From assembly GCA_009103225.1 (NCBI GenBank), contig RHPI01002630.1, positions 1-64,000 on the forward strand: a DNA stretch of 64,000 nucleotides, read 5' to 3'. The notes beneath the pieces are model-generated. The model was given only the letters and a program-made list of their open reading frames with translations, was not told where the DNA came from and did no database searches. A program made the translations under genes and the position numbers. The stretch is from Chlorokybus atmophyticus. Its lineage: Eukaryota; Plantae; Mesostigma and Chlorokybus algae. Every line of letters starts with the position of its first letter. The first letter of the stretch is position 1. This document shows, one piece after another, positions 1 to 64,000 of the stretch.

Positions 1-637
1 GATACACCCAATGCAAAGCATGCAACAACAATGTTGTTAACGTCTATTGCCAGATGGCTACATCAAGCAGCAACTCTGCATGTTTTGGGCTCCTGAGGTT
101 CCTCTGACCCTTTTCCTCTGAGGTCGTACCACCGTCTCAAACGTGCTCTTTGCAGTTGGTCGGAGGCGCGAGAGGAAAAAAGCTGCTGGCGGTGGCGGCG
201 GCGGCGGAGGACAATGTAGACGGTGAGAGCGCGGGCACGAGACTAGCACAACATGCACCCAACGCTGGCAGCCATCTTCGCCCTGCAGCTCGCTTTGCCG
301 CTACTGCTTCCAGCAAGCAGAGTCAGTAATTGCATGTGTGCCCGGTGCTTGTCTCGTCTGTGACTCTCGCTAGGCGGAGCAGTATCAGCCTGGCTTGAGC
401 AACAATCAACGCTTTCATATGATTCCATCATGTCAAGGGAACCCCCCTGCATGACAGCCATCTTGAGTGGGCCAATCACTCAACTGCACGAGTTCAACTT
501 CAACAACGAAGAACATGCATTAGACATGCCCAAGCGTTCGCGTTATGTTTCTTGCCGTTGTGATGCTTCCATGAAAGCCGCTGTGAGACACATCTGGCTA
601 TGGCTGAGTGCTACTCCCTGCAAGCAGCTTGACGGAG

Positions 638-3600
638 ATGAATCATTACGGCCAGAACGCCGCAATAACAGCTGCGCAGCTGTTGTTGGCGTTGCTTGTA
701 AACTCCAGCATTGCGGCGTAGCTGGCCTAAGCTGGCGTTCACCTTGAATGCTACCTGTTGTCACGTTTGCTGGCGTACACTTTTTCTTGGAGTTTGCAGC
801 TGTAGACGGCCTGACTTCCATGGCGGCGAACATGTGGACAGCTGCAAATACTAGTCAGGCCATCGGTGCTTGCATGACGACATGCAAGCACCGATGGCCT
901 GACTACCACATGGTTATTAAGTTCATAAGCATCATTTGGATTACGATTCATACCCTCGTGTGCGCAGGCTGCATCGGCACCAGGCTGCCCATGCTGCTAC
1001 ACCGTGTTAGCCAGCCAGGGGCCTTATAACGTCATTGAAGGTGGACCCAACAGCTTCAAGGTATCCTTAGATGAGTTTCTGTGTGCCAATGCTTTCGAGA
1101 GCGCCACAACACCTGGGGACGTCACCACCGTGACACCCTTTGCTGGCGGTCAGCAGGTGCGTGGCCACACATGGGCAACGATCATGTCTTGCTATGCATT
1201 GCAGATTGGCTTTCATGATTAAGTCTGCAAGGCTGGCGGGTTAAAGGGCCAGAACATGTTGACATGCATGCTTAGGTGGTGATCCCCTGTCCAAATGCCG
1301 GTGCTGAAGCTGTTGCATACACCAACACCACGTGCCAGCGGTTGGGGGCAGCTTTGGATGCGGGCTGCCAATACGCCTCCGTGGCAATCTCCCCAAAAGC
1401 AGGGTGCAGCATCGATTCTGCAACAGGAACCTGCAGCTGCGCCCCGGCAGGTTCTGCTCCTCCCGCAGCAGCGCCAGTCAGCTCAACACCACCGCCATCG
1501 CCACCCACATTGTCACCGCCACCCTGCCGTATCTGCGGTGCGGGCCAGTGGCAATTGCGTTGTGTTTGGAAATATACAGTCTCCTTGCGTGAGAGGAAGG
1601 GAGGGGGCACGCCAGGCAGGGGGGGGCAACATGCTGTCATCTGTAGCGCAACCATATGTTCAACGAGCCAGTCCTTATGAAAGCAGCATGCATAACAGCA
1701 ACAACCGCAGCGTGGACATGTGTTTACACTGCTACTTGTACCACATTGTGGTCGTCGTTACATTGAGTGCTTGCCGCAGCTGTACACGATGTGTGCGCAA
1801 TGTGTTGAGGGACTCTGACTAGCCATTACGCAGGTGGGAAACTTGCTGGCGTTATCATTGGCAGCGTTGTCGGAGGGTGCTTGGTCGTTTGGCTCTGTTA
1901 TTGGCTCTGGCTCCACGGAAAGAGCCTGCAAACGTGCTGCTACTCTGGAGGTACTCACATGGCAGAGCAACCTTGTTATGCTGCAATCACTAGGCTAAGC
2001 ATTTGTAATTGATCGATTCTAAACTGCGTTTGTGGTGCTGCTTGCAATCTCAAGTAAACGCTCCCTAGCGTAGTGTTCTTTGAATCATTGGATTAGAAGC
2101 GAACTGCATTAGAACCAGCCACCTGTTGTATCATTATTTCCGTGGTGCTGCACGCAGGTTATGGTACGCCATCGCGTACGGCAAACGGTGATCACAATGG
2201 GGCTAAGCGTACTAGTAGCACCACAACCAATGCACCTGCAGCCATTGCGAGTGTGGCAAAAAGCAAAAACCAGCCTGGTCTTGAATTGATCGCCATGCAT
2301 GCATCGTCGGGGCCAGCAGGTGAGCCGCACTGCGCCATTATGCTGCACGTGTTGCACGTGTACACACAACACCTGGGGCAAATTGTGAGGCTTTTCAAAG
2401 TGAAGGATGCCTGCGCTGTACAAGTCAATTGCAACAGGCTGTTGTCTACTGTTGACTGGAATCAGCTCAAACCAGCAGTCAGGCATCAATGCAGATGGGA
2501 CTAAGCCTTCTAGTAGCACCACAACCGATGCGGCTGTATCCATTGCAGGTGCGAGAGAAGCAAAGAACCAGCCTGATGGTCTTGAACTATTGGTCCCGCA
2601 TGTGTCACCGGCGAACCACACGTATCTCAATCCGGCCACTCCTAACAATGCTGCTATTGCGTGAGTTCAACTACAGCTTTCCTTGCAATGCATGCAGAGC
2701 AATCCTGTTGCGACATATGCTGCACCGTGCTTGTACCATGTTGCATGTGCTGTGGCAAGTAGGCGGCACGAACAAGAGGCAACAGGGGCGCTGTCTGCGA
2801 CGCCAGCAGCAAGATTGACAGTGTTTATCAGCTACTGCCAGTTCGACAAGCATCACGCAGAGCGCGTGCGGAGACTTGCCGAGCAACTGCAACGAGACAA
2901 CATATACGTCATTGTGGACTACAAGAATAAGTACCAGTCATGGCCGGCTTTTGTTGGGCAGATGCTGAACGATGGCACCAAGGTACTGCTTGTCACGTCA
3001 ATCTAGTAGTGAACACCTTGCGCATGGTCGCTGTCGTCAACAATCCCCAACCTCTGGCAGCTTATGCAGTAAGCAGGCACATCTGCATGACAGCAATGCA
3101 TTGTGATCGGTTTGCTGATTACTCGTAGTACTTCAGGTGATCGTTGCCTGTGATGAGCATTATGAACGGTACTCATTAAAAGAGCCAACCGCAGCTGATG
3201 AGGTGGGAGCGGGAACGCACGACGAGTATACGAACATACTGAACAGGGTTTATGAGGAGCAGAATCTCTCTGGGTGGTTGGTTCCAGTCATCTTCCGGCC
3301 TCCCGGAAACAGAAACCACGTACCTGCGCAGATTCGGAAGTTCAACTACTACACCCTTGTCAATGAGCAGGCAAGTTCACAGAGTGTAGTGCATTTGCTC
3401 CAAGCTGCACATATTATTACAAGGACTTGCAGCATGCGCCTACTCACATTAGCAATACTTGACTGCGCGTTTGTATCAACATGGGCCGCATGGTTTTGTC
3501 TTCATCAGAATACCTGGGTTGGTTATCAAACCCTCGTTGAGCGCTTGGGAAGTGTTCCGGCCTTCGCGCACCCCTTGTCTCATAGGTATGCGTTTCGGCC

Positions 3601-4339
3601 GGTTTTGCAATTGACGTGCAGTGACCTACCACATGACCTACCACATGACACATGTACGCTCAGTGCATTTTCTATTTGCAGTCCCCCAGACCCATCAAGA
3701 GCGGGCGTTGTTGGCATCACTGGAGCAGCATCACCGGAGCAGCGGACACTTGAGACAAAGCTTACAGACCAGTGGCTCAAGGAGATACAAGATCCCATGG
3801 ACACAATAGCAGACTTCACGGAAACCTCTGCAGACCATTACGCCAAATTCAGAGCGTATCGCGGTGGTGATGACAGCCCGCAAGCAGAGCGCTTGAAAAA
3901 GATCGAGCGCGCACGCAGGTTAGACGACATGCATATGCATTGCACTTGCATGTTGAGTGCAATTGCAAGCTTGCTGTAAGTACTGATATGTTGCTCGCAC
4001 CAACCTGACAGGGTTTTACAAGACTTCTGGCGGACAGCTTACAAATACTACATGGATGGCATGTTGCCTCCTGACTTTTTCAGCAAATCCAATGTGTGGT
4101 GTGAGCGAGGCAACCATTTTCGGCTGTTGGTTGAGCCGTTTCACATTGCCAACTATTATCGGCAAGAGCTGTGGAAGCAGTGGCCTGTTGGCAATCGACA
4201 TTACCTTGAGGCAGACAATCGGCCAGAGTACTACACGTTTTTGGAGCTGCTATACGAGGAACATTATAAGACTGCACCGCCGTCGTCCACAGAACATGCG
4301 TTGCAGGAAATGGATGCCATTGAAGCAAACTTATGTTGA
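638..4339 (+). CDS. Predicted single-pass membrane protein: signal peptide, Cys-rich ectodomain, Pro-rich stalk, TM, SEFIR (TIR-like) domain, EDS1-type EP domain (~674 aa, 11 exons)
   Basis: Manual splice model: 638-717, 1015-1156, 1276-1537, 1834-1950, 2158-2319, 2495-2660, 2763-2982, 3137-3370, 3509-3585, 3682-3918, 4012-4339. Total 2025 nt, all junction phases consistent, no internal stop. Exon 1 (MNHYGQNAAITAAQLLLALLVNSSIAA) has a weak donor, and the exon 3 donor is uncertain. Exons 4-11 are well supported by motifs. Confidence 0.78.
1834..1950 (+). other. Transmembrane-helix exon of the receptor-like gene
   Basis: Translates GGKLAGVIIGSVVGGCLVVWLCYWLWLHGKSLQ, a typical type-I membrane anchor. 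Flanked by cag (1831-1833) and gt (1951), phase 1 on both sides. Too short for the ORF track. Confidence 0.8.
2821..3570 (+). other. SEFIR/TIR-like domain (exons 7-9)
   Basis: VFISYCQFDKHHAERVRRLAEQLQRDNIYVIVD matches the SEFIR N-terminal consensus (VFISYS...H...V..LA..L...GIDVILD). It is followed by K|VIVACDE, GAGTHDEY..I, LVPVIF and the C-terminal GYQTLVERL..VP. Confidence 0.85.
3371..3508 (+). other. GC-AG intron
   Basis: Donor cag|GCAAGT and acceptor ttcatcag. Removing 138 nt joins SEFIR NEQ to NTWVGYQTLVERL. The GC donor is conserved (cag|GCAAGC) in the paralog at ~24940. Confidence 0.7.
3820..4270 (+). other. EDS1-family EP domain (exons 10-11)
   Basis: After removing intron 3919-4011: HYAKFR...ERARRVLQDFWRTAYKYYMDGMLPPDFFSKSNVWCERGNHFRLLVEPFHIANYYR...HYLEADNRPEYYTFLELLYEEH. 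This is colinear with the EDS1/PAD4/SAG101 EP motifs YYDSFK, R.ELAGFW, LP.DF, W...YRRLVEPLDIANYYR and Y...GRP.RY. Confidence 0.9.
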
Positions 4340-7300
4340 TGTGCATGTTGAAGGCCTCTTAGATGTTTGCTTTGTTGTCGAGCACAGTTCTTATGGCCAT
4401 CACCAATGTAGATATATCGCCAAAGCTACCTTCCTCTCGTGTGATGTCAGCACCAGATGGCAAGTTGGCCGCAACACGCACGGTGCGCTATACCTTCTGC
4501 TGCTGTTTTAAGCTTTGAGCCTGGGTTGCGCAGTGTTTGCTGCTGCTACACGATAAGCTTGCTTGGGCAAAGCTGTTCCCAACCAGTCACTTGATTGTGA
4601 TGTACCACGTCAATGACGTGGTTTTGCAATGGAGCAAGCTGCAGCCAGTGTGGCAAGTGCTGATGACTGCAGCTAATTCAACAATCAGGTAGGTTTGGTA
4701 CTGGCTCAGTACCAAACCTACCTGTGTTACTGAGCCATCATCATACCTGCAGATGAGGCACCAGGACTCATGGATCCTCGTGACGCTGAGGTCTGCAGCT
4801 GCAGGTACGAGTGGCTCAACAAAACTGAAACTAGCAGTAACTGGAAGTAGCATTGACGCGCCAAGAAGTGACTAGCCCTCGTGATATAACTTTCGCACGA
4901 AGCTGTCATGTCACTGCTTGCATTCATGATCAAGACACGCTGCTGACAACATGGTAGCAGCCAGCTCGTTGCTGTCATGTTCTCCATTGCAATCATGACA
5001 ACCCTGCATTCCGCGGCCAGCATACAAATTTTGCGTGTCTTCCATGCTGCGTACGGGCATCTGCAACACGTCCTATTGCAGGTGACTGGTAGGTGCTGGC
5101 TGGCATGCACCTGCCTCGCGTCTGCCACTACTTGCTCAACATTGGTTTTTACAAACGCTTTTGCACCGTTGATGTGGGCTGGATGCAGAAATTGACAACG
5201 CAGTTGTATGCAGCATGAGTGGTCGCAAAGTGATAGTACAAAGCGCCGTAGAATGTGATTCGGTTTGTAAGTGCGTGCGCGTGCGCGCGCGCAGACACGT
5301 GTGCGCGTCAATGTACATGCATGTAGACCACACAACAACAACAGCAGCAGCAGCAGCGGACACTACATGTCGCCGTCCACCATTGCATCATCATCTGTTG
5401 CAGCAATTGTGTGACGAAGGGCATGTACCATTGGCTTGATAATAGTTATGGATGTGACAGATCAGTAGCACTCATAACAGGTATACCAATTACGGACAAG
5501 TACAAGTTGTCCGATCAGAGTGCAGTGTCGCTTTCTAACCGTCAACAACATATCCTCGCTGCTTCAACATGAAGCATGCACGTTGTCATTGTTGACTGGT
5601 TGGAGTGGACATGTTGGTGACACATCCACAAACCATCACTCTCCTCTGCGACTTACCACCTACAATGGTCAGTAACTTACTGAAGTTAATGCACATTATG
5701 CTAGTGTTTGGGGATGATGCAATGGTTGCTACATTTGTGGGCTTATTAACCTACTTTGCTAGTTTGCGACAACCCTTCCAATTGCACTTGCACACATGAG
5801 TCATGTGTCCACGAATGTGTCAGAACGATCGTCTGCGAGTCATCGACAAAGGTCATCAACACCAATAACAACAACAACGTTGCGTACATGTCACAATGCT
5901 GTGCTGGCTGGAGTAGAATCACAATAGCGACAGCGACGATGACTGAATCACTAATCTAGCCAGCCGTCAACCCACATTATCACTCTTGTCACCAACATTG
6001 CGACCATGTACCTGGGCTGACACGATCCGTGGCCCACCCGCACGAGCACGCTCGCTTGCGTCTACCTCATCACGCATGAACCTGCGTGAGGCGTGCAGCT
6101 CCAACCCCCTTTGTCGTGCACACGTGATGTGCAGCTATTAATGAACGCTGGTAATGAATGCTGTTACCAAAGTACACATAGTATGTCATGTAGATAACAC
6201 GCACTCGCATATGCACAATTTGTTCTGATGCGGTGGGTAGAAGAGACTCCCAAACCATACAAGTGGCACAATGTTAGGCGGTAGCGCATACAAGTGCAAG
6301 GTGTTCAGGTTAATATCAGTAACCGTCGCATTCACCGCAAACAAGGGGCGCCTAGACAAAGCATGGGGTTGCATCTGGTTTATTATTATTGAGAGTCGGC
6401 TTGGAGTTACTGTCTGCTTGACATTCGGCTGCTTGACATTGGGCTGCCAGTGTGCATGCAGGCAGGTGCGCTTGTGTGTAAGAGCGCGCACGAGTGTGCG
6501 TGTGGATTTTAGCATGAGAGACAGCACGAGAGCAGGATGCAGCGGTGCGCATGCACGAGAACGAAGTAAGATTGGGGAGGGGGGAAGGAAACAGGAAACG
6601 GGGAGAGAAGAAATGATGGTAGGGGCGGGGGAGAGAGGCAGAAAGAGAGTTCGGACGACAGCAGGTTGACTTCTACTAAGGAAAACAGCAACCTTACTTA
6701 CAAAGGAAACAGCAACAATGGTTGCTATACACCCAGCCTTTCACCACTGCCTCCGCCTCCTCCTCATGCGCTGCCGCCGCCGCCACCAAAACCCTGCCTC
6801 GCTACCGGCCGGTGATGCAAGATTGAAGCGATTGAGACTCATCACCAGCTTGTCCTTGTGGGCGTGGGCGGCGGCAGCATCGTCGTCTTCATCGCCGTGC
6901 AGGCGTCATCATCGCCTGTTGGGTGGCTGCCTCCAGCTCGGACATACCAACACACAGGTTGGTCTCCCACTCCGTCGCCTCTCCTGGGCGAATCATCATG
7001 CTCTCGATCCTACACTTGCAAGCATCAAGCAAGCATACAGCTGCCTGTTTGGGTGTGGTTGAGCATGTGCGCATGTGAAGTGAGCGTGTCGAGAATGCGT
7101 AACCGCGTGCAAGTTTTTGTGTGAGTACGAGCGAATGTGATTATGCGCAAGTGTAAGTGCAATAAGAGCAAGATTACACGTCTGCGACTATGCGGTTGAA
7201 GAACATGTGAACATGTATGTGCGAGACTGCATGTGTGGATGAGTGGTAGTGCTTCAGTTTGGTTCAGTGGCTGTGCGTGTGTAGATTGTAGGGTTCAGCC

Positions 7301-8907
7301 TTTGTCGACACATGCAGAGTGTGTGAGTGTCGTGCTGTTTACCTTTGTCCGCTGCCCAACAACCATATCCGCATGCAGTTGACAGCACCCTTGCAAGTAC
7401 CATGCTTAGTGTTGTATTTGCTTTGTGAGTGTAGCCTGTCTCAGCAATGTACCCAATTTGCTTGCTCATGCATGGACGCAGTATGCCCAGTAAGCCATCC
7501 AACCATTGTTTTCTTTACAAGGGCAGCGCGGAGAGAGCCGCAGTGATATATGCCGCAGTGATACAAAACTTGCAGCACTCAGCATTGACTGAAACAGCGT
7601 TCTCGGCGCTGTCTCATGCGCTCGGAGCGTAGTTGTTTTTGTATCTCTTCGCTGATCACACTGCCTGCACCAACAAAGCCTACACCAAGAGGACTGGCTA
7701 GTATGTAAGTCTGAAGGGCCAATGCAGCATGCACTGAGTGCTATGCACGCGTTCGTCACGCACATGAGCTTGCACGCCACAGCATACCATTCCCATAATC
7801 AACCATTTTCACACATGCTTTACCACCGGGTTCTACCTCCACTACTCTACACTACACCTGCTCCCACCTCACCCTGTTGGCCATGCACGCATGTATGCAT
7901 GGTCGTTACCATGCCATACCACGGTTGTCGCCTCAGTGTCGACCCACATGCGCTGAAACCACAAGCAGACGACCAGCAGACTCCCCCTCGCCGCCGCTCC
8001 CGCTCCCGCACCCTCCACCACCAACAGCCGTTGCCGTCTCCAGTGCTGAAGCTCTGAAGTTTCGTTAGCTGTCATGCAGCATGCACGGTTACCATGACCA
8101 ACAGGATGCATGCGCTGCACTCCCTTCATGATGGCGGCCATGTGTGCTTCACCATGATGACACGGGCAGACGCTCTGCTCTCCATGTACTTGCTATGCGC
8201 TGTAGTGCGTTGTCTTCGTCACTGCCATGCATGGCTCATAGGGCGGGCTTCCACACACAACCGATGCATCTACGCACCAACGCATGCAAGGTGCCCCCGG
8301 TCTGGCACCTACTGATATGCTACATAATGCAACAGCATGCAAACCATGCACGCGCTACTCGCTGCCACAGTACGCATAGCCTCGCCTGGCAGCGACTATC
8401 ACTACAAAATCAGGGCGGTATTCAGACGTTGCGAAATCAGCTGTAAGTAGCTTACAATCAGTCACAAAGGTCTCCTACCACTACGTCTTAAAATGTCAGT
8501 CCTAATGTCAGACGTTTGCACCTGACAGTCATGCTTTACACTAGCTCCTCACCGTTGATACCAGTGCTGAAAGTCAGCGTTTTGTGACTGACTGTCATGC
8601 ACTTCGTAATGCTGGAATTCAGTCATTGTGACTTGAATTTGTGTTATGCATTGCACACATGCAACGGCTTGCATTCGCACTTGAAGTGCTGGCATTCAGC
8701 AGCCCAACATGTACAAGCAATGCACTTGTATTTATACTTGCATTGCTGCTAATCAGCACCCAATGTTTGAACGCAGCAACTGCACCACCAAGTGCTATTC
8801 ACGAACGCTACGACTCAAGTGCTGGTGATCAGATTTTGAGCGCTAACTACAAGGATGTATCAGGTAGCTATCAAGCCGCTACACGTAACCGGCTAGTCAA
8901 GAACTGT

Positions 8908-10613
8908 TAGACGTTCATGCGCGTCACCGGCCTGCGCGCACGGGGCCCCGCCTTCTGCACCACCTTGGCCTTGCTGCAAAAGCCATTTTCGCACTCCGCG
9001 CAGCCCTGACCATCACACGCTTTGTGGCGCACCATGTCAACCGGTGCTGCGGTGCACAAACTGTTGGTGAACATCTTGGCGCATAATTAACACACATACA
9101 GCTTCAAGCAATTTTGTCTTAACTTACCAATGCATGCTTCCGGCCATGCGATGCGGGATCCTATCTCCACATCCTTGATCTTTGTCCACGAGTTGGTCTT
9201 GATGGGCAGATTGGCATTGCCCTGCAGCGCCTCATCAAACCACACTGCAATCTCACCTAGTGGACAAACAATTCTCAACATCAACTTAGTGATAAGCCAA
9301 TACCCACCCACCCACGCATGCACGCACGTGTGTGCGCGTACACGCACGAACAGCCTGTTCTGAGACGCTACCTGTCTGCAGCACGTGGTTGTGGACATTA
9401 CCACTCCCCTCAGTGCAGCACCGCGCCTTACCCACTGGCTTTGCACCTCGGCTCAACCACAGGTGCACTTGTGAAAATGACTGATCGTTCTCCTTGTCAC
9501 CAGTCCGCTGAGCTTGTCCGATCACCTGTGATTACCAACACCGTGTGAATGTACAGAGTGCGTGCTGAGTTGTGACGTTCTCTAACTTACATCAAGAAGC
9601 TGGTCGTCCAAGGAGATGTCCGTTGCTTGGCTACATGCAACGGGTTGAGACCCTGGGCAGCTGCTTGCCGCGGCACTCTTGTTCAACTGTTCCTGCAATG
9701 GGACCCTTGCTGGTTTTTGAGTCGGTTNNNNNNNNNNCTCTCCAAGCCTCGTCTTTGTGCTCATCAAGCTGCCCAGCTTCATGGTGCTCACTAGATGTTA
9801 CCGTCGGTGCTGCATATGGCAAACCATTGGTGAGCGAAGCATGCTGTAGCTGCGGATAAGCATGTACATCAACTTGACAATGTTGTTGCTGCTTGCTACT
9901 TCAAGTAGCAAGCAGCAACAACATGTCACTCTTGTGACCGTCGGTGTTGCGAATTTCAAAGCATTGGTGAGCAAAGCATGCTGTAGCTGCGGATTGGCAT
10001 GTACAGGAACGCATCAACTTGACAATGTTGTTGATGCTTACTACTTGAAGTAGCAAGCAACATTGTCACTCTTATGACTGATAGTGTAGGCAGCAAACAG
10101 TGCAAGAAGCATACAATCGGTACCAATGGACAAAGCTAGCAAGCAACTCCACCAAGTTAGCTACATGTACAAGGTTAGCTATGCACACTGGTGGCACCAA
10201 CAGACCCAAGCTAGCTAGCACTTAACCAACAACATTAGTGTCGGGCAGTTACTGCTTAGTAAGCAGTCACTTGATGGTTAACACTGTGTTCAGCGGTTAG
10301 TGCTCAAGATCAGCAGGCTGCTTGGATAATGCACTGCAATCTTGCCTGACATTGCTGAGCATGAAGCCTAGGCCTGTTCACCTGTTTCGTGACGAGTGAC
10401 TGGAGCAACACGGTGCGAGGAGCTTGCAGGCTGCTGCTCGGCACGTTGTCGCTCAGCTAGCTGTGCGTTTAGCTGAAGCACTTGCGCAGCTTGCTTTCTC
10501 CTTCTCTCATCTTCTGCTGCAATCACTCGTCTGGCCTCCTCTACTTTTTCAGGGCTGATTGCCTGAAACTCTGACAGACTGTTCAGCACAAATCTGGCTA
10601 GCACTAACTGCAT
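8908..10613 (-). CDS. CACTA accessory (TnpA-like) gene, partial multi-exon model
   Basis: Exon IAVWFDEALQGNANLPIKTNSWTKIKDVEIGSRIAWP (~9270-9129) resembles Tnp1/En-Spm accessory domains (V.VDE...LP...I.DA.GS.IAWP). Coiled-coil exon EKVEEARRVIAAEDERRRKQ (10368-10613). Candidate last exon with CDGQGCAECENGFC. Exon structure incomplete, and a 10-N gap lies inside. Confidence 0.55.
9800..10080. repeat. Two diverged tandem copies of a ~135-140 bp unit inside the CACTA element
   Basis: accgtcggtg...cattggtgagc.aagcatgctgtagctgcggat...catcaacttgacaatgttgttg..gct...tac ttc/gaagtagcaagca...tgtcactctt occurs twice in succession. Confidence 0.8.
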
Positions 10614-11770
10614 TCTAACTAGCTCTTGTACAAGTATGCCCCCTTGCCAGTGTCACCTTTGGTTTCTACTGCTGCTTGCAGTCGCTCTAGCTGCTTGCTA
10701 CTACTGCCGCCTTGCTACTAGTGCCGCCTGCTGTTAGCAACTTCTGTAGAGCTTGCTACTCGTAGAGCAACTGCCGCCTGCTAGCTAGTGCCGCCTGCTC
10801 TTGCCTGCTAGCTGAAACTGTTGCTCTCTATGCTGTTCTGTATGCTGCCTTGGGCGCTGGGCTCTTCCCATGCATGTGTAGCCGGCCATGCACTGCAGTC
10901 AGTTTTTCGCTAACAGTAATACCTAAGTATATAGCCCCTTTTATAGCCCCTTTTATGGCCCTAGGGTTTGCTACGACAACAGCGGCGGCATGCACGCGGT
11001 ACGCAGGGTTGTCGCCGGCGGCGGCGCTGGAAGCGGCGGCGAGGCATAGAGGGGAAGGAGGAGAGTGGTTGGATAGGCGTAGACAGTGGGATTGCGCGGG
11101 TCTCGGAGAGGAAGGGAGAGAACAGCCAGCGGGGGGAGCAGCGAGGCATAGAGAACAGTCCCATCACAAGTCCTGCATGGCATGCGATGTAGTATTGATA
11201 AACATGCTGGGTCTGCTGGCGGCAGCGGGAGTGGCGGTGGGAGGCATAGAGAATTATGCGGAGAGAGCGGACAGGCGGAAGACACTGGTAGGTAGCGTGT
11301 TGACTGCTCCGGTGTTGTCATTTTGAGCATGTTTTTGCTATGCTACTGCTATGCTAGTAGACTAGTACATGTCTATCACTGCTGACTGTGTCATATTACT
11401 ATGCTGCACAGCACAATCAGTGACATCATGCAAATGTGTATGCACCCGCACGCATGCTGCTGAGTGCGCGCACGCACAAGCGCACACACATGCTCATGCG
11501 TGCACAAGCGCACGCACACAGGTGCTGACGAACAGTTTTGCTATCGCTTATGCGTGCACACAAGCGCACACGCACACACATGTGCCTCTTCTCCGTTCAC
11601 ACACAGGTGCTAGCGAACAGCTTGTGGTACTGCGGGAGCACTCTCAGCAGGTGCAGTAAAGGTAGAGCGCGTGGTCATTGGTGATTGCGTGCGGCCTGTT
11701 AACAGGAGGGGAAACGAATTGTTATTTGCGATTGCTGTAAGATATAAGTACAACTTACACATGCTAATGC

Positions 11771-14700
11771 GTGCAGTTCGTGCGTGCGTGCCGTTCAGTT
11801 AATATCTCATTAACAGGTAAGTACCCATACCCATACCCAGACATTGCAACTACGACAAACACATACGGCAAGGAGCTCGAGCACATACGCATACCTGCGT
11901 TCTGTTGTAATTGTCGTGCATGTGCAGGAATGCTGCTTGAGCCGGAGGGCATCAGCTTCGACGCGCCCATGAGCCTTGACAGCTGAAAGTAGTGGTCCAA
12001 GGTGCGTGTGCGCATGCGCGCGCGGGGGGGGGGGAGGGGAGGAGGGACGCTTGTGTTTGCAGGTGTGTGCGGGTGCTCTCTGTATGGACATGCGTGTGCA
12101 TGTCATGGTTCTGGAATCTCTAACATACCATTGCCACAGCGTTGAATTGCAATTGAGCAATGGCTAGGAAACACTTGTGTGACACGCACGACATGATTTC
12201 GACAGGGCTTGGGAATATGCAGTCGACCGTCCGGAGGGCCTCGTTGCCGTTCGCCAAAGTGTATTGCATGTGCAAACTTTTGCAGAGGATTGAAGGATGC
12301 CATCAGCTTGCGGCAACAGTGGAGACATTTTCAACAACATGGACGTTGGCAGGTTTGTGTGCTGTCGTGGTTGTCATGGATCATGTGTGTGCGCGCGCAT
12401 CTGTGCTGGGTGAGTACGTGGGTGAGAGTTGATTACGCTTAACAAACAGCGCATTGTGATAGCCGCCAACTGAAGCCTCATTCAGCCCTGCGCACAATGA
12501 AACCTCGCCAGCCGCAGCAGTTGAAGGCGAGCGTGTGACAGCGGTACCGTTATTAGCAAGTTGTGAGGATCCTGGCGTGCAAAATGAGGCGCGCGGCACG
12601 ACACTGATGACAAAGTCGGCAGCGAAGCTTGTGTGGATGAGACTAGCAAGCAGCGTGGTGAACACCACACACGATGGCTTGACAGGTCTGATGTGAATTT
12701 GGCGGCTTACACACGGCGTCATGAACTGCCTGACACGCATGCGCATGCTAACTTATGTAATTTGCAGCGTACTTGGGGATTGCACACGTGATGACGATGG
12801 ACTTCAAGAGGAGCAGGAAGAGGGAGCAGCAGAGGAGTGGCTAGGGGAGGACTTCAAGCAGGCAGGTGGTGAAGACCATGTGGACTTGTTTGCCGAAGAT
12901 CTCAGTCACCTTCATCAAGTACCGTTGTATGAGAATAGCAGCTTGTCAATGGAAATGGCTTCTCTGCTGCTTCTCATTCACAAACTTAAAAGTCAATCGA
13001 GTGCAGAGGGTCTGGATCAGCTGGCGATGTTCTTGCACGCATGCATGCTACCTTCCGACAACTTACTTCCCACAAGCAAACGGCAGTTGCTGCATGCTCT
13101 GAAGCACATTGCCCTGCCCACAATCAAGTTCGACGTGTGCGTTAATGACTGCGTTCTGTTTGCCGGTGAGGTCGAAGATAAGGAGGTCTGCCCGCAGTGC
13201 AACGAACCGAGGTGCGTCTTCATGTTGCATGTGCTTCCTTGACCTTAACTTGTACCAGCTCAGACATGTTGTCCTGCACCACAGGTTCAAAGGCACCATG
13301 GATAAGCAAAAACCTCGCAAAGTTTATCACTGCATGCCGCTCATACCACGCATCAAGCGCGCCTTTCGCCTCCGACATTTTGCAGCAAACCTCAGCTATC
13401 ATAAACGCAACCGCTCCAGCGACCCATGGATGAGGAGCATCTACGATTCTCCTACCTGGACGGAACTTGAAGATTTATACCCTGAGCTACGGCAAGAACC
13501 GCGCCACCTACGCTTGGGCTTTTCAACTGATGGGGTCAGCCCTTTCAAACGAGGTCCTTCAGCTCAGAGCACGTGTTCAATGTGGCCTTTGACAGTCTTT
13601 TGTTACAATATTCCTCCTTGGCTTACCTTCAAGCGAGAATACATGTGGACTGTAGGTATAATACCTGGTAAGTTGCGCGCGCGCGCACGCATGCATTCAC
13701 GCACGCAAACACGCAAACACGCACAGCAGCATGCCATTGAAGTTTTGCAATGTTGCATTGAGCAGGCCCTGGAGAGCCAAAAAACCTTAGCACGTACATC
13801 ATGCCACTCGTGAAGGAGCTCATGCGCCTCTGGGATGAAGGTGTGGTGGTGCATGACGTGGCGCCAGCACCAGGCCTGCCAGCTGAGTTCACAGTGAAGG
13901 CGATATTGATGACTTGTTTACATGATTATCCAGGTCTTGGTAAAACAGCTGGTAGACAGATCTGTGGTCGCATTGCCTGCATAGTGTGCGGTCCAAACTA
14001 CCAAGGGGAATACGTCTCTTGGTTAAGAAAGTGCGTGTTTATGAACCATCGTCGCTGCTTGCCAGAAGGTCATGCATTTAGGCTCAGCACCGGATGGGGC
14101 TCAACAGAGACGGCACCACCTCCAGCTCCTTTCTCCAATGGTGACGTCATGCGCGCAGCGATTGCTGGAGAGACATACGAAGGGCCAGCTAATCAGCACC
14201 CCGCAGTGCTAACTGGCGTCAAAGGCATCTCGCCATTTGCTCTACTGCCCTATTGGAATCATGTCCCGGGCCATCTAATAGACCGCATGCACTGCCTTTC
14301 AAACGCCATCAAGAAGATTGACTTGTGTCTTACAGGCAAAGAAGGGAACACATTGCGCGACAGGTGACACGTTGTAAGTGAGAGATTTGAAACAGGCCAA
14401 TGCTAAGGTTGATTGCATTACAGGTACGAGTTCATGGAGAGAGGTGTAATAGAGGAGCTATGGCCAATCATGAAGACAAACCGGCAAGGAGAGGCGTACT
14501 ATGTTAGGCCACCTGCACCTTATGTGTTTACAAAACAGGAAATGGAGCAAGTCCGACAAACATGGGTCCCCATGCGTTACCCTTCCGGATTCGGGGGTCG
14601 AGCATTGGCTGGTGTGCTCTCGGGAGGGGGGCGATACAAGGCAAAGACTCACAACTGGCACAACATAGGTATGTAATTACAGGTATACATGTGGTTGTCA

Positions 14701-16490
14701 CGCGCACAAGCAACCGCACACAGTCGTGCGCACAGCCAATGTGCCGTAGAGCTCCTGCAAGTGTGACTTCTCTTACATTGCAGGCACAATTTTGCTTCCA
14801 GCAGTCATATCGCAAAAGCTACAACCCCGTCAAAGAACTACTCTAGTGAAGTTATGCGATGCCTTATCCATTGTCGGTTCACCGTGGGTCTCTAAACAGA
14901 AGCAGGATCTAGATGAGTTGGAAGTGGAGTTGGTGGAGGCATTGTGTTTGTTAGAGAGAGACTTCCCTCGCGGCATCTTCAACATCTCCATGCACCTGCT
15001 GCTGCACTCAATGCAACAGTTCCGCAAACTTGGTCCTGTACGAGGCACCTGGATGTTTGGAGCTGAGCGACGAATGCAAGATATACGCCAGCAGGTATGC
15101 AGTTGTTGAGGCTACTTCAAGCCAATGGTTAGTCTAGTACCTTCTTGAGTTCAACACATTGTGTGCAGGCAACGAGTCGGAAAGACCCCGAAGCAAGCAT
15201 TGTGATGTCCATAGAGTTGGAAGAGATTTTGTTGTGTTGCAGTAGCGCCATGAAGCAGATATGGCCATCTGCCGGAGTCCGACTGTTTGACAGATCTGAT
15301 GTTATGCCTATTCCCCTCGGCACCAAACGCAAGTGGCGCTTAAGTGAGCGTCACAGGCAGCTCATCAACCTTTATGTGCGCAACAACTTCCCCGAAGTTG
15401 GAGACTTACACAAGTGAGTGCGAAGTGTGATCAACTCAGGGGTTAACCATGTTTGGCATGTACAGGTGTGTGGCAAAACCTAAGACTGTACATGTATGTT
15501 GCCAGGTTACTGGATGAAGTGAATAGACTGCGTATACAGAGTCAAGTCAAGCAGCGCGATAGGCACGGCAAGCACTTGCGCAATGGGTCTGAAAAGGATG
15601 ATATTGATGCTGCCACGATGTTGCAACAACAGCCGGATCTCTTGCACAAGTATAGCCCCAAGGCCTGTGCCATGTTCTTGGGTTGCCCGGCTGAGTGCAG
15701 CGCGTACTCACACATGACGGTTGAGGGCAAGCACTACAGGACAGCACATAAGGACAAAGACAAGGTAACTTTTGACTGTGGTGTGGAGGCGGGGTTTCAA
15801 TGCGAGTATGTAAGTCGCCGCAATGATAACCAACCTGTGCGAGCGATCCTACCTTTTTGGGGCGTTTTGCTCAACATATTCCACATAGAGTTTCTCGGTT
15901 CTGAGGTGAGAAGTGTTGCATGTATCTTCCAACCTTCACGTACATGGAACTTTGTGCTGAGGTGCGTTATTGATGCAGCTGTTACTTTGCCGCGTGAAGT
16001 GGTTCAAGAAGCAATTTAAAAACCAACAATCCTCAGTCACAGACACGGGGAGGTTCTGGGTGCATCGAAACCAGTTTTTCAAGGAGGAAGAGGAGCCCTA
16101 CATTGAGGCGGATCGCCTCACAGGGCAAGTGTTCTTTGCCATGCCGACTGTGGCAAACTGTGACAGGCTGATAGTGCTTGAGAAGGAGGTGGCCACGAGA
16201 GTGGCATTCATCAAGTCGGTGAGGCCTCGCATGGAGGATCCCTCTCCTCCTGCTGATGCGGAGGAGAGGCGCTCTTCAATGTCTGCTTGCGCACGTGATA
16301 AACTACTGCGACAAGCGCGCGAAGCCTTCAAGGTGGGAGATGCAGCAGCTGTCGGCGAAGGTGAAGAAGAGATGGAGGAGGACAGCGACACAGGTACATG
16401 GTTGAACGCCATGACTGGTTGGTTGTATAACCAATTACACACATGCATGTTTTGTGCATTCACACAAGTCATTGACACGCTTGACTAGTC
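11771..16490 (+). CDS. tnpD: CACTA transposase TnpD (Transposase_21/DUF4218/DUF4216-type), spliced
   Basis: Motifs FDVCVNDCVLF..CPQCNEPR, YHCMPLIPRIK, SIYDSPTW, RLGFSTDGVSPF, WPLTVFCYNIPPW, HDYPG, HRRCLPEGHAFR, DRMHC, MHLLLH, GTWMFGAERRM. Eight consecutive exons from ~12768 to 16391 join in frame at GT-AG sites. The ends of the gene are approximate. Confidence 0.9.
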
Positions 16491-17419
16491 ACAAGAGCTC
16501 ACAGGCAAACTAGCTGTCCGCTAATTAGGAGACGAACTTGACGACGACAGCACTTGAGTGGAGTCGTGTGGGCTGGTGTTGGTAGCGCTGCCAGTACATG
16601 CAGCGCATTGCGACAAGATACTGTCAACAGCAGGCCAGTTGATAGCAATAGCAAGGGCAAGGACAACATGTGTACTTGCAATCGAGCATCAACGAGTGAC
16701 TGATCATTGTTTGTTATGGGCCTTGTGCTGAAACTCACGCGCTCTGAATGCGCTTAATTCGCAATCACAACTTGCATTCAGTTGCTAGTTGTTAACAACT
16801 TACATTAGGCGTTCGTGCATCGAATGAATACTCACATTCAGCTGCGCAGCTGAATGTGAGTACCAAAAGTCTGATCTGAGTCAAGGCCAGGTGACAAGGT
16901 CAGTCCTTAGCATCTCAAGTTCAGCTGCGCCTTCAGTCTTTAATGTCTGACTGCTACCAATGTGCTGCAATTCAGTTCCGTTACGACTGAATGTCAGCTG
17001 CACACAGCTGAAATTCTGATGTCTGAAACAGGCAATATTTTTGTAGTGTATAGTCAGCCAATCATGCATCGCTTATCAGATAGCCTTACCCATCTAGGGA
17101 TAGCTGTGCAGCAATTGGTTGGTAGCCTATGCCAGGGGGTGATGTGGTTGCACACGCACCATTCCATGGATAGAGACTTGCCATCATGTATAGTGCACGA
17201 GTGTAGAGTACAGTGCTGCCAGACAATGACACACACATCATTTCCATAGCAGTTTGTGTGCCTTCATGTGAAGAGGATGGGACATCCTGGCCCACCCTGT
17301 TGGGGGTGTGACTTGACCGAAGTTGTACATGTGATACACTAAGAACCAGCCAGCGCCCTACACGTTCAGTGAGATCTCTGTCGAGACAGGCAGGCTCCGG
17401 ACAACTTTGAAAGAGGCCT

Positions 17420-18264
17420 CTTTACACACGCTGCCAATGTGCGGTTTTGCGCTGACCAATGTCCTTGGAGCAGCGGTTGCAGTACACCTCGTCCAACAAG
17501 AACTCTATCGCCGCCAACTGTGTTGTCAAGAGCTGTCGCTTTGTCGGGCCCGTCGAACCCCAGCTTTGCTTCAAACTCGCCAGCGCCCGTCTGTGCAGGG
17601 CTGTGGCCTTGCCGTAGTCGTGATCCTGATCAATAGCAACTGCTTTGCAGATCTTGAAAGCATAGCCAACATGACGAGCCTTGGCGACGGTGCAAGATGT
17701 GTTCGAAACTGCGCAAATTGCTCTGCTCCTTGCAGCGTGGGAAGGCTACACAGCCCTGGACCACCCACTGGTGACCAAGAGATGCGACTGCCATTGTAGT
17801 CAGAGCACCAAGCCTTGCCACGGGTGGTGTATTCAGCGATTGGGTGGGTCGCCTGACATATAGCCGTCACAGTCAGTACACCAGCAGGTGCTTAACACCA
17901 TAACCATCGCCTGCAGTGTCAGCAACATGTGTGTAGGTCGGTGTCTTTAAGTGGGTGCGCGTGCGTTGAGTGTCTGTGAGTGAAGTCATAGTCCACGCAC
18001 TGCCAGTTTACAGTACAAGGAATGCTGCCCTGTGCCAAGCGTGTGAGCTCAAGTGTGCCCATGTCAAGCATATAGGCACAAGGCTAGGTAGATGGGCGAG
18101 TCTTGATAGGAAATGTAGGGCGCACGCAAGGCGGTCTGGCGACCAAGATCAGCCGATGAGCAAGCCGGTTCGCAATTTGGGGAAGCTAGCTGTGGCTAGT
18201 TTGGGAAACAATGTACACTCCGACGCATGGTGGCCTGAGCTGAGCCAAGCTTCCCTCCCCCCCC

Positions 18265-18327
<63 letters not shown>

Positions 18328-18540
18328 NCATTGGTGCATTGATTATGATGATGATGGTGGGAGCTGCAGTAGGGGACCACGTTTGCCATTATGGCTCTGG
18401 CATAATGAACACCAGAGGGATCTGCTCCAAGGACAGCGGTCAGCGCTCGCCGTACAATAGCAGCGCTTGCATTGCCATATCCTGGAAGAGGCCATACCTT
18501 TCCCCAAACCTGCCTTCCATGACAGCGATCTGACTGAAAG
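17420..18540 (-). pseudogene. Possible degenerate TPR-repeat gene remnant
   Basis: Frameshifted fragments DYGKATALHRRALAS/EAKLGSTGP and AAIVRRALTAVLGAD resemble the kinesin-light-chain type TPR consensus (A..LY.RAL...E..LG..HP). No intact ORF. Confidence 0.3.
18253..18327. repeat. Poly-C (poly-G on minus) homopolymer tract ~70 nt next to an N
   Basis: Directly visible. Its length is unreliable. Confidence 0.95.
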
Positions 18541-18824
18541 CGTGCAGCGCTGGCTGTTAGTGTAACAACAACAGCTATTACTGTGCTTAGTTTCCACCCC
18601 AGAAAGGGTGAACAGGTTCATCACACATGATGTCCCATCCCCTTCACAATGTAATATTCAATGCATATAAGATGCTATGATGTTCTTGAGGTGTGCGTCT
18701 CACAACTTGTAACAAAACTTTACTCGACACTTGTATACTATACATGAAGGCAAGTCTCTGTTAACCCTATGCGCATGTGTGATCATGCACGTGCAAGTTG
18801 CATGGCGCAGCCGCATCACCCCTG

Positions 18825-19562
18825 TCACAGGCTACCAACCATTTGCCGCATAGCTATCCTTAGTTGGTTAAGGCTATCCTTCCAGCGAAGCATCATTGGC
18901 TGACGGTTGTCACTGCTGAGGCTGTGCGCCTCAGCCAGTTCCTTTGCTCTAGGTGGGACACGGGTGGGGTAAAGCTGCTTCCAAGCTTCATCAAGGGAGC
19001 TCTCCACCGTCTCATCTTTGCGATTGTACACTTGGCAGTACAACTCTTGCAGGAGGTAGTAGCGTCTTGGCCGGCTACAACTGGCGGCTGGGTGGCTGCG
19101 GAGGTAATGCGGGGGGTTCTGTCTCGTGGTATTATCGCGCCCGTACCATTTAGCAATATCGAAGGGCTCAACAGCTACGCGATAGTCGTTACCACGCTGT
19201 AGCCATGTGCTGTTCCTTGAAGACAGGAACCCAATAGGAAATGATCCGCTGTCATGAACATCTGTTACCCAGTCCCAAAACCCTGCGAGCAAGCGTCGGG
19301 CGTCTTCAACTTGCTGGATTTCAGCATCTGCAGGGGCTGTCCTTTTCCTGCCAACTCTGAAGCGAACATAACAATCTTGGTATTTGTCTCTGTAGCGAGA
19401 AACAATCGACATGGCCTGAATCATGTCTTTGGTGTACTGCGTGTTCAACTGAAACATCAACTGCAGCTTGCGGTCGCGGCGGCCAAACCACAGATTGATC
19501 AGCGAAAGAACTGTTCCGAGCGCACCTAATACAGCGCCGAGAATGCTGATTGAGTCCGCCAT
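18825..19562 (-). CDS. Intronless membrane-anchored EP-domain protein (245 aa)
   Basis: N-terminal hydrophobic helix SISILGAVLGALGTVLSLINLWF followed by RRDRK. Then EDARRLLAGFWDWVTDVHDSGSFPIGF...WLQRGNDYRVAVEPFDIAKWYG...HYLRSHP...RPRRYYLLQELY, the full set of EP motifs (LAGFWD, EPLDIA, RPRRY). ATG start, open frame. Confidence 0.88.
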   Translation of the reverse strand: MADSISILGAVLGALGTVLSLINLWFGRRDRKLQLMFQLNTQYTKDMIQAMSIVSRYRDKYQDCYVRFRVGRKRTAPADAEIQQVEDARRLLAGFWDWVTDVHDSGSFPIGFLSSRNSTWLQRGNDYRVAVEPFDIAKWYGRDNTTRQNPPHYLRSHPAASCSRPRRYYLLQELYCQVYNRKDETVESSLDEAWKQLYPTRVPPRAKELAEAHSLSSDNRQPMMLRWKDSLNQLRIAMRQMVGSL

Positions 19563-20949
19563 GCCGGATGGTGCAAATTGACACTGCAGCTCGCCCAGCG
19601 CTGCCCTGTACGGAGTTGGAATGGCTTAATGGCATGATGCGTCCATGCAAGCGAGTAGACTGTTCGTGTACACTCTGTGACATGATACACGCACAATGCA
19701 AACACATAACTAGTAAGCACAGCACAGAGTATGATAGTGTGTAAGGGTGCTGTCGACTGTAACAATGTCCAGAAATGGTTGTTGCCAAGCGGAATGGCCA
19801 CGAAAGGACACCCACGCAGTAGTAACATACCTGCATTTTTGAAAACGCTGCCCCCTTGGACATGATACAGACACAAACTTTAATGTAGATTCGGTCCTTA
19901 CCATTTAATCACACATGCAGTCCCGCGCATACATCTTTGCACGTGCTCCCTAACACACACGACTCTTTCTCTCACTGACACTTGCATGCAGTTCAACTAC
20001 ATGATGCATGTTCGCTAGCACACTCACCCCACACGCAGCGTCACCAATATACTTTTACCCCCCACACACACGCACATCCTCACTCTTACGCACTTAGACA
20101 GCAAGCTGGACTTGACACAAGCTTTCAAGGAGAAGCTCTAGAGTGGTCAACAGCTGGATGCTTGCAAGAATGAATGCATGCGTGCAAGTGTGGGGTAGAG
20201 AGCATGGAAAGCATGAAAGCACGACTGCGGAGCGGCGGAGCGGAGCGGCCAACCTGCGCTGCAGCGGTAGGTCCCAGGTGTAGAGGCAGCCAGCCGCCAG
20301 GCAGCGATGATGACCCCTACGACTGCACGGAAGACGACCAGGCTGCCGCCGCCCCCGGCCAGCATGTCCAGCTAAGACAACCCCACTTGCCTTGACTTCT
20401 TCCTGCCGAAAAGAGTTTGCTAAGCAAGAGGCATGCACCCTCCCTCTCGTAATAAGACTAGGAGCTAAGAGAATAGAGGGTGAGTCTACCCTCGAACATA
20501 AAAATGTTAGTGTTAGCTCAGCTAGTTTAGCTGAAGCACAAATCATCAATGTCACACATACAGGTCGCGACCGGCGAGGTCCGGTCGGGACCGACACGGG
20601 ACTGACATGTTCAGCCTACAATTGGCTGGGCGCGAATAGGTAGAAGCCGTTGGATTGGAGCATTAACTGATTTATGAAGTCCATGGGACATGTCCAGCAA
20701 CACGTGACATTTTCAGAAACAAATGTAAAGTGTTCACTGGAGAAATGCACAATGAGCATACCGGTATGTACAAGCGTGCAACCTAAATACAAGCAAACAC
20801 AAGTCAAACAACTCTGTGTCTGTATTGCAAAGGGAGGCCTTCACATTAGGATGGCTACTGTGCTATTTATGAAAAAAACAGTGTTAAATGTTATAGCTTG
20901 TTGAAGTACATGTATAGGCGGCGCCTACATGTAGTTGGTACGATCAGCT

Positions 20950-21100
20950 TAACCTTTATAGTTACGGGAGTTACGAGAGTTAGGAGAGTTACGGCAGTTA
21001 TGGTCAACCATGGTCTATTTTTACTTTGACCGTTGGCTTTAACCATTGACTAGTGTTGACTAATGTTGACTTTGACCCGAGTTGACTAGAGTTGACTAGT
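20950..21100. repeat. Clusters of short repeats (AGTTACG x4-5; TTGACT/TTGACC x7), possible transposon subterminal region
   Basis: agttacgggagttacgagagttaggagagttacggcagtta, then ttgaccgttg...ttgactagtgttgactaatgttgactttgacccgagttgactagagttgactag. Confidence 0.5.
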
Positions 21101-23989
21101 ACTTAGTAGCATAGTATATAAGACACTGTATACTGCTTAATACAGTGGGTCGCACATTGTCTCTATCGTTGGCGTGCTCGCTGCACTTGTCCTTAGTGTA
21201 TGCACACTTGTATGTAGGAGGCAAATACACACACACTAGGCGCATCACTAGTTCTCTACAAACAGTACAGTAGAAAGTATCAAAAAGCGGACTGTTTTGG
21301 CCACCAAGTTGCAAACTATGTGATAATGATGTATAGTCGTGCCATATATGGTTGCAAGCGGAATTTGAAGGCCTACACGAGAAAATTAATGTTGAGATTT
21401 ATGGATATATGGTGTAGCATACCCGGATTTTCAAAGTTGTACGAAAATTGCAGCACAGTAGCCTCAATGGGTAATCATGAAATAACTCATGCTATAAGCA
21501 TGTCATGGCTACCAACCTTGCAATAGCATTAATACATGCTAGCAAACACATGTTGTACTCGCTTGCGCACACATCATCACATTTGAAATGTTATTTAAGT
21601 GATAACACTATTGCACATGGCGCAGCCGCAGGCTGCATTCTTATAAGCATGTTTAAACGCCATGCTCGTGTGCCGATCATGCCAACGAGTAACTCTTCAT
21701 GAATGTCAACGTCATAAAGGATGCCTTCCCAAGAGTGTTTGATTTTTTGAGGTTTACATTTATGGTAGCATGTTATAGCAGTTGCATTAAAATAGTACTG
21801 AAATGCAGTATAGTTACCGGCCAGCCTGTATTAAGCAATTGCTCATAAGCTGAACCAAAGACAGAAAACATTGTTACGCCTTTTATACTAGCCTTAAAGC
21901 TGGTTTTCATATGCTGGTTTTGAGATTGATAGATACAAGTCCATATTAATTGGATTGACAACATAATCCACTTCGGCAAGATCAAAGCTTGGTGAGTAGG
22001 GGGTGCGTCACCTCTGCAGATTGCGTCATCAAAATCATCTACGTTTGTAATGCATATCGGCGTGAGTAAAGATGTTTCTTGGTGGGGCTCTAAATTACGA
22101 TGGTGGCACAAGTTCCGCACTGATATGCACATTACTGTTATTGCCAGTACATACTTGCGGGATTCAGGTTAAGGAGGAGGCGGAGAAGGATGAAATGGCG
22201 TTGATAGTATTGATTGCGTGCATGAGTTAGGCTTGCGAATTCGAATGGACGACAACCGCAAGGTTGAGCGCCGCCTACGAGGTGAACATGAATGGGCGGT
22301 TGGTGGGCTCGATGGGTTATTTATCTTATCAGAGTCGCGGCTGTGCTTAATTAACAAGTTTTATTGCGGTGTCAACTGCAGAGCGCGCACCGTACGTACT
22401 GGCATTCTTGGCATTCTCATCATGCGCGCATGTATGAAGCTGTGCTGAAGGTATTGACTCAATTCGGCAAATCTGTCTTAAAGTTCGAAGCTTTTCCGCT
22501 TCCATCCGTCTGTATATCACGACATCAGAATACATGAACCCAAGTCTAACGCATGCAACACGCGCTCATACAAATACACACGCGCACTACGCAACACAAT
22601 TTTGCAACCTCACCCCAACCCCTACCCACCCAACACACAGATTATTCCACACTATGTTACGGCGGGGGGTCCGGCCGTCCAAGCCATAAAAGACCATGGT
22701 GGTAATTATGGCTATTCTATTCTTATGAGGATTTATAGTTATTCAAGCCCCTTCCAGAGGGCTATCGTAACACACTAACACTTAACTATGCGCGCATATG
22801 GTTGTTGGACGGTTTGTTGACAAGCTTTGGGTTACCGCATACATGTGTACAAATTCATGATCTCAATGTGATTTATCTATTTTGTACATGCCTGCTAAAC
22901 ATGTCAAAGGTGACGGTGCGGTTATCGCAAAATTAATCGACCTGCTTTGATTTGCTACCCACAAGTGTACGTTTTGCAAAACTTAAGCTTATTGTTGCTT
23001 GCTTGTCGTTCAATGCATGTGCTTATTGACGGCGCGCAACTTATGAATCATAAAGACCTTCCATAATCAACATGTTACGCATTCAATGTGGACTTAATGT
23101 GCTCGCTGCAAGCTGTTAAAGTGGGTCGACTCTCTTTTGTATACAGACAAATCAACTTGTTGTGGCAACACAGGTGTTGCGTATCCACCGTTGATAAGCA
23201 TTGAAAAGTAACATTCGAGCAAAATGTGGTCGCATGTGACACTTATGGTTGCAGCCATAAGTAGTTGCATGTGCAACATGACTGTCAACTGAACAAGTTG
23301 TTGTACATTCTTGATGACGGCATCAGCTCAGGTTTTGTTGACCTCTACACGCTGATGAATCACTGAGTGACCCCGCCCCTTGCTATAGGGCTATGCCAAA
23401 ATAAGTACAACGACTGTTTAAAGCGTGATTGCAACATGCAGTATGCATGCAGCCTATTTAGATGCGAGCATTCTATTGGTCTCGTTTCTCCAGTCTTGTG
23501 GCTAGCTCATTGTGCTATGTCATTCCTCTAAAGATGAGCCGTATAGCCGTAACGCGGTTCAACGATGCTGCTTGTTCCGCGAAATGTGTGAGCAACGTCG
23601 ACGCTTTCAAGTGCAAAGAATGTAACAACAATGTTGCAATGTTTGTAACTATATGACTGCCAGCATGCATCAACTTTGATTGGCACGTGCTGCAGCAAAT
23701 GCATCATCTCTATGAATATTGTGATTGGTGGGATCGGCATATCAAGTACTGCATAATGCATGCACAAGACAACCACAACCAACATACAGAAACGCCTATG
23801 CCAAACAGTTTTAACAGCATACAAGAGAAAGGCAGCTTTGACAAGTGTTCGGTAGAATCCTTCAATGACATCAACATGATGATGCTCATAATTACTTTAA
23901 TCGACAAATTTAATTAATATATATCCTACCAAAGAGGCCTTGAACTTGCACAGCAGGTAAGGAGTTTGCTTCAGTAGCCTCCAACACAT

Positions 23990-25000
23990 GTTGTACAGAC
24001 GACAACGATACCAATGGAATCTTATCATGTTTCTTATACTGCAGCTCGAACACCGTGTAGTGCTTGGGTCGTTTTTTCACCCTGAGGTAATTTTAATTAC
24101 CAATAGGCCACTTTTTCCACAGTTCGAGCCGGTGGTAGTTGGCTATGTCAATCGGCTCAACCACAAGCCAAAACGTGATGCCTCTCGCACACAAGATATT
24201 GGACCTGCCGATAAAATCAGCAGGCAACATGCCAGCGACATGCCATTTGTATGCTGTACGCAAGAGATCCTATACAACCTTGTCATGTCAGGTTGGTGCG
24301 GAGATTTCATCAATAAGCATGCTTTTAATTGCACAAAATTTTAAATTGCAATGCATATGCATGTCGTGTCTTGCGTGCACTAAATCTTGTTAACCGCTCT
24401 GCTTGCGAGCTGTCATCATCGGCACGATATGCTTTGAGTTTGGCATAATTGTCCACAGAGGTCTGCACAAATGCTTGGATCAAGAGCTTCGCTATTGTGA
24501 TGTCCTCATTGTGCCACACATTGTCTGTCAACTCTATTTTGTGTTCTTACAACTCGGCGATATCAAACACATACACTCCCGTTGGCTCCGAATCGCTCCA
24601 AGCGTCAAGGCATTATGGCTACACGTGTCGTGTGATAAGACAAGCAGCCATTTGCATGGCAGATGCAAATTAACCTCCGCAATGCATAGCTAGCATGGCA
24701 TACCTATGTAAGAAGAGCTGCACGACGGCCGAAAGACTTCCCAAGCGCTCGACGAGGGTTGTATAATCAACCCCAGAGTTTTTATTGCATGAAGATGAAA
24801 TTAAACCCCGATGTAATCATCGCGCACAGATGTCATATAATGCTATATTGCTTTAACGCATGCTGCAAGCCCTTTCCACGACAGGTGTGCACAGCTTGGA
24901 GCCAATGCATTACCGTAATGCATTGCGTGAGGTGTGAGCTTGCCTGCTAACCTTCAAGGATGACGTAGTTGACTTTCGAAGCTGTGCAGCAGTCACAACG
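23990..25000 (-). pseudogene. Decayed paralog of the SEFIR-EP gene (homologs of the end of exon 8 through exon 11)
   Basis: Minus strand encodes GMLPADFIGRSNILCARGITFWLVVEPIDIANYHRLELWKKWPIGN*NYLRVKKRPKHY and NYAKLKAYRADDDSSQAERL. Nucleotide homology extends to exon 9 (accctcgtcgagcgcttgggaagt), the end of exon 8 and the intron sequences. In-frame stops (TAA 24095-24093, TAG ~24270) and loss of the exon-10 GT donor. Confidence 0.88.
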
Positions 25001-26912
25001 CTAATGGGAATCGCTACAGGCAAAGCTTGTGCCGGCCCTGACAGCGCTGTGGCGGGCGAAATGTGCGTGGCACAGCGCCAACTGGCCGCTGAAGACCGTG
25101 GTGCAACACTTGCTCGTCGCGGTTGATGTGGTTGTAGAAGTTACGTATTTCGACGGCGACGAGAGCGGTGGCAGCGCTGATCGACAGTATCGATCGATGG
25201 CGTTGCGTCATCGGCAGTCCGCTGTCAGTCGGCCGTGCATCACCCTTGACAAACTGTAGAAGTGTGTATGTGAGACGTGGTTCGTCTGTGGATAGACGGC
25301 AGTGGTGCGTGGAACAGCGCGGTGCTGTTTGCCGTCATCATAAATGCGACGAAAATCAGCGCTGTTAGGGTTGCAGAATGTTGAAAGCTGGTGAGGGGCG
25401 GAAGGCGCAGGTGTGCGGGGCGGTGGTTGAGGCAACGCGGCGGTGTTGTTCGGGCGTCCGTGCGCGCGTAATGGCAGAGCTAGGTGATACAAGCGGTGTG
25501 CCTTGTCCTGCGTTGTTTGCTCTCGGCGGTGAACTGCCGTCCATCCGATGCAGTCAGTCTTTCTATCAGACTGCATATGAGCAAGTGTTTTTGTGCACGC
25601 TGCTTGTGGATGCGTGCATAATCGTGCACCTTCGGACGTGCCTGTGTGCTGATACGTTGATGCTTAGGTGTCTCTCGGCTGGCCAGTGCGTGTATGTGGC
25701 GCGCCTATGGCAGGCGCTGCTGGTGTTTGGGAGTTGCATGTCGAGTTGCCTGGTGGGTTTGGTTTTAGATTTAGCCATCATCGGTTGTGCAACGCAGCGG
25801 GCTTTCCTCAGCGGCTTGGTAGTGAGCTGTTGATAGTGGAGCATGTGGTAGGCGGTGTCGCATTGGCACGGTGGGTGATTGGCACTGAGTGTGATATGGA
25901 GCCAGGGCGGAGACGACATTGGGTCGAGCAGTGGCATGACACTGAGTGGCTTCCATTCGAGGTTGGCCAGTGGAGTTTGCATCCTCTGCAGGGAGGTGAC
26001 TATGGTGACGATGACAATCCGGGCTTGCCCCATCCTCCACCGCTGGTGCAGGGTGGCGGTTGGCACCCCGTCATGCCGACAGATCATGGTAGGTTTTGTC
26101 ATGAAGTAGCATTGAAGCATGTGGTGTGAGGGAGTCGGTGAATAGCCCAGAGTTCAGTGTGCTCTGAGTCACAATGCGTGCGTGTGTGCGTGTGGTGCGT
26201 TGTGTGTGCATTGCTTGCATGAGTTTCTCATGCAAGCTATGCGATGGCGCACAACTTGTGTGTCGGGTTAGGATTCACTGTTGAACATGTGCTCGGTAGC
26301 AGGGTTGAGGAACATGGCAGCTACTGGTTGATGCTGGGAACAGGCATTACGACTGGGTGGTGTGCGTGTTGCTCTGTGGGGAGAGAGCTGATGATGAGGC
26401 CGAAGAATCGCAAGTGCGGTGTGGGGTCGACAAATCTGGCTAGTCACAAACATGCAGTGGCGCCCGTATAGGTCGTGCCTGTAGGTACGCATGTTGAGCT
26501 ACCCGGTCTTTCCTGCAGGGTTGTTATGCAGCCCTTGTTAAACTGAGTGATTATGCTGGGTTGTGGTCACGGGTTAGTGGCTTGTTGTAGGGTTGTGCAG
26601 GCCCTCCGATGTTCCAGCTTCCAGGTACCGTCTAGGATTGCGTAGGCAATAACAGTACGAGCGCATGTGTGGCAAGTGCCTGATTGCACGCATAATGTAA
26701 TATAACATGTAGGGCAGTTGCAAATGGATGTTGAGTGAGGATGCTGTGTGTTGTGCAAGTTTGAGGTTGAGAAGCAGGATGGTCATGGCGCATCCATGTA
26801 TGTGTGTAGAATATACCCAATGTTGTGCATGTGTGTGTGACTGCAATTGCAGTGCTGTGTTGGTGTTGATGTTGGGCTCCAGCGCGGTGTTACGCATTGC
26901 TGACAATCATGT

Positions 26913-28052
26913 TCATGACCAAGACAGCGGCGAGCTGCATAGCACATACCCAAGTGCTACCAATAGCTGTCTGCCAACATACTCCGAGTAGGCCGGGGGA
27001 ATGCACTCAACTAATGTTGTCTCCGCTGATACCCAATCGATGCCTAAAGTCATGCTCCACCCAGGCAATGTACCACGTGAGGCTGCCTGTCTATAGACGG
27101 GGTACATCTGCTGAGTGTCTCCTGCGTCGGTTGCAGCTTGCACCAGTGTGCGGTGTCCGGAAAGTCCTCCAAGACGCTTGGAGGTGTGATCGCAAACCAA
27201 GTCCACGCTCACAACAGGCACCGTCTCAAACACTCGGTGCCTGAAAGTGGCCAGTCCGAACATCGTCCCGCACAACACCATATTAGGTGTCATGTACTGA
27301 GATGCATTAGGGATGTTCTCGATGACAAAAGGTTTGCCGCTAGCATGAAGGCGTGCACGCAAGGCGTGCAGAAGAGTGCTGTGTTGCCATGAGCTCGAGT
27401 GCTGTCAGCGTTGTAACTCAAGTATGCAACGAGCAAAAGCTTGGCACGATGGACTAGCCCAAATTAAATCGTGAGGTTGGATGTCAATTGTTAAGGCATC
27501 GCCGTGGATGAAGCTGAATGGGTAGTCGGGCTGCTCTAGTATATCAACGCCCGTGACGTCAAACCTAGCACGGTACAACCCCATGCTGGCGCCGCCTCCA
27601 CCACAGCATATGTCAAGCACCTTGGGTCTGTGCGGTGCTCCGTTAGGCAGCTGTGCAGTGTGTGTGACCAGCGTAGGGGATGACCTGCTCCATAATGTTA
27701 GAGTTGGCAACGGTGGGTGGGCCTTGCGGTTGGTAGGCACTCGACAACCTCCGATGCGGAAGCAATGGCGAGTACCATTGCTGCACACCATGGCCACTAT
27801 GTTGTGCTTGTCGATGACCATGTGCTGCTCGTCACCGTCGACGAAGTGCACACTGTGCCGGCCTGACGTGCAATTAGCCTATCAGCGAAGCAGTTGCCGT
27901 CACACATGCAGCCCGGGAGCAACATGCGCACCTAGGCTGCTGTTGTAGGCGTAGATGCGACCCTCATACCACGCTTGGTCAGCTGGCCAATGCACCAGGA
28001 CTGCCAAGCCAACAAGCGCTGGCCCGCCGTCGAGACAGCGCTGTCGCACTGC
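26913..28052 (-). pseudogene. Tudor domain + C5 DNA cytosine methyltransferase fusion, inactivated
   Basis: MTase motifs [14 protein letters not shown] (I), VTGVDI, FIHGDAL, WASPSCQ (IV, PC altered), PFVIENI (VI), RHRVFE (VIII), ECIPPAYSEYVGRQL (X). ORFs 27851-27405 and 27362-26913 are in the same frame with one TGA between them. Upstream Tudor LVGLAVLVHWPADQAWYEGRIYAYNSSL|[13 protein letters not shown] is joined by a 69-nt GT-AG intron (27931-27863) with a ctaat branch site. Confidence 0.85.
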
Positions 28053-28262
28053 CTGAACTCAACTCGCAGAGTGCTGGCGTGGACTGCAAATCATATGCGG
28101 TCAGCAGTGCAGATGCCCGTGTAGGCGCACATGGCGTCACTCAACGTCTGCGAGCCGGACATCACCGACGCATACAGCATGTACACGTCTTGTATGTCCA
28201 CTCACCGTCATGGGGGGCACAGTGCTCGATCCCGCGACCACAGTTGTAACAGGGTGTGCAGG

Positions 28263-28895
28263 CTAGCGTCCGCATCTACGAAGCTGACTCTGCGTATGAC
28301 AGACTGCAATTAAACAGGACTCGACATGCCAGTGAACTCGACAAGGGTGCTTGCACGCAACATAGTTCTGGTTGGTGGCAACTGATGCGAGGTGATACGT
28401 ATGGCTTACTTGGATGAGATTGACGACAGTGCCTTGGAGGACTGTGCCTGGGCGTATGTACGGCATATATGGCATGGGTGTCCCGTGCCATTCAAAGGGG
28501 GCAAGTTCACATTGCTCGCATGTGCACTGCCGGTTGTAGAACTCTGGGCTGCTGCACTTGAACTTGCGCCGGCAGTCAATGATGTGCAGACCAGCAGCAT
28601 GATGATGCCAACAAGCTGCTGTGTAAGCAAACAAGTTGCGGTACTCTAGGCATCGAGCTTGGTGACTAGTAAGGCGAGAGCGGCGACCATTATTCACGAC
28701 AAAGGCATGGCAGATTAAACAAACCAGAGGCGCTTTATCCCTGACCATCGGCGTGTTGTTGCGAGCTGCGACATGATCGGGACTTTGCATATTCAACGAC
28801 GTATTAGCCTCCATTGCATAGATGGTGTCACTGAACTCCACTAATAAACTGATACAATCTGGACTATGAGAGTCTTCACAAGATCTGCATACCAT
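28263..28895 (-). CDS. Cys/His-rich (possible zinc-finger) exon, probably the 5' part of the Tudor-MTase gene
   Basis: CRSC, CLICH...HQARC, CRRKFKC, CTCEQC. Strong donor caa|GTAAGC at ~28406, on the same strand ~350 bp upstream of the Tudor exon. Confidence 0.4.
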   Translation of the reverse strand: MVCRSCEDSHSPDCISLLVEFSDTIYAMEANTSLNMQSPDHVAARNNTPMVRDKAPLVCLICHAFVVNNGRRSRLTSHQARCLEYRNLFAYTAACWHHHAAGLHIIDCRRKFKCSSPEFYNRQCTCEQCELAPFEWHGTPMPYMPYIRPGTVLQGTVVNLIQVSHTYHLASVATNQNYVACKHPCRVHWHVESCLIAVCHTQSQLRRCGR

Positions 28896-29235
28896 CGCGC
28901 AGGCGCAAGACCATGTGAAGTCTTGACTTCACACGCGTGTTGTAGACAGCCTGAGTGCCATCATCTTGCAGCTGTTACGGGGTGATGAGGTGCTGCTGGT
29001 CCCGCTGGTCCCCGGGGAGTGCACTCCTTATGCGGACACAACGCCTTGACATTGTCAATGGTGTCGCTGGACTTGACGACACCGCCAGCAGCGTTGCAAT
29101 GGCGGTTAGATGATGAACCAACCCTAAAAATGGGCTACTAACCCTAATATCTGACACCATGCCACAGGTAAAGGCATCGACGGCGGCGGCGGCGGCGGCG
29201 GTGGCGGCGGCAGCGGCTGCATTTCAGGTGACTCC

Positions 29236-32200
29236 TGTTGAAGGACTAGCATGCACATGTAGTTAAGGCAAGCATGGACACACAGAGACAGAGCTACCGC
29301 CACCAGAGCATACACAAGTCACATCACATTCATCTATTACAAGTTGTCCGCTGGTTCTTATACCAGCCAGTTACACACACGTCTACGTTTGCAAGCACTG
29401 CGTAAGCTATACTCAGCTTTTTGACGCGCTCTAAGCTGCGTTGTCTTCCTTACAACTAGAGCTTTTAAACAAGCTCTTACACGCCTAATATGAGTAAGTA
29501 TACGCGGAGATACAAAGCAGTTAGTAAGGCTCCAGTCTGGAGTCCGGAGTCTGGTCCGACGACGCCAACTTGCTAAGTCCGGACCTAGTGCTCGTCCTTA
29601 CAACCTTCTACTCCTGTGTGGAGGGTCGATGCTGATCGTATGTAGGAATACTCTCAACACTCCCACGCGAGCAGCTTGACCTCCAACGCTTGCTCCTGTA
29701 GTTAAACACAAATGCCAAGTCCTGCGCAACAAGTCTTGAACTTGAGCGATGACAATGGCTTTGTCATGAAGTCCGCCAGCATGCCCTCAGTGTTGCAGTA
29801 CTGGAACTCCACCTCCTTCCTTGTGACTCTGTCACGCACAAAGTGATGCATGACATCAATGTGCTTCGTCCTTGCCGAGGCGATAGGATGCTTCAACAAC
29901 TTGATGGCTCCTTGGTTGTCACAGTTGATGACGATGCACGCCATGGGGTGCTCCAAGTCTGCCATGAGCTTGCGAAGCCAGAGTGCCTCCTTCACTGCTG
30001 CTGCCGCTGCCATGTACTCAGCCTCTGATGTAGATGCTGCTGTTGTTGGCTGCAGCCTGCTGTTCCAGCTCACCACGCCTCCGTTCAGCTTGAAGGCGTA
30101 GCCTGTAGTGGACCTCCTGCTGTTGAGGTCACCAGCAAAGTCTGAGTCGCAGTAGCCCTCCAACTCAATGCTCCCGCTCCCAAACTTGATGCCAACTGTT
30201 GCGCTCCCAGCAACATAGCGTAGTACTCCCTTTGCTCTCCAGTGCTCCATGCTCGGTGCAGACATGTAGCGAGCAAGTACTCCCACAGCATGTGCAACAT
30301 CGGGACGTGTGCACGCTGCCAGATAGAGCATGCTGCCTACCAGCTCACCATATGGATAATGAGCCTTGTCGAGTACCTCCTCATCCTTTGCCTTGATGAG
30401 GGCAGTGCCAAGTGCCAACGGTGTGCTCTTAGTCTTCGCTTCAGTGAGCCCAAACTTGGTGACGAGTCTTCTCACCATCTGCTCCTGACTGATCTTGATT
30501 GTACGTGCAGCCCTGTCGCGCTCAATCAACAACAACATGCCAAGGAACCACTTGGCCTCTCCAAGATCACGAACTGAGAATGCTTGCTGTAGAGCAAGTT
30601 TCGTCTCCTGCAGGTGGTGCACCTGCCTGGCGGTGATGATGATATCATCAACATACACGAGCAGCCAGACCTTGTTGTCTACATGGATGAAGAGCCTAGG
30701 GTCTGCAAAGGATGCGGTGATGCCAAGTGCCTCCAGCTCCTTGGTGAGCTTGATGTGCCACATACGCGGTGCCTGTCGCAGCCCATACAGTGCCTTGATT
30801 AGCTTGCACGCTGTGCCTCTCTCCCCTTCTTCATATCCAGGTGGTTGCTTGATGAAGATCTCCTCTTCCAGCTCTCCGTAGAGGAAGGCAGTCTTCACAT
30901 CCAAGTGATGCAGCTCTAGGTCTTCAGCAGCAACCACAGCTAACAGTGCACGGAAGGTGGTGTGCTTACTTGCGGGTGCAAATACTTCGTCAAAGTCCAC
31001 ACCTTCCTGCTGCAAGAAGCCCTTTGCCACCAGTCTTGCCTTGTAGCGCTCAATGTTGCCCTGACCATCACGCTTCACCTTGAAGACCCATTTCACTGAA
31101 ATGGTCTTCACTCCTTGCGGAATCTGCTCCAATGACCAAGTGTTGTTGGCATGGAGTGACGCAATCTCCTCGTCCATAGCACGCTGCTATTGCTCCGCAT
31201 CTGGTGCTAACAATGCCTCCTCGTAGGTGCTTGGCTCCTCATTGTGCACACTGGCGACGTGTGCCTTGTGTAAGAAGTCAGGTGCCTTTCTCTCCCTCAT
31301 TGGGTATCTCCGAGCTGCGTGCTCTTGCTGCAGGTGCGACTGCTTGTCTGCCACAGTAGAGTCCTGCTCACCCTTATCATCAATGATGGCCTTGCCTGTA
31401 GCCTCCACTGTTTCAAGATGCTCCAGCTGTGCTTCATCTTCAGGAAAGAAGCCTGCTTCTGGTTGGGATAATCCCTCGTGGAAAACCACCTCTCTGCTCA
31501 CAATGATCCTCTGAGTGTCCTCGAGCAAGATCCTGTAAGCGTTGGAACCCGGTTCATAGCCAACAAAGATGCCCTTCCGGCTGACCGGCTCCAGCTTGTG
31601 CCTAAGCTGTTTAGGCACTAATGCATATGCCGTGCATCCAAACACACGCATACCACTCACATCTGGTGTGGCTCCGTAGAAGTGCTCCCACAGAGTCTTC
31701 TGCTCTGAGCTCACCGGAGACCTGTTGCGGATGTAGTTGGCAATGAGTACCGCCTCCTTCCACATACTGTCTTCCATCTTGGTGTCATTGAGCATTGCTC
31801 GAACCCGCTCCAGGAGTGTCCTGTTGAGGCGTTCAGCTGCTCCATTCTGCTGCGGTGTGTAGGGTGCAGTGGTCTCGTGGCGTATGCCCTTGCTGGCGAA
31901 AAACTCCTTCAACTCCTTGTTAATGTACTCCCCTCCTCGGTCACTCCTCATTGCCTTCATCTTGCTGCTATACTGCGTCTCCAACAAGGCCACAACTGTG
32001 CGCACAGCTCCAGCAACTTCTGACTTGAGCGTCAATGGAAAGATGATGGACAGCTTGCTGTAGTCGTCGAGGAATGTAGCAAAGTACCTGGCCCCTCCCT
32101 TCGCCACAATGCGCATAGGGCCACAGACATCCATGTGCACAAGCTCGCAAGGATGCTGACTGCTAAAAGAGAATGATGGGAATGGCATAGCATGCTGCTT

Positions 32201-34146
32201 TGCAACCAGGCATGGTTCACAAAGTGCACCTGATGCATTCTTGAGTTCTTCTGTGCTGAGATGGATGCCCTTGACCATCTTCTCAGCGACAAGGCGAGTG
32301 AGGTTGGCGTATCTGAGATGCCCGAACCTTCGATGCCACAATGTTGGCGACTCCTTGTCCTTCACCACCATGGCTTGAATGTCAATGTTCTGAGGGTGCT
32401 GCTCCACGTGGTAGAGCCCTCTCGGATCAGCGATTCCAACCATGTGCATGACCCCATCAAGGATGACTGTGCAGCCAACCTTCCGAAATAGCATCTCCGC
32501 GCCTAAGCGCTCCGCAACCCTCACAAAAAATAGACTCGCAATAGCCTTAGGAACATGCAGGACATTGCGTAACAACACCTCGCGTAGTGTGTTACCAACC
32601 TTGCACTGGAGTCGTACGTTGCCAACTCCCTCAGCCACCAGTACTTCGCCACCAAAGCCCGCCACCATAATTGTAGACGTCAGCTTCTTGTAGCCCTCCA
32701 TCACCTCCTTGTTTGGTGTGAGATGACGATCGCAGCCAGAGTCCACCACCCAGAAAGCTGTGCCCGCCCTCGAACTGGATGCAGTGAAGGCGACATGTTT
32801 CTCCTTGTGTTGGTGCTTGTTGCCGCTGTTGCTGGTGCTTGCTCTTGGTTGCCCCTGTTGTTTCTTCCTACAGTCCTTCACAATGTGCCCCTTCCAACCA
32901 CACCAGTGGCATGTGAGGTCTTTGTGACGAGGATTGCCTGGCTTGTTGCCCTTGTTCTTCTCTTCGTGGTTGCTCTTCTTCCCGTGCTTGTTGGTGTAGA
33001 AGGCCACGGCATCAGCTTGCGCGTCCTTCTTCATCACCCTCTGCTCCACGGTGAGCAGCTTCGGTAGCACATCGTCCAACGTCAACTCCGATGATGACGT
33101 CTCCAGCAGGGTTGCGACGACCTCGTACTCTGCTGGTAGCCCTGCAACAATGGCCAGCACTACCTCCGTCTCCCCCATGTTGTGGCCGACGTTGATGAGG
33201 TCCGCCCACAGCTCTCTCGCGCGCGCAACATACTTTGTGATGGGTTCTGCTGCCTCCTTCCTGAGTGCGCTAAGCTGCTTGCGTAGATGCAACTTTCTGG
33301 CATTGTTCTTGGCTCTGAAAACGGCTGATAGCTTTTCCCAAGCTTGTCTACCATCTTCACATGCAGTGAGCATGGGAAAGTGATGCGGTTTGCTGTTCAA
33401 CACAAGCAAAGAGTGTGCTTCTGCTGAATGCTCTGACCACACAGTGTTTGCTCCTGGTGTTGGTGGTGGTGCCTTCGGATCAACGTACTTCCACACCTTC
33501 TTGTGGATGAGCAAAGCCTTCATCTCCAAGCACCATGTGTTGTAGTTGTCGGTGTCCAGCTTTGCAATCTGCCCCTTGTCGTAGGTCGCCTCCATCTTTG
33601 TCGTGCCTGCCTTCACTTGCAGTTGACACCCAAGGCTCTGCTACCAACAAGCTACCGTAGTGTAGAAACTACTATGCACACAAGCTAGTCTCACACTCCT
33701 CAAGCGTAGTGTGGGCCCATAACCTGTTGAAAGACTAGCATGCACATGTAGTTGAGGCAAGCATGGACACAGAGACAGAGCTACCGCCACCAGAGCATAC
33801 ACAAGTCGCATCACATTCATCTATTACAAGTTGTCCGCTGGTTCTTATACCAGCCAGCTACACACACGTCTACGTTTGCAAGCACTGCGTAAGCTATACT
33901 CAGCTTTTTGACGCGCTCTAAGCTGCGTTGTCTTTCTTACAACTAGAGCTTTCAAACGAGCTCTTACACGCCTAATATGAGTAAGTATACGCGGAGATGC
34001 GAAGCAGTTAGTAAGGCTCCAGTCTGGAGTCCGGAGTCTGGTCCGACGACGCCATCTTGCTAAGTCCGGACCTAGTGCTCGTCCTTACGACCTTCTACTC
34101 CTGTGTGGAGGGTCGATGCTGATCGTATGTAGGAATACTCTCAACA
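29236..34146 (-). mobile_element. Full-length Ty1/copia LTR retrotransposon (family A)
   Basis: LTRs 29236-29659 and 33725-34146 (TGTTG...CAACA, about a dozen differences by eye). TSD ACTCC (29231-29235, 34147-34151). PBS GGTTATGGGCCCAC at 33724-33711. PPT next to 29660. Confidence 0.96.
29702..33616 (-). CDS. Copia-A gag-pol polyprotein (gag, zf-CCHC, protease, integrase, RT, RNase H), split by one in-frame TAG
   Basis: CHWCGWKGHIVKDC, WVVDSGC, LWHRRFGH..CEPC, VHMDVCGP, RSDRGGEY, ERLNRTL, LDVKTAFL, LVYVDDII, YCDSDFAGD, KHIDVMHHFVRD. Stop at 31189-31187 in EQ*QRAMDEE. Confidence 0.95.
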
Positions 34147-34159
34147 ACTCCTGCCACGG

Positions 34160-34862
34160 TTTGCTAGATGTCGTCCACGTCCATTATGGTCAAGTCCTCC
34201 CCGTCGCTATCACCATCGTCACTGTCGGTCCAAGTTCAGCCGGCTGGTGAATCAGCGCCATGCAGACCAGTCGGTGAAGAAGGTTCGCCAGTGCAGTCGT
34301 CAGTCGGCCTGTCGCCGCCGTTGCCCACATGCTCGTGGGTGTCCAGGTTGTTGGAGTTTTCGCAGCTGAGGCAGGAGCAGCTATCGCTGCATGCTTTGCC
34401 GGCCTTTTTGGACTTGCATCGTTTGCTGTTGCACCTGCCTACCTTGCAGCCGCAACCATGCATAAGCAGCTGTATTCTAGATATTGCAGCATCCATGTTT
34501 TGTGGTAGGTCTCGCACAGCATACCACACGCCGTCCTCCAATTGATACCCATACTCTGCCAGATCGCCCAGCTGCATGTCCTGACTGCAACTCTGTAGCC
34601 ACATGTTGACGGCATGTACAGCGCGCAGTGCATGCAGCCAGAGGGCATCAACAGTAGGAATAGTGTCACGTGATGTTGCCGTTTTCCTCCAGACAGTCTT
34701 GTGGATGGCTTCCAGCCAGTCCGACAGATAAACCTTATCGCTGCTGGTTGCGTTAGCGCCGTGCAGAGCGTAGAACAATGACGCCGGAGTGCCGCATTCA
34801 AAAGAAGAGCGGTACTTCTCGAAATAGGAGCACCCAATCAGGCGTAGCAGAGCGAAGCACAT
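34160..34862 (-). mobile_element. Academ-like (XPG-region + Cys8/CXC finger) transposase C-terminal fragment
   Basis: LIGCSY..., IPTVDALWLHALRAVHAVNMW, YGYQL, then CGCKVGRCNSKRCKSKKAGKACSDSCSCLSCEN. This is the LPPT.DAL..H..RA...W + CXC pattern of Academ-type proteins. Confidence 0.65.
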
Positions 34863-35789
34863 CTCGTGTGTCGTGCCTTCCCGCGTCGTGACTCGAACTC
34901 ATCGTAAACCTCTTTGCCATGCATGTATGCATGCTATTATACACCATGAGACCATGTCATGCTGCCTCATGCACCATCTCTCATCACATGAAGTTGACAC
35001 ACGCATGAAAGCTGCGTGTCCCCTTGCAAAAGGTAGGCAAGTAGACCACAACTTGACTTGCAATCAGCCGTTCACTTGTGTAGAGCAGTCCCAACTCAAT
35101 CCTCACTCAAAGTACATGCTAAGGCAGCCCATACGGTGCATCAAAGTCGCAACAGTGACACACACCCCTTCATGCACAGCAACGCACAGCAACGAACACG
35201 TGCACACACGCCATACATGCAAGCATGTGCATACGCATCCGCTCAGCCAAGAACCTCTTCCCAAAGGTGTTGTTTGCACTCCAGTAGGCCAACTTGCATC
35301 CAACCAAACTAGGAAACAGGCTAGCAAAGCCTTATATACCACCGTTGAGCTCAAGCCCAACCAACTCTCCAACTACCCTAACTGTCAATCTGCACCAGCA
35401 TAGTAACAGTCATGGTGGCGTTGATAAGTAACGGTAAACAGTTAGGAAAGGCTTATCCAAGCTCATCCTCTTCAAGTACACTTCAAGACGCATCTTTTGA
35501 CGCCAACCCATGGCCAAACCGCCACTCCAACTGTAAGTTACGGCTTCTCAAAGTCACAACTCCGAAACAGCTGTGCGAGATACCATAGTGACCCAAATAT
35601 GCTGTCAGCTCCGTATCTGACTGTAGATAGATATACGCCTCGAACACACCTCCCTCACGTCCATGAGGACCCAAACATGAGTTCCCAATGAAAACCCAAC
35701 ACATAAACCCTGTAAAATGGCTATGAGAGCCAAAATCCCAAGGTCCATCCATGTCGCCAGCCCCGAGGGCATCATGCACATGACACTAC

Positions 35790-36499
35790 ATGCTCGCGCA
35801 TGACAACCGGCAAAAGCAATGCGCCGATGCGCGTCGCAAGGATGTTGTGTTCGAGGAGGGTGACCTTGTAATGCTTTCAACCAAGCATGTGCAGCTGGTC
35901 ACGGGGGTGCGCAAGCTGAGTGAGCGATGGTTTGGGCCCTTTAAAGTGATCAAGGTCATCTCGAAGGTGGCCTACAAGCTGGAGCTGCCCAATACCATGC
36001 ATGTGCACCCTGTTTTTCATGTCTCGCTTCTTAAAGGTTATCGAGGGGAGCCACCAGCTCGTCCGCCTCCAGATGTGGTTTGTGAAGGTGAGGCTGAGTG
36101 GGAAGTGGAAGCAATTGTCACGGACAAGCTGATCCGAGGCGTGCGCAAGTATTTGGTGAAGTGGCGTGGCTATCCAATGCACGAGGCGACATACGAGCCC
36201 GAGGAGAGCTTTACCAATGCCAAACAGGTCTTGCAAGACTACAAGGCCAGAGGAGGCAGTCGTCAGCTTCGAGGACGAAGCTCCCCCGGGGGGGAAGGGG
36301 TGTAACAGCCTGGGGCATTTTTTGTATTTTATTGTACATAAAGTACTTATTTTGCCTTTTTTGCTGGCTTGATGAGGGCTTTTATGAGCTTTATTAAGCC
36401 CATGTGGCGCCTGCCCCTGCTGCCGCGCGCGACTCGCCTGCGACCTGCTCGACAGCAGCTAATTCGGCGACGTGACCCACCTGCCACGCGGTTGTGACA
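35790..36499 (+). mobile_element. Ty3/gypsy chromovirus 3' fragment: integrase C-terminus + chromodomain, PPT and 3' LTR
   Basis: KLSERWFGPFKV...YKLELP..MHVHPVFHVSLLK and EWEVEAIV..RKYLVKWRGYPMHEATYEP. PPT ggggggggaagggg 36288-36300. LTR starts TGTAAC at 36301, with a tentative end TGTGACA at 36499. Confidence 0.88.
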
Positions 36500-36799
36500 C
36501 AGCCGCTGACTGGACACGCGCTGTGCAGTGCCAGGTGACGCGGACTGCACAGTCACACAGCCGCCGAAGGCCCAACGCGCGTGGCGGGGAGCCTGCGCTT
36601 GGACCTGCCTTTAGATTTGGTAGTGAATCATGAAATGCCTGTTAATTAGGCTATTTCTTCCTAGTGCTTGTATAAATAAAAAAACCCTGTGTAATGCAAC
36701 CAACTTTGTTTTCTGCTCTCTGCTGTGAGTATGCTGGTGCATGCTTGAGGGAGTTGTGGTCCAAGGCACACTGCTGCGTTCTTGCTTGGCGTGAGAAGT

Positions 36800-39700
36800 A
36801 GTAGTGTTCATGTGCGTGTGCGCGCTCGACGCGTGCGTGCGTGCGCGAGTGAAGGCAAGGTTTCGGTGTGAAGATTGTGCTCAGCTGCACACGTGTGTTG
36901 TATGACTTGTGTGCTGTATATGTGAGCACGAGCATCGTTACAGTCCCGGAGCATGCCTCGACGCATGAGACTGCGCCTGTCTTTAACAAGCGCTACTGTT
37001 ACTTTGTTGTCATGGGGATCAATTCCCTCAAACCACTGGCCCTTGACCTGCCAGCAAGAAGGGATATTCATCAGCCATTTTCATACTACTATTTCAATTT
37101 ACTATCATCACACCAAGCACACGCCAACACGATTGCAACACAGCCACTTACCAGGTTGCAATCAAGGTAGGTTTGTTCTGCAAAGCGGGGCTTGTCTTTT
37201 CTTAGGATTGCAATTCCTCCACTGTGCTGGACTTGGTTGCTCATGTACCACCTAGCTCTGAGCAGCTGGTGCTCCCGACCAGCTATCACCACAACATCAA
37301 AAGATTGCACCCTGCCATACCAATGGATCTTGGTTGGGTCATCTGAGTCACGCCCAACGGTAAACACGCCACAGTCCATCGTGCGGAGTTTCTTCTCCAT
37401 TTCCTCTGCTCTGAACTGACCGATGTCCTTGTAGCGTGCTCTGAAGTATCGCTTGATGTACTTTGGAAAGATTGGACCGCTCAACAGCTCCATCTCGTGC
37501 TTTGTAAGCTCCCTAGCAGGTCCACGCCAGTGATGCAGCTCAGTCATATGCTCCATGTCCTTTGCCAAGACATGTCCTTGTTTTTGAGCCCTTTCCCTTG
37601 CCATCCTGCGTTTGTTCACCTCCCGACTGAACTCTCTGTGTAGCAGCAACCCATAAATAAATCATACTGTCTGCGCGTTGGACATCACGTACAAAACAGC
37701 AACTCCCAAAGCAACTTACTCTTTTAACAGCCTGTATTCATCGTCATTCTCAGCCAACCACCACTTGAGCTCCTGCCTTGTCTTACTATCTTTATCCCCA
37801 ACCTCAATACGGTGTCTCCGTCCGCAGAGCACATAGTCGTCATCATCTCATTGCTTGCCCGATCGCAAACTGATGTCGGAGAAAAGTCGCTTCAAGGTGT
37901 CCATGTAAGTGTTCAGCATGAGCTGGATAGAGTATCTGCAGATGCAACTGGCACTTGAACAAGGCAAACAATGTGGAAAGTTTGCACGTAACTCTCAGTG
38001 GGCTCACACAAAACTTGCCTTTTGCAGATGCTTGCTTCCACATGCTGCCTTGCAAATATCATGCGCTTCACCCACTGCATAAAGCGTTCATGTGCCCACT
38101 CCCAGTGGTCACGCGTCGGACCAAGCCACATGCACTGCTCTGGTAGATGGCCAAGGAGGTGCAGCATCATTGTGAGAGAAGTTCGCGGGAAGAACAGCTC
38201 CACTTCAGACTGTGCCTCATGCACCAGCACCTGCACTAAGTACTAAGCTATGCATGCCATAGGAGCTGGGCATGCAGAGTAAAGTGTTATTAAAGCCAGC
38301 CTTCAATTCTTCGAGGTGTGACTGCTTTACTTCCAATGCAGTAAGCCGTTGATAAGTGTCGCATAGTTTGAAGATGGTTCTCTTCTGATTTTCTCCAATG
38401 TCGTGTGCAGAGCGCAGCACGTACTGAAAAACGACCGACCATAAGTTGTGCTTGTCGTGCAATTTCATCAAGCCCGCATGCTCCATGTCAAAAGTTCCAT
38501 GCATGGAGAATCATTGCTTTAGCGTAAACACAAAACATATAACGGCTATCTCACCTAAATGCTTTGTGAAAGACTGCAGTTTCGAGCCGAAAGTGCTTGA
38601 AACCCTCACGCCGGAGAGCAATTGCTCAACCAGTCCTACATCTGTGATTGTCCATGGAGCCTGGGGTTTTACCTTGACTGCGACTTCCTTTCCATCCTTC
38701 ATCTTCATCTCTGTCTGCAGCACATAGGTTCAAGTCCTTGGTTAATTCCAACTATGGCACATGTCAACGAGGCCGACTACATACGTACCTCTAGCCAGAG
38801 TTCAGGCATGCGGCCTTGCTGCTGCAGATCTTCTCGTGATTCGATGCTGTCGCGCAAGCCAGCTAGGAGATTTGCAAAGTTGGTTGCCAGGTTGGCAAAA
38901 ATGTGCATAGGGCCAACCACATGACCTTTGACAGATTTTTGTAACGGTAGCCAATATGGAAGGTCGTGAAAACAGCTCAGTCCAAGGATGCCGGAGGTCT
39001 TTGAAGGATGTCTCTTGGAGTGCAGTGGACGCTTGCTGTTGCGAGATGTCATAGCATACCTGATCACATGGCATCCATTGCTGACATACCTATGTTCTGC
39101 AACCGAATGCGCAATCAACTGAGATTGCTCACCTGTACACGCTCTCTGCAGTCCGCATGGGTGGTGGAGGTCTGTGTTCTGGTTGCGGCCAACGCTCATC
39201 AACTCTGTAAGGATGGTCATCCGGTAGGTACCGGCGGTGGCCTTGATTGATCACCTTTTGAGAAGTTCCACATGTTCTCCACTGCACTCGCACTTTGAAC
39301 AGCCAAAGATGGCTCCATGCGCCATCTGCAAGGCAGCTCTTGCCAGAGCTGCGCAACCAACATGATGTACTTCAGTAGCCACAACCATGGTTGCAAGGAC
39401 AGTCCGATATACAGATACAATCAGACACTGATAACAGTAAGTGCAAACACTGCTGCTGCTTGCGTACCTGGGTAATCATGGGTTACAATCTCCAGAATAG
39501 ATCTGCCACGGGAAACTGCGTCGCGGTGGCTGTCATATATGTCTATACCTACAACAAATGCCAGCAGATTACATGCCTCAGTCATGCGCATTTGTCAAGC
39601 ATGACTGCAGTAATGGAAGCTGCTTATCCTAGCTGCGTTGAAACCATATCTTCTCAGAGATCTCCCAACTGGTTAATAATTGGCTTGAGATAAGCCTGTA

Positions 39701-40076
39701 GATTCTCTGGCTGTTTGGGTCCAAGGATTACAGCAGCTAGAAATGTAGTGTCTGTCTTGTGCATCTTGGCAATGGGCAGGTTCAACACTGAGATTGTGAC
39801 AACCCAAAACTCATAGTTCCCTGCAACTCAACAAACCCTTTGCTGCCATTCGTACAGTTACACTGCAACGAGCAGACAGGAAGAAAAATGCTCTTTTATA
39901 CCTTTGTGCGGATCTTTGACCGGGCTCATCCCGTCGATGAACATCGCTAGGCGCACATTGCGTGGTTCTTTTGCAAACCGGCTGTAGCGTTGTTCAGTGT
40001 CCTTGAACATTGGCGAGTCTGACAGCAGCAAGTACACCAAGGGCTTACGACCAACTGCCCCAGCCCCACAACACAT
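36800..40076 (-). mobile_element. tnpD: Second CACTA-type TnpD transposase gene, 5' part disrupted by the LTR nest
   Basis: DSPMF..EPRNVRLAMFIDGMSP, HRRYLPDDHPYR, HDLPYW...VGPMHIFAN, FFPRTSLTMMLHLLGHL...GPTRDHWEWAHERFM, WYGRV...RARWY. Termini not found. Confidence 0.85.
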
Positions 40077-40101
40077 TCAAACATGCATACAATCGCAAGG
40101 C

Positions 40102-40300
40102 TGGATACTGAGGTCTTACATACCGCCCCAGCACCTCGCCGACACACAAACAAACACAGGCAAGGACACCGAGGTCTTACATGCCGCCTCAGCGCCACGC
40201 CGACACACAAACAAACACAGGCAAGGACACCGAGGTCTTACATGCCGCCTCAGCGCCACGCACACAAAAGCACAAGGCACGGACACTGAGGGCTTGCATT
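40102..40300. repeat. 61-bp minisatellite, ~3.5 copies (duplicate at ~49910-50100)
   Basis: Unit ggacaccgaggtcttacatgccgcctcagcgccacgccgacacacaaacaaacacaggcaa in head-to-tail copies without spacers. Confidence 0.9.
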
Positions 40301-40389
40301 GGACTGCCCCAGCCGCTCACCAACACAATCATGCACACAGTCGTGCCTCATTTACCACTGAACTTGGCAATGTTACCGTGTATAGATCG

Positions 40390-40639
40390 CTTGTTGGAAA
40401 GCTTGTTGGAAAGCTCTAGTTGTAAGGAAGACAACGCAGCTTAGAGCGCGTTAAAAGGCTGAGTATAGCTTGCGCAGTACTTGCAAACGTAGACGTGTGT
40501 GTAACTGGCTGGTATAAGAACCAGCGGACAACTTGTAATAGATGAATGTGATGTGACTTGTGTATGCTCTGGTGGCGGTAGCTCTGTCTCTGTGTGTCTA
40601 TGCTTGCCTCAACTACATGTGCATGCTAGTCCTTCAACA
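40390..40639 (+). mobile_element. Truncated family-A LTR (opposite orientation) abutting copia-C RT
   Basis: Reverse complement of the first ~240 bp of 29236-29659, ending ...ctagtccttCAACA at 40639. No PBS follows. Confidence 0.9.
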
Positions 40640-43600
40640 AGTACTTTTTGGGCATTGTCATTGACAGGGATAGGCGGTCTAAGACTGCAAAGATCAGCCA
40701 GAAGCAGATGGTTTGCAGGCTTGTGGACAAATTTGGGCTGCAAGAGGCCAAGGTTAAGGCTACACCCTTGGCGGTAGGAGTCAGACTTGTGAAGTCTGAG
40801 AGTGAGGCAGATCTGCTGGACAAGACTCGGTACCCCTACAGCACTTTGGTTGGGAGTCTTTTGTACTTGTCAGTCAGTACTAGGCCGGACATTTCCCATG
40901 CCGTGGGAGTCTTAGCCAGGTACATGTCTGACCTACCATGGAGCACTGGAGGGCTACAAAGGCGTGCATGCGCTATGTGGCTGGGACTTCCAGTGTCGGC
41001 ATTACTTTTGGTGGAGGACTAATAGGTCTGGAGGGCTATTGCGATGCAGACTACGCAGGAGACTTAGACTTCAGAAGGTCTACCACGGGCTACACATTCT
41101 TGTTGAATGGTGGAGTCATCAGTTGGAGCAGCAAGCTACAGCCCACTGTTGCAGTGTCTACTGCAGAGGCGGAGTACATGGCTGCATGCCAGGCAGTCAA
41201 GGAGGGGCTTTGGTTGCGCAAGCTGCTTGCAGACTTGGGTCCAGACCAAACTGTCATTCCCATGCACTGCGACAACCAAGGGGCTATTCGGCTCTTGAAG
41301 CACCCCATTGTTTCAGTCATGTCTAAGCACATTAATGTCATGCATCACTTTGTGCGGGAGCGCGTGGCGCGTGGAGAGGTGGAGTTCATCTACTGCAAGA
41401 CCGAAGACATGCTTGCAGACTTTATGACGAAGGCTTTAACCCCTGCCAAGTTTAAGACCTGCTGCATGGGTCTAGGCATCTACTAAGCTGCCTGCGTGGG
41501 AGTGTTGGAATTTAAGACAAGGTTTAGCCGTCCTAAGACTCTAGTCAGCTTGGTCTAGCTAAGTACTCATGAGTTTCGTACTTAGTAGACTCAGTTTCGT
41601 AAAAAACCGTCAGTCTTGACAGTTTAGACCGTTTATGACTCTTTTTGGGTCATATGCTGACTAGACCCGCCTTGTATACTATTGTGAGCTTGTATATCGA
41701 TTTCTTTGCAGTGTTGACCGTTATTGGGTATAAAGGGACGCCCACACACGTTGAACTTGGTTCACTTTGCTTGTGCTTGAGTCTGGTGGCGGCGGAAGCC
41801 TTGGCCTGGGCGTGGTCTGGACTGGTCGGGTCTGGCGTGGTCTAGTCTGATCTTTTCTGTGCAGAATATATCATAGTTTGCAGTGTTCTCTACATGTATA
41901 GCATATGACACTTATGTGCTATTGTCCAGTCAGCTTAGCTAGCCCTATTGTAGCTTATTAAGTTAGTACTTGATAAGCTACTCATAGACTGCAGTTGTAT
42001 GTATAGGCCGCATGCAGTTAGGACTGGCACAGTCTGGTCTGGTCTTTGGTAGGACCCAGACTGAGGGCCCAGAGCCAACAGGCCGCGGGTTATTAAGTTA
42101 GTTCACTCTCTGGTCAGTACCTCTGGCGGTGTAGCTTTGCTCTTACCACTGTGCTGTGTATGCTTGTTGTGCATGGTTGTATGCATCATCTCTAGTCAAC
42201 AGGTTATGGGCTCACGTCTACATGTGTAGAGCTAGCTACTGTGAGAGAGTGTTCTCCTCTGTGTATGGGGTTGTTGGCGCTGATTGCTGGAGCTGAGAGG
42301 TGCAGCGGACAAGCAGGAGGACTGTGGGGTTCAGCTGTGAAGTTCAGTCAGCAGGAGAGTTAGCAGGATGGCAACCACTGGATTAGAGAAGGAGAAGTTC
42401 ACCATTAAACCCTTGGGAGATAACAACTACGCCAGCTGGAGCTTTGAGATGAAGATGAAGATCATCTACAAAGAGTTGTGGGACTACGTGGACCCAAAGG
42501 GGAGTGCGCCAATTGGTAACGAGTCTGCATGGATGCGAAGCGTGCTTTGCGTGCTTTGGCTTTGATGAGTATGCATGTTGAGCCCTTCCATAGGCCACTG
42601 CTACATATGCAATCTGATGCCAAGCATGCATGGGAAGCTTTAGAGAATATGTTCTCTACACGCTCTGTTGGTCGTAAGATTGAGCTCAAGCAAGCGTTCA
42701 ACAACATGAGGAAGCTTGCTAGTGAGACAGTCGCAGAGTATTTGGGACGTGCACAGAAGCTCATAAATGATTTGACCTCAATTGGAGATTCAATCTCAGA
42801 GGATGATCTGTGCTTGAATGTACTGTCTGGGTTGCCACGAGAGTTCGAGATTGTTGTGATCATGTTGGAGGGTATTAGTACCACTCAGAAGTTAACCCTT
42901 AAAGAGATTTTGTCTATGCTGTTGAAGGCAGAATCTATGATCAGGGGCAACGAGGCTGATGGAGAGTCCAGTGCGTTCGCTGCTCAAGCGCAGTCATCTG
43001 GAGGAGCTGGTACCAGCGGCAACAACAATGGCAACAAGGGTGGAGATCAGAAGAATCAGAAGAAGCCTTTCCAAGGGAAGTGCTTCCATTGCAACCAAAT
43101 TGGGCACCGAAAGAGTGATTGTTAGCAGCTGAGGTTAGCAAAGGGCAGTCAGGGTGGACAGAAAGGAGTGGGTGGAGCAGTTGCCTTCACAGCATCCATA
43201 GAGATCAGGCGTCATCCTGGGTGGGTGTTCGATTCTGGCTGTACACAGCATTTGACTCCTGATGCTGGGCTGCTACTCAACTACAAAGTTCAATGCAGTC
43301 CACGGAGTGTGGAGGTTCTGGGTGGACAGTTGGAGGTAGCGGGTACAGGCCAATCGGTGCTTCATTGTAAGACAGGAGAAGGTGTGTACAGGGTGGAGCT
43401 GAAGGAGGTTCTTCATGTTCCTAGTGCACAGGCTAGCCTCTTTTCCATGAAGGTCGCATTGAAGGCTGGAGCTGATTTGTCAGGCAAAGGAGCAGAAGTT
43501 TGTCTGCGCGTTGATGGCAAGGTGTGTCTTATCGCTAGAGAACAGCAGGGCGGCCTTTACCTTATAGAAGAAGCTGAGACTGACAAGGCACTGGTGGCGA

Positions 43601-46600
43601 CAGTTCCTGAGTCAGCTGAACTTTGGCATCGAAGGTTTGGGCATCTTGGCTACGACAACCTGCATCGTTTGGTAGCAGAAGATCTGGTCAGCGGCATCAA
43701 TGTGAGCAAGCTGCAGACCAAGCAGACCAAAGGAGTGTTGTGTGAGCCATGTATGTTGTCCAAGATGCATAGGCAACCTTTTCAGCAACCTGAGAGCGTC
43801 AGCGAGCATGTTGGACAGTTGGTACACACAGATGTGTGTGGTCCGTTACCAGAGCCATTGAAAGGGGGAGCATCTTACATTGTCACCTTCCTTGATGACT
43901 TCTCCAAGCTGTCATTGGTGCGTCATATGAAGCTCAAGTCATATGTACCAACTGTGGTGAAAGAGGTGGCGCTGTGGTTGAAAAATGTGTCTGGCAAATC
44001 TGTGAAGACAGTGGGAAGTGACAGAGGAGGGGAGTACCTAAACAAAGAGCTGTCTGCATTCTGGTCTTTGCAAGGCATTGTGCATCAGACAACAGCCCCG
44101 TACACTCCGCAGCAGAGCGGCTGAATCTGACTTTGATGGAAAGGGTGAGAGCCATGCTGAGTGATGCAAAGTTGGAGTATTGCTGGTGGGCAGAGGCGGT
44201 CTTGACAGCCAACTACATTAGAAATAGATCGCCAGTGCGCTCAAGCAAAAACTCCGTGGGAGCTGTTCTTCACGAAAGCTCCTGATGTCAGCAACATGCG
44301 AGTGTTTGGCTGCACTACATATGTGTTATGTGTTGATACCAAAACAGAAAAGGAAGAAGCTGGAGCTAGTGAGCAAGAAAGGCCCATTCCTTGGCTATGA
44401 GCCTGACTCCAAGGCTTATAGAGTTTTGCTGGAGGATACTCAAAAGATTGTGATCAGCAGAGAAGTTGTCTTTCATAAAGCCGTGGGAGCTCAGCAACTG
44501 CAGGAGATCAGTGACAGTGACTCTTCAGGTGAAGATGTCAGATCTGATGATGATCAGCAACAGCCTGAGTCCAGCACTGCAACCACTGCTCCTTATTTGG
44601 TGGACAGTAATTCTGATGGAGAAAGGGAGCTCAGCCCTAAGAAAGTGAGCAGAGCTGCAAGCAGATATGACAGGAGTCATCGAAAGCAGCAAAACCAACA
44701 GCAAGGTAGGGGGCATTATCCTGGGCGCGACAGGAAGGGTCCTGTTCATTTTCACAAGGAGTTTGGCTATATGGCGGGCTCAGATTCACAGAGTGTGGAG
44801 CCAGCGACATATGAAGAAGCACTCCTGCGGACTAATGCAAAAAGTTGGCGTCAGGCAATGGATTGCTCAAAAAATGAAGAGATAGCCTCGTTGCATGCCA
44901 ATGCAACACGGGAACTTGAAGTTCCACCTGCAGGGTCAAGCCTATTCGTGTCAAGTGGGTGTTCGAGGTGAAGAGGGACGGCAATGGCAACATTGAAAGG
45001 TACAAAGCCAGGTCGGTTGCCAAGGGGTTTTTGCAGCAAGAAGGAGTGGACTTCAATGAGGTGTTTGCACCTGCGGGGAAGTTGGCAACCTTCAGAGCTA
45101 TGGTGGCAGTTGTGTCAGCAGACAACCTGGAGCTCCATCACTTGGATGACAAGACAGTGTTTCTGTATGGGGAGCTGGAGGAGAGAATCTACATTCAGCA
45201 ACCAAGAGGGTATCAGAAGGGGCCACCTGGTACAGCATGCAGATTGGTGAAGGCGTTATATGGCTTGAAGCAGGCACCACGGGTGTGGCATGCAAGACTG
45301 TGCAAGGAGCTCCGGAAGCAGGGGTTTACAGCAAGTCTAGCAGATCCAAGCTTGTTCTACCACGAGAGCAAGCAAGTGTGGCTATTGGTGTACGTGGACA
45401 ACATTCTGATTGCAGCGTCAGGATTGTTAGGGGTGCAGCGAGTGAAGACTCAGCTGCAGGCTGTGTTCGAATGCAGAGACTTGGGCGAGACAGCATACTT
45501 CTTGAGTATGGTTGTCATCAGAGACAGAGCTGCTGGAACCATCACCATTGCGCAAGAGCAAGCGGTGAGGCAGTTGGTGACAAAGTGTGGTCTCGACAAT
45601 GCGAATGTCAGAGAGGTGCCACTGAGCGTGGGAGTTCAGTTGGTAAGAGCACTGGACAGTGACGAAGAGCTGGATAAGGCAAAGTATCCCTACTGTGAGC
45701 TTGTAAGGAGCCTTCTTTATCTGTCCATAGCTTCTCGGCCCGACATTGCGCACGCTGTGGGACAGTTGGCGAGGTACATGTCTGCTCCAACAATGCAGCA
45801 TTGGTTGGCAGGAAAAGGTGTGTTACGCTACTTGTCAAGGACAGCAACAATTGGCATCCAGTATGGGCTGGGCAACCAGGAGTTGCAAGGCTACTGTAAT
45901 GCAGATTATGCTGGTGACTTGGATACCAGAAGGTCTACCACTGGATATGTCTTCAAGCTAAATGGTGGAGTGGTTAGTTGGAACAGCAAGCTGCAACCAA
46001 CAGTGGCAGCTTCCACTACAGAAGCAGAGTACATGGCCTCTGCAGCAGCGGCGAAGGAGGCATTGTGGCTTAGGTAACTGCTATAAGACCTTGGTCATCC
46101 ATGTGGAAGCGTGGAGATGCGCTGTGACAACCAAGGAGCAGTCAAGCTACTGAAGAATCCCATACCCTCAGCGAGGAGCAAGCACATTGATGTGCAACAT
46201 CACTTTGTGAGAGACAGAGTGGCGAGGAATGAGATTGAGTTTGTCTTCTGTGGCACTGAGGAGATGCTGGCTGACTTCATGACGAAGGGACTGCCTGTGA
46301 AGAAGTTCAAGGCATATTGTGAAGGACTGGGCATCAGGGCAGTGAAGATGAAGACAATAAAAACCGAGTTCTGAGGGTTCAGAGCTGGCCAAGCTGCCTG
46401 ATGGAGTGTAGAGAATATAGCATGGTTTGCAGTGTTTGCCTACATGTATAGCATATGACACTTATGTGCTATTGTCCAGTCAGCTTAGCTAGCCCTATTG
46501 TAGCTTATTAAGTTGCTACTTGACAAGCTACTCATAGACTGCAGTTGTATGTATAGGCTGCAGGCAGTTATGACTGGTACAGTCTGGTCTGGTCTTTGGT

Positions 46601-46844
46601 AGGACCCAGACTGAGGGCCAGAGCCGACAGGCCGCGGGTAATTGAGTTAATTCACTCTTTGGTCAGTATCTTTGGCGGTGTAGCTCTGCTCTTACCACTG
46701 TGCTGTGTATGCTTAAGCAACCATGCGCAACAAGCTTGTTGTGCATGGTTGCATGCAGCATCTCTAGCCAACATTTTCTGCTTGCATAGACGGTTTGAGG
46801 GTGTTGTGTTGTGTGTCTACGCCTAGGAAGCTTGCATCTCAACA
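40640..46844 (+). mobile_element. Copia family C 3' remnant (RT C-terminus/RNase H 40640-41486, PPT, 3' LTR 41503-41857 + 46779-46844 split by copia-B)
   Basis: YFLGIVIDRD, YCDADYAGD, KHINVMHHFVRE. PPT gcctgcgtgggag, then TGTTGG at 41503. The LTR resumes after the TTTTC TSD and ends tctCAACA at 46844. Confidence 0.8.
41858..46773 (+). mobile_element. Full-length but degenerate copia family B element inserted in the copia-C LTR
   Basis: LTRs 41858-42201 and ~46408-46773. TSD TTTTC (41853-41857, 46774-46778). PBS GGTTATGGGCTCAC at 42202. gag-pol 42368-46374 is broken by several frameshifts and stops. Confidence 0.92.
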
Positions 46845-46882
46845 TTCCACACAGAGCCCTGACTTGTTACCTTTGTTTGCAG

Positions 46883-47036
46883 GAGAAAATGGCCGCCATC
46901 TACACCATGACTGTCGAGGCGCACCAAGCTCATACACTTGGCCTGGCTGCCATAGAGAAAGCTCTTACCCGGCAGGTTGTATCGTTTGAACTGCAGCAGG
47001 AGGAAAGGGAAAAGCATTGGGAGAAGAAGATAACAG
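46883..47036 (+). other. Orphan coiled-coil exon between LTR elements (duplicate at 56689-56842)
   Basis: tttgcag|EKMAAIYTMTVEAHQAHTLGLAAIEKALTRQVVSFELQQEEREKHWEKKIT|gtattc. Confidence 0.45.
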
Positions 47037-47116
47037 GTATTCCTTTAAACATGCTAGAAGAAGTTCCTCTCCAAGGAGATGCAAGACGCGCTGCGTGTCA
47101 TTGTCAATGAGCACAT

Positions 47117-48943
47117 TGTTGAAGGACTAGCATGCACAGAGGCAGAGCTACCGCCACCAGAGCATACACAAGTCACATCACATTCATCTATTACAAGTTG
47201 TCCGCTGGTTCTTATACCAGCCAGTTACACACACGTCTACCTTTGCAAGCACTGCATAAGCTATACTCAGCCTTTTTACGCGCTCTAAGCTGTGTTGTCT
47301 TTCTTACAACCAGAGCTTTTCAACAAGCTCTTACACGCCTAATATGAGGAAGTATACGCGGAGATACGAAGCAGTTAGTAAGGCTCCAGTCTGGAGTCCG
47401 GAGTCTGGTCCGACGACGCCATCTTGCTAAGTCTGGACCTAGTGCTCGTCCTTACGACCTTCTACTCCTGTGTGGAGGGTCTGTTGAAGGTATTACATGT
47501 GGTGATGCTTGTATCCGGTCAGCTTGCCCTTCATACAGGAGTCGAGGGTCGAAGGTACCAGGAAGAAGCGCGTGGGCTCCAGACTTAGCAAGACGGTCGA
47601 GTCATGACGGACTCCGGACCAGGCTGCTTGGTAGAGCCTTGGGAGAAATCGCGTAGCTTTGTGGATACGTAAGCTTAGCAGGCGTGGCTTAGCTTGTTGA
47701 GAAGCTCTGGCTGTGAGCTAAACAGCATAGCTTACAGAACAGCAATCGGCTGAGTATAGCGCACGCGGTGCTTGCCAATGTAGACGTGTGTAGAGACTGG
47801 CGGGGTATAAAGCCCAGACTTGTTGCAATGAAGATGAGAGGTCACGATGTAGCATGTGTGCGGATGCTATGGCGGCAGTAGCAGTCATGCTCTTGTGTTG
47901 ATGTTGTTGGCGTGTCACTTGCACATGTGTATGTCAACAGGGTCGATGCTGATCGTATGTAGGAATACTCTCAACACTCCCACGCGAGCAGCTTGACCTC
48001 CAACGCTTGCTCCTGTAGTCAAACACAGATGCCAAGTCCTGCACAACAAGTCTTGAACTTGAGTGGTGACAATGGCTTTGTCATGAAGTCCGTCAGCATG
48101 CTCTCGGTGTTGCAGTACTGGAACTCCACCTCCTTGTGACTCTGTCACGCACAAAGTGATGCATGACATCAATGTGCTTCGTCCTTGCCGAGGCGATAGG
48201 GTGCTTCAACAACTTGATGGCTCCTTAGTTGTCACAGTTGATGACGATGCACGCCATGGGGTGCTCCAAGTCTGCCATGAGCTTGCGAAGCCAGAGTGCC
48301 TCCTTCACTGCTGCTGCCGCTGCCATGTACTCAGCCTCTGATGTAGATGCTGCTGTTGTTGGCTGCAGCCTGCTGTTCCAGCTCACCACGCCTCCATTCA
48401 GCTTGAAGACGTAGCCTGTAGTGGACCTCCTGCTGTTGAGGTCACCAGCAAAGTCCGAGTCGCAGTAGCCCTCCAACTCAGTGCTCCCGCTCCCAAACTT
48501 GATGCCAACTGTTGCGCTCCCAGCAACATAGCGTAGTACTCCCTTTGCTGCTCTCCAGTGCTCCATGCTCGGTGCAGACATGTAGCGAGCAAGTACTCCC
48601 ACAGCATGTGCAACATCGGGACGTGTGCACACTGCCAGATAGAGCATGCTGCCTACCAGCTCACCATATGGATACTGAGCCTTGTCGAGTACCTCCTCAT
48701 CCTTTGCCTTGATGAGGGCAGTGCCAACGGTGTGGTCTTGATCTTCGCTTCAGTGAGCCCAAACTTGGTGACGAGTCTTCTCACCATCTGCTCCTGACTA
48801 ATCTTGATTGTGCGAGCCGCCCTGTCGCGCTCAATCACCATGCCAAGGAACCACTTGGCCTCTCCAAGATCACGAACTGAGAATGCTTGCTGTAGAGCAA
48901 GTTTCGTCTCCTGCAGGTGGTGCACCTGCCTGGCGGTGATGAT
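47117..48943 (-). mobile_element. Copia family A 3' end (LTR 47117-47976, RNase H/RT) running into the N gap
   Basis: The LTR matches 29236-29659. PPT and RNase H/RT sequence are near-identical to 29660-30650. Confidence 0.92.
47482..47939 (+). mobile_element. Solo LTR (family D, related to the LTRs of element E) inserted in a family-A LTR
   Basis: TGTTGA...TCAACA, 458 bp, TSD GGGTC (47477-47481, 47940-47944). Shares terminal segments (tgttgacatacaca; gggcaagctgaccggat..aataccttcaaca) with 59732-60110. Confidence 0.9.
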
Positions 48944-49320
48944 NNNNNNNNNNNNNNNNNNNNNNNNNNNNNNNNNNNNNNNNNNNNNNNNNNNNNNNNN
49001 NNNNNNNNNNNNNNNNNNNNNNNNNNNNNNNNNNNNNNNNNNNNNNNNNNNNNNNNNNNNNNNNNNNNNNNNNNNNNNNNNNNNNNNNNNNNNNNNNNNN
49101 NNNNNNNNNNNNNNNNNNNNNNNNNNNNNNNNNNNNNNNNNNNNNNNNNNNNNNNNNNNNNNNNNNNNNNNNNNNNNNNNNNNNNNNNNNNNNNNNNNNN
49201 NNNNNNNNNNNNNNNNNNNNNNNNNNNNNNNNNNNNNNNNNNNNNNNNNNNNNNNNNNNNNNNNNNNNNNNNNNNNNNNNNNNNNNNNNNNNNNNNNNNN
49301 NNNNNNNNNNNNNNNNNNNN
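48944..49320. other. Assembly gap (377 N). A smaller 10-N gap lies at 9728-9737
   Basis: Directly visible. Confidence 1.
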
Positions 49321-52300
49321 AAACTGCGTCGCGGTGGCTGTCATATATGTCTATACCTACAACAAATGCCAGCAGATTACATGCCTCAGTCATGCGCATT
49401 TGTCAAGCATGACTGCAGTAATGGAAGCTGCTTATCCTAGCTGCGTTGAAACCATATCTTCTCAGAGATCTCCCAACTGGTTAATAATTGGCTTGAGATA
49501 AGCCTGTAGATTCTCTGGCTGTTTGGGTCCAAGGATTACAGCAGCTAGAAATGTAGTGTCTGTCTTGTGCATCTTGGCAATGGGCAGGTTCAACACTGAG
49601 ATTGTGACAACCCAAAACTCATAGTTCCCTGCAACTCAACAAACCCTTTGCTGCCATTCGTACAGTTACACTGCAACGAGCAGACAGGAAGAAAAATGCT
49701 CTTTTATACCTTTGTGCGGATCTTTGACCGGGCTCATCCCGTCGATGAACATCGCTAGGCGCACATTGCGTGGTTCTTTTGCAAACCGGCTGTAGCGTTG
49801 TTCAGTGTCCTTGAACATTGGCGAGTCTGACAGCAGCAAGTACACCAAGGGCTTACGACCAACTGCCCCAGCCCCACAACACATTCAAACATGCATACAA
49901 TCGCAAGGCTGGATACTGAGGTCTTACATACCGCCCCAGCACCTCGCCGACACACAAACAAACACAGGCAAGGACACCGAGGTCTTACATGCCGCCTCAG
50001 CGCCACGCCGACACACAAACAAACACAGGCAAGGACACCGAGGTCTTACATGCCGCCTCTGCGCCACGCACACAAAAGCACAAGGCACGGACACTGAGGG
50101 CTTGCATTGGACTGCCCTAGCCGCTCACCAACACAATCATACACAGTCGTGCCTCATTTACCACTGAACTTGGCAATGTTACCGTGTATAGATCGCTTGT
50201 TGGAAAGCTTGTTGGAAAGCTCTAGTTGTAAGGAAGACAACGCAGCTTAGAGCGCGTTAAAAGGCTGAGTATAGCTTGCGCAGTACTTGCAAACGTAGAC
50301 GTGTGTGTAACTGGCTGGTATAAGAACCAGCGGACAACTTGTAATAGATGAATGTGATGTGACTTGTGTATGCTCTGGTGGCGGTAGCTCTGTCTCTGTG
50401 TGTCTATGCTTGCCTCAACTACATGTGCATGCTAGTCCTTCAACAAGTACTTTTTGGGCATTGTCATTGACAGGGATAGGCGGTCTAAGACTGCAAAGAT
50501 CAGCCAGAAGCAGATGGTTTGCAGGCTTGTGGACAAATTTGGGCTGCAAGAGGCCAAGGTTAAGGCTACACCCTTGGCGGTAGGAGTCAGACTTGTGAAG
50601 TCTGAGAGTGAGGCAGATCTGCTGGACAAGACTCGGTACCCCTACAGCACTTTGGTTGGGAGTCTTTTGTACTTGTCAGTCAGTACTAGGCCGGACATTT
50701 CCCATGCCGTGGGAGTCTTAGCCAGGTACATGTCTGACCTACCATGGAGCACTGGAGGGCTACAAAGGCGTGCATGCGCTATGTGGCTGGGACTTCCAGT
50801 GTCGGCATTACTTTTGGTGGAGGACTAATAGGTCTGGAGGGCTATTGCGATGCAGACTACGCAGGAGACTTAGACTTCAGAAGGTCTACCACGGGCTACA
50901 CATTCTTGTTGAATGGTGGAGTCATCAGTTGGAGCAGCAAGCTACAGCCCACTGTTGCAGTGTCTACTGCAGAGGCGGAGTACATGGCTGCATGCCAGGC
51001 AGTCAAGGAGGGGCTTTGGTTGCGCAAGCTGCTTGCAGACTTGGGTCCAGACCAAACTGTCATTCCCATGCACTGCGACAACCAAGGGGCTATTCGGCTC
51101 TTGAAGCACCCCATTGTTTCAGTCATGTCTAAGCACATTAATGTCATGCATCACTTTGTGCGGGAGCGCGTGGCGCGTGGAGAGGTGGAGTTCATCTACT
51201 GCAAGACCGAAGACATGCTTGCAGACTTTATGACGAAGGCTTTAACCCCTGCCAAGTTTAAGACCTGCTGCATGGGTCTAGGCATCTACTAAGCTGCCTG
51301 CGTGGGAGTGTTGGAATTTAAGACAAGGTTTAGCCGTCCTAAGACTCTAGTCAGCTTGGTCTAGCTAAGTACTCATGAGTTTCGTACTTAGTAGACTCAG
51401 TTTCGTAAAAAACCGTCAGTCTTGACAGTTTAGACCGTTTATGACTCTTTTTGGGTCATATGCTGACTAGACCCGCCTTGTATACTATTGTGAGCTTGTA
51501 TATCGATTTCTTTGCAGTGTTGACCGTTATTGGGTATAAAGGGACGCCCACACACGTTGAACTTGGTTCACTTTGCTTGTGCTTGAGTCTGGTGGCGGCG
51601 GAAGCCTTGGCCTGGGCGTGGTCTGGACTGGTCGGGTCTGGCGTGGTCTAGTCTGATCTTTTCTGTGCAGAATATATCATAGTTTGCAGTGTTCTCTACA
51701 TGTATAGCATATGACACTTATGTGCTATTGTCCAGTCAGCTTAGCTAGCCCTATTGTAGCTTATTAAGTTAGTACTTGATAAGCTACTCATAGACTGCAG
51801 TTGTATGTATAGGCCGCATGCAGTTAGGACTGGCACAGTCTGGTCTGGTCTTTGGTAGGACCCAGACTGAGGGCCCAGAGCCAACAGGCCGCGGGTTATT
51901 AAGTTAGTTCACTCTCTGGTCAGTACCTCTGGCGGTGTAGCTTTGCTCTTACCACTGTGCTGTGTATGCTTGTTGTGCATGGTTGTATGCATCATCTCTA
52001 GTCAACAGGTTATGGGCTCACGTCTACATGTGTAGAGCTAGCTACTGTGAGAGAGTGTTCTCCTCTGTGTATGGGGTTGTTGGCGCTGATTGCTGGAGCT
52101 GAGAGGTGCAGCGGACAAGCAGGAGGACTGTGGGGTTCAGCTGTGAAGTTCAGTCAGCAGGAGAGTTAGCAGGATGGCAACCACTGGATTAGAGAAGGAG
52201 AAGTTCACCATTAAACCCTTGGGAGATAACAACTACGCCAGCTGGAGCTTTGAGATGAAGATGAAGATCATCTACAAAGAGTTGTGGGACTACGTGGACC

Positions 52301-55300
52301 CAAAGGGGAGTGCGCCAATTGGTAACGAGTCTGCATGGATGCGAAGCGTGCTTTGCGTGCTTTGGCTTTGATGAGTATGCATGTTGAGCCCTTCCATAGG
52401 CCACTGCTACATATGCAATCTGATGCCAAGCATGCATGGGAAGCTTTAGAGAATATGTTCTCTACACGCTCTGTTGGTCGTAAGATTGAGCTCAAGCAAG
52501 CGTTCAACAACATGAGGAAGCTTGCTAGTGAGACAGTCGCAGAGTATTTGGGACGTGCACAGAAGCTCATAAATGATTTGACCTCAATTGGAGATTCAAT
52601 CTCAGAGGATGATCTGTGCTTGAATGTACTGTCTGGGTTGCCACGAGAGTTCGAGATTGTTGTGATCATGTTGGAGGGTATTAGTACCACTCAGAAGTTA
52701 ACCCTTAAAGAGATTTTGTCTATGCTGTTGAAGGCAGAATCTATGATCAGGGGCAACGAGGCTGATGGAGAGTCCAGTGCGTTCGCTGCTCAAGCGCAGT
52801 CATCTGGAGGAGCTGGTACCAGCGGCAACAACAATGGCAACAAGGGTGGAGATCAGAAGAATCAGAAGAAGCCTTTCCAAGGGAAGTGCTTCCATTGCAA
52901 CCAAATTGGGCACCGAAAGAGTGATTGTTAGCAGCTGAGGTTAGCAAAGGGCAGTCAGGGTGGACAGAAAGGAGTGGGTGGAGCAGTTGCCTTCACAGCA
53001 TCCATAGAGATCAGGCGTCATCCTGGGTGGGTGTTCGATTCTGGCTGTACACAGCATTTGACTCCTGATGCTGGGCTGCTACTCAACTACAAAGTTCAAT
53101 GCAGTCCACGGAGTGTGGAGGTTCTGGGTGGACAGTTGGAGGTAGCGGGTACAGGCCAATCGGTGCTTCATTGTAAGACAGGAGAAGGTGTGTACAGGGT
53201 GGAGCTGAAGGAGGTTCTTCATGTTCCTAGTGCACAGGCTAGCCTCTTTTCCATGAAGGTCGCATTGAAGGCTGGAGCTGATTTGTCAGGCAAAGGAGCA
53301 GAAGTTTGTCTGCGCGTTGATGGCAAGGTGTGTCTTATCGCTAGAGAACAGCAGGGCGGCCTTTACCTTATAGAAGAAGCTGAGACTGACAAGGCACTGG
53401 TGGCGACAGTTCCTGAGTCAGCTGAACTTTGGCATCGAAGGTTTGGGCATCTTGGCTACGACAACCTGCATCGTTTGGTAGCAGAAGATCTGGTCAGCGG
53501 CATCAATGTGAGCAAGCTGCAGACCAAGCAGACCAAAGGAGTGTTGTGTGAGCCATGTATGTTGTCCAAGATGCATAGGCAACCTTTTCAGCAACCTGAG
53601 AGCGTCAGCGAGCATGTTGGACAGTTGGTACACACAGATGTGTGTGGTCCGTTACCAGAGCCATTGAAAGGGGGAGCATCTTACATTGTCACCTTCCTTG
53701 ATGACTTCTCCAAGCTGTCATTGGTGCGTCATATGAAGCTCAAGTCATATGTACCAACTGTGGTGAAAGAGGTGGCGCTGTGGTTGAAAAATGTGTCTGG
53801 CAAATCTGTGAAGACAGTGGGAAGTGACAGAGGAGGGGAGTACCTAAACAAAGAGCTGTCTGCATTCTGGTCTTTGCAAGGCATTGTGCATCAGACAACA
53901 GCCCCGTACACTCCGCAGCAGAGCGGCTGAATCTGACTTTGATGGAAAGGGTGAGAGCCATGCTGAGTGATGCAAAGTTGGAGTATTGCTGGTGGGCAGA
54001 GGCGGTCTTGACAGCCAACTACATTAGAAATAGATCGCCAGTGCGCTCAAGCAAAAACTCCGTGGGAGCTGTTCTTCACGAAAGCTCCTGATGTCAGCAA
54101 CATGCGAGTGTTTGGCTGCACTACATATGTGTTATGTGTTGATACCAAAACAGAAAAGGAAGAAGCTGGAGCTAGTGAGCAAGAAAGGCCCATTCCTTGG
54201 CTATGAGCCTGACTCCAAGGCTTATAGAGTTTTGCTGGAGGATACTCAAAAGATTGTGATCAGCAGAGAAGTTGTCTTTCATAAAGCCGTGGGAGCTCAG
54301 CAACTGCAGGAGATCAGTGACAGTGACTCTTCAGGTGAAGATGTCAGATCTGATGATGATCAGCAACAGCCTGAGTCCAGCACTGCAACCACTGCTCCTT
54401 ATTTGGTGGACAGTAATTCTGATGGAGAAAGGGAGCTCAGCCCTAAGAAAGTGAGCAGAGCTGCAAGCAGATATGACAGGAGTCATCGAAAGCAGCAAAA
54501 CCAACAGCAAGGTAGGGGGCATTATCCTGGGCGCGACAGGAAGGGTCCTGTTCATTTTCACAAGGAGTTTGGCTATATGGCGGGCTCAGATTCACAGAGT
54601 GTGGAGCCAGCGACATATGAAGAAGCACTCCTGCGGACTAATGCAAAAAGTTGGCGTCAGGCAATGGATTGCTCAAAAAATGAAGAGATAGCCTCGTTGC
54701 ATGCCAATGCAACACGGGAACTTGAAGTTCCACCTGCAGGGTCAAGCCTATTCGTGTCAAGTGGGTGTTCGAGGTGAAGAGGGACGGCAATGGCAACATT
54801 GAAAGGTACAAAGCCAGGTCGGTTGCCAAGGGGTTTTTGCAGCAAGAAGGAGTGGACTTCAATGAGGTGTTTGCACCTGCGGGGAAGTTGGCAACCTTCA
54901 GAGCTATGGTGGCAGTTGTGTCAGCAGACAACCTGGAGCTCCATCACTTGGATGACAAGACAGTGTTTCTGTATGGGGAGCTGGAGGAGAGAATCTACAT
55001 TCAGCAACCAAGAGGGTATCAGAAGGGGCCACCTGGTACAGCATGCAGATTGGTGAAGGCGTTATATGGCTTGAAGCAGGCACCACGGGTGTGGCATGCA
55101 AGACTGTGCAAGGAGCTCCGGAAGCAGGGGTTTACAGCAAGTCTAGCAGATCCAAGCTTGTTCTACCACGAGAGCAAGCAAGTGTGGCTATTGGTGTACG
55201 TGGACAACATTCTGATTGCAGCGTCAGGATTGTTAGGGGTGCAGCGAGTGAAGACTCAGCTGCAGGCTGTGTTCGAATGCAGAGACTTGGGCGAGACAGC

Positions 55301-58300
55301 ATACTTCTTGAGTATGGTTGTCATCAGAGACAGAGCTGCTGGAACCATCACCATTGCGCAAGAGCAAGCGGTGAGGCAGTTGGTGACAAAGTGTGGTCTC
55401 GACAATGCGAATGTCAGAGAGGTGCCACTGAGCGTGGGAGTTCAGTTGGTAAGAGCACTGGACAGTGACGAAGAGCTGGATAAGGCAAAGTATCCCTACT
55501 GTGAGCTTGTAAGGAGCCTTCTTTATCTGTCCATAGCTTCTCGGCCCGACATTGCGCACGCTGTGGGACAGTTGGCGAGGTACATGTCTGCTCCAACAAT
55601 GCAGCATTGGTTGGCAGGAAAAGGTGTGTTACGCTACTTGTCAAGGACAGCAACAATTGGCATCCAGTATGGGCTGGGCAACCAGGAGTTGCAAGGCTAC
55701 TGTAATGCAGATTATGCTGGTGACTTGGATACCAGAAGGTCTACCACTGGATATGTCTTCAAGCTAAATGGTGGAGTGGTTAGTTGGAACAGCAAGCTGC
55801 AACCAACAGTGGCAGCTTCCACTACAGAAGCAGAGTACATGGCCTCTGCAGCAGCGGCGAAGGAGGCATTGTGGCTTAGGTAACTGCTATAAGACCTTGG
55901 TCATCCATGTGGAAGCGTGGAGATGCGCTGTGACAACCAAGGAGCAGTCAAGCTACTGAAGAATCCCATACCCTCAGCGAGGAGCAAGCACATTGATGTG
56001 CAACATCACTTTGTGAGAGACAGAGTGGCGAGGAATGAGATTGAGTTTGTCTTCTGTGGCACTGAGGAGATGCTGGCTGACTTCATGACGAAGGGACTGC
56101 CTGTGAAGAAGTTCAAGGCATATTGTGAAGGACTGGGCATCAGGGCAGTGAAGATGAAGACAATAAAAACCGAGTTCTGAGGGTTCAGAGCTGGCCAAGC
56201 TGCCTGATGGAGTGTAGAGAATATAGCATGGTTTGCAGTGTTTGCCTACATGTATAGCATATGACACTTATGTGCTATTGTCCAGTCAGCTTAGCTAGCC
56301 CTATTGTAGCTTATTAAGTTGCTACTTGACAAGCTACTCATAGACTGCAGTTGTATGTATAGGCTGCAGGCAGTTATGACTGGTACAGTCTGGTCTGGTC
56401 TTTGGTAGGACCCAGACTGAGGGCCAGAGCCGACAGGCCGCGGGTAATTGAGTTAATTCACTCTTTGGTCAGTATCTTTGGCGGTGTAGCTCTGCTCTTA
56501 CCACTGTGCTGTGTATGCTTAAGCAACCATGCGCAACAAGCTTGTTGTGCATGGTTGCATGCAGCATCTCTAGCCAACATTTTCTGCTTGCATAGACGGT
56601 TTGAGGGTGTTGTGTTGTGTGTCTACGCCTAGGAAGCTTGCATCTCAACATTCCACACAGAGCCCTGACTTGTTACCTTTGTTTGCAGGAGAAAATGGCC
56701 GCCATCTACACCATGACTGTCGAGGCGCACCAAGCTCATACACTTGGCCTGGCTGCCATAGAGAAAGCTCTTACCCGGCAGGTTGTATCGTTTGAACTGC
56801 AGCAGGAGGAAAGGGAAAAGCATTGGGAGAAGAAGATAACAGGTATTCCTTTAAACATGCTAGAAGAAGTTCCTCTCCAAGGAGATGCAAGACGCGCTGC
56901 GTGTCATTGTCAATGAGCACATTGTTGAAGGACTAGCATGCACAGAGACAGAGCTACCGCCACCAGAGCATACACAAGTCACATCACATTCATCTATTAC
57001 AAGTTGTCCGCTGGTTCTTATACCAGCCAGTTACACACACGTCTACCTTTGCAAGCACTGCATAAGCTATACTCAGCCTTTTTACGCGCTCTAAGCTGTG
57101 TTGTCTTTCTTACAACCAGAGCTTTTCAACAAGCTCTTACACGCCTAATATGAGGAAGTATACGCGGAGATACGAAGCAGTTAGTAAGGCTCCAGTCTGG
57201 AGTCCGGAGTCTGGTCCGACGACGCCATCTTGCTAAGTCTGGACCTAGTGCTCGTCCTTACGACCTTCTACTCCTGTGTGGAGGGTCTGTTGAAGGTATT
57301 ACATGTGGTGATGCTTGTATCCGGTCAGCTTGCCCTTCATACAGGAGTCGAGGGTCGAAGGTACCAGGAAGAAGCGCGTGGGCTCCAGACTTAGCAAGAC
57401 GGTCGAGTCATGACGGACTCCGGACCAGGCTGCTTGGTAGAGCCTTGGGAGAAATCGCGTAGCTTTGTGGATACGTAAGCTTAGCAGGCGTGGCTTAGCT
57501 TGTTGAGAAGCTCTGGCTGTGAGCTAAACAGCATAGCTTACAGAACAGCAATCGGCTGAGTATAGCGCACGCGGTGCTTGCCAATGTAGACGTGTGTAGA
57601 GACTGGCGGGGTATAAAGCCCAGACTTGTTGCAATGAAGATGAGAGGTCACGATGTAGCATGTGTGCGGATGCTATGGCGGCAGTAGCAGTCATGCTCTT
57701 GTGTTGATGTTGTTGGCGTGTCACTTGCACATGTGTATGTCAACAGGGTCGATGCTGATCGTATGTAGGAATGACTCTCAACACTCCCACGCGAGCAGCT
57801 TGACCTCCAACGCTTGCTCCTGTAGTCAAACACAGATGCCGAAGTCTGCGCAACAAGTCTTGAACTTGAGCGGTGACAATGGCTTTGTTATGAAGTCCGT
57901 CAGCATGCTCTCGGTGTTGCAGTACTGGAACTCCACCTCCTTGTGACTCTGTCACGCACAAAGTGATGCATGACATCAATGTGCTTCGTCCTTGCCGAGG
58001 CGATAGGGTGCTTCAACAACTTGATGGCTCCTTAGTTGTCACAGTTGATGACGATGCACGCCATGGGGTGCTCCAAGTCTGCCATGAGCTTGCGAAGCCA
58101 GAGTGCCTCCTTCACTGCTGCTGCCGCTGCCATGTACTCAGCCTCTGATGTAGATGCTGCTGTTGTTGGCTGCAGCCTGCTATTCCAGCTCACCACGCCT
58201 CCGTTCAGCTTGAAGACGTAGCCTGTAGTGGACCTCCTGCTGTTGAGGTCACCAGCAAAGTCCGAGTCGCAGTAGCCCTCCAACTCAGTGCTCCCGCTCC

Positions 58301-58759
58301 CAAACTTGATGCCAACTGTTGCGCTCCCAGCAACATAGCGCAGTACTCCCTTTGCTGCTCTCCAGTGCTCCATGCTCGGTGCAGACACATGTAGCGAGCA
58401 AGTACTCCCACAGCATGTGCAACATCGGGACGTGTGCACACTGCCAGATAGAGCATGCTGCCTACCAGCTCACCATATGGATACTGAGCCTTGTCGAGTA
58501 CCTCCTCATCCTTTGCCTTGATGAGGGCAGTGCCAAGTGCCAACGGTGTGGTCTTGGTCTTCGCTTCAGTGAGCCCAAACTTGGTGACGAGTCTTCTCAC
58601 CATCTGCTCCTGACTAATCTTCATTGTGCGTGCAGCCCTGTCGCGCTCAATCACCATGCCAAGAAACCACTTGGCCTCTCCAAGATCACGAACTGAAAAT
58701 GCTTGCTGCAGAGCAAGTTTCGTCTCCTGCACGTGGTGCACCTGCCTGGCGGTGATGAT
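49321..58759 (+). repeat. Near-identical direct duplicate of 39513-48943 (offset 9806-9808)
   Basis: Same ORFs at a constant offset (e.g. 42368/52174, 44959/54765). Same nested junctions and TSDs (copia-B 51664-56579, solo LTR 57288-57745). Confidence 0.97.
51664..56579 (+). mobile_element. Duplicate copy of the copia-B element
   Basis: Same LTRs, TSD TTTTC and frameshifts as 41858-46773. Confidence 0.92.
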
Positions 58760-61700
58760 GATATCATCGACATACACGAGCAGCCAGACCTTGTTGTTTG
58801 CATGGATGAAGAGCCCAGGGTCTGCAGAGGATGCGATGAAGCCAAGTGCCTCCAGCTCCTTGAGCTTGAGGCACTTGTGAGCTTGATGTGCCACATACGC
58901 GGTGCCTGTCGCAGCCCGTTCAGTGCCTTGATCAGCTTGCACGCTGTGCCTCTCTCTTCTTCTTCATATCCAGGTGGTTGCTCGATGAAGATCTCCTCCT
59001 CCAGCTCTCCGTAGAGGAAGGCAGTCTTCACATCCAGGTGATGCAGATCTAAGTCTTCAGCAGCAACCATAGCTAGCAGTGCACGGAACGTGGTATGCTT
59101 ACTTGCAGGTGCAAACACTTCGTTGAAGTCCACACCTTCCTGCTGCAAGAAGCCCTTTGCCACCAGTCTTGCCTTGTAGCGCTCAATGTTGCCCTGACCA
59201 TCACGCTTCACCTTGAAGACCCATTTCACTAGAATGGTCTTCACTCCGTGCGGTAATTGCTCCAGTGACCGAGTGTTGTTGGCATGGAGTGACGCAATCT
59301 CCTCGTCCATAGCACGCTGCCCTTGCTCCACATCTGGTGCTAACAATGCCTCCTCGTAGGTGCTTGGCTCCTCATTCTGCACACTGGCGTCGTGTGCCTT
59401 GTGTAGGAAGTCAGGTGCCTTTCTCTCCCTCACTGGGTATCTCCGAGCTGCGTGCTCCTGCTGCAGGTGCGACTGCTTGTCTGCTACAGTAGAGTCCTGC
59501 TCACCCTTATCGTCGATGATGGCCTTGCCTGTAGCCTCCACTGTTTCAGGATGCTCCAGCTGTGCTTCATCCTCAGGAAAGAAGCCTGCTTCGGGTTGTA
59601 AAAATCCCTCGTGGAAAACCACCTCTCTGCTTACAATGATCTTCTGAGTGTCCTCGAGCAAGATCCTGTAAGCCTTGGAACCCGGTTCATAGCCAACGAA
59701 GATGCCCTTCTTGCTGACCGGCTCCAGCTTGTGTTGACATACACACGTTGACAAGCACATGCACATGGGTGACATGCTACATCACACACTACAGCTTATA
59801 TTAAGGAAACAAGTCCGCGGGTCTTATACCCGCCAGATTCTGCACCAGATACACACACTGCTGGTCTACAAGCCACACCGTACGACTTACTCAACCGAAT
59901 CCTGTGCTGTAAGTTGCACCATGTAGCTAACTTCAAGATCTATCCAACAAGCTACTCCACGTGTCATTCGGCTTCGTATCCATCAAAATCCAACGGTTCT
60001 TGTAAGGCCTTGCTTTGCAGTCTGCTCGAACTCAGTCCGGAGTCATCGAGGTCCTCTTGTGTATTCCTTTGCAGAGGGCAAGCTGACCGGATGTAGGAAT
60101 ACCTTCAACACTCCCACGCGGGCAGCTTGGCCTTCATCACTTGCTCCTTTGTCACTCACGCATGGTGAACTCCCACGCGCTCCTTACTTCTCTTTTTGGC
60201 GATCATGTAAGCCCGACTCTTGAGCTCCTCTTGCTCCAGCTCCTCCACGCTTTCTATCAGTGCTTGAAACCTGTTCGCCTTAAAGTCGTTGTTGCCTTCA
60301 GCTGCAAGCTTCATCTCCAGCTTGCCTGTCTTCACTTGTACTTGCTGCGCATGCTCGTTACCGCCTTTTACTCGCTGCACCTGTCTTCCCTCGACAGAAC
60401 CTTGGCCTTCAGTGCTAACCTTGACTTCATTCTTCACCACCTTTGGCACCTTGCTCTCAAGCACTTGCTTGTAGCTTCTTGCAGCTCCCACGGGCTCTGA
60501 GCTTTCCTTTACAACAATCTTCTATGTCTTGTTGCTATGACCTTGTGGTTTCTTCTCAACCACCCCTTGCCATTGCAGCAACCGCCTTGCGCTCAATGTC
60601 CTCCTCCACGTAGTAGAGTCCACCCTTGTTGATGCCGACCAACTGTGTAACACCCCCAAGCACTATCCTAGCCTTGTGCATGTCAAACACAACACTCGCA
60701 CCAACCCTCGTGGCTACACGCACCGAAAACAGATTCGCGGATGCACCTGACACATGCAGTACATCCCTCAGCACAACCTTCCTCACTTCAGTCCCAACCT
60801 TGCACCTAAGATTGACGTCCCCCTTTGCAACCGCTTGCAACATCGTCTTGTTGCCGAAGTCCACCGTGACAGGCTTTGACAGAGGAGTGTAATTGACGAG
60901 CTTGCTCTTGTCGCTTGCGAGATGCCTCGAAGCTCCCGAATCCAGCACCCACCCAGGATACTCTGCTCCTTCTTCCGTTGCATGAAATGCAATCGCTCTC
61001 CCTCTTCCCTCTTCACTTGACTTCTTCAACTTGGGACACTTGTACTTGAAGTGACCACGCTCCCCGCAGTTCCAACACTCTCTGTTGCTGCCTTGAGCGC
61101 CCTTCTTCACATACTTCGAAGCCGCAAACGCCACACCTGAAGGCAATGCTCCATGCTCTGCTTCATCATCCTTCTTCAAGCGTTGCTCTTCTTAAAGAAG
61201 TCTTGGCGTCACCCCATCCAGCGACAACTCTTCCGTTGTCGACTCCAAAATTGTGACAACCACTCGATACTCTGTGGGCAAACCCGAGAGCACAGCCCAC
61301 ACCACCTCAACTTGTTTGAGCTCATGGCCAACGCCCAACAAGTCTTTCCATAACGCTTTCGCTCGCGCTACAAACTTGCTAATTGGCTCCCCGCTCATCT
61401 TTCACAACGAGTTGAGTTCTTCTCTTAGCTGTAGCCTTCTTGCCATGTTGCACGACTTGAAGTGGCTCTCCAACTTCAAACACAGCTCATTCGCGGTGCT
61501 GCATTCTTTCACCATCATCAGATGATGCTCCGCAACATTCAAGCCTATCAAGGCCAATGCCTTCCTTCCTTGTGTCGCCCAAATACTTCCTTGCCCTGCA
61601 GGCACTTCTTCTTTGGGGTCGACATATTTCCACAAGTCTTTGTGAACCAGTAGCAACTCCATCTTCACACTCCACGTGCTATAGTTGTCAACTTCAAGTG

Positions 61701-64000
61701 GCTCAGTTGTGAACTTTAAGCCGTCCATGCTTCAATTCTTCAAGTCGCCTTCTGCCTCTTGCAAAACTTGCAACTTTCTCTTCAACTCTCGCCACAGCCT
61801 TCAAGTCTTCAAGTTGCCTTCTTTGCCTTTTGCCAAGCTTGCAACTTTCTCACACCAGTCTTTAAAGGCCTTCAGAGTCTTCAGAATCTTCAGAGTTTCA
61901 GTCTTTAATCTTCGAAGTCTTCAGAGTCTTCACGAAGCAACCACAGCTACACACACAATTGCAACACACTTCAACCTACACATGCATGCGTGGGCCCATA
62001 ACCTGTTGACATACACACGTTGACAAGCACATGCACATGGGTGACATGCTACATCACACACCACAGCTTATATTAAGGCAACAAGTCCGCGGGTCTTATA
62101 CCCGCCAGATTCTGCACCAGATACACACACTGCTGGTCTACAAGCCACACCGTACGACTTACTCAACCGAATCCTGTGCTGTAAGTTGCAACACGTAGCT
62201 AACTTCAAGATCTATCCAACAAGCTACTCCACGTGTCATTCGGCTTTGTATCCATCAAAATCCAACGGTTCTTGTAAGGCCTTGCTTTGCAGTCTGCTCG
62301 AACTCAGTCCGGAGTCATCGAGGTCCTCTTGTGTATTCCTTTGCAGAGGGCAAGCTGACCGGATGTAGGAATACCTTCAACACCTTCAACAGCTCGTGTC
62401 TGAGCTGTTTAGGCACTAGTGCATATGCCGTGCATCCAAACACACGCATACCACTCACATCTGGTGTGGCTCCATAGAAGTGCTCCCACGGAGTCTTCTG
62501 CTCTGAGCTCACCGGAGACCTGTTGCGGATGTAGTTGGCAGTGAGTACCGCCTCCTTCCACAAACTGTCTTCCATCTTTGTGTCGTTGAGCATGGCTCGA
62601 ACACGCTCCAAGAGTGTCCTGTTGAGGCGTTCAGCTGCTCCATTCTGCTGCGGGGTGTAGGGTGTCGTTGTCTCGTGGCGTATGCCCTTGCTGGCGAAGA
62701 ACTCCTTCAACTCCTTGTTGATGTACTCCCCTCCTCGATCACTCCTCATTGCCTTCATCTTGTTGCCAGACCGGGTCTCCAACAAGGCCACAACTGTGCG
62801 CACGGCTCCAACAACTTCTGACTTCAGTGTCAACGGAAAGATGACGGATAACTTGCTGCAGTCGTCGAGGAATGTAGCAAAATACCTGACCCCTCCCTTT
62901 GCCACAATGCGCATAGGGCCACAGACATCCATGTGCACAAGCTCGCAAGGATGCTGACTGCTAGAAGAGGATGATGGGAATGGCATAGCATGCTGCATTG
63001 CAACCAGGCATGGTTTACAAAGTGCACCTGATGCATTTTTGAGTTCTTCTGTGCTGAGATGGATGCCCTTGACCATCTTCTCAGCGACAAGGCGAGTGAG
63101 GTTGACGTAGCTGAGATGCCCGAACCTTCGATGCCACAATGTTGGCGACTCCTTGTCCTTCACCACCATGGCTTGAATGTCAATGTTCTGAGGGTGCTGC
63201 TCCACGTGGTGGAGCCCTCCCGGATCAGCGATTCCAACCATGTGCACGACCCCATCAAGGATGACTGTGCAGCCACCCTTCAGAAATAGGATCTCCGCGC
63301 CTAAGCGCTCCGCAACCCTCACAGAGAATAGACTCGCAATAGCCTTAGGGACATGCAGAACGTTGCGTAACAACACCTCGCGTAATGTGTTACCAACCTT
63401 GCACTGGAGTCGTACGTTGCCAACTCCCTCAGCCACCAGTACTTCACCACCGAAGCCCGCCACCTTGATTATGGACGTCAGCTTCTTGTAGCCCTCCATC
63501 ACCTCCATGTTTGATGTGAGATGACGATCGCAGCCAGAGTCCACCACCCAGAAAGCTGTGCCCGCCCTCGTATTGGATGTAGTGAAGGCGACATGTTTCT
63601 CCTTGTTTTTGTGCTCGTTGCCGCTGTTGCTGGTGCTTGCTCTAGGTTGCCCGTGTTGTTTCTTCCTACAGTCCTTCACAATGTGCCCCTTCCAACCACA
63701 CCAATGGCATGTGAGGTCTTTGTGACAAGGATTGCCTGGCTTGTTGCCCTTGTACTTCTCTTCATGGTTGCTCTTCTTTGCGTGCTTGCCGGTGTAGAAG
63801 GCGACGGCATCCGCTTGCTCGTCCTTCTTCACAACCCTCTGCTCCACGGTGAGCAGCTTCGGTAGCACATCGTCCAACGTCAACTCCGATGATGACGTCT
63901 CCAGCAGGGTTGCGACGACCTCGTACTCTGCTGGTAGCCCTGCAACAATGGCCAGCACTACCTCCGTCTCCCCCATGTTGTGGCCGACATTGATGAGGTC
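56923..64000 (-). mobile_element. Copia family A element (3' LTR at 56923 with solo-D insertion; RT; integrase split by element E; gag continues beyond the window)
   Basis: RT/RNase H 57800-59330, integrase C-terminus to 59731, integrase/protease/gag ORF 62315-63976 highly similar to 31187-33616. Confidence 0.93.
59732..62382 (-). mobile_element. Non-autonomous LTR element with gag + protease only (TR-GAG-like), inserted in the copia-A integrase
   Basis: 379-bp LTRs 59732-60110 and 62004-62382 (~5 differences). PBS GGTTATGGGCCCAC 62003-61990. PPT at 60111. Internal 1.9 kb has a frameshifted gag (LEVDNYSTWSVKM; CWNCGERGHFKYKC) and protease (WVLDSGAS) but no integrase, RT or RNase H motifs. 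TSD GCTTG/GCTCG, with an extra ccttcaaca after the right LTR. Confidence 0.88.

Follow-up and report, generated by a model that had tools for sequence, protein, structure and literature searches.

A predicted type-I membrane receptor-like protein of Chlorokybus atmophyticus with a cytosolic SEFIR domain and a short EDS1-type EP domain

Introduction

In plant immunology the EP domain is regarded as the innovation that defines the EDS1 family of seed plants. Therefore, the question arises by which route TIR proteins signal in those algae, bryophytes and ferns that have no EDS1. Here we examined a locus of Chlorokybus atmophyticus, which, unlike the seed plants with EDS1, is an early-diverging streptophyte alga. 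The window, i.e. the whole stretch of DNA analysed, comprises 64,000 nucleotides of contig RHPI01002630.1 (assembly GCA_009103225.1). An original prediction, made from the letters alone, had read from it a surface receptor in which a SEFIR domain is directly joined to an EP domain. Does such a gene exist, what are its two cytosolic domains, and how might they signal? With the Chlorokybus family, the question whether TIR-EP coupling is older than EDS1 can be tested concretely on clonable genes. Its lipase-free minimal EP also lends itself to structural and ligand work, and a eukaryotic relative is added to the bacterial NADase-type SEFIR.

Results

The gene is expressed and encodes a single open frame

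The gene has 11 exons and 10 introns on the plus strand. As had been proposed, signal peptide, Cys-rich ectodomain, TM helix, SEFIR and EP are in one frame, and every one of the 10 junctions was present in spliced RNA contigs (three runs). The exons are:

253..321, + strand: exon 1, start codon and predicted signal peptide, aa 1-23 (joint 321>968; hydrophobic N-terminus; upstream in-frame stop)
968..1156, + strand: exon 2, Cys-rich ectodomain, part 1, aa 24-86 (joint 1156>1276 in three runs)
1276..1537, + strand: exon 3, Cys-rich ectodomain, part 2, and Pro-rich stalk, aa 87-173 (joint 1537>1834)
1834..1950, + strand: exon 4, predicted single TM helix, aa ~177-199, and Cys-rich juxtamembrane stretch (hydropathy; both joints in RNA)
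2158..2319, + strand: exon 5, Ser/Thr-rich cytosolic linker (joints 1950>2158 and 2319>2549)
2549..2660, + strand: exon 6, linker (joints 2319>2549 and 2660>2763)
2763..2982, + strand: exon 7, end of linker and N-terminal half of SEFIR (PADLOC bSEFIR, E 1.4e-9)
3137..3370, + strand: exon 8, C-terminal half of SEFIR, ends at the GC donor (PADLOC bSEFIR, E 0.013)
3509..3585, + strand: exon 9, conserved helix after SEFIR, GYQTLVERLG (kept in paralogs; joints in RNA)
3682..3918, + strand: exon 10, first EP helices, aa ~497-559, ending in the ARR motif (family profile aligns to EDS1 392-430)
4012..4339, + strand: exon 11, EP core (VEPFHIANYYR ... NRPEYY) and stop codon (Pfam EDS1_EP, E 8.4e-10)

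Three boundaries of the earlier model had to be corrected, whereas the others were right. Its first exon (638-697) is unused in RNA; positions 653-954 were covered by just one unspliced contig at low depth. The RNA-supported exon 1 is 253-321 and reads MHPTLAAIFALQLALPLLLPASR. Its joint 321>968 was found in a single contig of run X2 and has GT..AG ends. Because exon 1 lies at 253-321, the gene extends from 253 to 4339. RNA junctions place the end of exon 3 at 1537 and the start of exon 6 at 2549; the longer exon 6 of the earlier model is unused. After these corrections the CDS is free of internal stops and yields a protein of 668 aa; an in-frame stop is located upstream of the ATG at 253. The intron 3371-3508 is of the GC-AG type, with the joint 3370>3509 present in three runs. 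Exon 6 corresponds to the 3' part of a duplicate of exon 5; a linker query matched both 2121-2321 and 2422-2811.

Junction depths were in the hundreds and the contigs matched at 99% or more. One RNA contig ran from exon 2 through exon 7 and ended at 2850 within the first SEFIR strand, another from 2835 to 4078, reaching the EP exon, and a third covered 2545-2864. The N-terminal and C-terminal halves were thus joined through overlapping contigs and not by a single full-length read. The break at ~2835-2850 coincides with k-mers common to the paralog P0076, and a loose contig end at 2816 reads ELSAAPEAKMTVFISY, which is P0076 sequence.

Could the gene be a pseudogene, or the product of a chimeric prediction or of faulty assembly? 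A decayed copy is located 20 kb away, the 5' exon is supported by one contig, and the annotated Chlat1 proteome returned no matching full-length protein. Against this stand the frame, open over 11 exons, the RNA support of all junctions at the depths and identities just given, and a conservation of 62-86% among paralogs. This reading is already largely refuted and we consider it most improbable; the gene is real and expressed.

The N-terminal part resembles a type-I receptor

Signal peptide and TM helix were predicted by a hydropathy scan, which returned exactly two hydrophobic segments, aa 1-23 and 177-199. For the TM helix the Kyte-Doolittle mean over 19 residues was up to 2.36 at aa 172-182. 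The scan gave a type-I topology, i.e. signal peptide, ectodomain, single TM helix and cytosolic SEFIR. The ectodomain contains 12 Cys residues within aa 30-173 and one NxT site. Searches with the ectodomain exons yielded no Pfam match, no detectable relatives and no fibronectin-III domain. Judged from its sequence, the ectodomain is lineage-specific and the overall shape is that of a type-I membrane receptor-like protein. The same order, extracellular domain, one TM helix and cytosolic SEFIR, is realized in the IL-17 receptors; those have a fibronectin-III ectodomain, which the Chlorokybus protein lacks. It carries an additional EP domain, and an Act1-like adaptor was not identified.

The SEFIR domain resembles bacterial anti-phage proteins

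The SEFIR assignment was borne out by three lines, the PADLOC bSEFIR profile, Pfam SEFIR on a paralog and a PDB sequence match. Scanned exon by exon, exons 7 and 8 matched PADLOC bSEFIR with the E-values listed above and together spanned profile positions 40-165. Exon 7 encodes strand A (TVFISY), helix A, strand B (VIVDY) and helix B; with this half domain Pfam returned TIR_2 (1e-4) and SEFIR (2e-3). Paralogs matched bSEFIR at E 4e-21 and 2e-22, and the paralog P0002 matched Pfam SEFIR with 41 bits (cut-off 23, E 3e-10). The best PDB sequence match was a prokaryotic SEFIR, 5y8e/5y8f. Aligned with three bacterial SEFIR proteins, 31 columns were invariant, 23 of them in the SEFIR part. Among these is the G-x-G-x3-E pattern with Glu407 (codon 3224-3226, exon 8, motif GAGTHDEY). 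Since the SEFIR part of the paralog structural model is of low confidence, the predicted active-site position of Glu407 is taken from the alignment; comparison of the model with TIR and SEFIR structures gave Z 7.6-9.7 at a pLDDT of only 45-78 in this region. Glu407 could not be equated with the canonical TIR catalytic Glu, as hhalign aligned strands A-B only.

In all, the SEFIR is of the bacterial anti-phage type. Like the single-protein anti-phage bSEFIR (Bacillus sp. NIO-1130 type) it has a Glu behind strand C, and in both strand B terminates in an Asp. In the low-confidence model the helical SEFIR assembly of IL-17R/Act1 is matched structurally (Z 8.3), yet by sequence the Chlorokybus domain is nearer to the bacterial one. 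Bacterial bSEFIR proteins are cytosolic and have neither ectodomain nor TM helix, unlike the Chlorokybus receptor. Their C-terminal domain has no similarity to EP.

A gain of the whole cassette from bacteria, with the bSEFIR C-terminal domain as EP homologue, had a lead in the PADLOC match on P0002 and in Foldseek AFDB alignments to bacterial SEFIR proteins, which extend into the helical region. The idea was not supported. Comparison by hhalign of the EP family with the three bacterial C-terminal domains gave a probability of 0.6%, Pfam detected no EP in these domains at E up to 10, and EP-only sequences did not match bSEFIR. A word-index search for SEFIR relatives outside Chlorokybus gave Chlorokybus proteins only, and tblastn detected no SEFIR at EP-bearing loci of other organisms.

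A short EP domain without a lipase domain

The proposed EP identity was upheld by the Pfam HMM, a family profile and the structure of a paralog model. Exon 11 scored 39.1 bits with Pfam EDS1_EP (PF18117; cut-off 23.1), and phmmer linked it to PAD4 and EDS1 chains at E 1e-4. Searched against the PDB, the EP family profile matched EDS1, PAD4 and SAG101 exclusively (E 1.9e-32 for OsEDS1 to 5e-14). In the paralog model (74-86% identical) EP has a pLDDT of 93-98, with the part equivalent to exon 10 above 93. VIA-align superimposed it on the EDS1 family with Z 15-19 and an rmsd of 1.5-2.3 Å over 152-162 residues; the top 14 structural entries all belonged to this family. EDS1, PAD4 and SAG101 share with the Chlorokybus EP the motifs yYdxF, ARRxLxxFW, LVEPxDIANYYR and RPxxY, and the domains are homologous. 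The EDS1 ligand contacts N472, Y473, K478 and R425 fall within these motifs.

The EP domain is short and comprises approximately the first two thirds of the reference, matching about EDS1 362-560 and PAD4 292-464. The structural alignment ends at EDS1 560/PAD4 464, where the Chlorokybus protein also stops. Of the Pfam profile, which spans 1-211 in a full-length EP of about 240 aa, positions 39-116 are covered by the window protein and 27-122 by a paralog. A full-length EP is thus not present.

EDS1, PAD4 and SAG101 have an N-terminal class-3 lipase-like alpha/beta-hydrolase domain. Neither this domain nor the LLIF helix is found in the Chlorokybus protein, and Lipase_3 did not match any window exon or paralog. 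The lipase-less architecture of the original prediction therefore holds: the N-terminal two thirds are taken up by signal peptide, ectodomain, TM helix, linker and SEFIR. Compared with the EDS1 family the protein is membrane-anchored, ectodomain-bearing and SEFIR-fused, and its EP is shortened.

Residues at the nucleotide-contact positions

The seed-plant EP pocket lies between two EP domains which are clamped by lipase domains, and such lipase domains do not exist in the Chlorokybus protein. In an alignment to EDS1 the pRib-ADP contacts D469, N472, Y473, K478, T482 and R493 correspond to H604, N607, Y608, K615, V619 and Y633. Thus three of the six are kept (N472, Y473, K478), and D469 is changed to H, T482 to V and R493 to Y. 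The Tyr at the R493 position is common to the whole SEFIR-EP subfamily. R559, in the ARR motif of exon 10, aligns with EDS1 R425. On the PAD4 side, the contacts K379, K380, Y383 and F387 are replaced by N, V, E and H, respectively. Over the entire EP family (80 rows) D469 is conserved in 62, N472 in 66, R490 in 71 and P491 in 67, and position 473 is aromatic.

Paralogs and neighbors

The public Chlat1 proteome contains paralogs with SEFIR+EP, LRR+SEFIR+EP and TM+EP+TIR+EP. Six Chlorokybus proteins (P0002, P0076, P0003, P0004, P0001 and P0077) carry the cassette at 62-86% identity. P0002 and P0076 have SEFIR-EP behind an N-terminal anchor and bear precomputed Pfam SEFIR and EP labels. LRRs precede SEFIR+EP in P0003. 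P0004 has a TM segment and two EP domains flanking a canonical TIR with the W..xEL Glu motif. The Cys-rich ectodomain of the window protein is absent from the paralogs, and a literature search for a published function of any of them found none. Of the 32 family members that look full-length, about 15 have a TM segment at the N-terminus, ahead of EP. The company of the family is of the immune type, with LRR+SEFIR+EP and TM+EP+TIR+EP paralogs and with TIR/NB-ARC genes adjoining EP genes.

Two relatives are located in the window:

18828..20365, - strand: neighbor gene, small N-terminally anchored TM+EP protein, Chlat1 Chrsp121S01800 (P0069) (tblastn 97.8% and 100%)
23913..24816, - strand: decayed paralog, equivalents of exons 9-11 only (74% nucleotide identity to 3824-4271)

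The neighbor (ORF 18825-19562) is 15 kb from the receptor gene and matches Pfam EDS1_EP at 2.7e-8. It is a possible EP partner of the receptor. The decayed paralog has no SEFIR exons, and its EP core is interrupted by the stop codon TAA at 24093-24095. With this pseudogene copy the window itself displays a birth-and-death pattern of the family.

Discussion

We consider it rather likely, at a probability of about 0.6, that the protein is a type-I membrane receptor-like protein with a cytosolic SEFIR and short EP cassette that functions by clustering, NAD+ cleavage and an EP relay; the function is what we infer from its parts. A ligand or cell-surface cue would cluster the ectodomains, and the SEFIR domains would thereby meet, as they do in IL-17R/Act1 and bacterial SEFIR. 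The SEFIR has probably retained NAD+ cleavage, given its affiliation with the bacterial NADase type and the residues it has kept that are invariant in the three bacterial SEFIR proteins, Glu407 among them. EP would then serve as a relay by pairing with its own kind or with small TM+EP proteins such as P0069. Tethering to the membrane may take the place of the lipase-domain clamp in seed-plant EDS1 dimers. The biological role is most likely immune or stress-type signaling.

How the two domains cooperate can be envisaged differently. Animal SEFIR domains are adaptors. Accordingly, the receptor might be a pure scaffold in which SEFIR-SEFIR contacts are formed as in IL-17R/Act1 and EP is a helical interaction module, without NAD+ chemistry or nucleotide sensing. 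In favor of this, the receptor is organized like IL-17 receptors, with SEFIR behind ectodomain and TM helix, the Act1/IL-17R SEFIR is matched by both Foldseek and VIA-align, the EP pocket residues are partly lost, and in bacteria the interface mutant D40A abolishes SEFIR defense. Yet the domain scores 74-79 bits with bSEFIR versus 41 bits with Pfam SEFIR and has kept the invariant Glu, and the strong family conservation of EPxDIANYY and RPxRY suggests more than a generic interface. We regard such a scaffold as rather unlikely. Strict coupling in cis, the mechanism of the original prediction, is at the opposite end: SEFIR would generate an ADP-ribose-derived nucleotide from NAD+, and the product would be bound by EP, be it that of the same chain or that of the dimer partner, so that one polypeptide would hold both generator and receiver. 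Consistent with this are the bacterial NADase-type SEFIR, which has retained the invariant Glu, the most conserved EP residues of the family, which are EDS1 ligand contacts, the alignment of R559 with R425 and the TIR+EP fusion in P0004. However, the contacts at D469, T482 and R493 are lost here, the last one subfamily-wide, those on the PAD4 side are replaced, and neither a second EP partner nor a lipase clamp is defined. Moreover, bacterial SEFIR is known for NAD+ depletion and not for signaling (10.1101/2024.02.11.579819). This makes cis coupling unlikely, a shade more so than the scaffold.

The logic might also be reversed, as in bacterial TIR-STING. There, too, a TIR-superfamily NADase and a domain of the small-molecule-sensor type reside in one chain; the analogy is a logical one, as the STING fold is unrelated to EP. 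In Chlorokybus, EP would bind a nucleotide made elsewhere, e.g. by the canonical TIRs of the alga, and switch on an NAD+-depleting SEFIR at the membrane. EP genes adjoin, or are fused to, canonical TIR genes that have the catalytic Glu motif, and in bacteria SEFIR is an effector. On the other hand, signal peptide and ectodomain imply an external input, and the EP pocket of this copy has diverged. We consider this version improbable.

Beyond Chlorokybus, EP is present outside seed plants because it also occurs in the chlorophyte Elliptochloris bilobata. On three contigs of other algal or other eukaryotic genomes EP genes adjoin TIR or NB-ARC genes. The Rosetta-stone link between TIR and EP, which the original prediction had drawn from the window gene, gained support from these neighborhoods and from the fusion of P0004; TIR-type and EP domains appear together far outside seed plants. 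The claim of an architecture new to the literature stands in part. We found no paper on SEFIR-EP, on the receptor or on an algal EP architecture, whereas the paralogs had already been labeled by Pfam and a 2026 preprint mentions earlier reports of short EP-like sequences from green algae. One possible history, which we put forward tentatively and with the odds against it, is that EP did not arise in seed plants but originated in green algae, where it was short, mostly anchored in the membrane and a partner of SEFIR/TIR enzymes. TIR-to-EP signaling would then be ancestral to the green lineage, and EDS1 would have arisen later by extension of EP and fusion to the lipase-like domain. If true, the receptor would still show the ancestral wiring today, with signals from a surface sensor passed directly to SEFIR-EP. 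EP-bearing contigs were encountered in GCA_030012885.1, ERZ19610909 and JGI metagenomes.

Gene structure and transcripts

The gene region was spliced by hand, and contigs of three RNA runs were then mapped onto window positions 200-4700. All ten junctions were present as spliced RNA contigs, with GT-AG ends after the cut offsets were applied and one exception: the intron at joint 3370>3509 is GC-AG and was present in all three runs. The original prediction had placed the first exon at 638-697; instead, joint 321>968 in run X2 sets the first coding exon at 253-321. Two further boundaries were corrected by RNA, the end of exon 3 (1537) and the start of exon 6 (2549).

Exons of the receptor-like gene as corrected by RNA contigs
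253-321, + strand, exon 1
968-1156, + strand, exon 2
1276-1537, + strand, exon 3
1834-1950, + strand, exon 4
2158-2319, + strand, exon 5
2549-2660, + strand, exon 6
2763-2982, + strand, exon 7
3137-3370, + strand, exon 8
3509-3585, + strand, exon 9
3682-3918, + strand, exon 10
4012-4339, + strand, exon 11

Joined, these exons encode 668 aa, and the ATG is preceded by an in-frame stop. A 799-nt RNA contig extends from exon 2 as far as 2850, within the first strand of SEFIR; a contig of 763 nt covers 2835-4078 and a third covers 2545-2864. Because exon 7 is uninterrupted in the genome, the simplest reading is that the TM part and the SEFIR-EP part belong to one mRNA. The contig break near 2835-2850 coincides with a loose contig end at 2816 reading ELSAAPEAKMTVFISY, the exact sequence of the Chlorokybus paralog P0076; it is a k-mer branch and not a transcript end. 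The P0076 sequence was also present in the RNA runs.

A perfect 17-nt inverted repeat with a 3-nt loop is located at 4687-4723 (AGGTAGGTTTGGTACTG GCT CAGTACCAAACCTACCT), about 350 nt past the stop codon and close to the end of RNA coverage.

Layout of the 668-aa product
aa 1-23, signal-like segment
following the signal-like segment, ectodomain with 12 Cys and one NxT site
between ectodomain and TM helix, Pro-rich stalk
aa 177-199, single TM helix (hydropathy up to 2.36)
following the TM helix, juxtamembrane stretch containing CC, then a Ser/Thr-rich linker
aa about 322-455, SEFIR
between SEFIR and EP, conserved helix
aa about 497-655, EP

The ectodomain exons matched no Pfam family. The 668-aa protein was not recovered by protein database searches and is probably unannotated or annotated differently.

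The SEFIR domain resembles bacterial anti-phage SEFIR

Exon 7, which encodes half of the domain, matched Pfam weakly (TIR_2 1e-4, SEFIR 2e-3); paralogs reach 41 bits with Pfam SEFIR, above its cut-off. The PADLOC bSEFIR model fits much better, with 74-79 bits for the paralogs and E-values of 1.4e-9 for exon 7 and 0.013 for exon 8, and this bears out the predicted SEFIR. The top PDB sequence match was prokaryotic SEFIR (5y8e/5y8f), and tblastn located plasmid-borne SEFIR proteins in Deinococcus, Bacillus and Nostoc. Compared with three of those bacterial proteins, 23 columns of the SEFIR part are invariant (31 in the whole alignment), including VFISY, the strand-B terminal Asp and G-x-G-x3-E, which here reads GAGTHDE (Glu407, codon at 3224-3226). 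In bacteria, SEFIR depletes NAD+, yielding ADPR and nicotinamide (10.1101/2024.02.11.579819). This activity and the shared invariant residues together make it plausible, as far as sequence can tell, that NAD+ catalysis is retained.

The SEFIR half of a structure model of paralog P0002 had low confidence, hhalign to canonical TIRs gave no alignment beyond strand B, and a word-index search returned no close SEFIR relatives outside Chlorokybus. A bacterial origin of the whole SEFIR-EP cassette was also considered; sequence tests gave no support.

A short EP domain with a partly conserved pocket

Exon 11 alone matched Pfam EDS1_EP with 39.1 bits (cut-off 23.1; E 8.4e-10; profile positions 39-116 of 211) and aligns to PAD4 356-425 and OsEDS1 474-547. 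An HMMER search of 1.84 billion representative proteins with this exon gave only 72 matches at E < 1e-3, the best being Chlorokybus atmophyticus (JGI Chlat1) proteins. As one of these, P0069, is encoded in the window and P0076 occurs in the RNA runs, the window belongs to the Chlat1 genome or to a nearly identical strain. Alignment A2 was assembled from family matches, parts of paralogs and the window's exons; 72 of its 80 rows pass EDS1_EP at E up to 0.001. Against the PDB, a family profile of 15 sequences, including two from seed plants or seed-plant-like, matched only EDS1, PAD4 and SAG101 (E 1.9e-32 to 5e-14), spanning AtEDS1 392-510.

For structure, P0002:55-415 served as a stand-in, being 74-86% identical to the window protein over most of the module. 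Its EP part was modeled at pLDDT 93-98, and the top Foldseek matches were all EDS1-family chains. The top 14 VIA-align entries (Z 15.2-19.3, rmsd 1.5-2.9 Å, 152-162 residues aligned) correspond to PAD4 292-464 and EDS1 362-560; those ranked next (Z ≤ 9.7) match the TIR-like half. The EP domain of the original prediction is thus secure by profile and by structure. It is a short form, comprising about the first two thirds of EP, and stands without a lipase domain.

pRib-ADP is contacted by D469, N472, Y473, T482, R493 and K478 on the EDS1 side and by R314, K379/K380, Y383 and F387 on the PAD4 side (Huang et al., 10.1101/2022.04.01.486681); the family-profile alignment offers a check of the AtEDS1 numbering. 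At EDS1 D469/N472/Y473/K478/T482/R493 the EP of this gene has H604/N607/Y608/K615/V619/Y633 and at the PAD4 contacts N, V, E and H; R559 is aligned to EDS1 R425. Across the family, the columns of the EDS1 contacts belong to the best conserved (62 of 80 rows have D, 66 have N, 71 have R490 and 33 have R493). The small TM+EP proteins P0012, P0019 and P0027 retain D, N, Y or W, and R; the R493 position is Y across the whole SEFIR-EP subfamily. Judged by these alignments, pocket chemistry appears to be retained in part across the family and to be weaker in this gene's copy.

EP proteins in Chlorokybus and elsewhere

The Chlat1 proteome contains at least ten EP proteins. Among them the search for further SEFIR/TIR+EP architectures was successful (P0002, P0076, P0003 and P0004).

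EP proteins of the Chlat1 proteome
P0002, P0076: SEFIR+EP with N-terminal anchor
P0003: LRR+SEFIR+EP
P0004 (Chrsp5S06985): TM, EP, canonical TIR with WPMKEL Glu motif, SEFIR remnant, second EP
P0001, P0077: truncated forms
P0012, P0019, P0027, P0069: small TM+EP proteins

P0004 joins TIR and EP directly and could be argued to be the clearer Rosetta-stone case of the two, compared with the SEFIR-EP gene. Of 32 family members that look full-length, about 15 have a TM segment at the N-terminus, ahead of EP.

Beyond Chlorokybus, the family includes P0005 of the chlorophyte Elliptochloris bilobata (UniRef name 'EDS1 EP domain-containing protein') and other members on eukaryote-like contigs. Six such loci were examined, five on eukaryote-like contigs and the Elliptochloris locus L012, and three have a TIR or NB-ARC gene nearby.

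EP loci with neighboring TIR or NB-ARC genes
L002, 1469-6732: TIR gene 4 kb from the EP gene
L004, 7710-9693: TIR_2 gene head-to-head with the EP gene, about 600 bp apart
L003, 2091-6924: NB-ARC gene 3 kb from the EP gene

The adjoining TIRs (L002, L004) retain the W..xEL Glu motif. No SEFIR was found in the EP loci from other genomes.

In L012 (GCA_040144335.1, JALJOU010000074.1; 1-8628) both domain types of EDS1 are present: a short-EP gene at 8001-8628 and, about 3.8 kb away on the other strand, a Lipase_3 gene at 1-4185. Their proximity may be chance. P0042 (Logan SRR36092047 contig, L005 1840-2598) has 252 aa and no lipase, and matches EDS1_EP at E 1e-43 (profile positions 21-165), a much stronger match than those of the short EPs from algae.

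Possible mode of signaling

A 2026 preprint states that short EP-like sequences were reported in green algae; other papers regard EP as specific to seed plants. EDS1 goes unmentioned in the Chlorokybus genome paper, and we found no literature on EP proteins of the SEFIR-EP, TIR-EP or receptor type. Transcripts and domain matches establish a receptor architecture with SEFIR and EP in one protein; from this we infer a mechanism. We favor, with a probability of roughly 0.6, a surface receptor in which clustering would drive SEFIR-SEFIR association, probably accompanied by NAD+ cleavage, and in which EP would act as a relay by pairing with other EP domains at the membrane.

The original prediction saw signal generator (SEFIR) and receiver (EP) strictly in cis within one receptor. 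The plausible catalysis would supply the generator; however, D469H and R493Y in the window's copy weaken the receiver, and we consider this version unlikely. A purely scaffolding SEFIR-EP would do without NAD+ cleavage and, next to the invariant motif shared with bacterial SEFIR, is a rather doubtful possibility. A reversed arrangement resembling TIR-STING appears quite improbable.

Other loci in the window

Three EP loci are within the window: the gene under study, a TM+EP gene (18.8-20.4 kb) and a decayed copy (23.9-24.8 kb).

18828-19625 and 20255-20365, - strand, P0069 (Chrsp121S01800), small membrane-anchored TM+EP gene identical to the Chlat1 protein
23913-24816, - strand, decayed SEFIR-EP paralog with only exon 9-11 equivalents

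ORF 18825-19562 of the P0069 gene alone encodes 245 aa beginning MADSISILGAVLG; the additional 5' exon of the annotation may be spurious. P0069 keeps the EDS1-type D469 and R493; the N472 position is K. The decayed paralog has 74% nucleotide identity to 3824-4271 and carries a TAA stop (24093-24095) within the EP core where paralogs have Arg (WPIGN*NYL); SEFIR exons were looked for upstream and none were found.

Two 9.4-kb copies (39513-48943 and 49321-58759; 99.7% identical) flank a 377-N assembly gap (48944-49320); they represent a tandem element or else a duplication made by the assembly. Further repeats link 29622-33202 with 57745-59733 and 62390-64000 (94-96%). At 26913-28069 (- strand), ORF 27405-27851 has C5 DNA methyltransferase-like motifs.

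What the first reader, a model, noticed from the sequence alone, without database searches (positions are those of the whole stretch)
638..25000. Three EP-domain loci within 25 kb: candidate algal SEFIR-EP immune-like gene cluster
Seen: one intact SEFIR-EP receptor, one TM-EP gene and one decayed SEFIR-EP paralog, in a transposon-dense region. Without the 8.6-kb CACTA insertion, loci 1 and 2 would be convergent and only ~6 kb apart. Inference: clustering, mixed architectures and pseudogenisation resemble the birth-and-death evolution of immune receptor clusters, suggesting a previously undescribed pathogen- or damage-sensing pathway.
Basis: partly seen in the sequence, partly recalled or inferred. 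Interest (0 to 1): 0.8.

Follow-up and report, generated by a model that had tools for sequence, protein, structure and literature searches.

The report
Algal EDS1-type EP gene pair, duplicated
In the early-branching green alga Chlorokybus, a membrane receptor-like gene (SEFIR/TIR-like plus EDS1-type EP domain) and a small membrane-anchored EP gene sit in an old mirror-image duplication in which each copy lost one gene, so a domain held to be specific to seed-plant immunity exists here as a two-gene module that can now be tested.

Summary
The window is Chlorokybus atmophyticus (locus 2 = JGI Chrsp121S01800). "EP" is Pfam EDS1_EP, matched above threshold.

- **Locus 1** is an intact, spliced, transcribed 11-exon gene (CDS 253-4339, 668 aa). 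Its order is signal peptide, Cys-rich ectodomain, TM helix, SEFIR/TIR-like domain, EP.
- **Locus 2** (18825-19562, minus strand) is an intact TM+EP ORF. Its model matches only EDS1/PAD4/SAG101 among solved structures.
- **Locus 3** (about 23953-24990, minus strand) is a 5'-truncated SEFIR-EP copy with stops, frameshifts and lost splice sites.
- **A fourth copy**, a dead TM-EP relic, lies at 6847-8399 and 17052-17473. It is split by the 8649-bp CACTA element (8400-17048).

The N gap sits inside the CACTA. The CACTA's two flanks join into one sequence homologous to locus 2, so the scaffold join is sound.

The four copies form one diverged inverted duplication of a SEFIR-EP + TM-EP module, with one gene left intact per arm. 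The family has at least 12 other annotated Chlorokybus members. Gene numbering suggests further SEFIR-EP/TM-EP pairs on two scaffolds.

Immune function is inferred, not shown. The scan has already noted EP genes elsewhere in this genome (28 notes).

The parts
253..4339 (+). Locus 1: SEFIR-EP receptor-like gene, CDS of 11 exons (253-321, 968-1156, 1276-1537, 1834-1950, 2158-2319, 2549-2660, 2763-2982, 3137-3370, 3509-3585, 3682-3918, 4012-4339), 668 aa
   Evidence: Ten splice joints in transcriptome contigs of runs X1-X3 from two studies: nine GT..AG and one GC..AG. The first joint is seen in X2 only. The open frame is continuous, with a stop two codons upstream of the ATG.
253..321 (+). Exon 1: hydrophobic N-terminal signal peptide (residues 1-23)
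   Evidence: Hydropathy 1.7-1.8 over residues 1-23. The joint 321>968 is GT..AG and seen in run X2 only.
1834..1950 (+). Exon 4: transmembrane helix (residues about 177-200), following the Cys-rich ectodomain and Pro-rich stalk of exons 2-3
   Evidence: Kyte-Doolittle maximum of 2.36. No Pfam family was found for the ectodomain, and only a weak EGF-like lead came from the atlas.
2763..3370 (+). Exons 7-8: SEFIR/TIR-like domain (residues about 320-452; intron 2983-3136)
   Evidence: Exon 7 alone scores TIR_2 24.5 bits and SEFIR 20.7 bits, both just under threshold. Paralog P0005, 71% identical to locus 1, passes both (SEFIR 41, TIR_2 37.7). The best solved relative is bacterial SEFIR 5y8e, E 0.04.
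3682..4339 (+). Exons 10-11: EP domain of locus 1 (intron 3919-4011)
   Evidence: EDS1_EP at 36.8 bits. Motifs are EPFHIANYY and RPEYY.
6847..8399 (+). Dead TM-EP copy (relic), left part: copy of the locus-2 upstream exon and 5' region, and TM-helix codons with a TGA
   Evidence: Inverted homology to 20373-19505. A stop sits in the TM-helix codons and the interior is no longer alignable.
8400..17048 (+). CACTA/EnSpm transposon inserted in the relic's last coding stretch; TAT target duplication at 8397-8399 and 17049-17051
   Evidence: Termini and target duplication. Transposase_21 at 65 and 75 bits and DUF4218 at 47 bits.
9728..9737 (.). Assembly gap, inside the CACTA
   Evidence: Position. 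The flanks of the element join into one homologous sequence.
17052..17473 (+). Relic, right part: last 27 codons (59% identical to the locus-2 C-terminus, stop codon lost) plus a copy of the 3' flank
17474..18421 (.). Spacer at the centre of the inverted duplication (poly-G/C tracts, single N at 18328)
18825..19562 (-). Locus 2: intact TM-EP gene, 245 aa from the conserved MADS start (JGI Chrsp121S01800)
   Evidence: 100% match to P0001. EDS1_EP at 34.8 bits. TM hydropathy 2.12. AF2 pLDDT 85.6. The top 24 Foldseek PDB hits are only EDS1/PAD4/SAG101.
20255..20365 (-). Upstream exon used by the JGI model of locus 2 (adds 50 non-conserved residues); also copied in the relic
23953..24990 (-). Locus 3: 5'-truncated, decayed SEFIR-EP pseudogene
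   Evidence: Alignment to locus 1 with the list of defects. Long terminal branch of 0.64 in the EP tree.

Best explanation
The stretch is a diverged inverted (palindrome-like) duplication of a two-gene module from a Chlorokybus multigene family of lipase-less EDS1-type EP proteins. The order is: SEFIR-EP (locus 1, + strand), TM-EP relic (+), spacer, TM-EP (locus 2, - strand), SEFIR-EP relic (locus 3, - strand). Each arm kept one working gene. A CACTA transposon later landed in the dead TM-EP copy. These points are shown. The mechanism below is inferred. Locus 1 is a type-I membrane protein. Ligand-driven clustering of its ectodomain would bring its cytosolic SEFIR/TIR-like domains together, either to cleave NAD+ or make a nucleotide signal as bacterial SEFIR and TIR do, or simply to scaffold. 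The EP domains would read that event: the one fused to SEFIR, and the membrane-anchored locus-2 EP, which keeps the Arg equivalent to AtEDS1 R493. The two EP types possibly act as a heteromer, as EDS1 does with PAD4 or SAG101. I put the structural account at about 0.9 and the immune-type SEFIR-to-EP signalling account at about 0.3.
For: Organism and gene identity. EP homology comes from Pfam above threshold and from phmmer against the PDB, which hits only EDS1/PAD4/SAG101. It also comes from a profile search at E 6.5e-78 and from the fold. Locus 1 is spliced and transcribed in two studies. Seven inverted homology blocks are colinear from 3324/24989 in to 17473/18422, with E values down to 1e-112. 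One block bridges the CACTA excision site. Decay of locus 3 and of the relic. In the tree, a TM-EP clade (support 95/93) separates from a SEFIR-EP clade. Consecutive or near JGI gene numbers place one gene of each clade together on Chrsp103 (626/627) and Chrsp114 (1185/1191). The AtEDS1 R493 position is Arg in all 25 seed-plant rows and all 5 TM-EP proteins, but Tyr in the SEFIR-EP clade. R493 is needed for pRib-ADP-induced EDS1-PAD4 signalling (10.1101/2022.05.02.490369). Bacterial SEFIR depletes NAD+ in defence (10.1101/2024.02.11.579819). An uncultured eukaryote contig has a TM-EP gene between TIR-NB-ARC-LRR genes.
Against: No functional data exist: no challenge experiment, no NADase or ligand test, and no evidence that the locus-1 and locus-2 proteins touch. 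The complex prediction gave no verdict. Locus 1 has His at the nearly invariant Asp of EPxDIANYY and Tyr at the R493 position, so its EP may not bind nucleotides. Locus-3 homology stops inside the SEFIR exon, so that copy may never have been complete, which weakens 'reciprocal loss'. Adjacency of the other pairs rests on gene numbering only. Expression of locus 2 was not tested. No NLR lies in this window. The SEFIR assignment of locus 1 itself is sub-threshold, exon by exon.
Confidence: 0.55

Rival explanations
1. Signalling module unrelated to immunity. The EP-like helical domain is a general membrane-proximal scaffold or dimerisation domain, and the pair serves cell-surface signalling in development, adhesion or abiotic stress. 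The resemblance to EDS1 is ancestry only.
For: Only the N-terminal half of the Pfam EP profile is matched (positions 27-122 of 211). Identity to EDS1/PAD4 is 17-20%. Locus 1 lacks the R493-type Arg and the invariant Asp. The ectodomain is Cys-rich with a weak EGF-like lead. No NLR is nearby.
Against: The fusion partners across the family are all immune-type modules: SEFIR, TIR and LRR. A TM-EP gene lies between TNL genes in another alga-like contig. The RPxRY and EPxDIANYY ligand-pocket motifs are kept in the TM-EP clade. The copy-number turnover is typical of defence genes.
Confidence: 0.25
2. No module. The four copies arose by separate, transposon-driven fragment duplications in a repeat-rich region. 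Loci 1 and 2 are neighbours by accident and work independently.
For: The region is rich in repeats and holds a CACTA element. The 2.4-3.5 kb between the two homologous blocks of each arm do not align. Arm identity differs between blocks, from 65% to 92%. Locus 3 is no closer to locus 1 than to paralogs on other scaffolds.
Against: All seven blocks share one order and orientation around a single centre. The same two clades also appear to be neighbours on Chrsp103 and Chrsp114.
Confidence: 0.15
3. Assembly artefact. The palindrome or the linkage of loci 1 and 2 was created by a mis-join at the N gap or by a fold-back chimera.
For: A 10-N gap at 9728-9737 and a single N at 18328 lie between the loci. 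Elsewhere in the window, a 9.4-kb repeat at 99.7% identity flanks a 377-N gap.
Against: The arms are only 65-92% identical, so they are not collapsed or duplicated reads. The two CACTA ends carry the same TAT duplication, and their flanks rejoin into one sequence homologous to locus 2.
Confidence: 0.03

Closest known systems
EDS1-PAD4 and EDS1-SAG101 heterodimers of seed plants (EP domain, PF18117)
   Same: The EP domain is homologous by sequence, profile and predicted fold. The EPxDIANYY and RPxRY motifs are conserved. Locus 2 keeps the Arg at the AtEDS1 R493 position. There are two distinct EP paralog types, and the family is associated with TIR-type domains.
   Different: There is no lipase-like domain, so no LLIF helix interface. 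The proteins are membrane-anchored. In locus 1 the EP is fused directly to a SEFIR/TIR-like domain. The locus-1 EP is shorter and lacks the R493-type Arg. No RPW8-type helper NLR link is known, and ligand binding and dimerisation are untested.
Bacterial SEFIR anti-phage defence protein and animal IL-17R/Act1 SEFIR signalling
   Same: The domain is SEFIR-class STIR. The best solved relative is Bacillus cereus SEFIR 5y8e. As in IL-17R, the SEFIR sits on the cytosolic side of a single-pass receptor.
   Different: The C-terminal partner here is an EP domain, which is not found in bacteria or animals. NAD+ cleavage is unproven. The match of locus 1 itself is sub-threshold when scored exon by exon.
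Other Chlorokybus EP loci (Chrsp103, Chrsp114, Chrsp231, Chrsp5, Chrsp235, Chrsp249, Chrsp258) noted earlier by this scan
   Same: They belong to the same two EP clades, use the same fusion partners, show clustering and contain broken copies.
   Different: Only locus 1 was seen with a signal peptide plus a Cys-rich ectodomain. This locus has no TNL neighbour. The CACTA insertion here marks the dead copy.
Birth-and-death clusters of plant NLR/RLP immune receptors
   Same: Local paralogs, pseudogenes, transposon insertions and varied architectures.
   Different: There are only two live genes, and the cluster derives from one inverted duplication. Strain polymorphism, diversifying selection and immune function have not been shown.

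Membership tests
EDS1 family (EDS1/PAD4/SAG101) | N-terminal lipase-like (class-3 lipase, alpha/beta-hydrolase) domain | tested here: not met
   No Lipase_3 hit in any locus-1 exon or in locus 2. Locus 2 is TM+EP only. Locus 1 is signal peptide, ectodomain, TM, SEFIR and EP. Seed-plant hits do show Lipase_3.
EDS1 family (EDS1/PAD4/SAG101) | EP domain, Pfam PF18117, above the gathering score | tested here: met
   36.8 bits (locus 1 exon) and 34.8 bits (locus 2) against 23.1. Only profile positions 27-116 are covered.
EDS1 family (EDS1/PAD4/SAG101) | EP alpha-helical bundle fold | tested here: met
   Locus 2 AF2 model at pLDDT 85.6. Foldseek ranks 1-24 are all EDS1/PAD4/SAG101 at probability 0.99-1.00 and query-normalised TM-score (TMq) 0.47-0.58, and the next hit has probability 0.14 or less. 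The input alignment contained seed-plant EP domains. Locus 1 was not folded.
EDS1 family (EDS1/PAD4/SAG101) | Ligand-pocket Arg (AtEDS1 R493 in RPxRY) and the EPxDIANYY motif | tested here: inconclusive
   Locus 2 has EPFDIAKWY and RPRRY, so the Arg is kept. Locus 1 has EPFHIANYY and RPEYY, so both the Arg and the Asp are lost.
EDS1 family (EDS1/PAD4/SAG101) | Exclusive heterodimer of two EP-family paralogs | tested here: inconclusive
   Complex prediction on the locus-1 EP exons with locus 2 gave no verdict, and the partner's fold was uncertain.
EDS1 family (EDS1/PAD4/SAG101) | Binding of TIR-made nucleotides (pRib-AMP/ADP, ADPr-ATP) | not testable with these tools
   Needs biochemistry.
SEFIR domain (PF08357; STIR superfamily) | Profile match above the gathering score | tested here: inconclusive
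   Locus 1 exon 7 alone scores SEFIR 20.7 (<23) and TIR_2 24.5 (<28). Exon 8 alone gives no hit. The joined model was not sent. Paralogs P0005 (71% identical to locus 1) and P0154 (also SEFIR-EP clade) pass: SEFIR 41 and 38, TIR_2 37.7 and 35.8.
SEFIR domain (PF08357; STIR superfamily) | NAD+ cleavage or SEFIR-SEFIR association | not testable with these tools
   A Glu-rich CDEHYE stretch follows the third strand, as CDKDYCE does in 5y8e. No catalytic assignment was made.
CACTA/EnSpm DNA transposons | CACTA termini in inverted orientation, 3-bp target duplication, TNP2-type transposase | tested here: met
   CACTACAAAA at both ends with 21 of 30 bases matching, and TAT on both sides. PF02992 at 65.5 and 75.1 bits, and PF13960.
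Birth-and-death immune receptor cluster | Local paralogs with pseudogenes | tested here: met
   Two intact and two dead copies.
Birth-and-death immune receptor cluster | Strain polymorphism, diversifying selection, response to pathogens | not tested

The most novel reading that the evidence does not exclude
The SEFIR-EP receptor and the membrane-anchored TM-EP protein form a two-component, membrane-tethered maker-and-reader of NAD-derived signals. SEFIR makes the nucleotide. A heteromeric EP pocket, with its Arg supplied by the TM-EP partner, binds it. This would be a lipase-free relative or forerunner of TIR-to-EDS1 signalling, and would explain how TIR-type immunity is read out in lineages said to lack EDS1.
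Probability: 0.2. Interest if true: 0.9.

Novelty: new variant of a known kind. Interest (0 to 1): 0.72.

Why it matters
Plant immunity papers state that EDS1-family EP domains arose in seed plants, and that it is unknown how TIR signals are read in algae, bryophytes and ferns (PMC9806590, PMC10834447, PMC11218826, 10.64898/2026.05.20.726525). This locus gives an expressed algal gene that joins a SEFIR/TIR-like domain to an EP domain. Next to it is a membrane-anchored EP gene that keeps the key ligand-pocket arginine. The pair was duplicated as a unit, then reduced to one gene of each type. That makes a concrete, clonable two-protein system for testing whether EP domains read nucleotide signals outside seed plants. 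It also dates the EP domain to early green-lineage evolution. In passing, a trebouxiophyte protein with Lipase_3 plus EP was seen.

Tried and rejected
- Complex prediction with the two locus-1 EP exon products plus locus-2 residues 26-245 gave no verdict. The score was 0.00 and the alignments were not used. This is no evidence either way.
- The first AF2 run, with a 4-row alignment, was unusable at pLDDT 55. It was redone with 57 rows.
- The look-up of encoding contigs found no record for the 245-aa locus-2 product, so expression of locus 2 stays untested.
- The atlas search of the locus-1 ectodomain exon gave only scores below 0.8, with EGF-like leads. The ectodomain remains unassigned.
- Pfam on 16 ORFs of the intergenic stretches (4.7-8.1 kb, 20-26 kb) found nothing.
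- No terminal repeats define a transposon in 19.9-24.1 kb or 4.3-6.9 kb. 'Transposon-dense' is therefore shown only for the CACTA and for 29-64 kb.
- tblastn with an algal TIR-NB-ARC-LRR protein and a TIR_2-NB-ARC protein found no NLR in the window.
- Locus 3 as a recent copy of locus 1 is rejected. Its EP exon is 50% identical to locus 1 but 59-61% identical to P0005 and P0154, and the tree leaves the clade unresolved.
- The locus-1 protein was not found among annotated Chlat1 proteins.


Full report
**Identity and observation**

The window is eukaryotic, at about 50% GC. The 245-aa ORF at 18825-19562 (minus strand) is 100% identical to the Chlorokybus atmophyticus protein JGI Chlat1 Chrsp121S01800.

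- The locus-1 exon at 4052-4339 scores 36.8 bits and locus 2 scores 34.8 bits, against a gathering score of 23.1.
- tblastn of the locus-1 pieces finds the third copy on the minus strand at 24976-23967.
- ORFs at 13109-15109 carry Transposase_21 (tnp2) and DUF4218.
- The element runs from 8400 to 17048 (8649 bp). It has CACTACAAAA termini and a TAT target duplication.

**The gap**

The N runs are at 9728-9737, 18328 (one letter) and 48944-49320. The first lies inside the CACTA. When the element and one TAT are removed, 8340-8399 plus 17052-17160 align without a break to the reverse complement of 18800-18965. That target is the last codons and 3' flank of locus 2.

Both contigs on either side of the gap therefore belong to one insertion into one older sequence. 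The linkage of loci 1 and 2 does not depend on the gap. Only the element's length is uncertain.

**Locus 1 gene model**

Three runs hold about 57% of the words of 2600-4600. Their contigs skip ten introns in all, nine with GT..AG ends and one with GC..AG. They are therefore transcriptomes, and they come from two studies.

Joining the exons in a local script gives an open frame from an ATG at 253 to the stop at 4339, 668 aa long. There is a stop two codons upstream of the ATG. The domain order is:

| Residues | Feature |
|---|---|
| 1-23 | Signal peptide |
| after 23, to the stalk | Cys-rich ectodomain with no family match |
| before the TM helix | Pro-rich stalk |
| 177-200 | TM helix |
| between the TM helix and 320 | Two KNQPxGLEL repeats |
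| about 320-452 | SEFIR/TIR-like domain |
| about 505-668 | EP domain |

The first joint (321>968) is seen in one run only.

Scored exon by exon, the SEFIR and TIR_2 hits are just under threshold. The paralog P0005 is 71% identical to locus 1 over 395 residues and passes both. Its best solved relative is the Bacillus cereus SEFIR domain, at a marginal E of 0.04.

**Locus 2**

Three paralogs share the start MADSISILGAV... but have unrelated annotated N-terminal extensions. The JGI extension of locus 2 comes from an upstream exon at 20365-20255. Residues 4-26 form a TM helix.

- phmmer against all PDB sequences finds only EDS1, PAD4 and SAG101, with a best E of 1.6e-5.
- With a 57-row alignment, the AF2 model reaches pLDDT 85.6.
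- The first 24 Foldseek PDB matches are all EDS1/PAD4/SAG101 chains, at probability 0.99-1.00 and TMq 0.47-0.58. The next hit has probability 0.14 or less.
- The alignment included seed-plant EP domains, which may help the model toward that fold.

**Locus 3**

A base-level alignment to locus 1 shows that homology starts only at locus-1 position about 3324, near the end of the SEFIR exon. The defects are:

- a 1-nt deletion and a TAG in that first stretch;
- 1-nt and 2-nt deletions at the end of the exon-10 equivalent;
- loss of that exon's donor site;
- the next acceptor changed from CAG to CAA;
- TAA in place of an Arg codon in the EP core (WPIGN-stop-NYL).

Exons are 72-80% identical to locus 1 and the introns are similar. 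No ectodomain, TM or N-terminal SEFIR sequence exists anywhere else in the window. Locus 3 is a dead fragment, and it may have been truncated at birth.

**A fourth copy and the overall structure**

Inverted repeats link 17053-17473 with 18904-18422, and 6847-7638 with 20373-19505. The left partner is a dead copy of locus 2.

- It keeps a copy of the upstream exon.
- Its TM-helix codons carry a TGA.
- It keeps the last 29 codons at 59% identity, with the stop lost. These codons are split by the CACTA after the third one.
- Its middle 730 bp no longer align.

Together with the locus-1/locus-3 block (3324-4413 against 24989-23870, E 1e-112), seven blocks lie in one inverted, colinear order around a centre near 17950. 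The simplest reading is one inverted duplication of a SEFIR-EP + TM-EP module. The left arm kept SEFIR-EP and the right arm kept TM-EP.

Identity rises from 65-71% at the outer ends to 86-92% near the centre. I cannot explain this gradient.

**The family**

A profile search of 1.84 billion representatives gives 208 hits at E<=1e-3. With the word search and name look-ups, I count 12 annotated Chlorokybus EP proteins besides locus 1, on nine scaffolds. Their architectures are TM-EP, TM-SEFIR-EP, LRR-SEFIR-EP and EP-TIR-EP.

A maximum-likelihood tree separates two groups:

- a TM-EP clade with support 95/93, holding locus 2, P0002, P0003, P0006 and P0007;
- a shallow SEFIR-EP clade, holding loci 1 and 3, P0005, P0154, P0155, P0004, P0008 and P0127. 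Locus 3 sits on a long branch.

JGI gene numbers suggest one gene of each clade side by side on Chrsp103 (626/627) and close together on Chrsp114 (1185/1191). I could not check their DNA.

Outside Chlorokybus, EP-like proteins occur in the trebouxiophytes Elliptochloris, Myrmecia and Stichococcus, and in eukaryote-like metagenome contigs. On one of those contigs a TM-EP gene lies between TIR-NB-ARC-LRR genes.

**Residues**

Numbering from the AtEDS1 chain places H476, K478 and R493 in YHRHLK...RPTRY.

- In the 57-row alignment, the R493 column is Arg in all 25 seed-plant rows and all 5 TM-EP proteins. It is Tyr in the SEFIR-EP clade, and locus 1 reads RPEYY.
- R493 is needed for pRib-ADP-induced EDS1-PAD4 signalling.
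- Locus 1 also has His at the nearly invariant Asp of EPxDIANYY, whereas the dead locus 3 keeps the Asp.

**Mechanism**

All of this section is inferred. Bacterial SEFIR proteins defend by depleting NAD+, and seed-plant EP pairs bind TIR-made nucleotides. The most likely working model is a membrane-tethered maker-and-reader pair. It has not been tested, and the one complex prediction gave no verdict. The main rival is a non-immune signalling role.

**What is known**

Papers state that the EDS1 family and its EP domain are confined to seed plants. One 2026 preprint notes 'short EP-like sequences' in green algae without robust homology. UniRef already auto-labels a few algal proteins as EP-containing.

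This scan has flagged EP genes on other pieces of this genome, including an inverted block with reciprocal loss. The present report adds four things: the RNA-based locus-1 model, the fourth copy, the palindromic module structure, and the split of the R493-type Arg between the two clades.

**Limits**

The joined 668-aa model was used only in local scripts and was not sent to any search or folding tool. Expression of locus 2 and any strain comparison remain untested.

Noticed in passing
P0166 (Stichococcus sp. RCC1054, MMETSP1473, 790 aa) and P0170 (metagenome, 728 aa): Both carry Pfam Lipase_3 (78 bits) followed by EDS1_EP (33 bits). This is the lipase-plus-EP architecture of the EDS1 family in a chlorophyte alga, where the family is said to be absent. 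The low EP score argues against seed-plant contamination.
   Followed up: partly
L002:10001-10663 and neighbours (JGI metagenome 3300060284, contig of 64.9 kb): A 220-aa TM+EP protein lies between a TIR-NB-ARC-LRR gene (1019 aa) and a TIR_2-NB-ARC gene (567 aa) on a eukaryote-like contig.
   Followed up: partly
window 39513-48943 and 49321-58759: A 9.4-kb direct repeat at 99.7% identity is separated only by the 377-N gap at 48944-49320. It is either a very recent tandem duplication or an assembly artefact.
   Followed up: no
window 29234-34151 versus 47129-64000: Several 0.3-2 kb repeats at 94-97% identity show that the right half of the window is repeat- and transposon-rich.
   Followed up: no
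window 5630-5782 (- strand): A transcript contig of run X3 has a CT..AC joint at 5657/5753, which is a minus-strand GT..AG intron. It indicates an unannotated spliced transcript between locus 1 and the relic.
   Followed up: no
window 17545-17643 (- strand): The first 33 residues of the annotated paralog P0155 (Chrsp249S03837) match the palindrome spacer at 61% identity, E 6e-6. This may be a repeat shared by rearranged EP loci.
   Followed up: no
window 3324-4413/24989-23870 through 17172-17473/18759-18422: Arm-to-arm identity of the inverted duplication rises from about 65% at the outside to 86-92% near the centre. The middle of the dead TM-EP copy (7650-8370) does not align at all.
   Followed up: partly
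P0046 (CAM9723916.1) and P0020 (KAK9811796.1): An EP-like protein is filed under the brown alga Ascophyllum nodosum and may come from an associated green alga. The [Myrmecia] bisecta EP protein has a sub-threshold MLKL_N-like stretch (19.4 bits) before the EP.
   Followed up: no

What the first reader, a model, noticed from the sequence alone, without database searches (positions are those of the whole stretch)
18825..19562. Stand-alone, intronless membrane-anchored EP protein (TM + EP, no lipase domain)
Seen: a 245-aa open frame with an N-terminal TM helix and all EP motifs, including LAGFWD and VEPFDIA, which are closer to the plant consensus than those of locus 1. It has no introns, in a region where other genes are intron-rich. 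Inference: a minimal EP module, possibly a retrocopy or horizontally acquired. It could be the membrane partner of the receptor at 638-4339, since EDS1-family EP domains work as heterodimers.
Basis: partly seen in the sequence, partly recalled or inferred. Interest (0 to 1): 0.85.

Follow-up and report, generated by a model that had tools for sequence, protein, structure and literature searches.

The report
Membrane-anchored, lipase-less EP protein in alga
The early-branching green alga Chlorokybus expresses a small protein made of one membrane helix plus the "EP" sensor domain, a domain generally treated as unique to the seed-plant immune hub EDS1. In other algae its relatives sit head-to-head with TIR-NLR immune receptor genes, so the question of how TIR signals are read outside seed plants becomes testable.

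Summary
The 245-codon ORF at 18825-19562 (minus) is real, intact and expressed in Chlorokybus atmophyticus (JGI model Chrsp121S01800).

What holds up:
- The N-terminal TM helix is real.
- No lipase-like domain is present anywhere in the transcript or in the 64-kb window.

What does not hold up:
- The gene is not intronless. An RNA contig shows a canonical 648-nt intron 42 nt upstream of the ATG.
- Retrocopy or horizontal origin is not supported. The nearest relatives are Chlorokybus paralogs, composition matches host exons, and no prokaryotic or viral relatives were found.

The gene belongs to a family of TM-anchored EP "minis". In 6 of 10 distinct lipase-less loci from other algae (one from the named chlorophyte [Myrmecia] bisecta, the rest unnamed), the mini lies head-to-head with a TIR-NB-ARC gene. 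About 40 seed-plant EDS1-type loci showed no such neighbour. EDS1 ligand-contact residues R425, D469, Y473 and R493 are kept (N472 is Lys here).

Most likely function: a membrane-tethered cytosolic receptor or adaptor for TIR/SEFIR-derived signals. Pairing with the SEFIR-EP gene at 638-4339 is plausible but untested.

The scan had already flagged sister genes of this family elsewhere in this genome.

The parts
18825..19562 (-). Coding frame of the TM-EP protein (245 aa plus stop), starting at ATG 19562
   Evidence: ORF list. 100% identical to aa 51-295 of JGI model Chlat1 Chrsp121S01800. Covered by RNA contigs at depth 267 (X1) and 36 (X2), against 2-8 in the flanks.
19482..19562 (-). N-terminal transmembrane helix (aa 1-27), rich in Gly, Ala and Ser (GxxxGxxG), followed by the basic stretch RRDRK
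   Evidence: Hydropathy 2.1; five small-xxx-small motifs; net +3 charge after the helix, so the EP domain is predicted cytosolic. AlphaFold models a continuous helix over aa 2-60. Sub-threshold holin-like matches only.
18948..19490 (-). EP-domain fold (aa 25-205)
19143..19169 (-). EPFDIAKWY motif (aa 132-140), equivalent to AtEDS1 E466-H474, which carries ligand contacts D469, N472 and Y473
   Evidence: Alignments to PDB chains. Contact residues are taken from preprint 10.1101/2022.04.01.486681. E132, P133, D135, A137 and Y140 are invariant or nearly so across the 75 aligned sequences.
19059..19073 (-). RPRRY motif (aa 164-168). R167 is equivalent to AtEDS1 R493
   Evidence: Alignments. R493 contacts pRib-ADP and is needed for ADR1 recruitment.
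18633..18824 (-). 3' untranslated region (approximate end)
   Evidence: RNA contig X2 record 9 spans 18633-19260.
19563..19604 (-). Start of exon 2 upstream of ATG 19562. It is either 5' leader or codons 38-50 of the 295-aa JGI model
   Evidence: RNA contig X2 record 15; JGI model P0001.
19605..20252 (-). Intron of 648 nt, GT..AG on the minus strand
   Evidence: Splice joint in an RNA contig with 79 and 91 nt on either side, depth 32. Donor GCAG|GTTGGC and acceptor GGGCAG|CGCTG.
20253..20365 (-). Exon 1. RNA is seen over 20253-20343. The JGI model starts at ATG 20365, which lies beyond the RNA contig's end
   Evidence: GC is 0.69 against 0.525 in the ORF. The N-terminal extensions of the three paralog models are not conserved.
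3119..4336 (+).
23913..24546 (-). Context: third EP locus of the window. It is a SEFIR-EP-type relic with an in-frame stop inside the conserved GNRHYLE motif

Best explanation
Shown:
- The locus is an expressed, spliced Chlorokybus atmophyticus gene.
- Its product is a single-pass membrane protein: an N-terminal Gly/Ala-rich TM helix runs directly into an EP-domain helical bundle.
- There is no lipase-like domain.
- It is one of at least five TM-EP paralogs in this genome.
- It belongs to a wider family of lipase-less, TM-anchored EP 'minis'. These occur in the chlorophyte [Myrmecia] bisecta and on eukaryote-like contigs from unnamed organisms.

Inferred:
- The basic stretch after the helix places the EP domain in the cytosol.
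- The most conserved motifs of the whole family are the ones that line the nucleotide pocket of EDS1.
- TM-EP genes are repeatedly paired head-to-head with TIR-NB-ARC genes, and in Chlorokybus EP domains are fused to TIR or SEFIR domains.
- From these three points, the protein most likely acts as a membrane-tethered receptor or adaptor for a TIR/SEFIR-made nucleotide signal.
- Because the EDS1-type pocket lies between two EP domains, it probably works as a dimer or oligomer, either with itself or with another EP protein.
- The TM helix would then couple the signal to a membrane. The output is unknown.
For: - Identity and expression.
- EP homology: Pfam E 1.6e-8. PDB EDS1 1.6e-5 and PAD4 3.6e-4 with the single sequence. 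A profile of the three Chlorokybus paralogs alone reaches ~600-aa proteins taken to be seed-plant EDS1 family, for example P0019 at 6e-8 in 1.84 billion proteins.
- EP fold.
- No lipase domain.
- Family and recurrent TM: about 17 clusters at 50% identity have a TM just before the EP core.
- Named carriers.
- Pocket residues R425/D469/Y473/R490/R493 correspond to R89/D135/W139/R164/R167.
- TIR linkage: a TIR-NB-ARC gene lies divergently upstream in L002 (=L003), L006, L007, L008, L009 ([Myrmecia] bisecta) and L010. That is 6 of 10 distinct lipase-less loci. About 40 lipase-EP (seed-plant-type) loci scanned the same way showed none.
- Fusions in Chlorokybus: P0007 reads TM-EP-TIR-SEFIR-EP, and P0008 and P0014 are SEFIR-EP.
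- Lineage-specific duplication: the tree gives SH-aLRT 96 for the clade with P0002 and P0003.
Against: - No TIR or NB-ARC gene lies in this 64-kb window. The only TIR-like domain is the SEFIR of locus 1, 14 kb away across transposon sequence.
- The N472 position is Lys in this copy (Asn in its paralogs). The F419 position is Gln. The K478/T482 loop cannot be aligned.
- Without lipase-like domains, the known driver of EDS1 heterodimerisation is missing.
- The start codon is unresolved: ATG 19562 gives 245 aa, ATG 20365 gives 295 aa with a second hydrophobic stretch.
- The runs are labelled 'RNA?' (guessed) and the splice joint rests on one contig.
- The AlphaFold alignment included seed-plant EP sequences.
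- No binding, localisation or phenotype data exist.
Confidence: 0.6

Rival explanations
1. Dedicated heterodimer partner of the SEFIR-EP receptor at 638-4339. The TM-EP would supply an 'EDS1-like' half-pocket and the receptor's EP tail the other half.
For: - Both genes lie in one 20-kb stretch, which also holds a third, broken EP gene.
- The locus-1 EP has His at the D469 position (window sequence). Its SEFIR-EP relatives have Tyr at the R493 position. The TM-EP keeps Asp and Arg, so the two could be complementary.
- Earlier scan notes report another TM-EP next to a SEFIR-EP gene (s1-177155; not re-tested here).
- P0005 (TM-EP) and P0008 (SEFIR-EP) are on the same scaffold with consecutive JGI ids.
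Against: - The genes are tail-to-tail and 14.3 kb apart with transposon genes between them, so they do not form a shared-promoter pair.
- In other algae the conserved neighbour is a TIR-NB-ARC gene.
- This gene's closest paralogs are on other scaffolds.
- No interaction model could be run.
Confidence: 0.2
2. Decoy or damper. The membrane-tethered EP domain would soak up TIR-derived signal or bind EP-carrying receptors, holding immunity off. This would be analogous to truncated NRG1C in Arabidopsis.
For: - It is a small, sensor-only protein with no obvious output domain.
- The family is expanded, and this copy carries a substitution at one pocket position (Lys for N472).
Against: - The head-to-head pairing with TIR-NB-ARC genes is conserved across distant algae, and the TM anchor is strictly kept. 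Both fit a required signalling partner at least as well.
- Nothing tested here discriminates between the two readings.
Confidence: 0.1
3. An EP-fold membrane protein with a function unrelated to TIR signalling. Alternatively, a decaying duplicate in a transposon-rich region.
For: - The window is mostly Copia and CACTA sequence and holds one broken EP gene.
- There is no TIR gene nearby.
- A weak frame-shifting joint (19356-19526) and a low-depth 2-nt deletion appear in some contigs.
Against: - The ORF is intact and expression is high relative to the flanks.
- Identity to P0002 is 72% over the TM and EP parts, with invariant columns concentrated in the EP motifs, while the N-terminal extensions are unconserved.
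- The only variant listed in the RNA contigs (19287) is synonymous.
Confidence: 0.07
4. Retrocopy or horizontally acquired gene from bacteria or viruses.
For: The conserved coding part is a single exon.
Against: - A spliced 5' intron is present.
- Composition is host-like.
- The gene nests inside a Chlorokybus paralog clade.
- No relatives were found in prokaryotic or viral collections.
- The one contig that looked bacterial (L006) is a chimeric assembly with a GC jump from 0.55 to 0.72.
Confidence: 0.03

Closest known systems
EP domain of seed-plant EDS1, PAD4 and SAG101 (Pfam PF18117; PDB 4NFU, 7XDD, 7XEY, 8ZF0)
   Same: - Same signature motifs: ARRxLAGFWD, WLxRGxxYR, VEPxDIAxxY, GHY, RPxRY.
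- Equivalents of EDS1 R425, D469, Y473 and R493 are kept.
   Different: [quoted passage not shown]
- An N-terminal TM anchor instead.
- About the last 40 residues of the plant EP domain are not matched.
- The N472 position is Lys and the F419 position is Gln.
- It occurs in a streptophyte alga that diverged long before seed plants.
- Seed-plant EPs form their own clade, apart from all lipase-less EPs (SH-aLRT 99).
Chlorokybus SEFIR-EP and TM-EP-TIR fusion proteins (P0007, P0008, P0014; locus 1 of this window)
   Same: Same genome, same lipase-less EP core, and many are also membrane-anchored.
   Different: - This gene has no TIR or SEFIR enzyme domain of its own.
- Its EP belongs to a separate clade (P0001-P0004).
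- Its motifs are closer to the seed-plant consensus: RPRRY against RPEYY, and LAGFWD against RDFWR.
TM-EP minis of other algae (for example [Myrmecia] bisecta KAK9811653 = P0062; also P0012, P0020, P0052, P0063, P0069)
   Same: Same architecture, TM then EP, in 180-310 aa. Same predicted topology. All hit EDS1_EP.
   Different: - Identity is only 20-28%.
- Most of them sit head-to-head with a TIR-NB-ARC gene. This Chlorokybus copy does not.
Bacterial second-messenger receptors with TM effector parts (for example type II Thoeris Macro-TM ThsA, CBASS Cap15, type III CRISPR Cam1). This comparison comes from general knowledge and was not tested here.
   Same: The logic of a small sensor domain joined to a TM helix, encoded next to the signal-making enzyme.
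   Different: There is no sequence or fold relationship. PADLOC gave no hit for the window protein and only one weak, unrelated match among ten TM-EP proteins. Membrane disruption by TM-EP is pure conjecture.
Prokaryotic DUF4760 (PF15956): about 130-200 aa, an N-terminal TM plus a helical bundle, function unknown
   Same: Three independent pointers:
- AFDB Foldseek hit V4NH91, TM-score 0.69 by hit over its full length.
- Atlas search by shape, 0.64 by hit over EP core residues 28-181.
- Atlas feature search, 0.91.

In addition, there is a sub-threshold Pfam match of paralog P0004 (E 0.031, aa 15-107 against profile 3-101 of 141).
   Different: - It is below every significance cut-off.
- Helical bundles match easily.
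- The EP signature motif is absent from 185,579 prokaryotic genomes.
- No profile-profile test could be run, because no DUF4760 sequences were available.

Membership tests
EP-domain superfamily (Pfam PF18117 EDS1_EP) | Sequence match to the EP profile above the curated gathering score | tested here: met
   34.8 bits against a cut-off of 23.1, E 1.6e-8, aa 74-178. All 75 aligned relatives also match.
EP-domain superfamily (Pfam PF18117 EDS1_EP) | EP helical-bundle fold | tested here: met
   [not shown]
EP-domain superfamily (Pfam PF18117 EDS1_EP) | EPxDIANYY and RPxRY motifs carrying the EDS1 ligand contacts D469, N472, Y473 and R493 | tested here: met
   D135, W139 and R167 are kept. N472 is Lys138 in this copy and Asn in paralogs P0002 and P0003.
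EDS1 family in the strict sense (EDS1/PAD4/SAG101) | N-terminal class-3 lipase-like alpha/beta-hydrolase domain joined to the EP domain | tested here: not met
   No Pfam lipase hit. The upstream exon adds at most 50 non-lipase residues. Six seed-plant lipase-like domains find nothing in the six-frame translation of the window.
EDS1 family in the strict sense (EDS1/PAD4/SAG101) | LLIF helix in the lipase-like domain that drives heterodimerisation | tested here: not met
   The domain that carries this helix is absent.
EDS1 family in the strict sense (EDS1/PAD4/SAG101) | Membership of the seed-plant EP clade | tested here: not met
   The rows labelled seed-plant form one clade (SH-aLRT 99) that excludes all lipase-less EPs. 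This is a quick tree with a midpoint root. The seed-plant labels rest on length, on two named entries and on similarity to PDB chains.
EDS1 family in the strict sense (EDS1/PAD4/SAG101) | Binding of TIR-made nucleotides between two EP domains, and recruitment of a helper NLR | not testable with these tools
   This needs biochemistry or multimer modelling.
Algal TM-EP minis (the family proposed here and in earlier scan notes) | A single TM helix directly N-terminal to a lipase-less EP core, with basic residues after the helix | tested here: met
   TM at aa 1-27, followed by RRDRK. The same layout is seen in 20 other proteins.
Algal TM-EP minis (the family proposed here and in earlier scan notes) | A divergently transcribed TIR-NB-ARC neighbour | tested here: not met
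   Present at 6 of 10 distinct lipase-less loci elsewhere. Absent from this window. This feature is frequent in the family rather than universal.
DUF4760 (PF15956) | Profile match above the gathering score | tested here: not met
   No hit for this protein. Paralog P0004 scores 14.9 bits against a cut-off of 25. There is structural resemblance only.

The most novel reading that the evidence does not exclude
TM-EP minis may be the ancestral, self-contained readers of TIR signals. Binding of a TIR-made nucleotide between EP domains would cluster the glycine-rich TM helices and open or perturb a membrane. One 245-residue protein would then do what EDS1 heterodimers plus helper-NLR channels do in seed plants. 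The EP domain itself may descend from the prokaryotic TM-anchored DUF4760 family. If so, both halves of the plant TIR-EDS1 pathway would have prokaryotic roots.
Probability: 0.15. Interest if true: 0.92.

Novelty: new variant of a known kind. Interest (0 to 1): 0.75.

Why it matters
Plant immunity papers state that EP proteins exist only in seed plants (PMC10834447). A 2026 preprint concedes only 'short EP-like sequences' in green algae, and asks how TIR receptors signal in lineages without EDS1 (10.64898/2026.05.20.726525).

This gene and its family show a confidently folded EP domain in an alga that split off near the base of the streptophytes. The domain is stripped of the lipase part, tied to a membrane, and genetically coupled to TIR-NB-ARC genes in several algae.

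That gives a concrete candidate for the missing TIR signal reader outside seed plants. It can be expressed, tested for ligand binding and tested for membrane effects. It also gives a starting point for tracing how EDS1 was assembled, for example as a lipase-like domain joined to an older EP module.

Tried and rejected
- The first AlphaFold job used only the three paralogs and gave pLDDT 39, so it was unusable. It was replaced by a 75-sequence alignment.
- NCBIfam gave no hit.
- PADLOC and PHROGs gave nothing significant. There were only sub-threshold holin-like matches to the TM helix and a chance ZorA match.
- The Atlas feature search had recognition below its threshold. Its hits were mostly unnamed prokaryotic clusters, and it was kept only as the DUF4760 lead.
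- The look-up of encoding contigs had no record for paralog P0002, so paralog DNA, intron positions and dN/dS could not be compared.
- P0012's contig had no DNA available.
- The search of earlier findings by sequence returned blanks, as the operators had warned.
- Algal TIR and NB-ARC probes found nothing in the window.
- Bacterial origin was suspected from TetR/ArsR genes on L006. This was rejected because that contig is a chimera with a sharp GC jump at 9 kb.
- The prokaryotic and viral genome scans were negative.
- The literature search did not find the primary report behind 'short EP-like sequences in green algae'. The preprint's reference list is not held.

Full report
**Observation.** The ORF list gives an ATG-to-stop frame of 245 codons at 18825-19562 on the minus strand. 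It opens with a hydrophobic, Gly/Ala-rich stretch followed by RRDRK, and it contains LAGFWD and VEPFDIA.

**Is it an EP domain?** Yes, on three lines of evidence.
- The single sequence hits Pfam EDS1_EP at E 1.6e-8, scoring 34.8 bits against a curated cut-off of 23.1.
- It hits PDB chains of EDS1 (1.6e-5), PAD4 (3.6e-4) and, weakly, SAG101.
- A profile of only the three Chlorokybus paralogs, run against 1.84 billion representatives, retrieved 74 proteins. These included ~600-aa proteins taken to be seed-plant EDS1 family.

**Organism, gene model and expression.**
- The protein is 100% identical to aa 51-295 of JGI Chlat1 model Chrsp121S01800, so the genome is Chlorokybus atmophyticus.
- Contigs from runs labelled RNA (a guessed label) cover 18633-19604 at depth 267 (X1) and 36 (X2). 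The flanks are at 2-8.
- One X2 contig carries a joint from 20253 to 19604 that skips 648 nt with GT..AG ends on the minus strand, with 79 and 91 nt on either side. This junction matches the JGI model.
- The gene is therefore not intronless. It has an intron 42 nt upstream of ATG 19562.

**Which start codon?** This is unresolved.

For ATG 19562 (245 aa):
- The N-terminal extensions of the three paralog models are unrelated to each other, while the remainder is 65-72% identical.
- In five of five family models with long extensions, a Met sits exactly at the start of the TM helix.
- Many relatives start 0-4 residues before the helix.
- Exon 1 has a GC of 0.69, against 0.525 for the ORF.
- The context at 19562 is ggcATGg, against gacATGc at 20365.

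For the upstream ATG 20365 (295 aa):
- It is in frame and open through the splice junction.
- Paralog P0003 has Leu at the position of Met 51, so that copy must start further upstream.
- The RNA contig ends at 20343, 22 nt short of the model ATG. The transcription start is therefore unknown.

Either start predicts a cytosolic EP domain.

**No lipase part.** The upstream exon encodes at most 37 non-lipase residues of the model's 50-residue N-terminal extension. No RNA contig lies between 20444 and 23000. Six seed-plant lipase-like domains find nothing in the six-frame translation of the whole window.

**Origin.**
- GC3 of the ORF is 0.58, against 0.52-0.59 for the locus-1 exons.
- The nearest relatives are all Chlorokybus proteins: P0002 (64% identity), P0003 (56%), P0004 (38%) and P0005 (33%).
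- In a maximum-likelihood tree of 58 EP domains, the gene groups with P0002 and P0003 (SH-aLRT 96), and then with P0004 (89).
- The rows taken as seed-plant form a separate clade (99). This was a quick search with a midpoint root. The seed-plant labels rest on length, on two named entries and on similarity to PDB chains.
- Scans of 185,579 prokaryotic species genomes and of IMG/VR with the family motif found no relative.
- Retrocopy or recent horizontal transfer is therefore not supported. The gene is a lineage-specific duplicate.

**The family.** The Chlorokybus EP repertoire seen here includes:
- TM-EP minis (P0001-P0005);
- SEFIR-EP proteins (P0006, P0008, and P0014, which also has LRRs);
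- P0007, which reads TM-EP-TIR-SEFIR-EP.

Outside Chlorokybus, about a dozen clusters at 50% identity have the same TM-then-EP layout. One is P0062 of the chlorophyte [Myrmecia] bisecta. That genome also has a protein that UniRef labels 'EDS1 EP domain-containing protein'. One TM-less relative comes from an Ascophyllum nodosum record, and its true source is uncertain.

Charge and sequon patterns are consistent across the family. The N-side is short, acidic or bears N-glycosylation sequons, and the C-side is basic. This places the EP domain in the cytosol. The TM helices are rich in small-xxx-small motifs. That fits helix-helix packing but proves nothing.

**Link to TIR genes.**
- Gene calls and my own six-frame scans show a TIR-NB-ARC gene divergently oriented immediately upstream of the TM-EP gene in L002 (=L003), L006, L007, L008, L009 ([Myrmecia] bisecta) and L010. 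Several also carry LRR, WD40 or a TNL-type winged helix.
- That is 6 of 10 distinct lipase-less loci.
- L001, L004, L005 and L037 show none.
- The metagenome scan served as an unplanned control. About 40 loci with a lipase-like domain directly upstream of the EP (the seed-plant type, GC 0.32-0.48) show no TIR or NB-ARC hit with the same probes. One caveat is that the probes were algal and may be less sensitive to angiosperm TIRs.
- L006 looked bacterial at one end, but it is a chimeric assembly with a GC jump at 9 kb.

**This window.** The window holds three EP loci:
- the SEFIR-EP receptor gene (EP part at 3119-4336, plus strand);
- this gene;
- a third, SEFIR-EP-type relic at 23913-24546 (minus strand), with an in-frame stop inside the conserved GNRHYLE motif.

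No canonical TIR or NB-ARC is present. The rest of the window is Copia elements and a CACTA transposase. This gene and locus 1 are tail-to-tail and 14.3 kb apart.

**Mechanism.** In AtEDS1-PAD4 the ligand pRib-ADP is held between the two EP domains. On the EDS1 side the contacts are D469, N472 and Y473 (in the EPLDIANY motif), T482, K478 and R493 (in RPTRY). R425 is implicated by mutagenesis (preprint 10.1101/2022.04.01.486681).

Profile alignments map these residues as follows:

| AtEDS1 | This protein |
|---|---|
| R425 | R89 |
| D469 | D135 |
| N472 | K138 (Asn in P0002 and P0003) |
| Y473 | W139 |
| R490 | R164 |
| R493 | R167 |
| F419 | Gln |

The K478/T482 loop differs in length and cannot be aligned. 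The most conserved columns across all 75 sequences are W96, E132, P133, D135, A137, Y140 and Y153. These are the FWD motif, the pocket helix and the GHY tyrosine.

I infer that ligand or partner binding at this surface is the conserved function. Together with the gene pairing and the fusions, this suggests that the TM-EP reads a TIR/SEFIR-made signal at a membrane, probably as a dimer or oligomer. I put this at about 0.6. What happens next is unknown. Possibilities are recruitment of another protein, a membrane effect through the glycine-rich helix, or damping of the signal.

**A lead on deeper origin.**
- AFDB Foldseek lists a bacterial DUF4760 protein after the plant entries, with a TM-score of 0.69 by hit over its whole length.
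- The Atlas search by shape lists a DUF4760 cluster at 0.64 by hit over residues 28-181.
- The Atlas feature search had also listed DUF4760.
- Paralog P0004 gives a sub-threshold Pfam match to DUF4760 (E 0.031) covering the TM and the first part of the EP domain.
- Each pointer is weak, and helical bundles match easily. No profile-profile test was possible, so this remains a lead only.

**Known or new?** Ngou et al. 2024 state that EP proteins are present only in seed plants. Their search required both a lipase domain and an EP domain (PMC10834447). Johanndrees et al. 2022 call the EP domain unique to the EDS1 family (PMC9806590). A 2026 preprint notes 'short EP-like sequences' in green algae but 'robust EP domain homology' only in seed plants. 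No paper in the library describes TM-anchored EP proteins or their pairing with TIR-NLR genes. UniRef already auto-labels one algal protein as EP-containing.

Earlier notes of this scan describe sister genes in this genome and reach the same reading (s1-192535, s1-177155, s1-192523, s1-192538, s1-078791). I re-derived the EP fold and the TIR pairing independently here. The finding is a new variant of a known kind. It is not a strict EDS1-family member, because it lacks the lipase-like domain, but it is a clear member of the EP-domain superfamily with a new architecture and a new lineage.

Noticed in passing
window 23913-24546 (-): A third EP-domain locus of the SEFIR-EP type (58-residue stretches match P0008 at E 3e-28). 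It has an in-frame stop replacing the Arg/His of the conserved GNRHYLE motif, and no SEFIR part was detected upstream. It is probably a pseudogene relic, 3.5 kb upstream of this gene's exon 1.
   Followed up: partly
window 4052-4339 (+): The EP of locus 1 reads LLVEPFHIANYY, so it has His at the position of the EDS1 ligand contact D469. Its SEFIR-EP relatives have Tyr at the R493 position (RPEYY). The SEFIR-EP and TM-EP pockets therefore differ at ligand-contact positions.
   Followed up: partly
window 42529-46077 and 52335-55883 (+): Two Copia pol stretches have identical ORF lengths (198, 318, 228 and 372 aa), offset by 9806 bp. This suggests a recent tandem or segmental duplication of a Copia element. 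Further Copia copies lie at 29702-33616 and 58205-63976.
   Followed up: no
window 12721-14367 (+): A CACTA-type transposase (Pfam Transposase_21, E 5e-18) lies between locus 1 and this gene.
   Followed up: no
window 18248-18331: A long poly-G/poly-C run containing an N (an assembly gap or homopolymer problem) lies about 300 nt beyond the transcript's 3' end. Reads appear cut there.
   Followed up: no
window 19287: RNA contigs show C instead of G at very high depth (1141 of 1438 in X1). The change is synonymous (Leu92). It sits in the stretch that is identical among paralogs, so it probably reflects collapsed paralog reads or strain differences.
   Followed up: partly
window 19356-19526: A weak second joint in run X2 only skips 169 nt (GT..AG on the minus strand, 28 nt on the shorter side). 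It would remove codons 13-69 and shift the frame. It may be a minor splice form or an assembly artefact. X3 also shows a low-depth 2-nt deletion at 19118.
   Followed up: no
P0007 (JGI Chlat1 Chrsp5S06985, another scaffold): This 640-aa model reads TM - EP - canonical TIR - partial SEFIR - second EP. It may be a real multi-domain protein or two merged neighbouring genes.
   Followed up: no
L006:1-14931: This ENA contig joins a eukaryote-like part (GC 0.51-0.61, with NB-ARC, TIR pieces and TM-EP) to a high-GC bacterial part (0.70-0.73, with TetR, ArsR and SDR genes) at about 9 kb. It is a chimeric assembly, not a bacterial EP gene.
   Followed up: yes
AFDB clusters: A0A1D3CUH7, A0A7S0DJB3, C5KH53: Short (207-269 aa) unnamed or 'Transmembrane protein' entries match the model at probability 1.0 and TM-score 0.48-0.62 by hit. 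Their organisms are not shown. From memory the accession ranges suggest alveolates or MMETSP protists. If so, the TM-plus-EP-like layout may extend beyond green algae.
   Followed up: no
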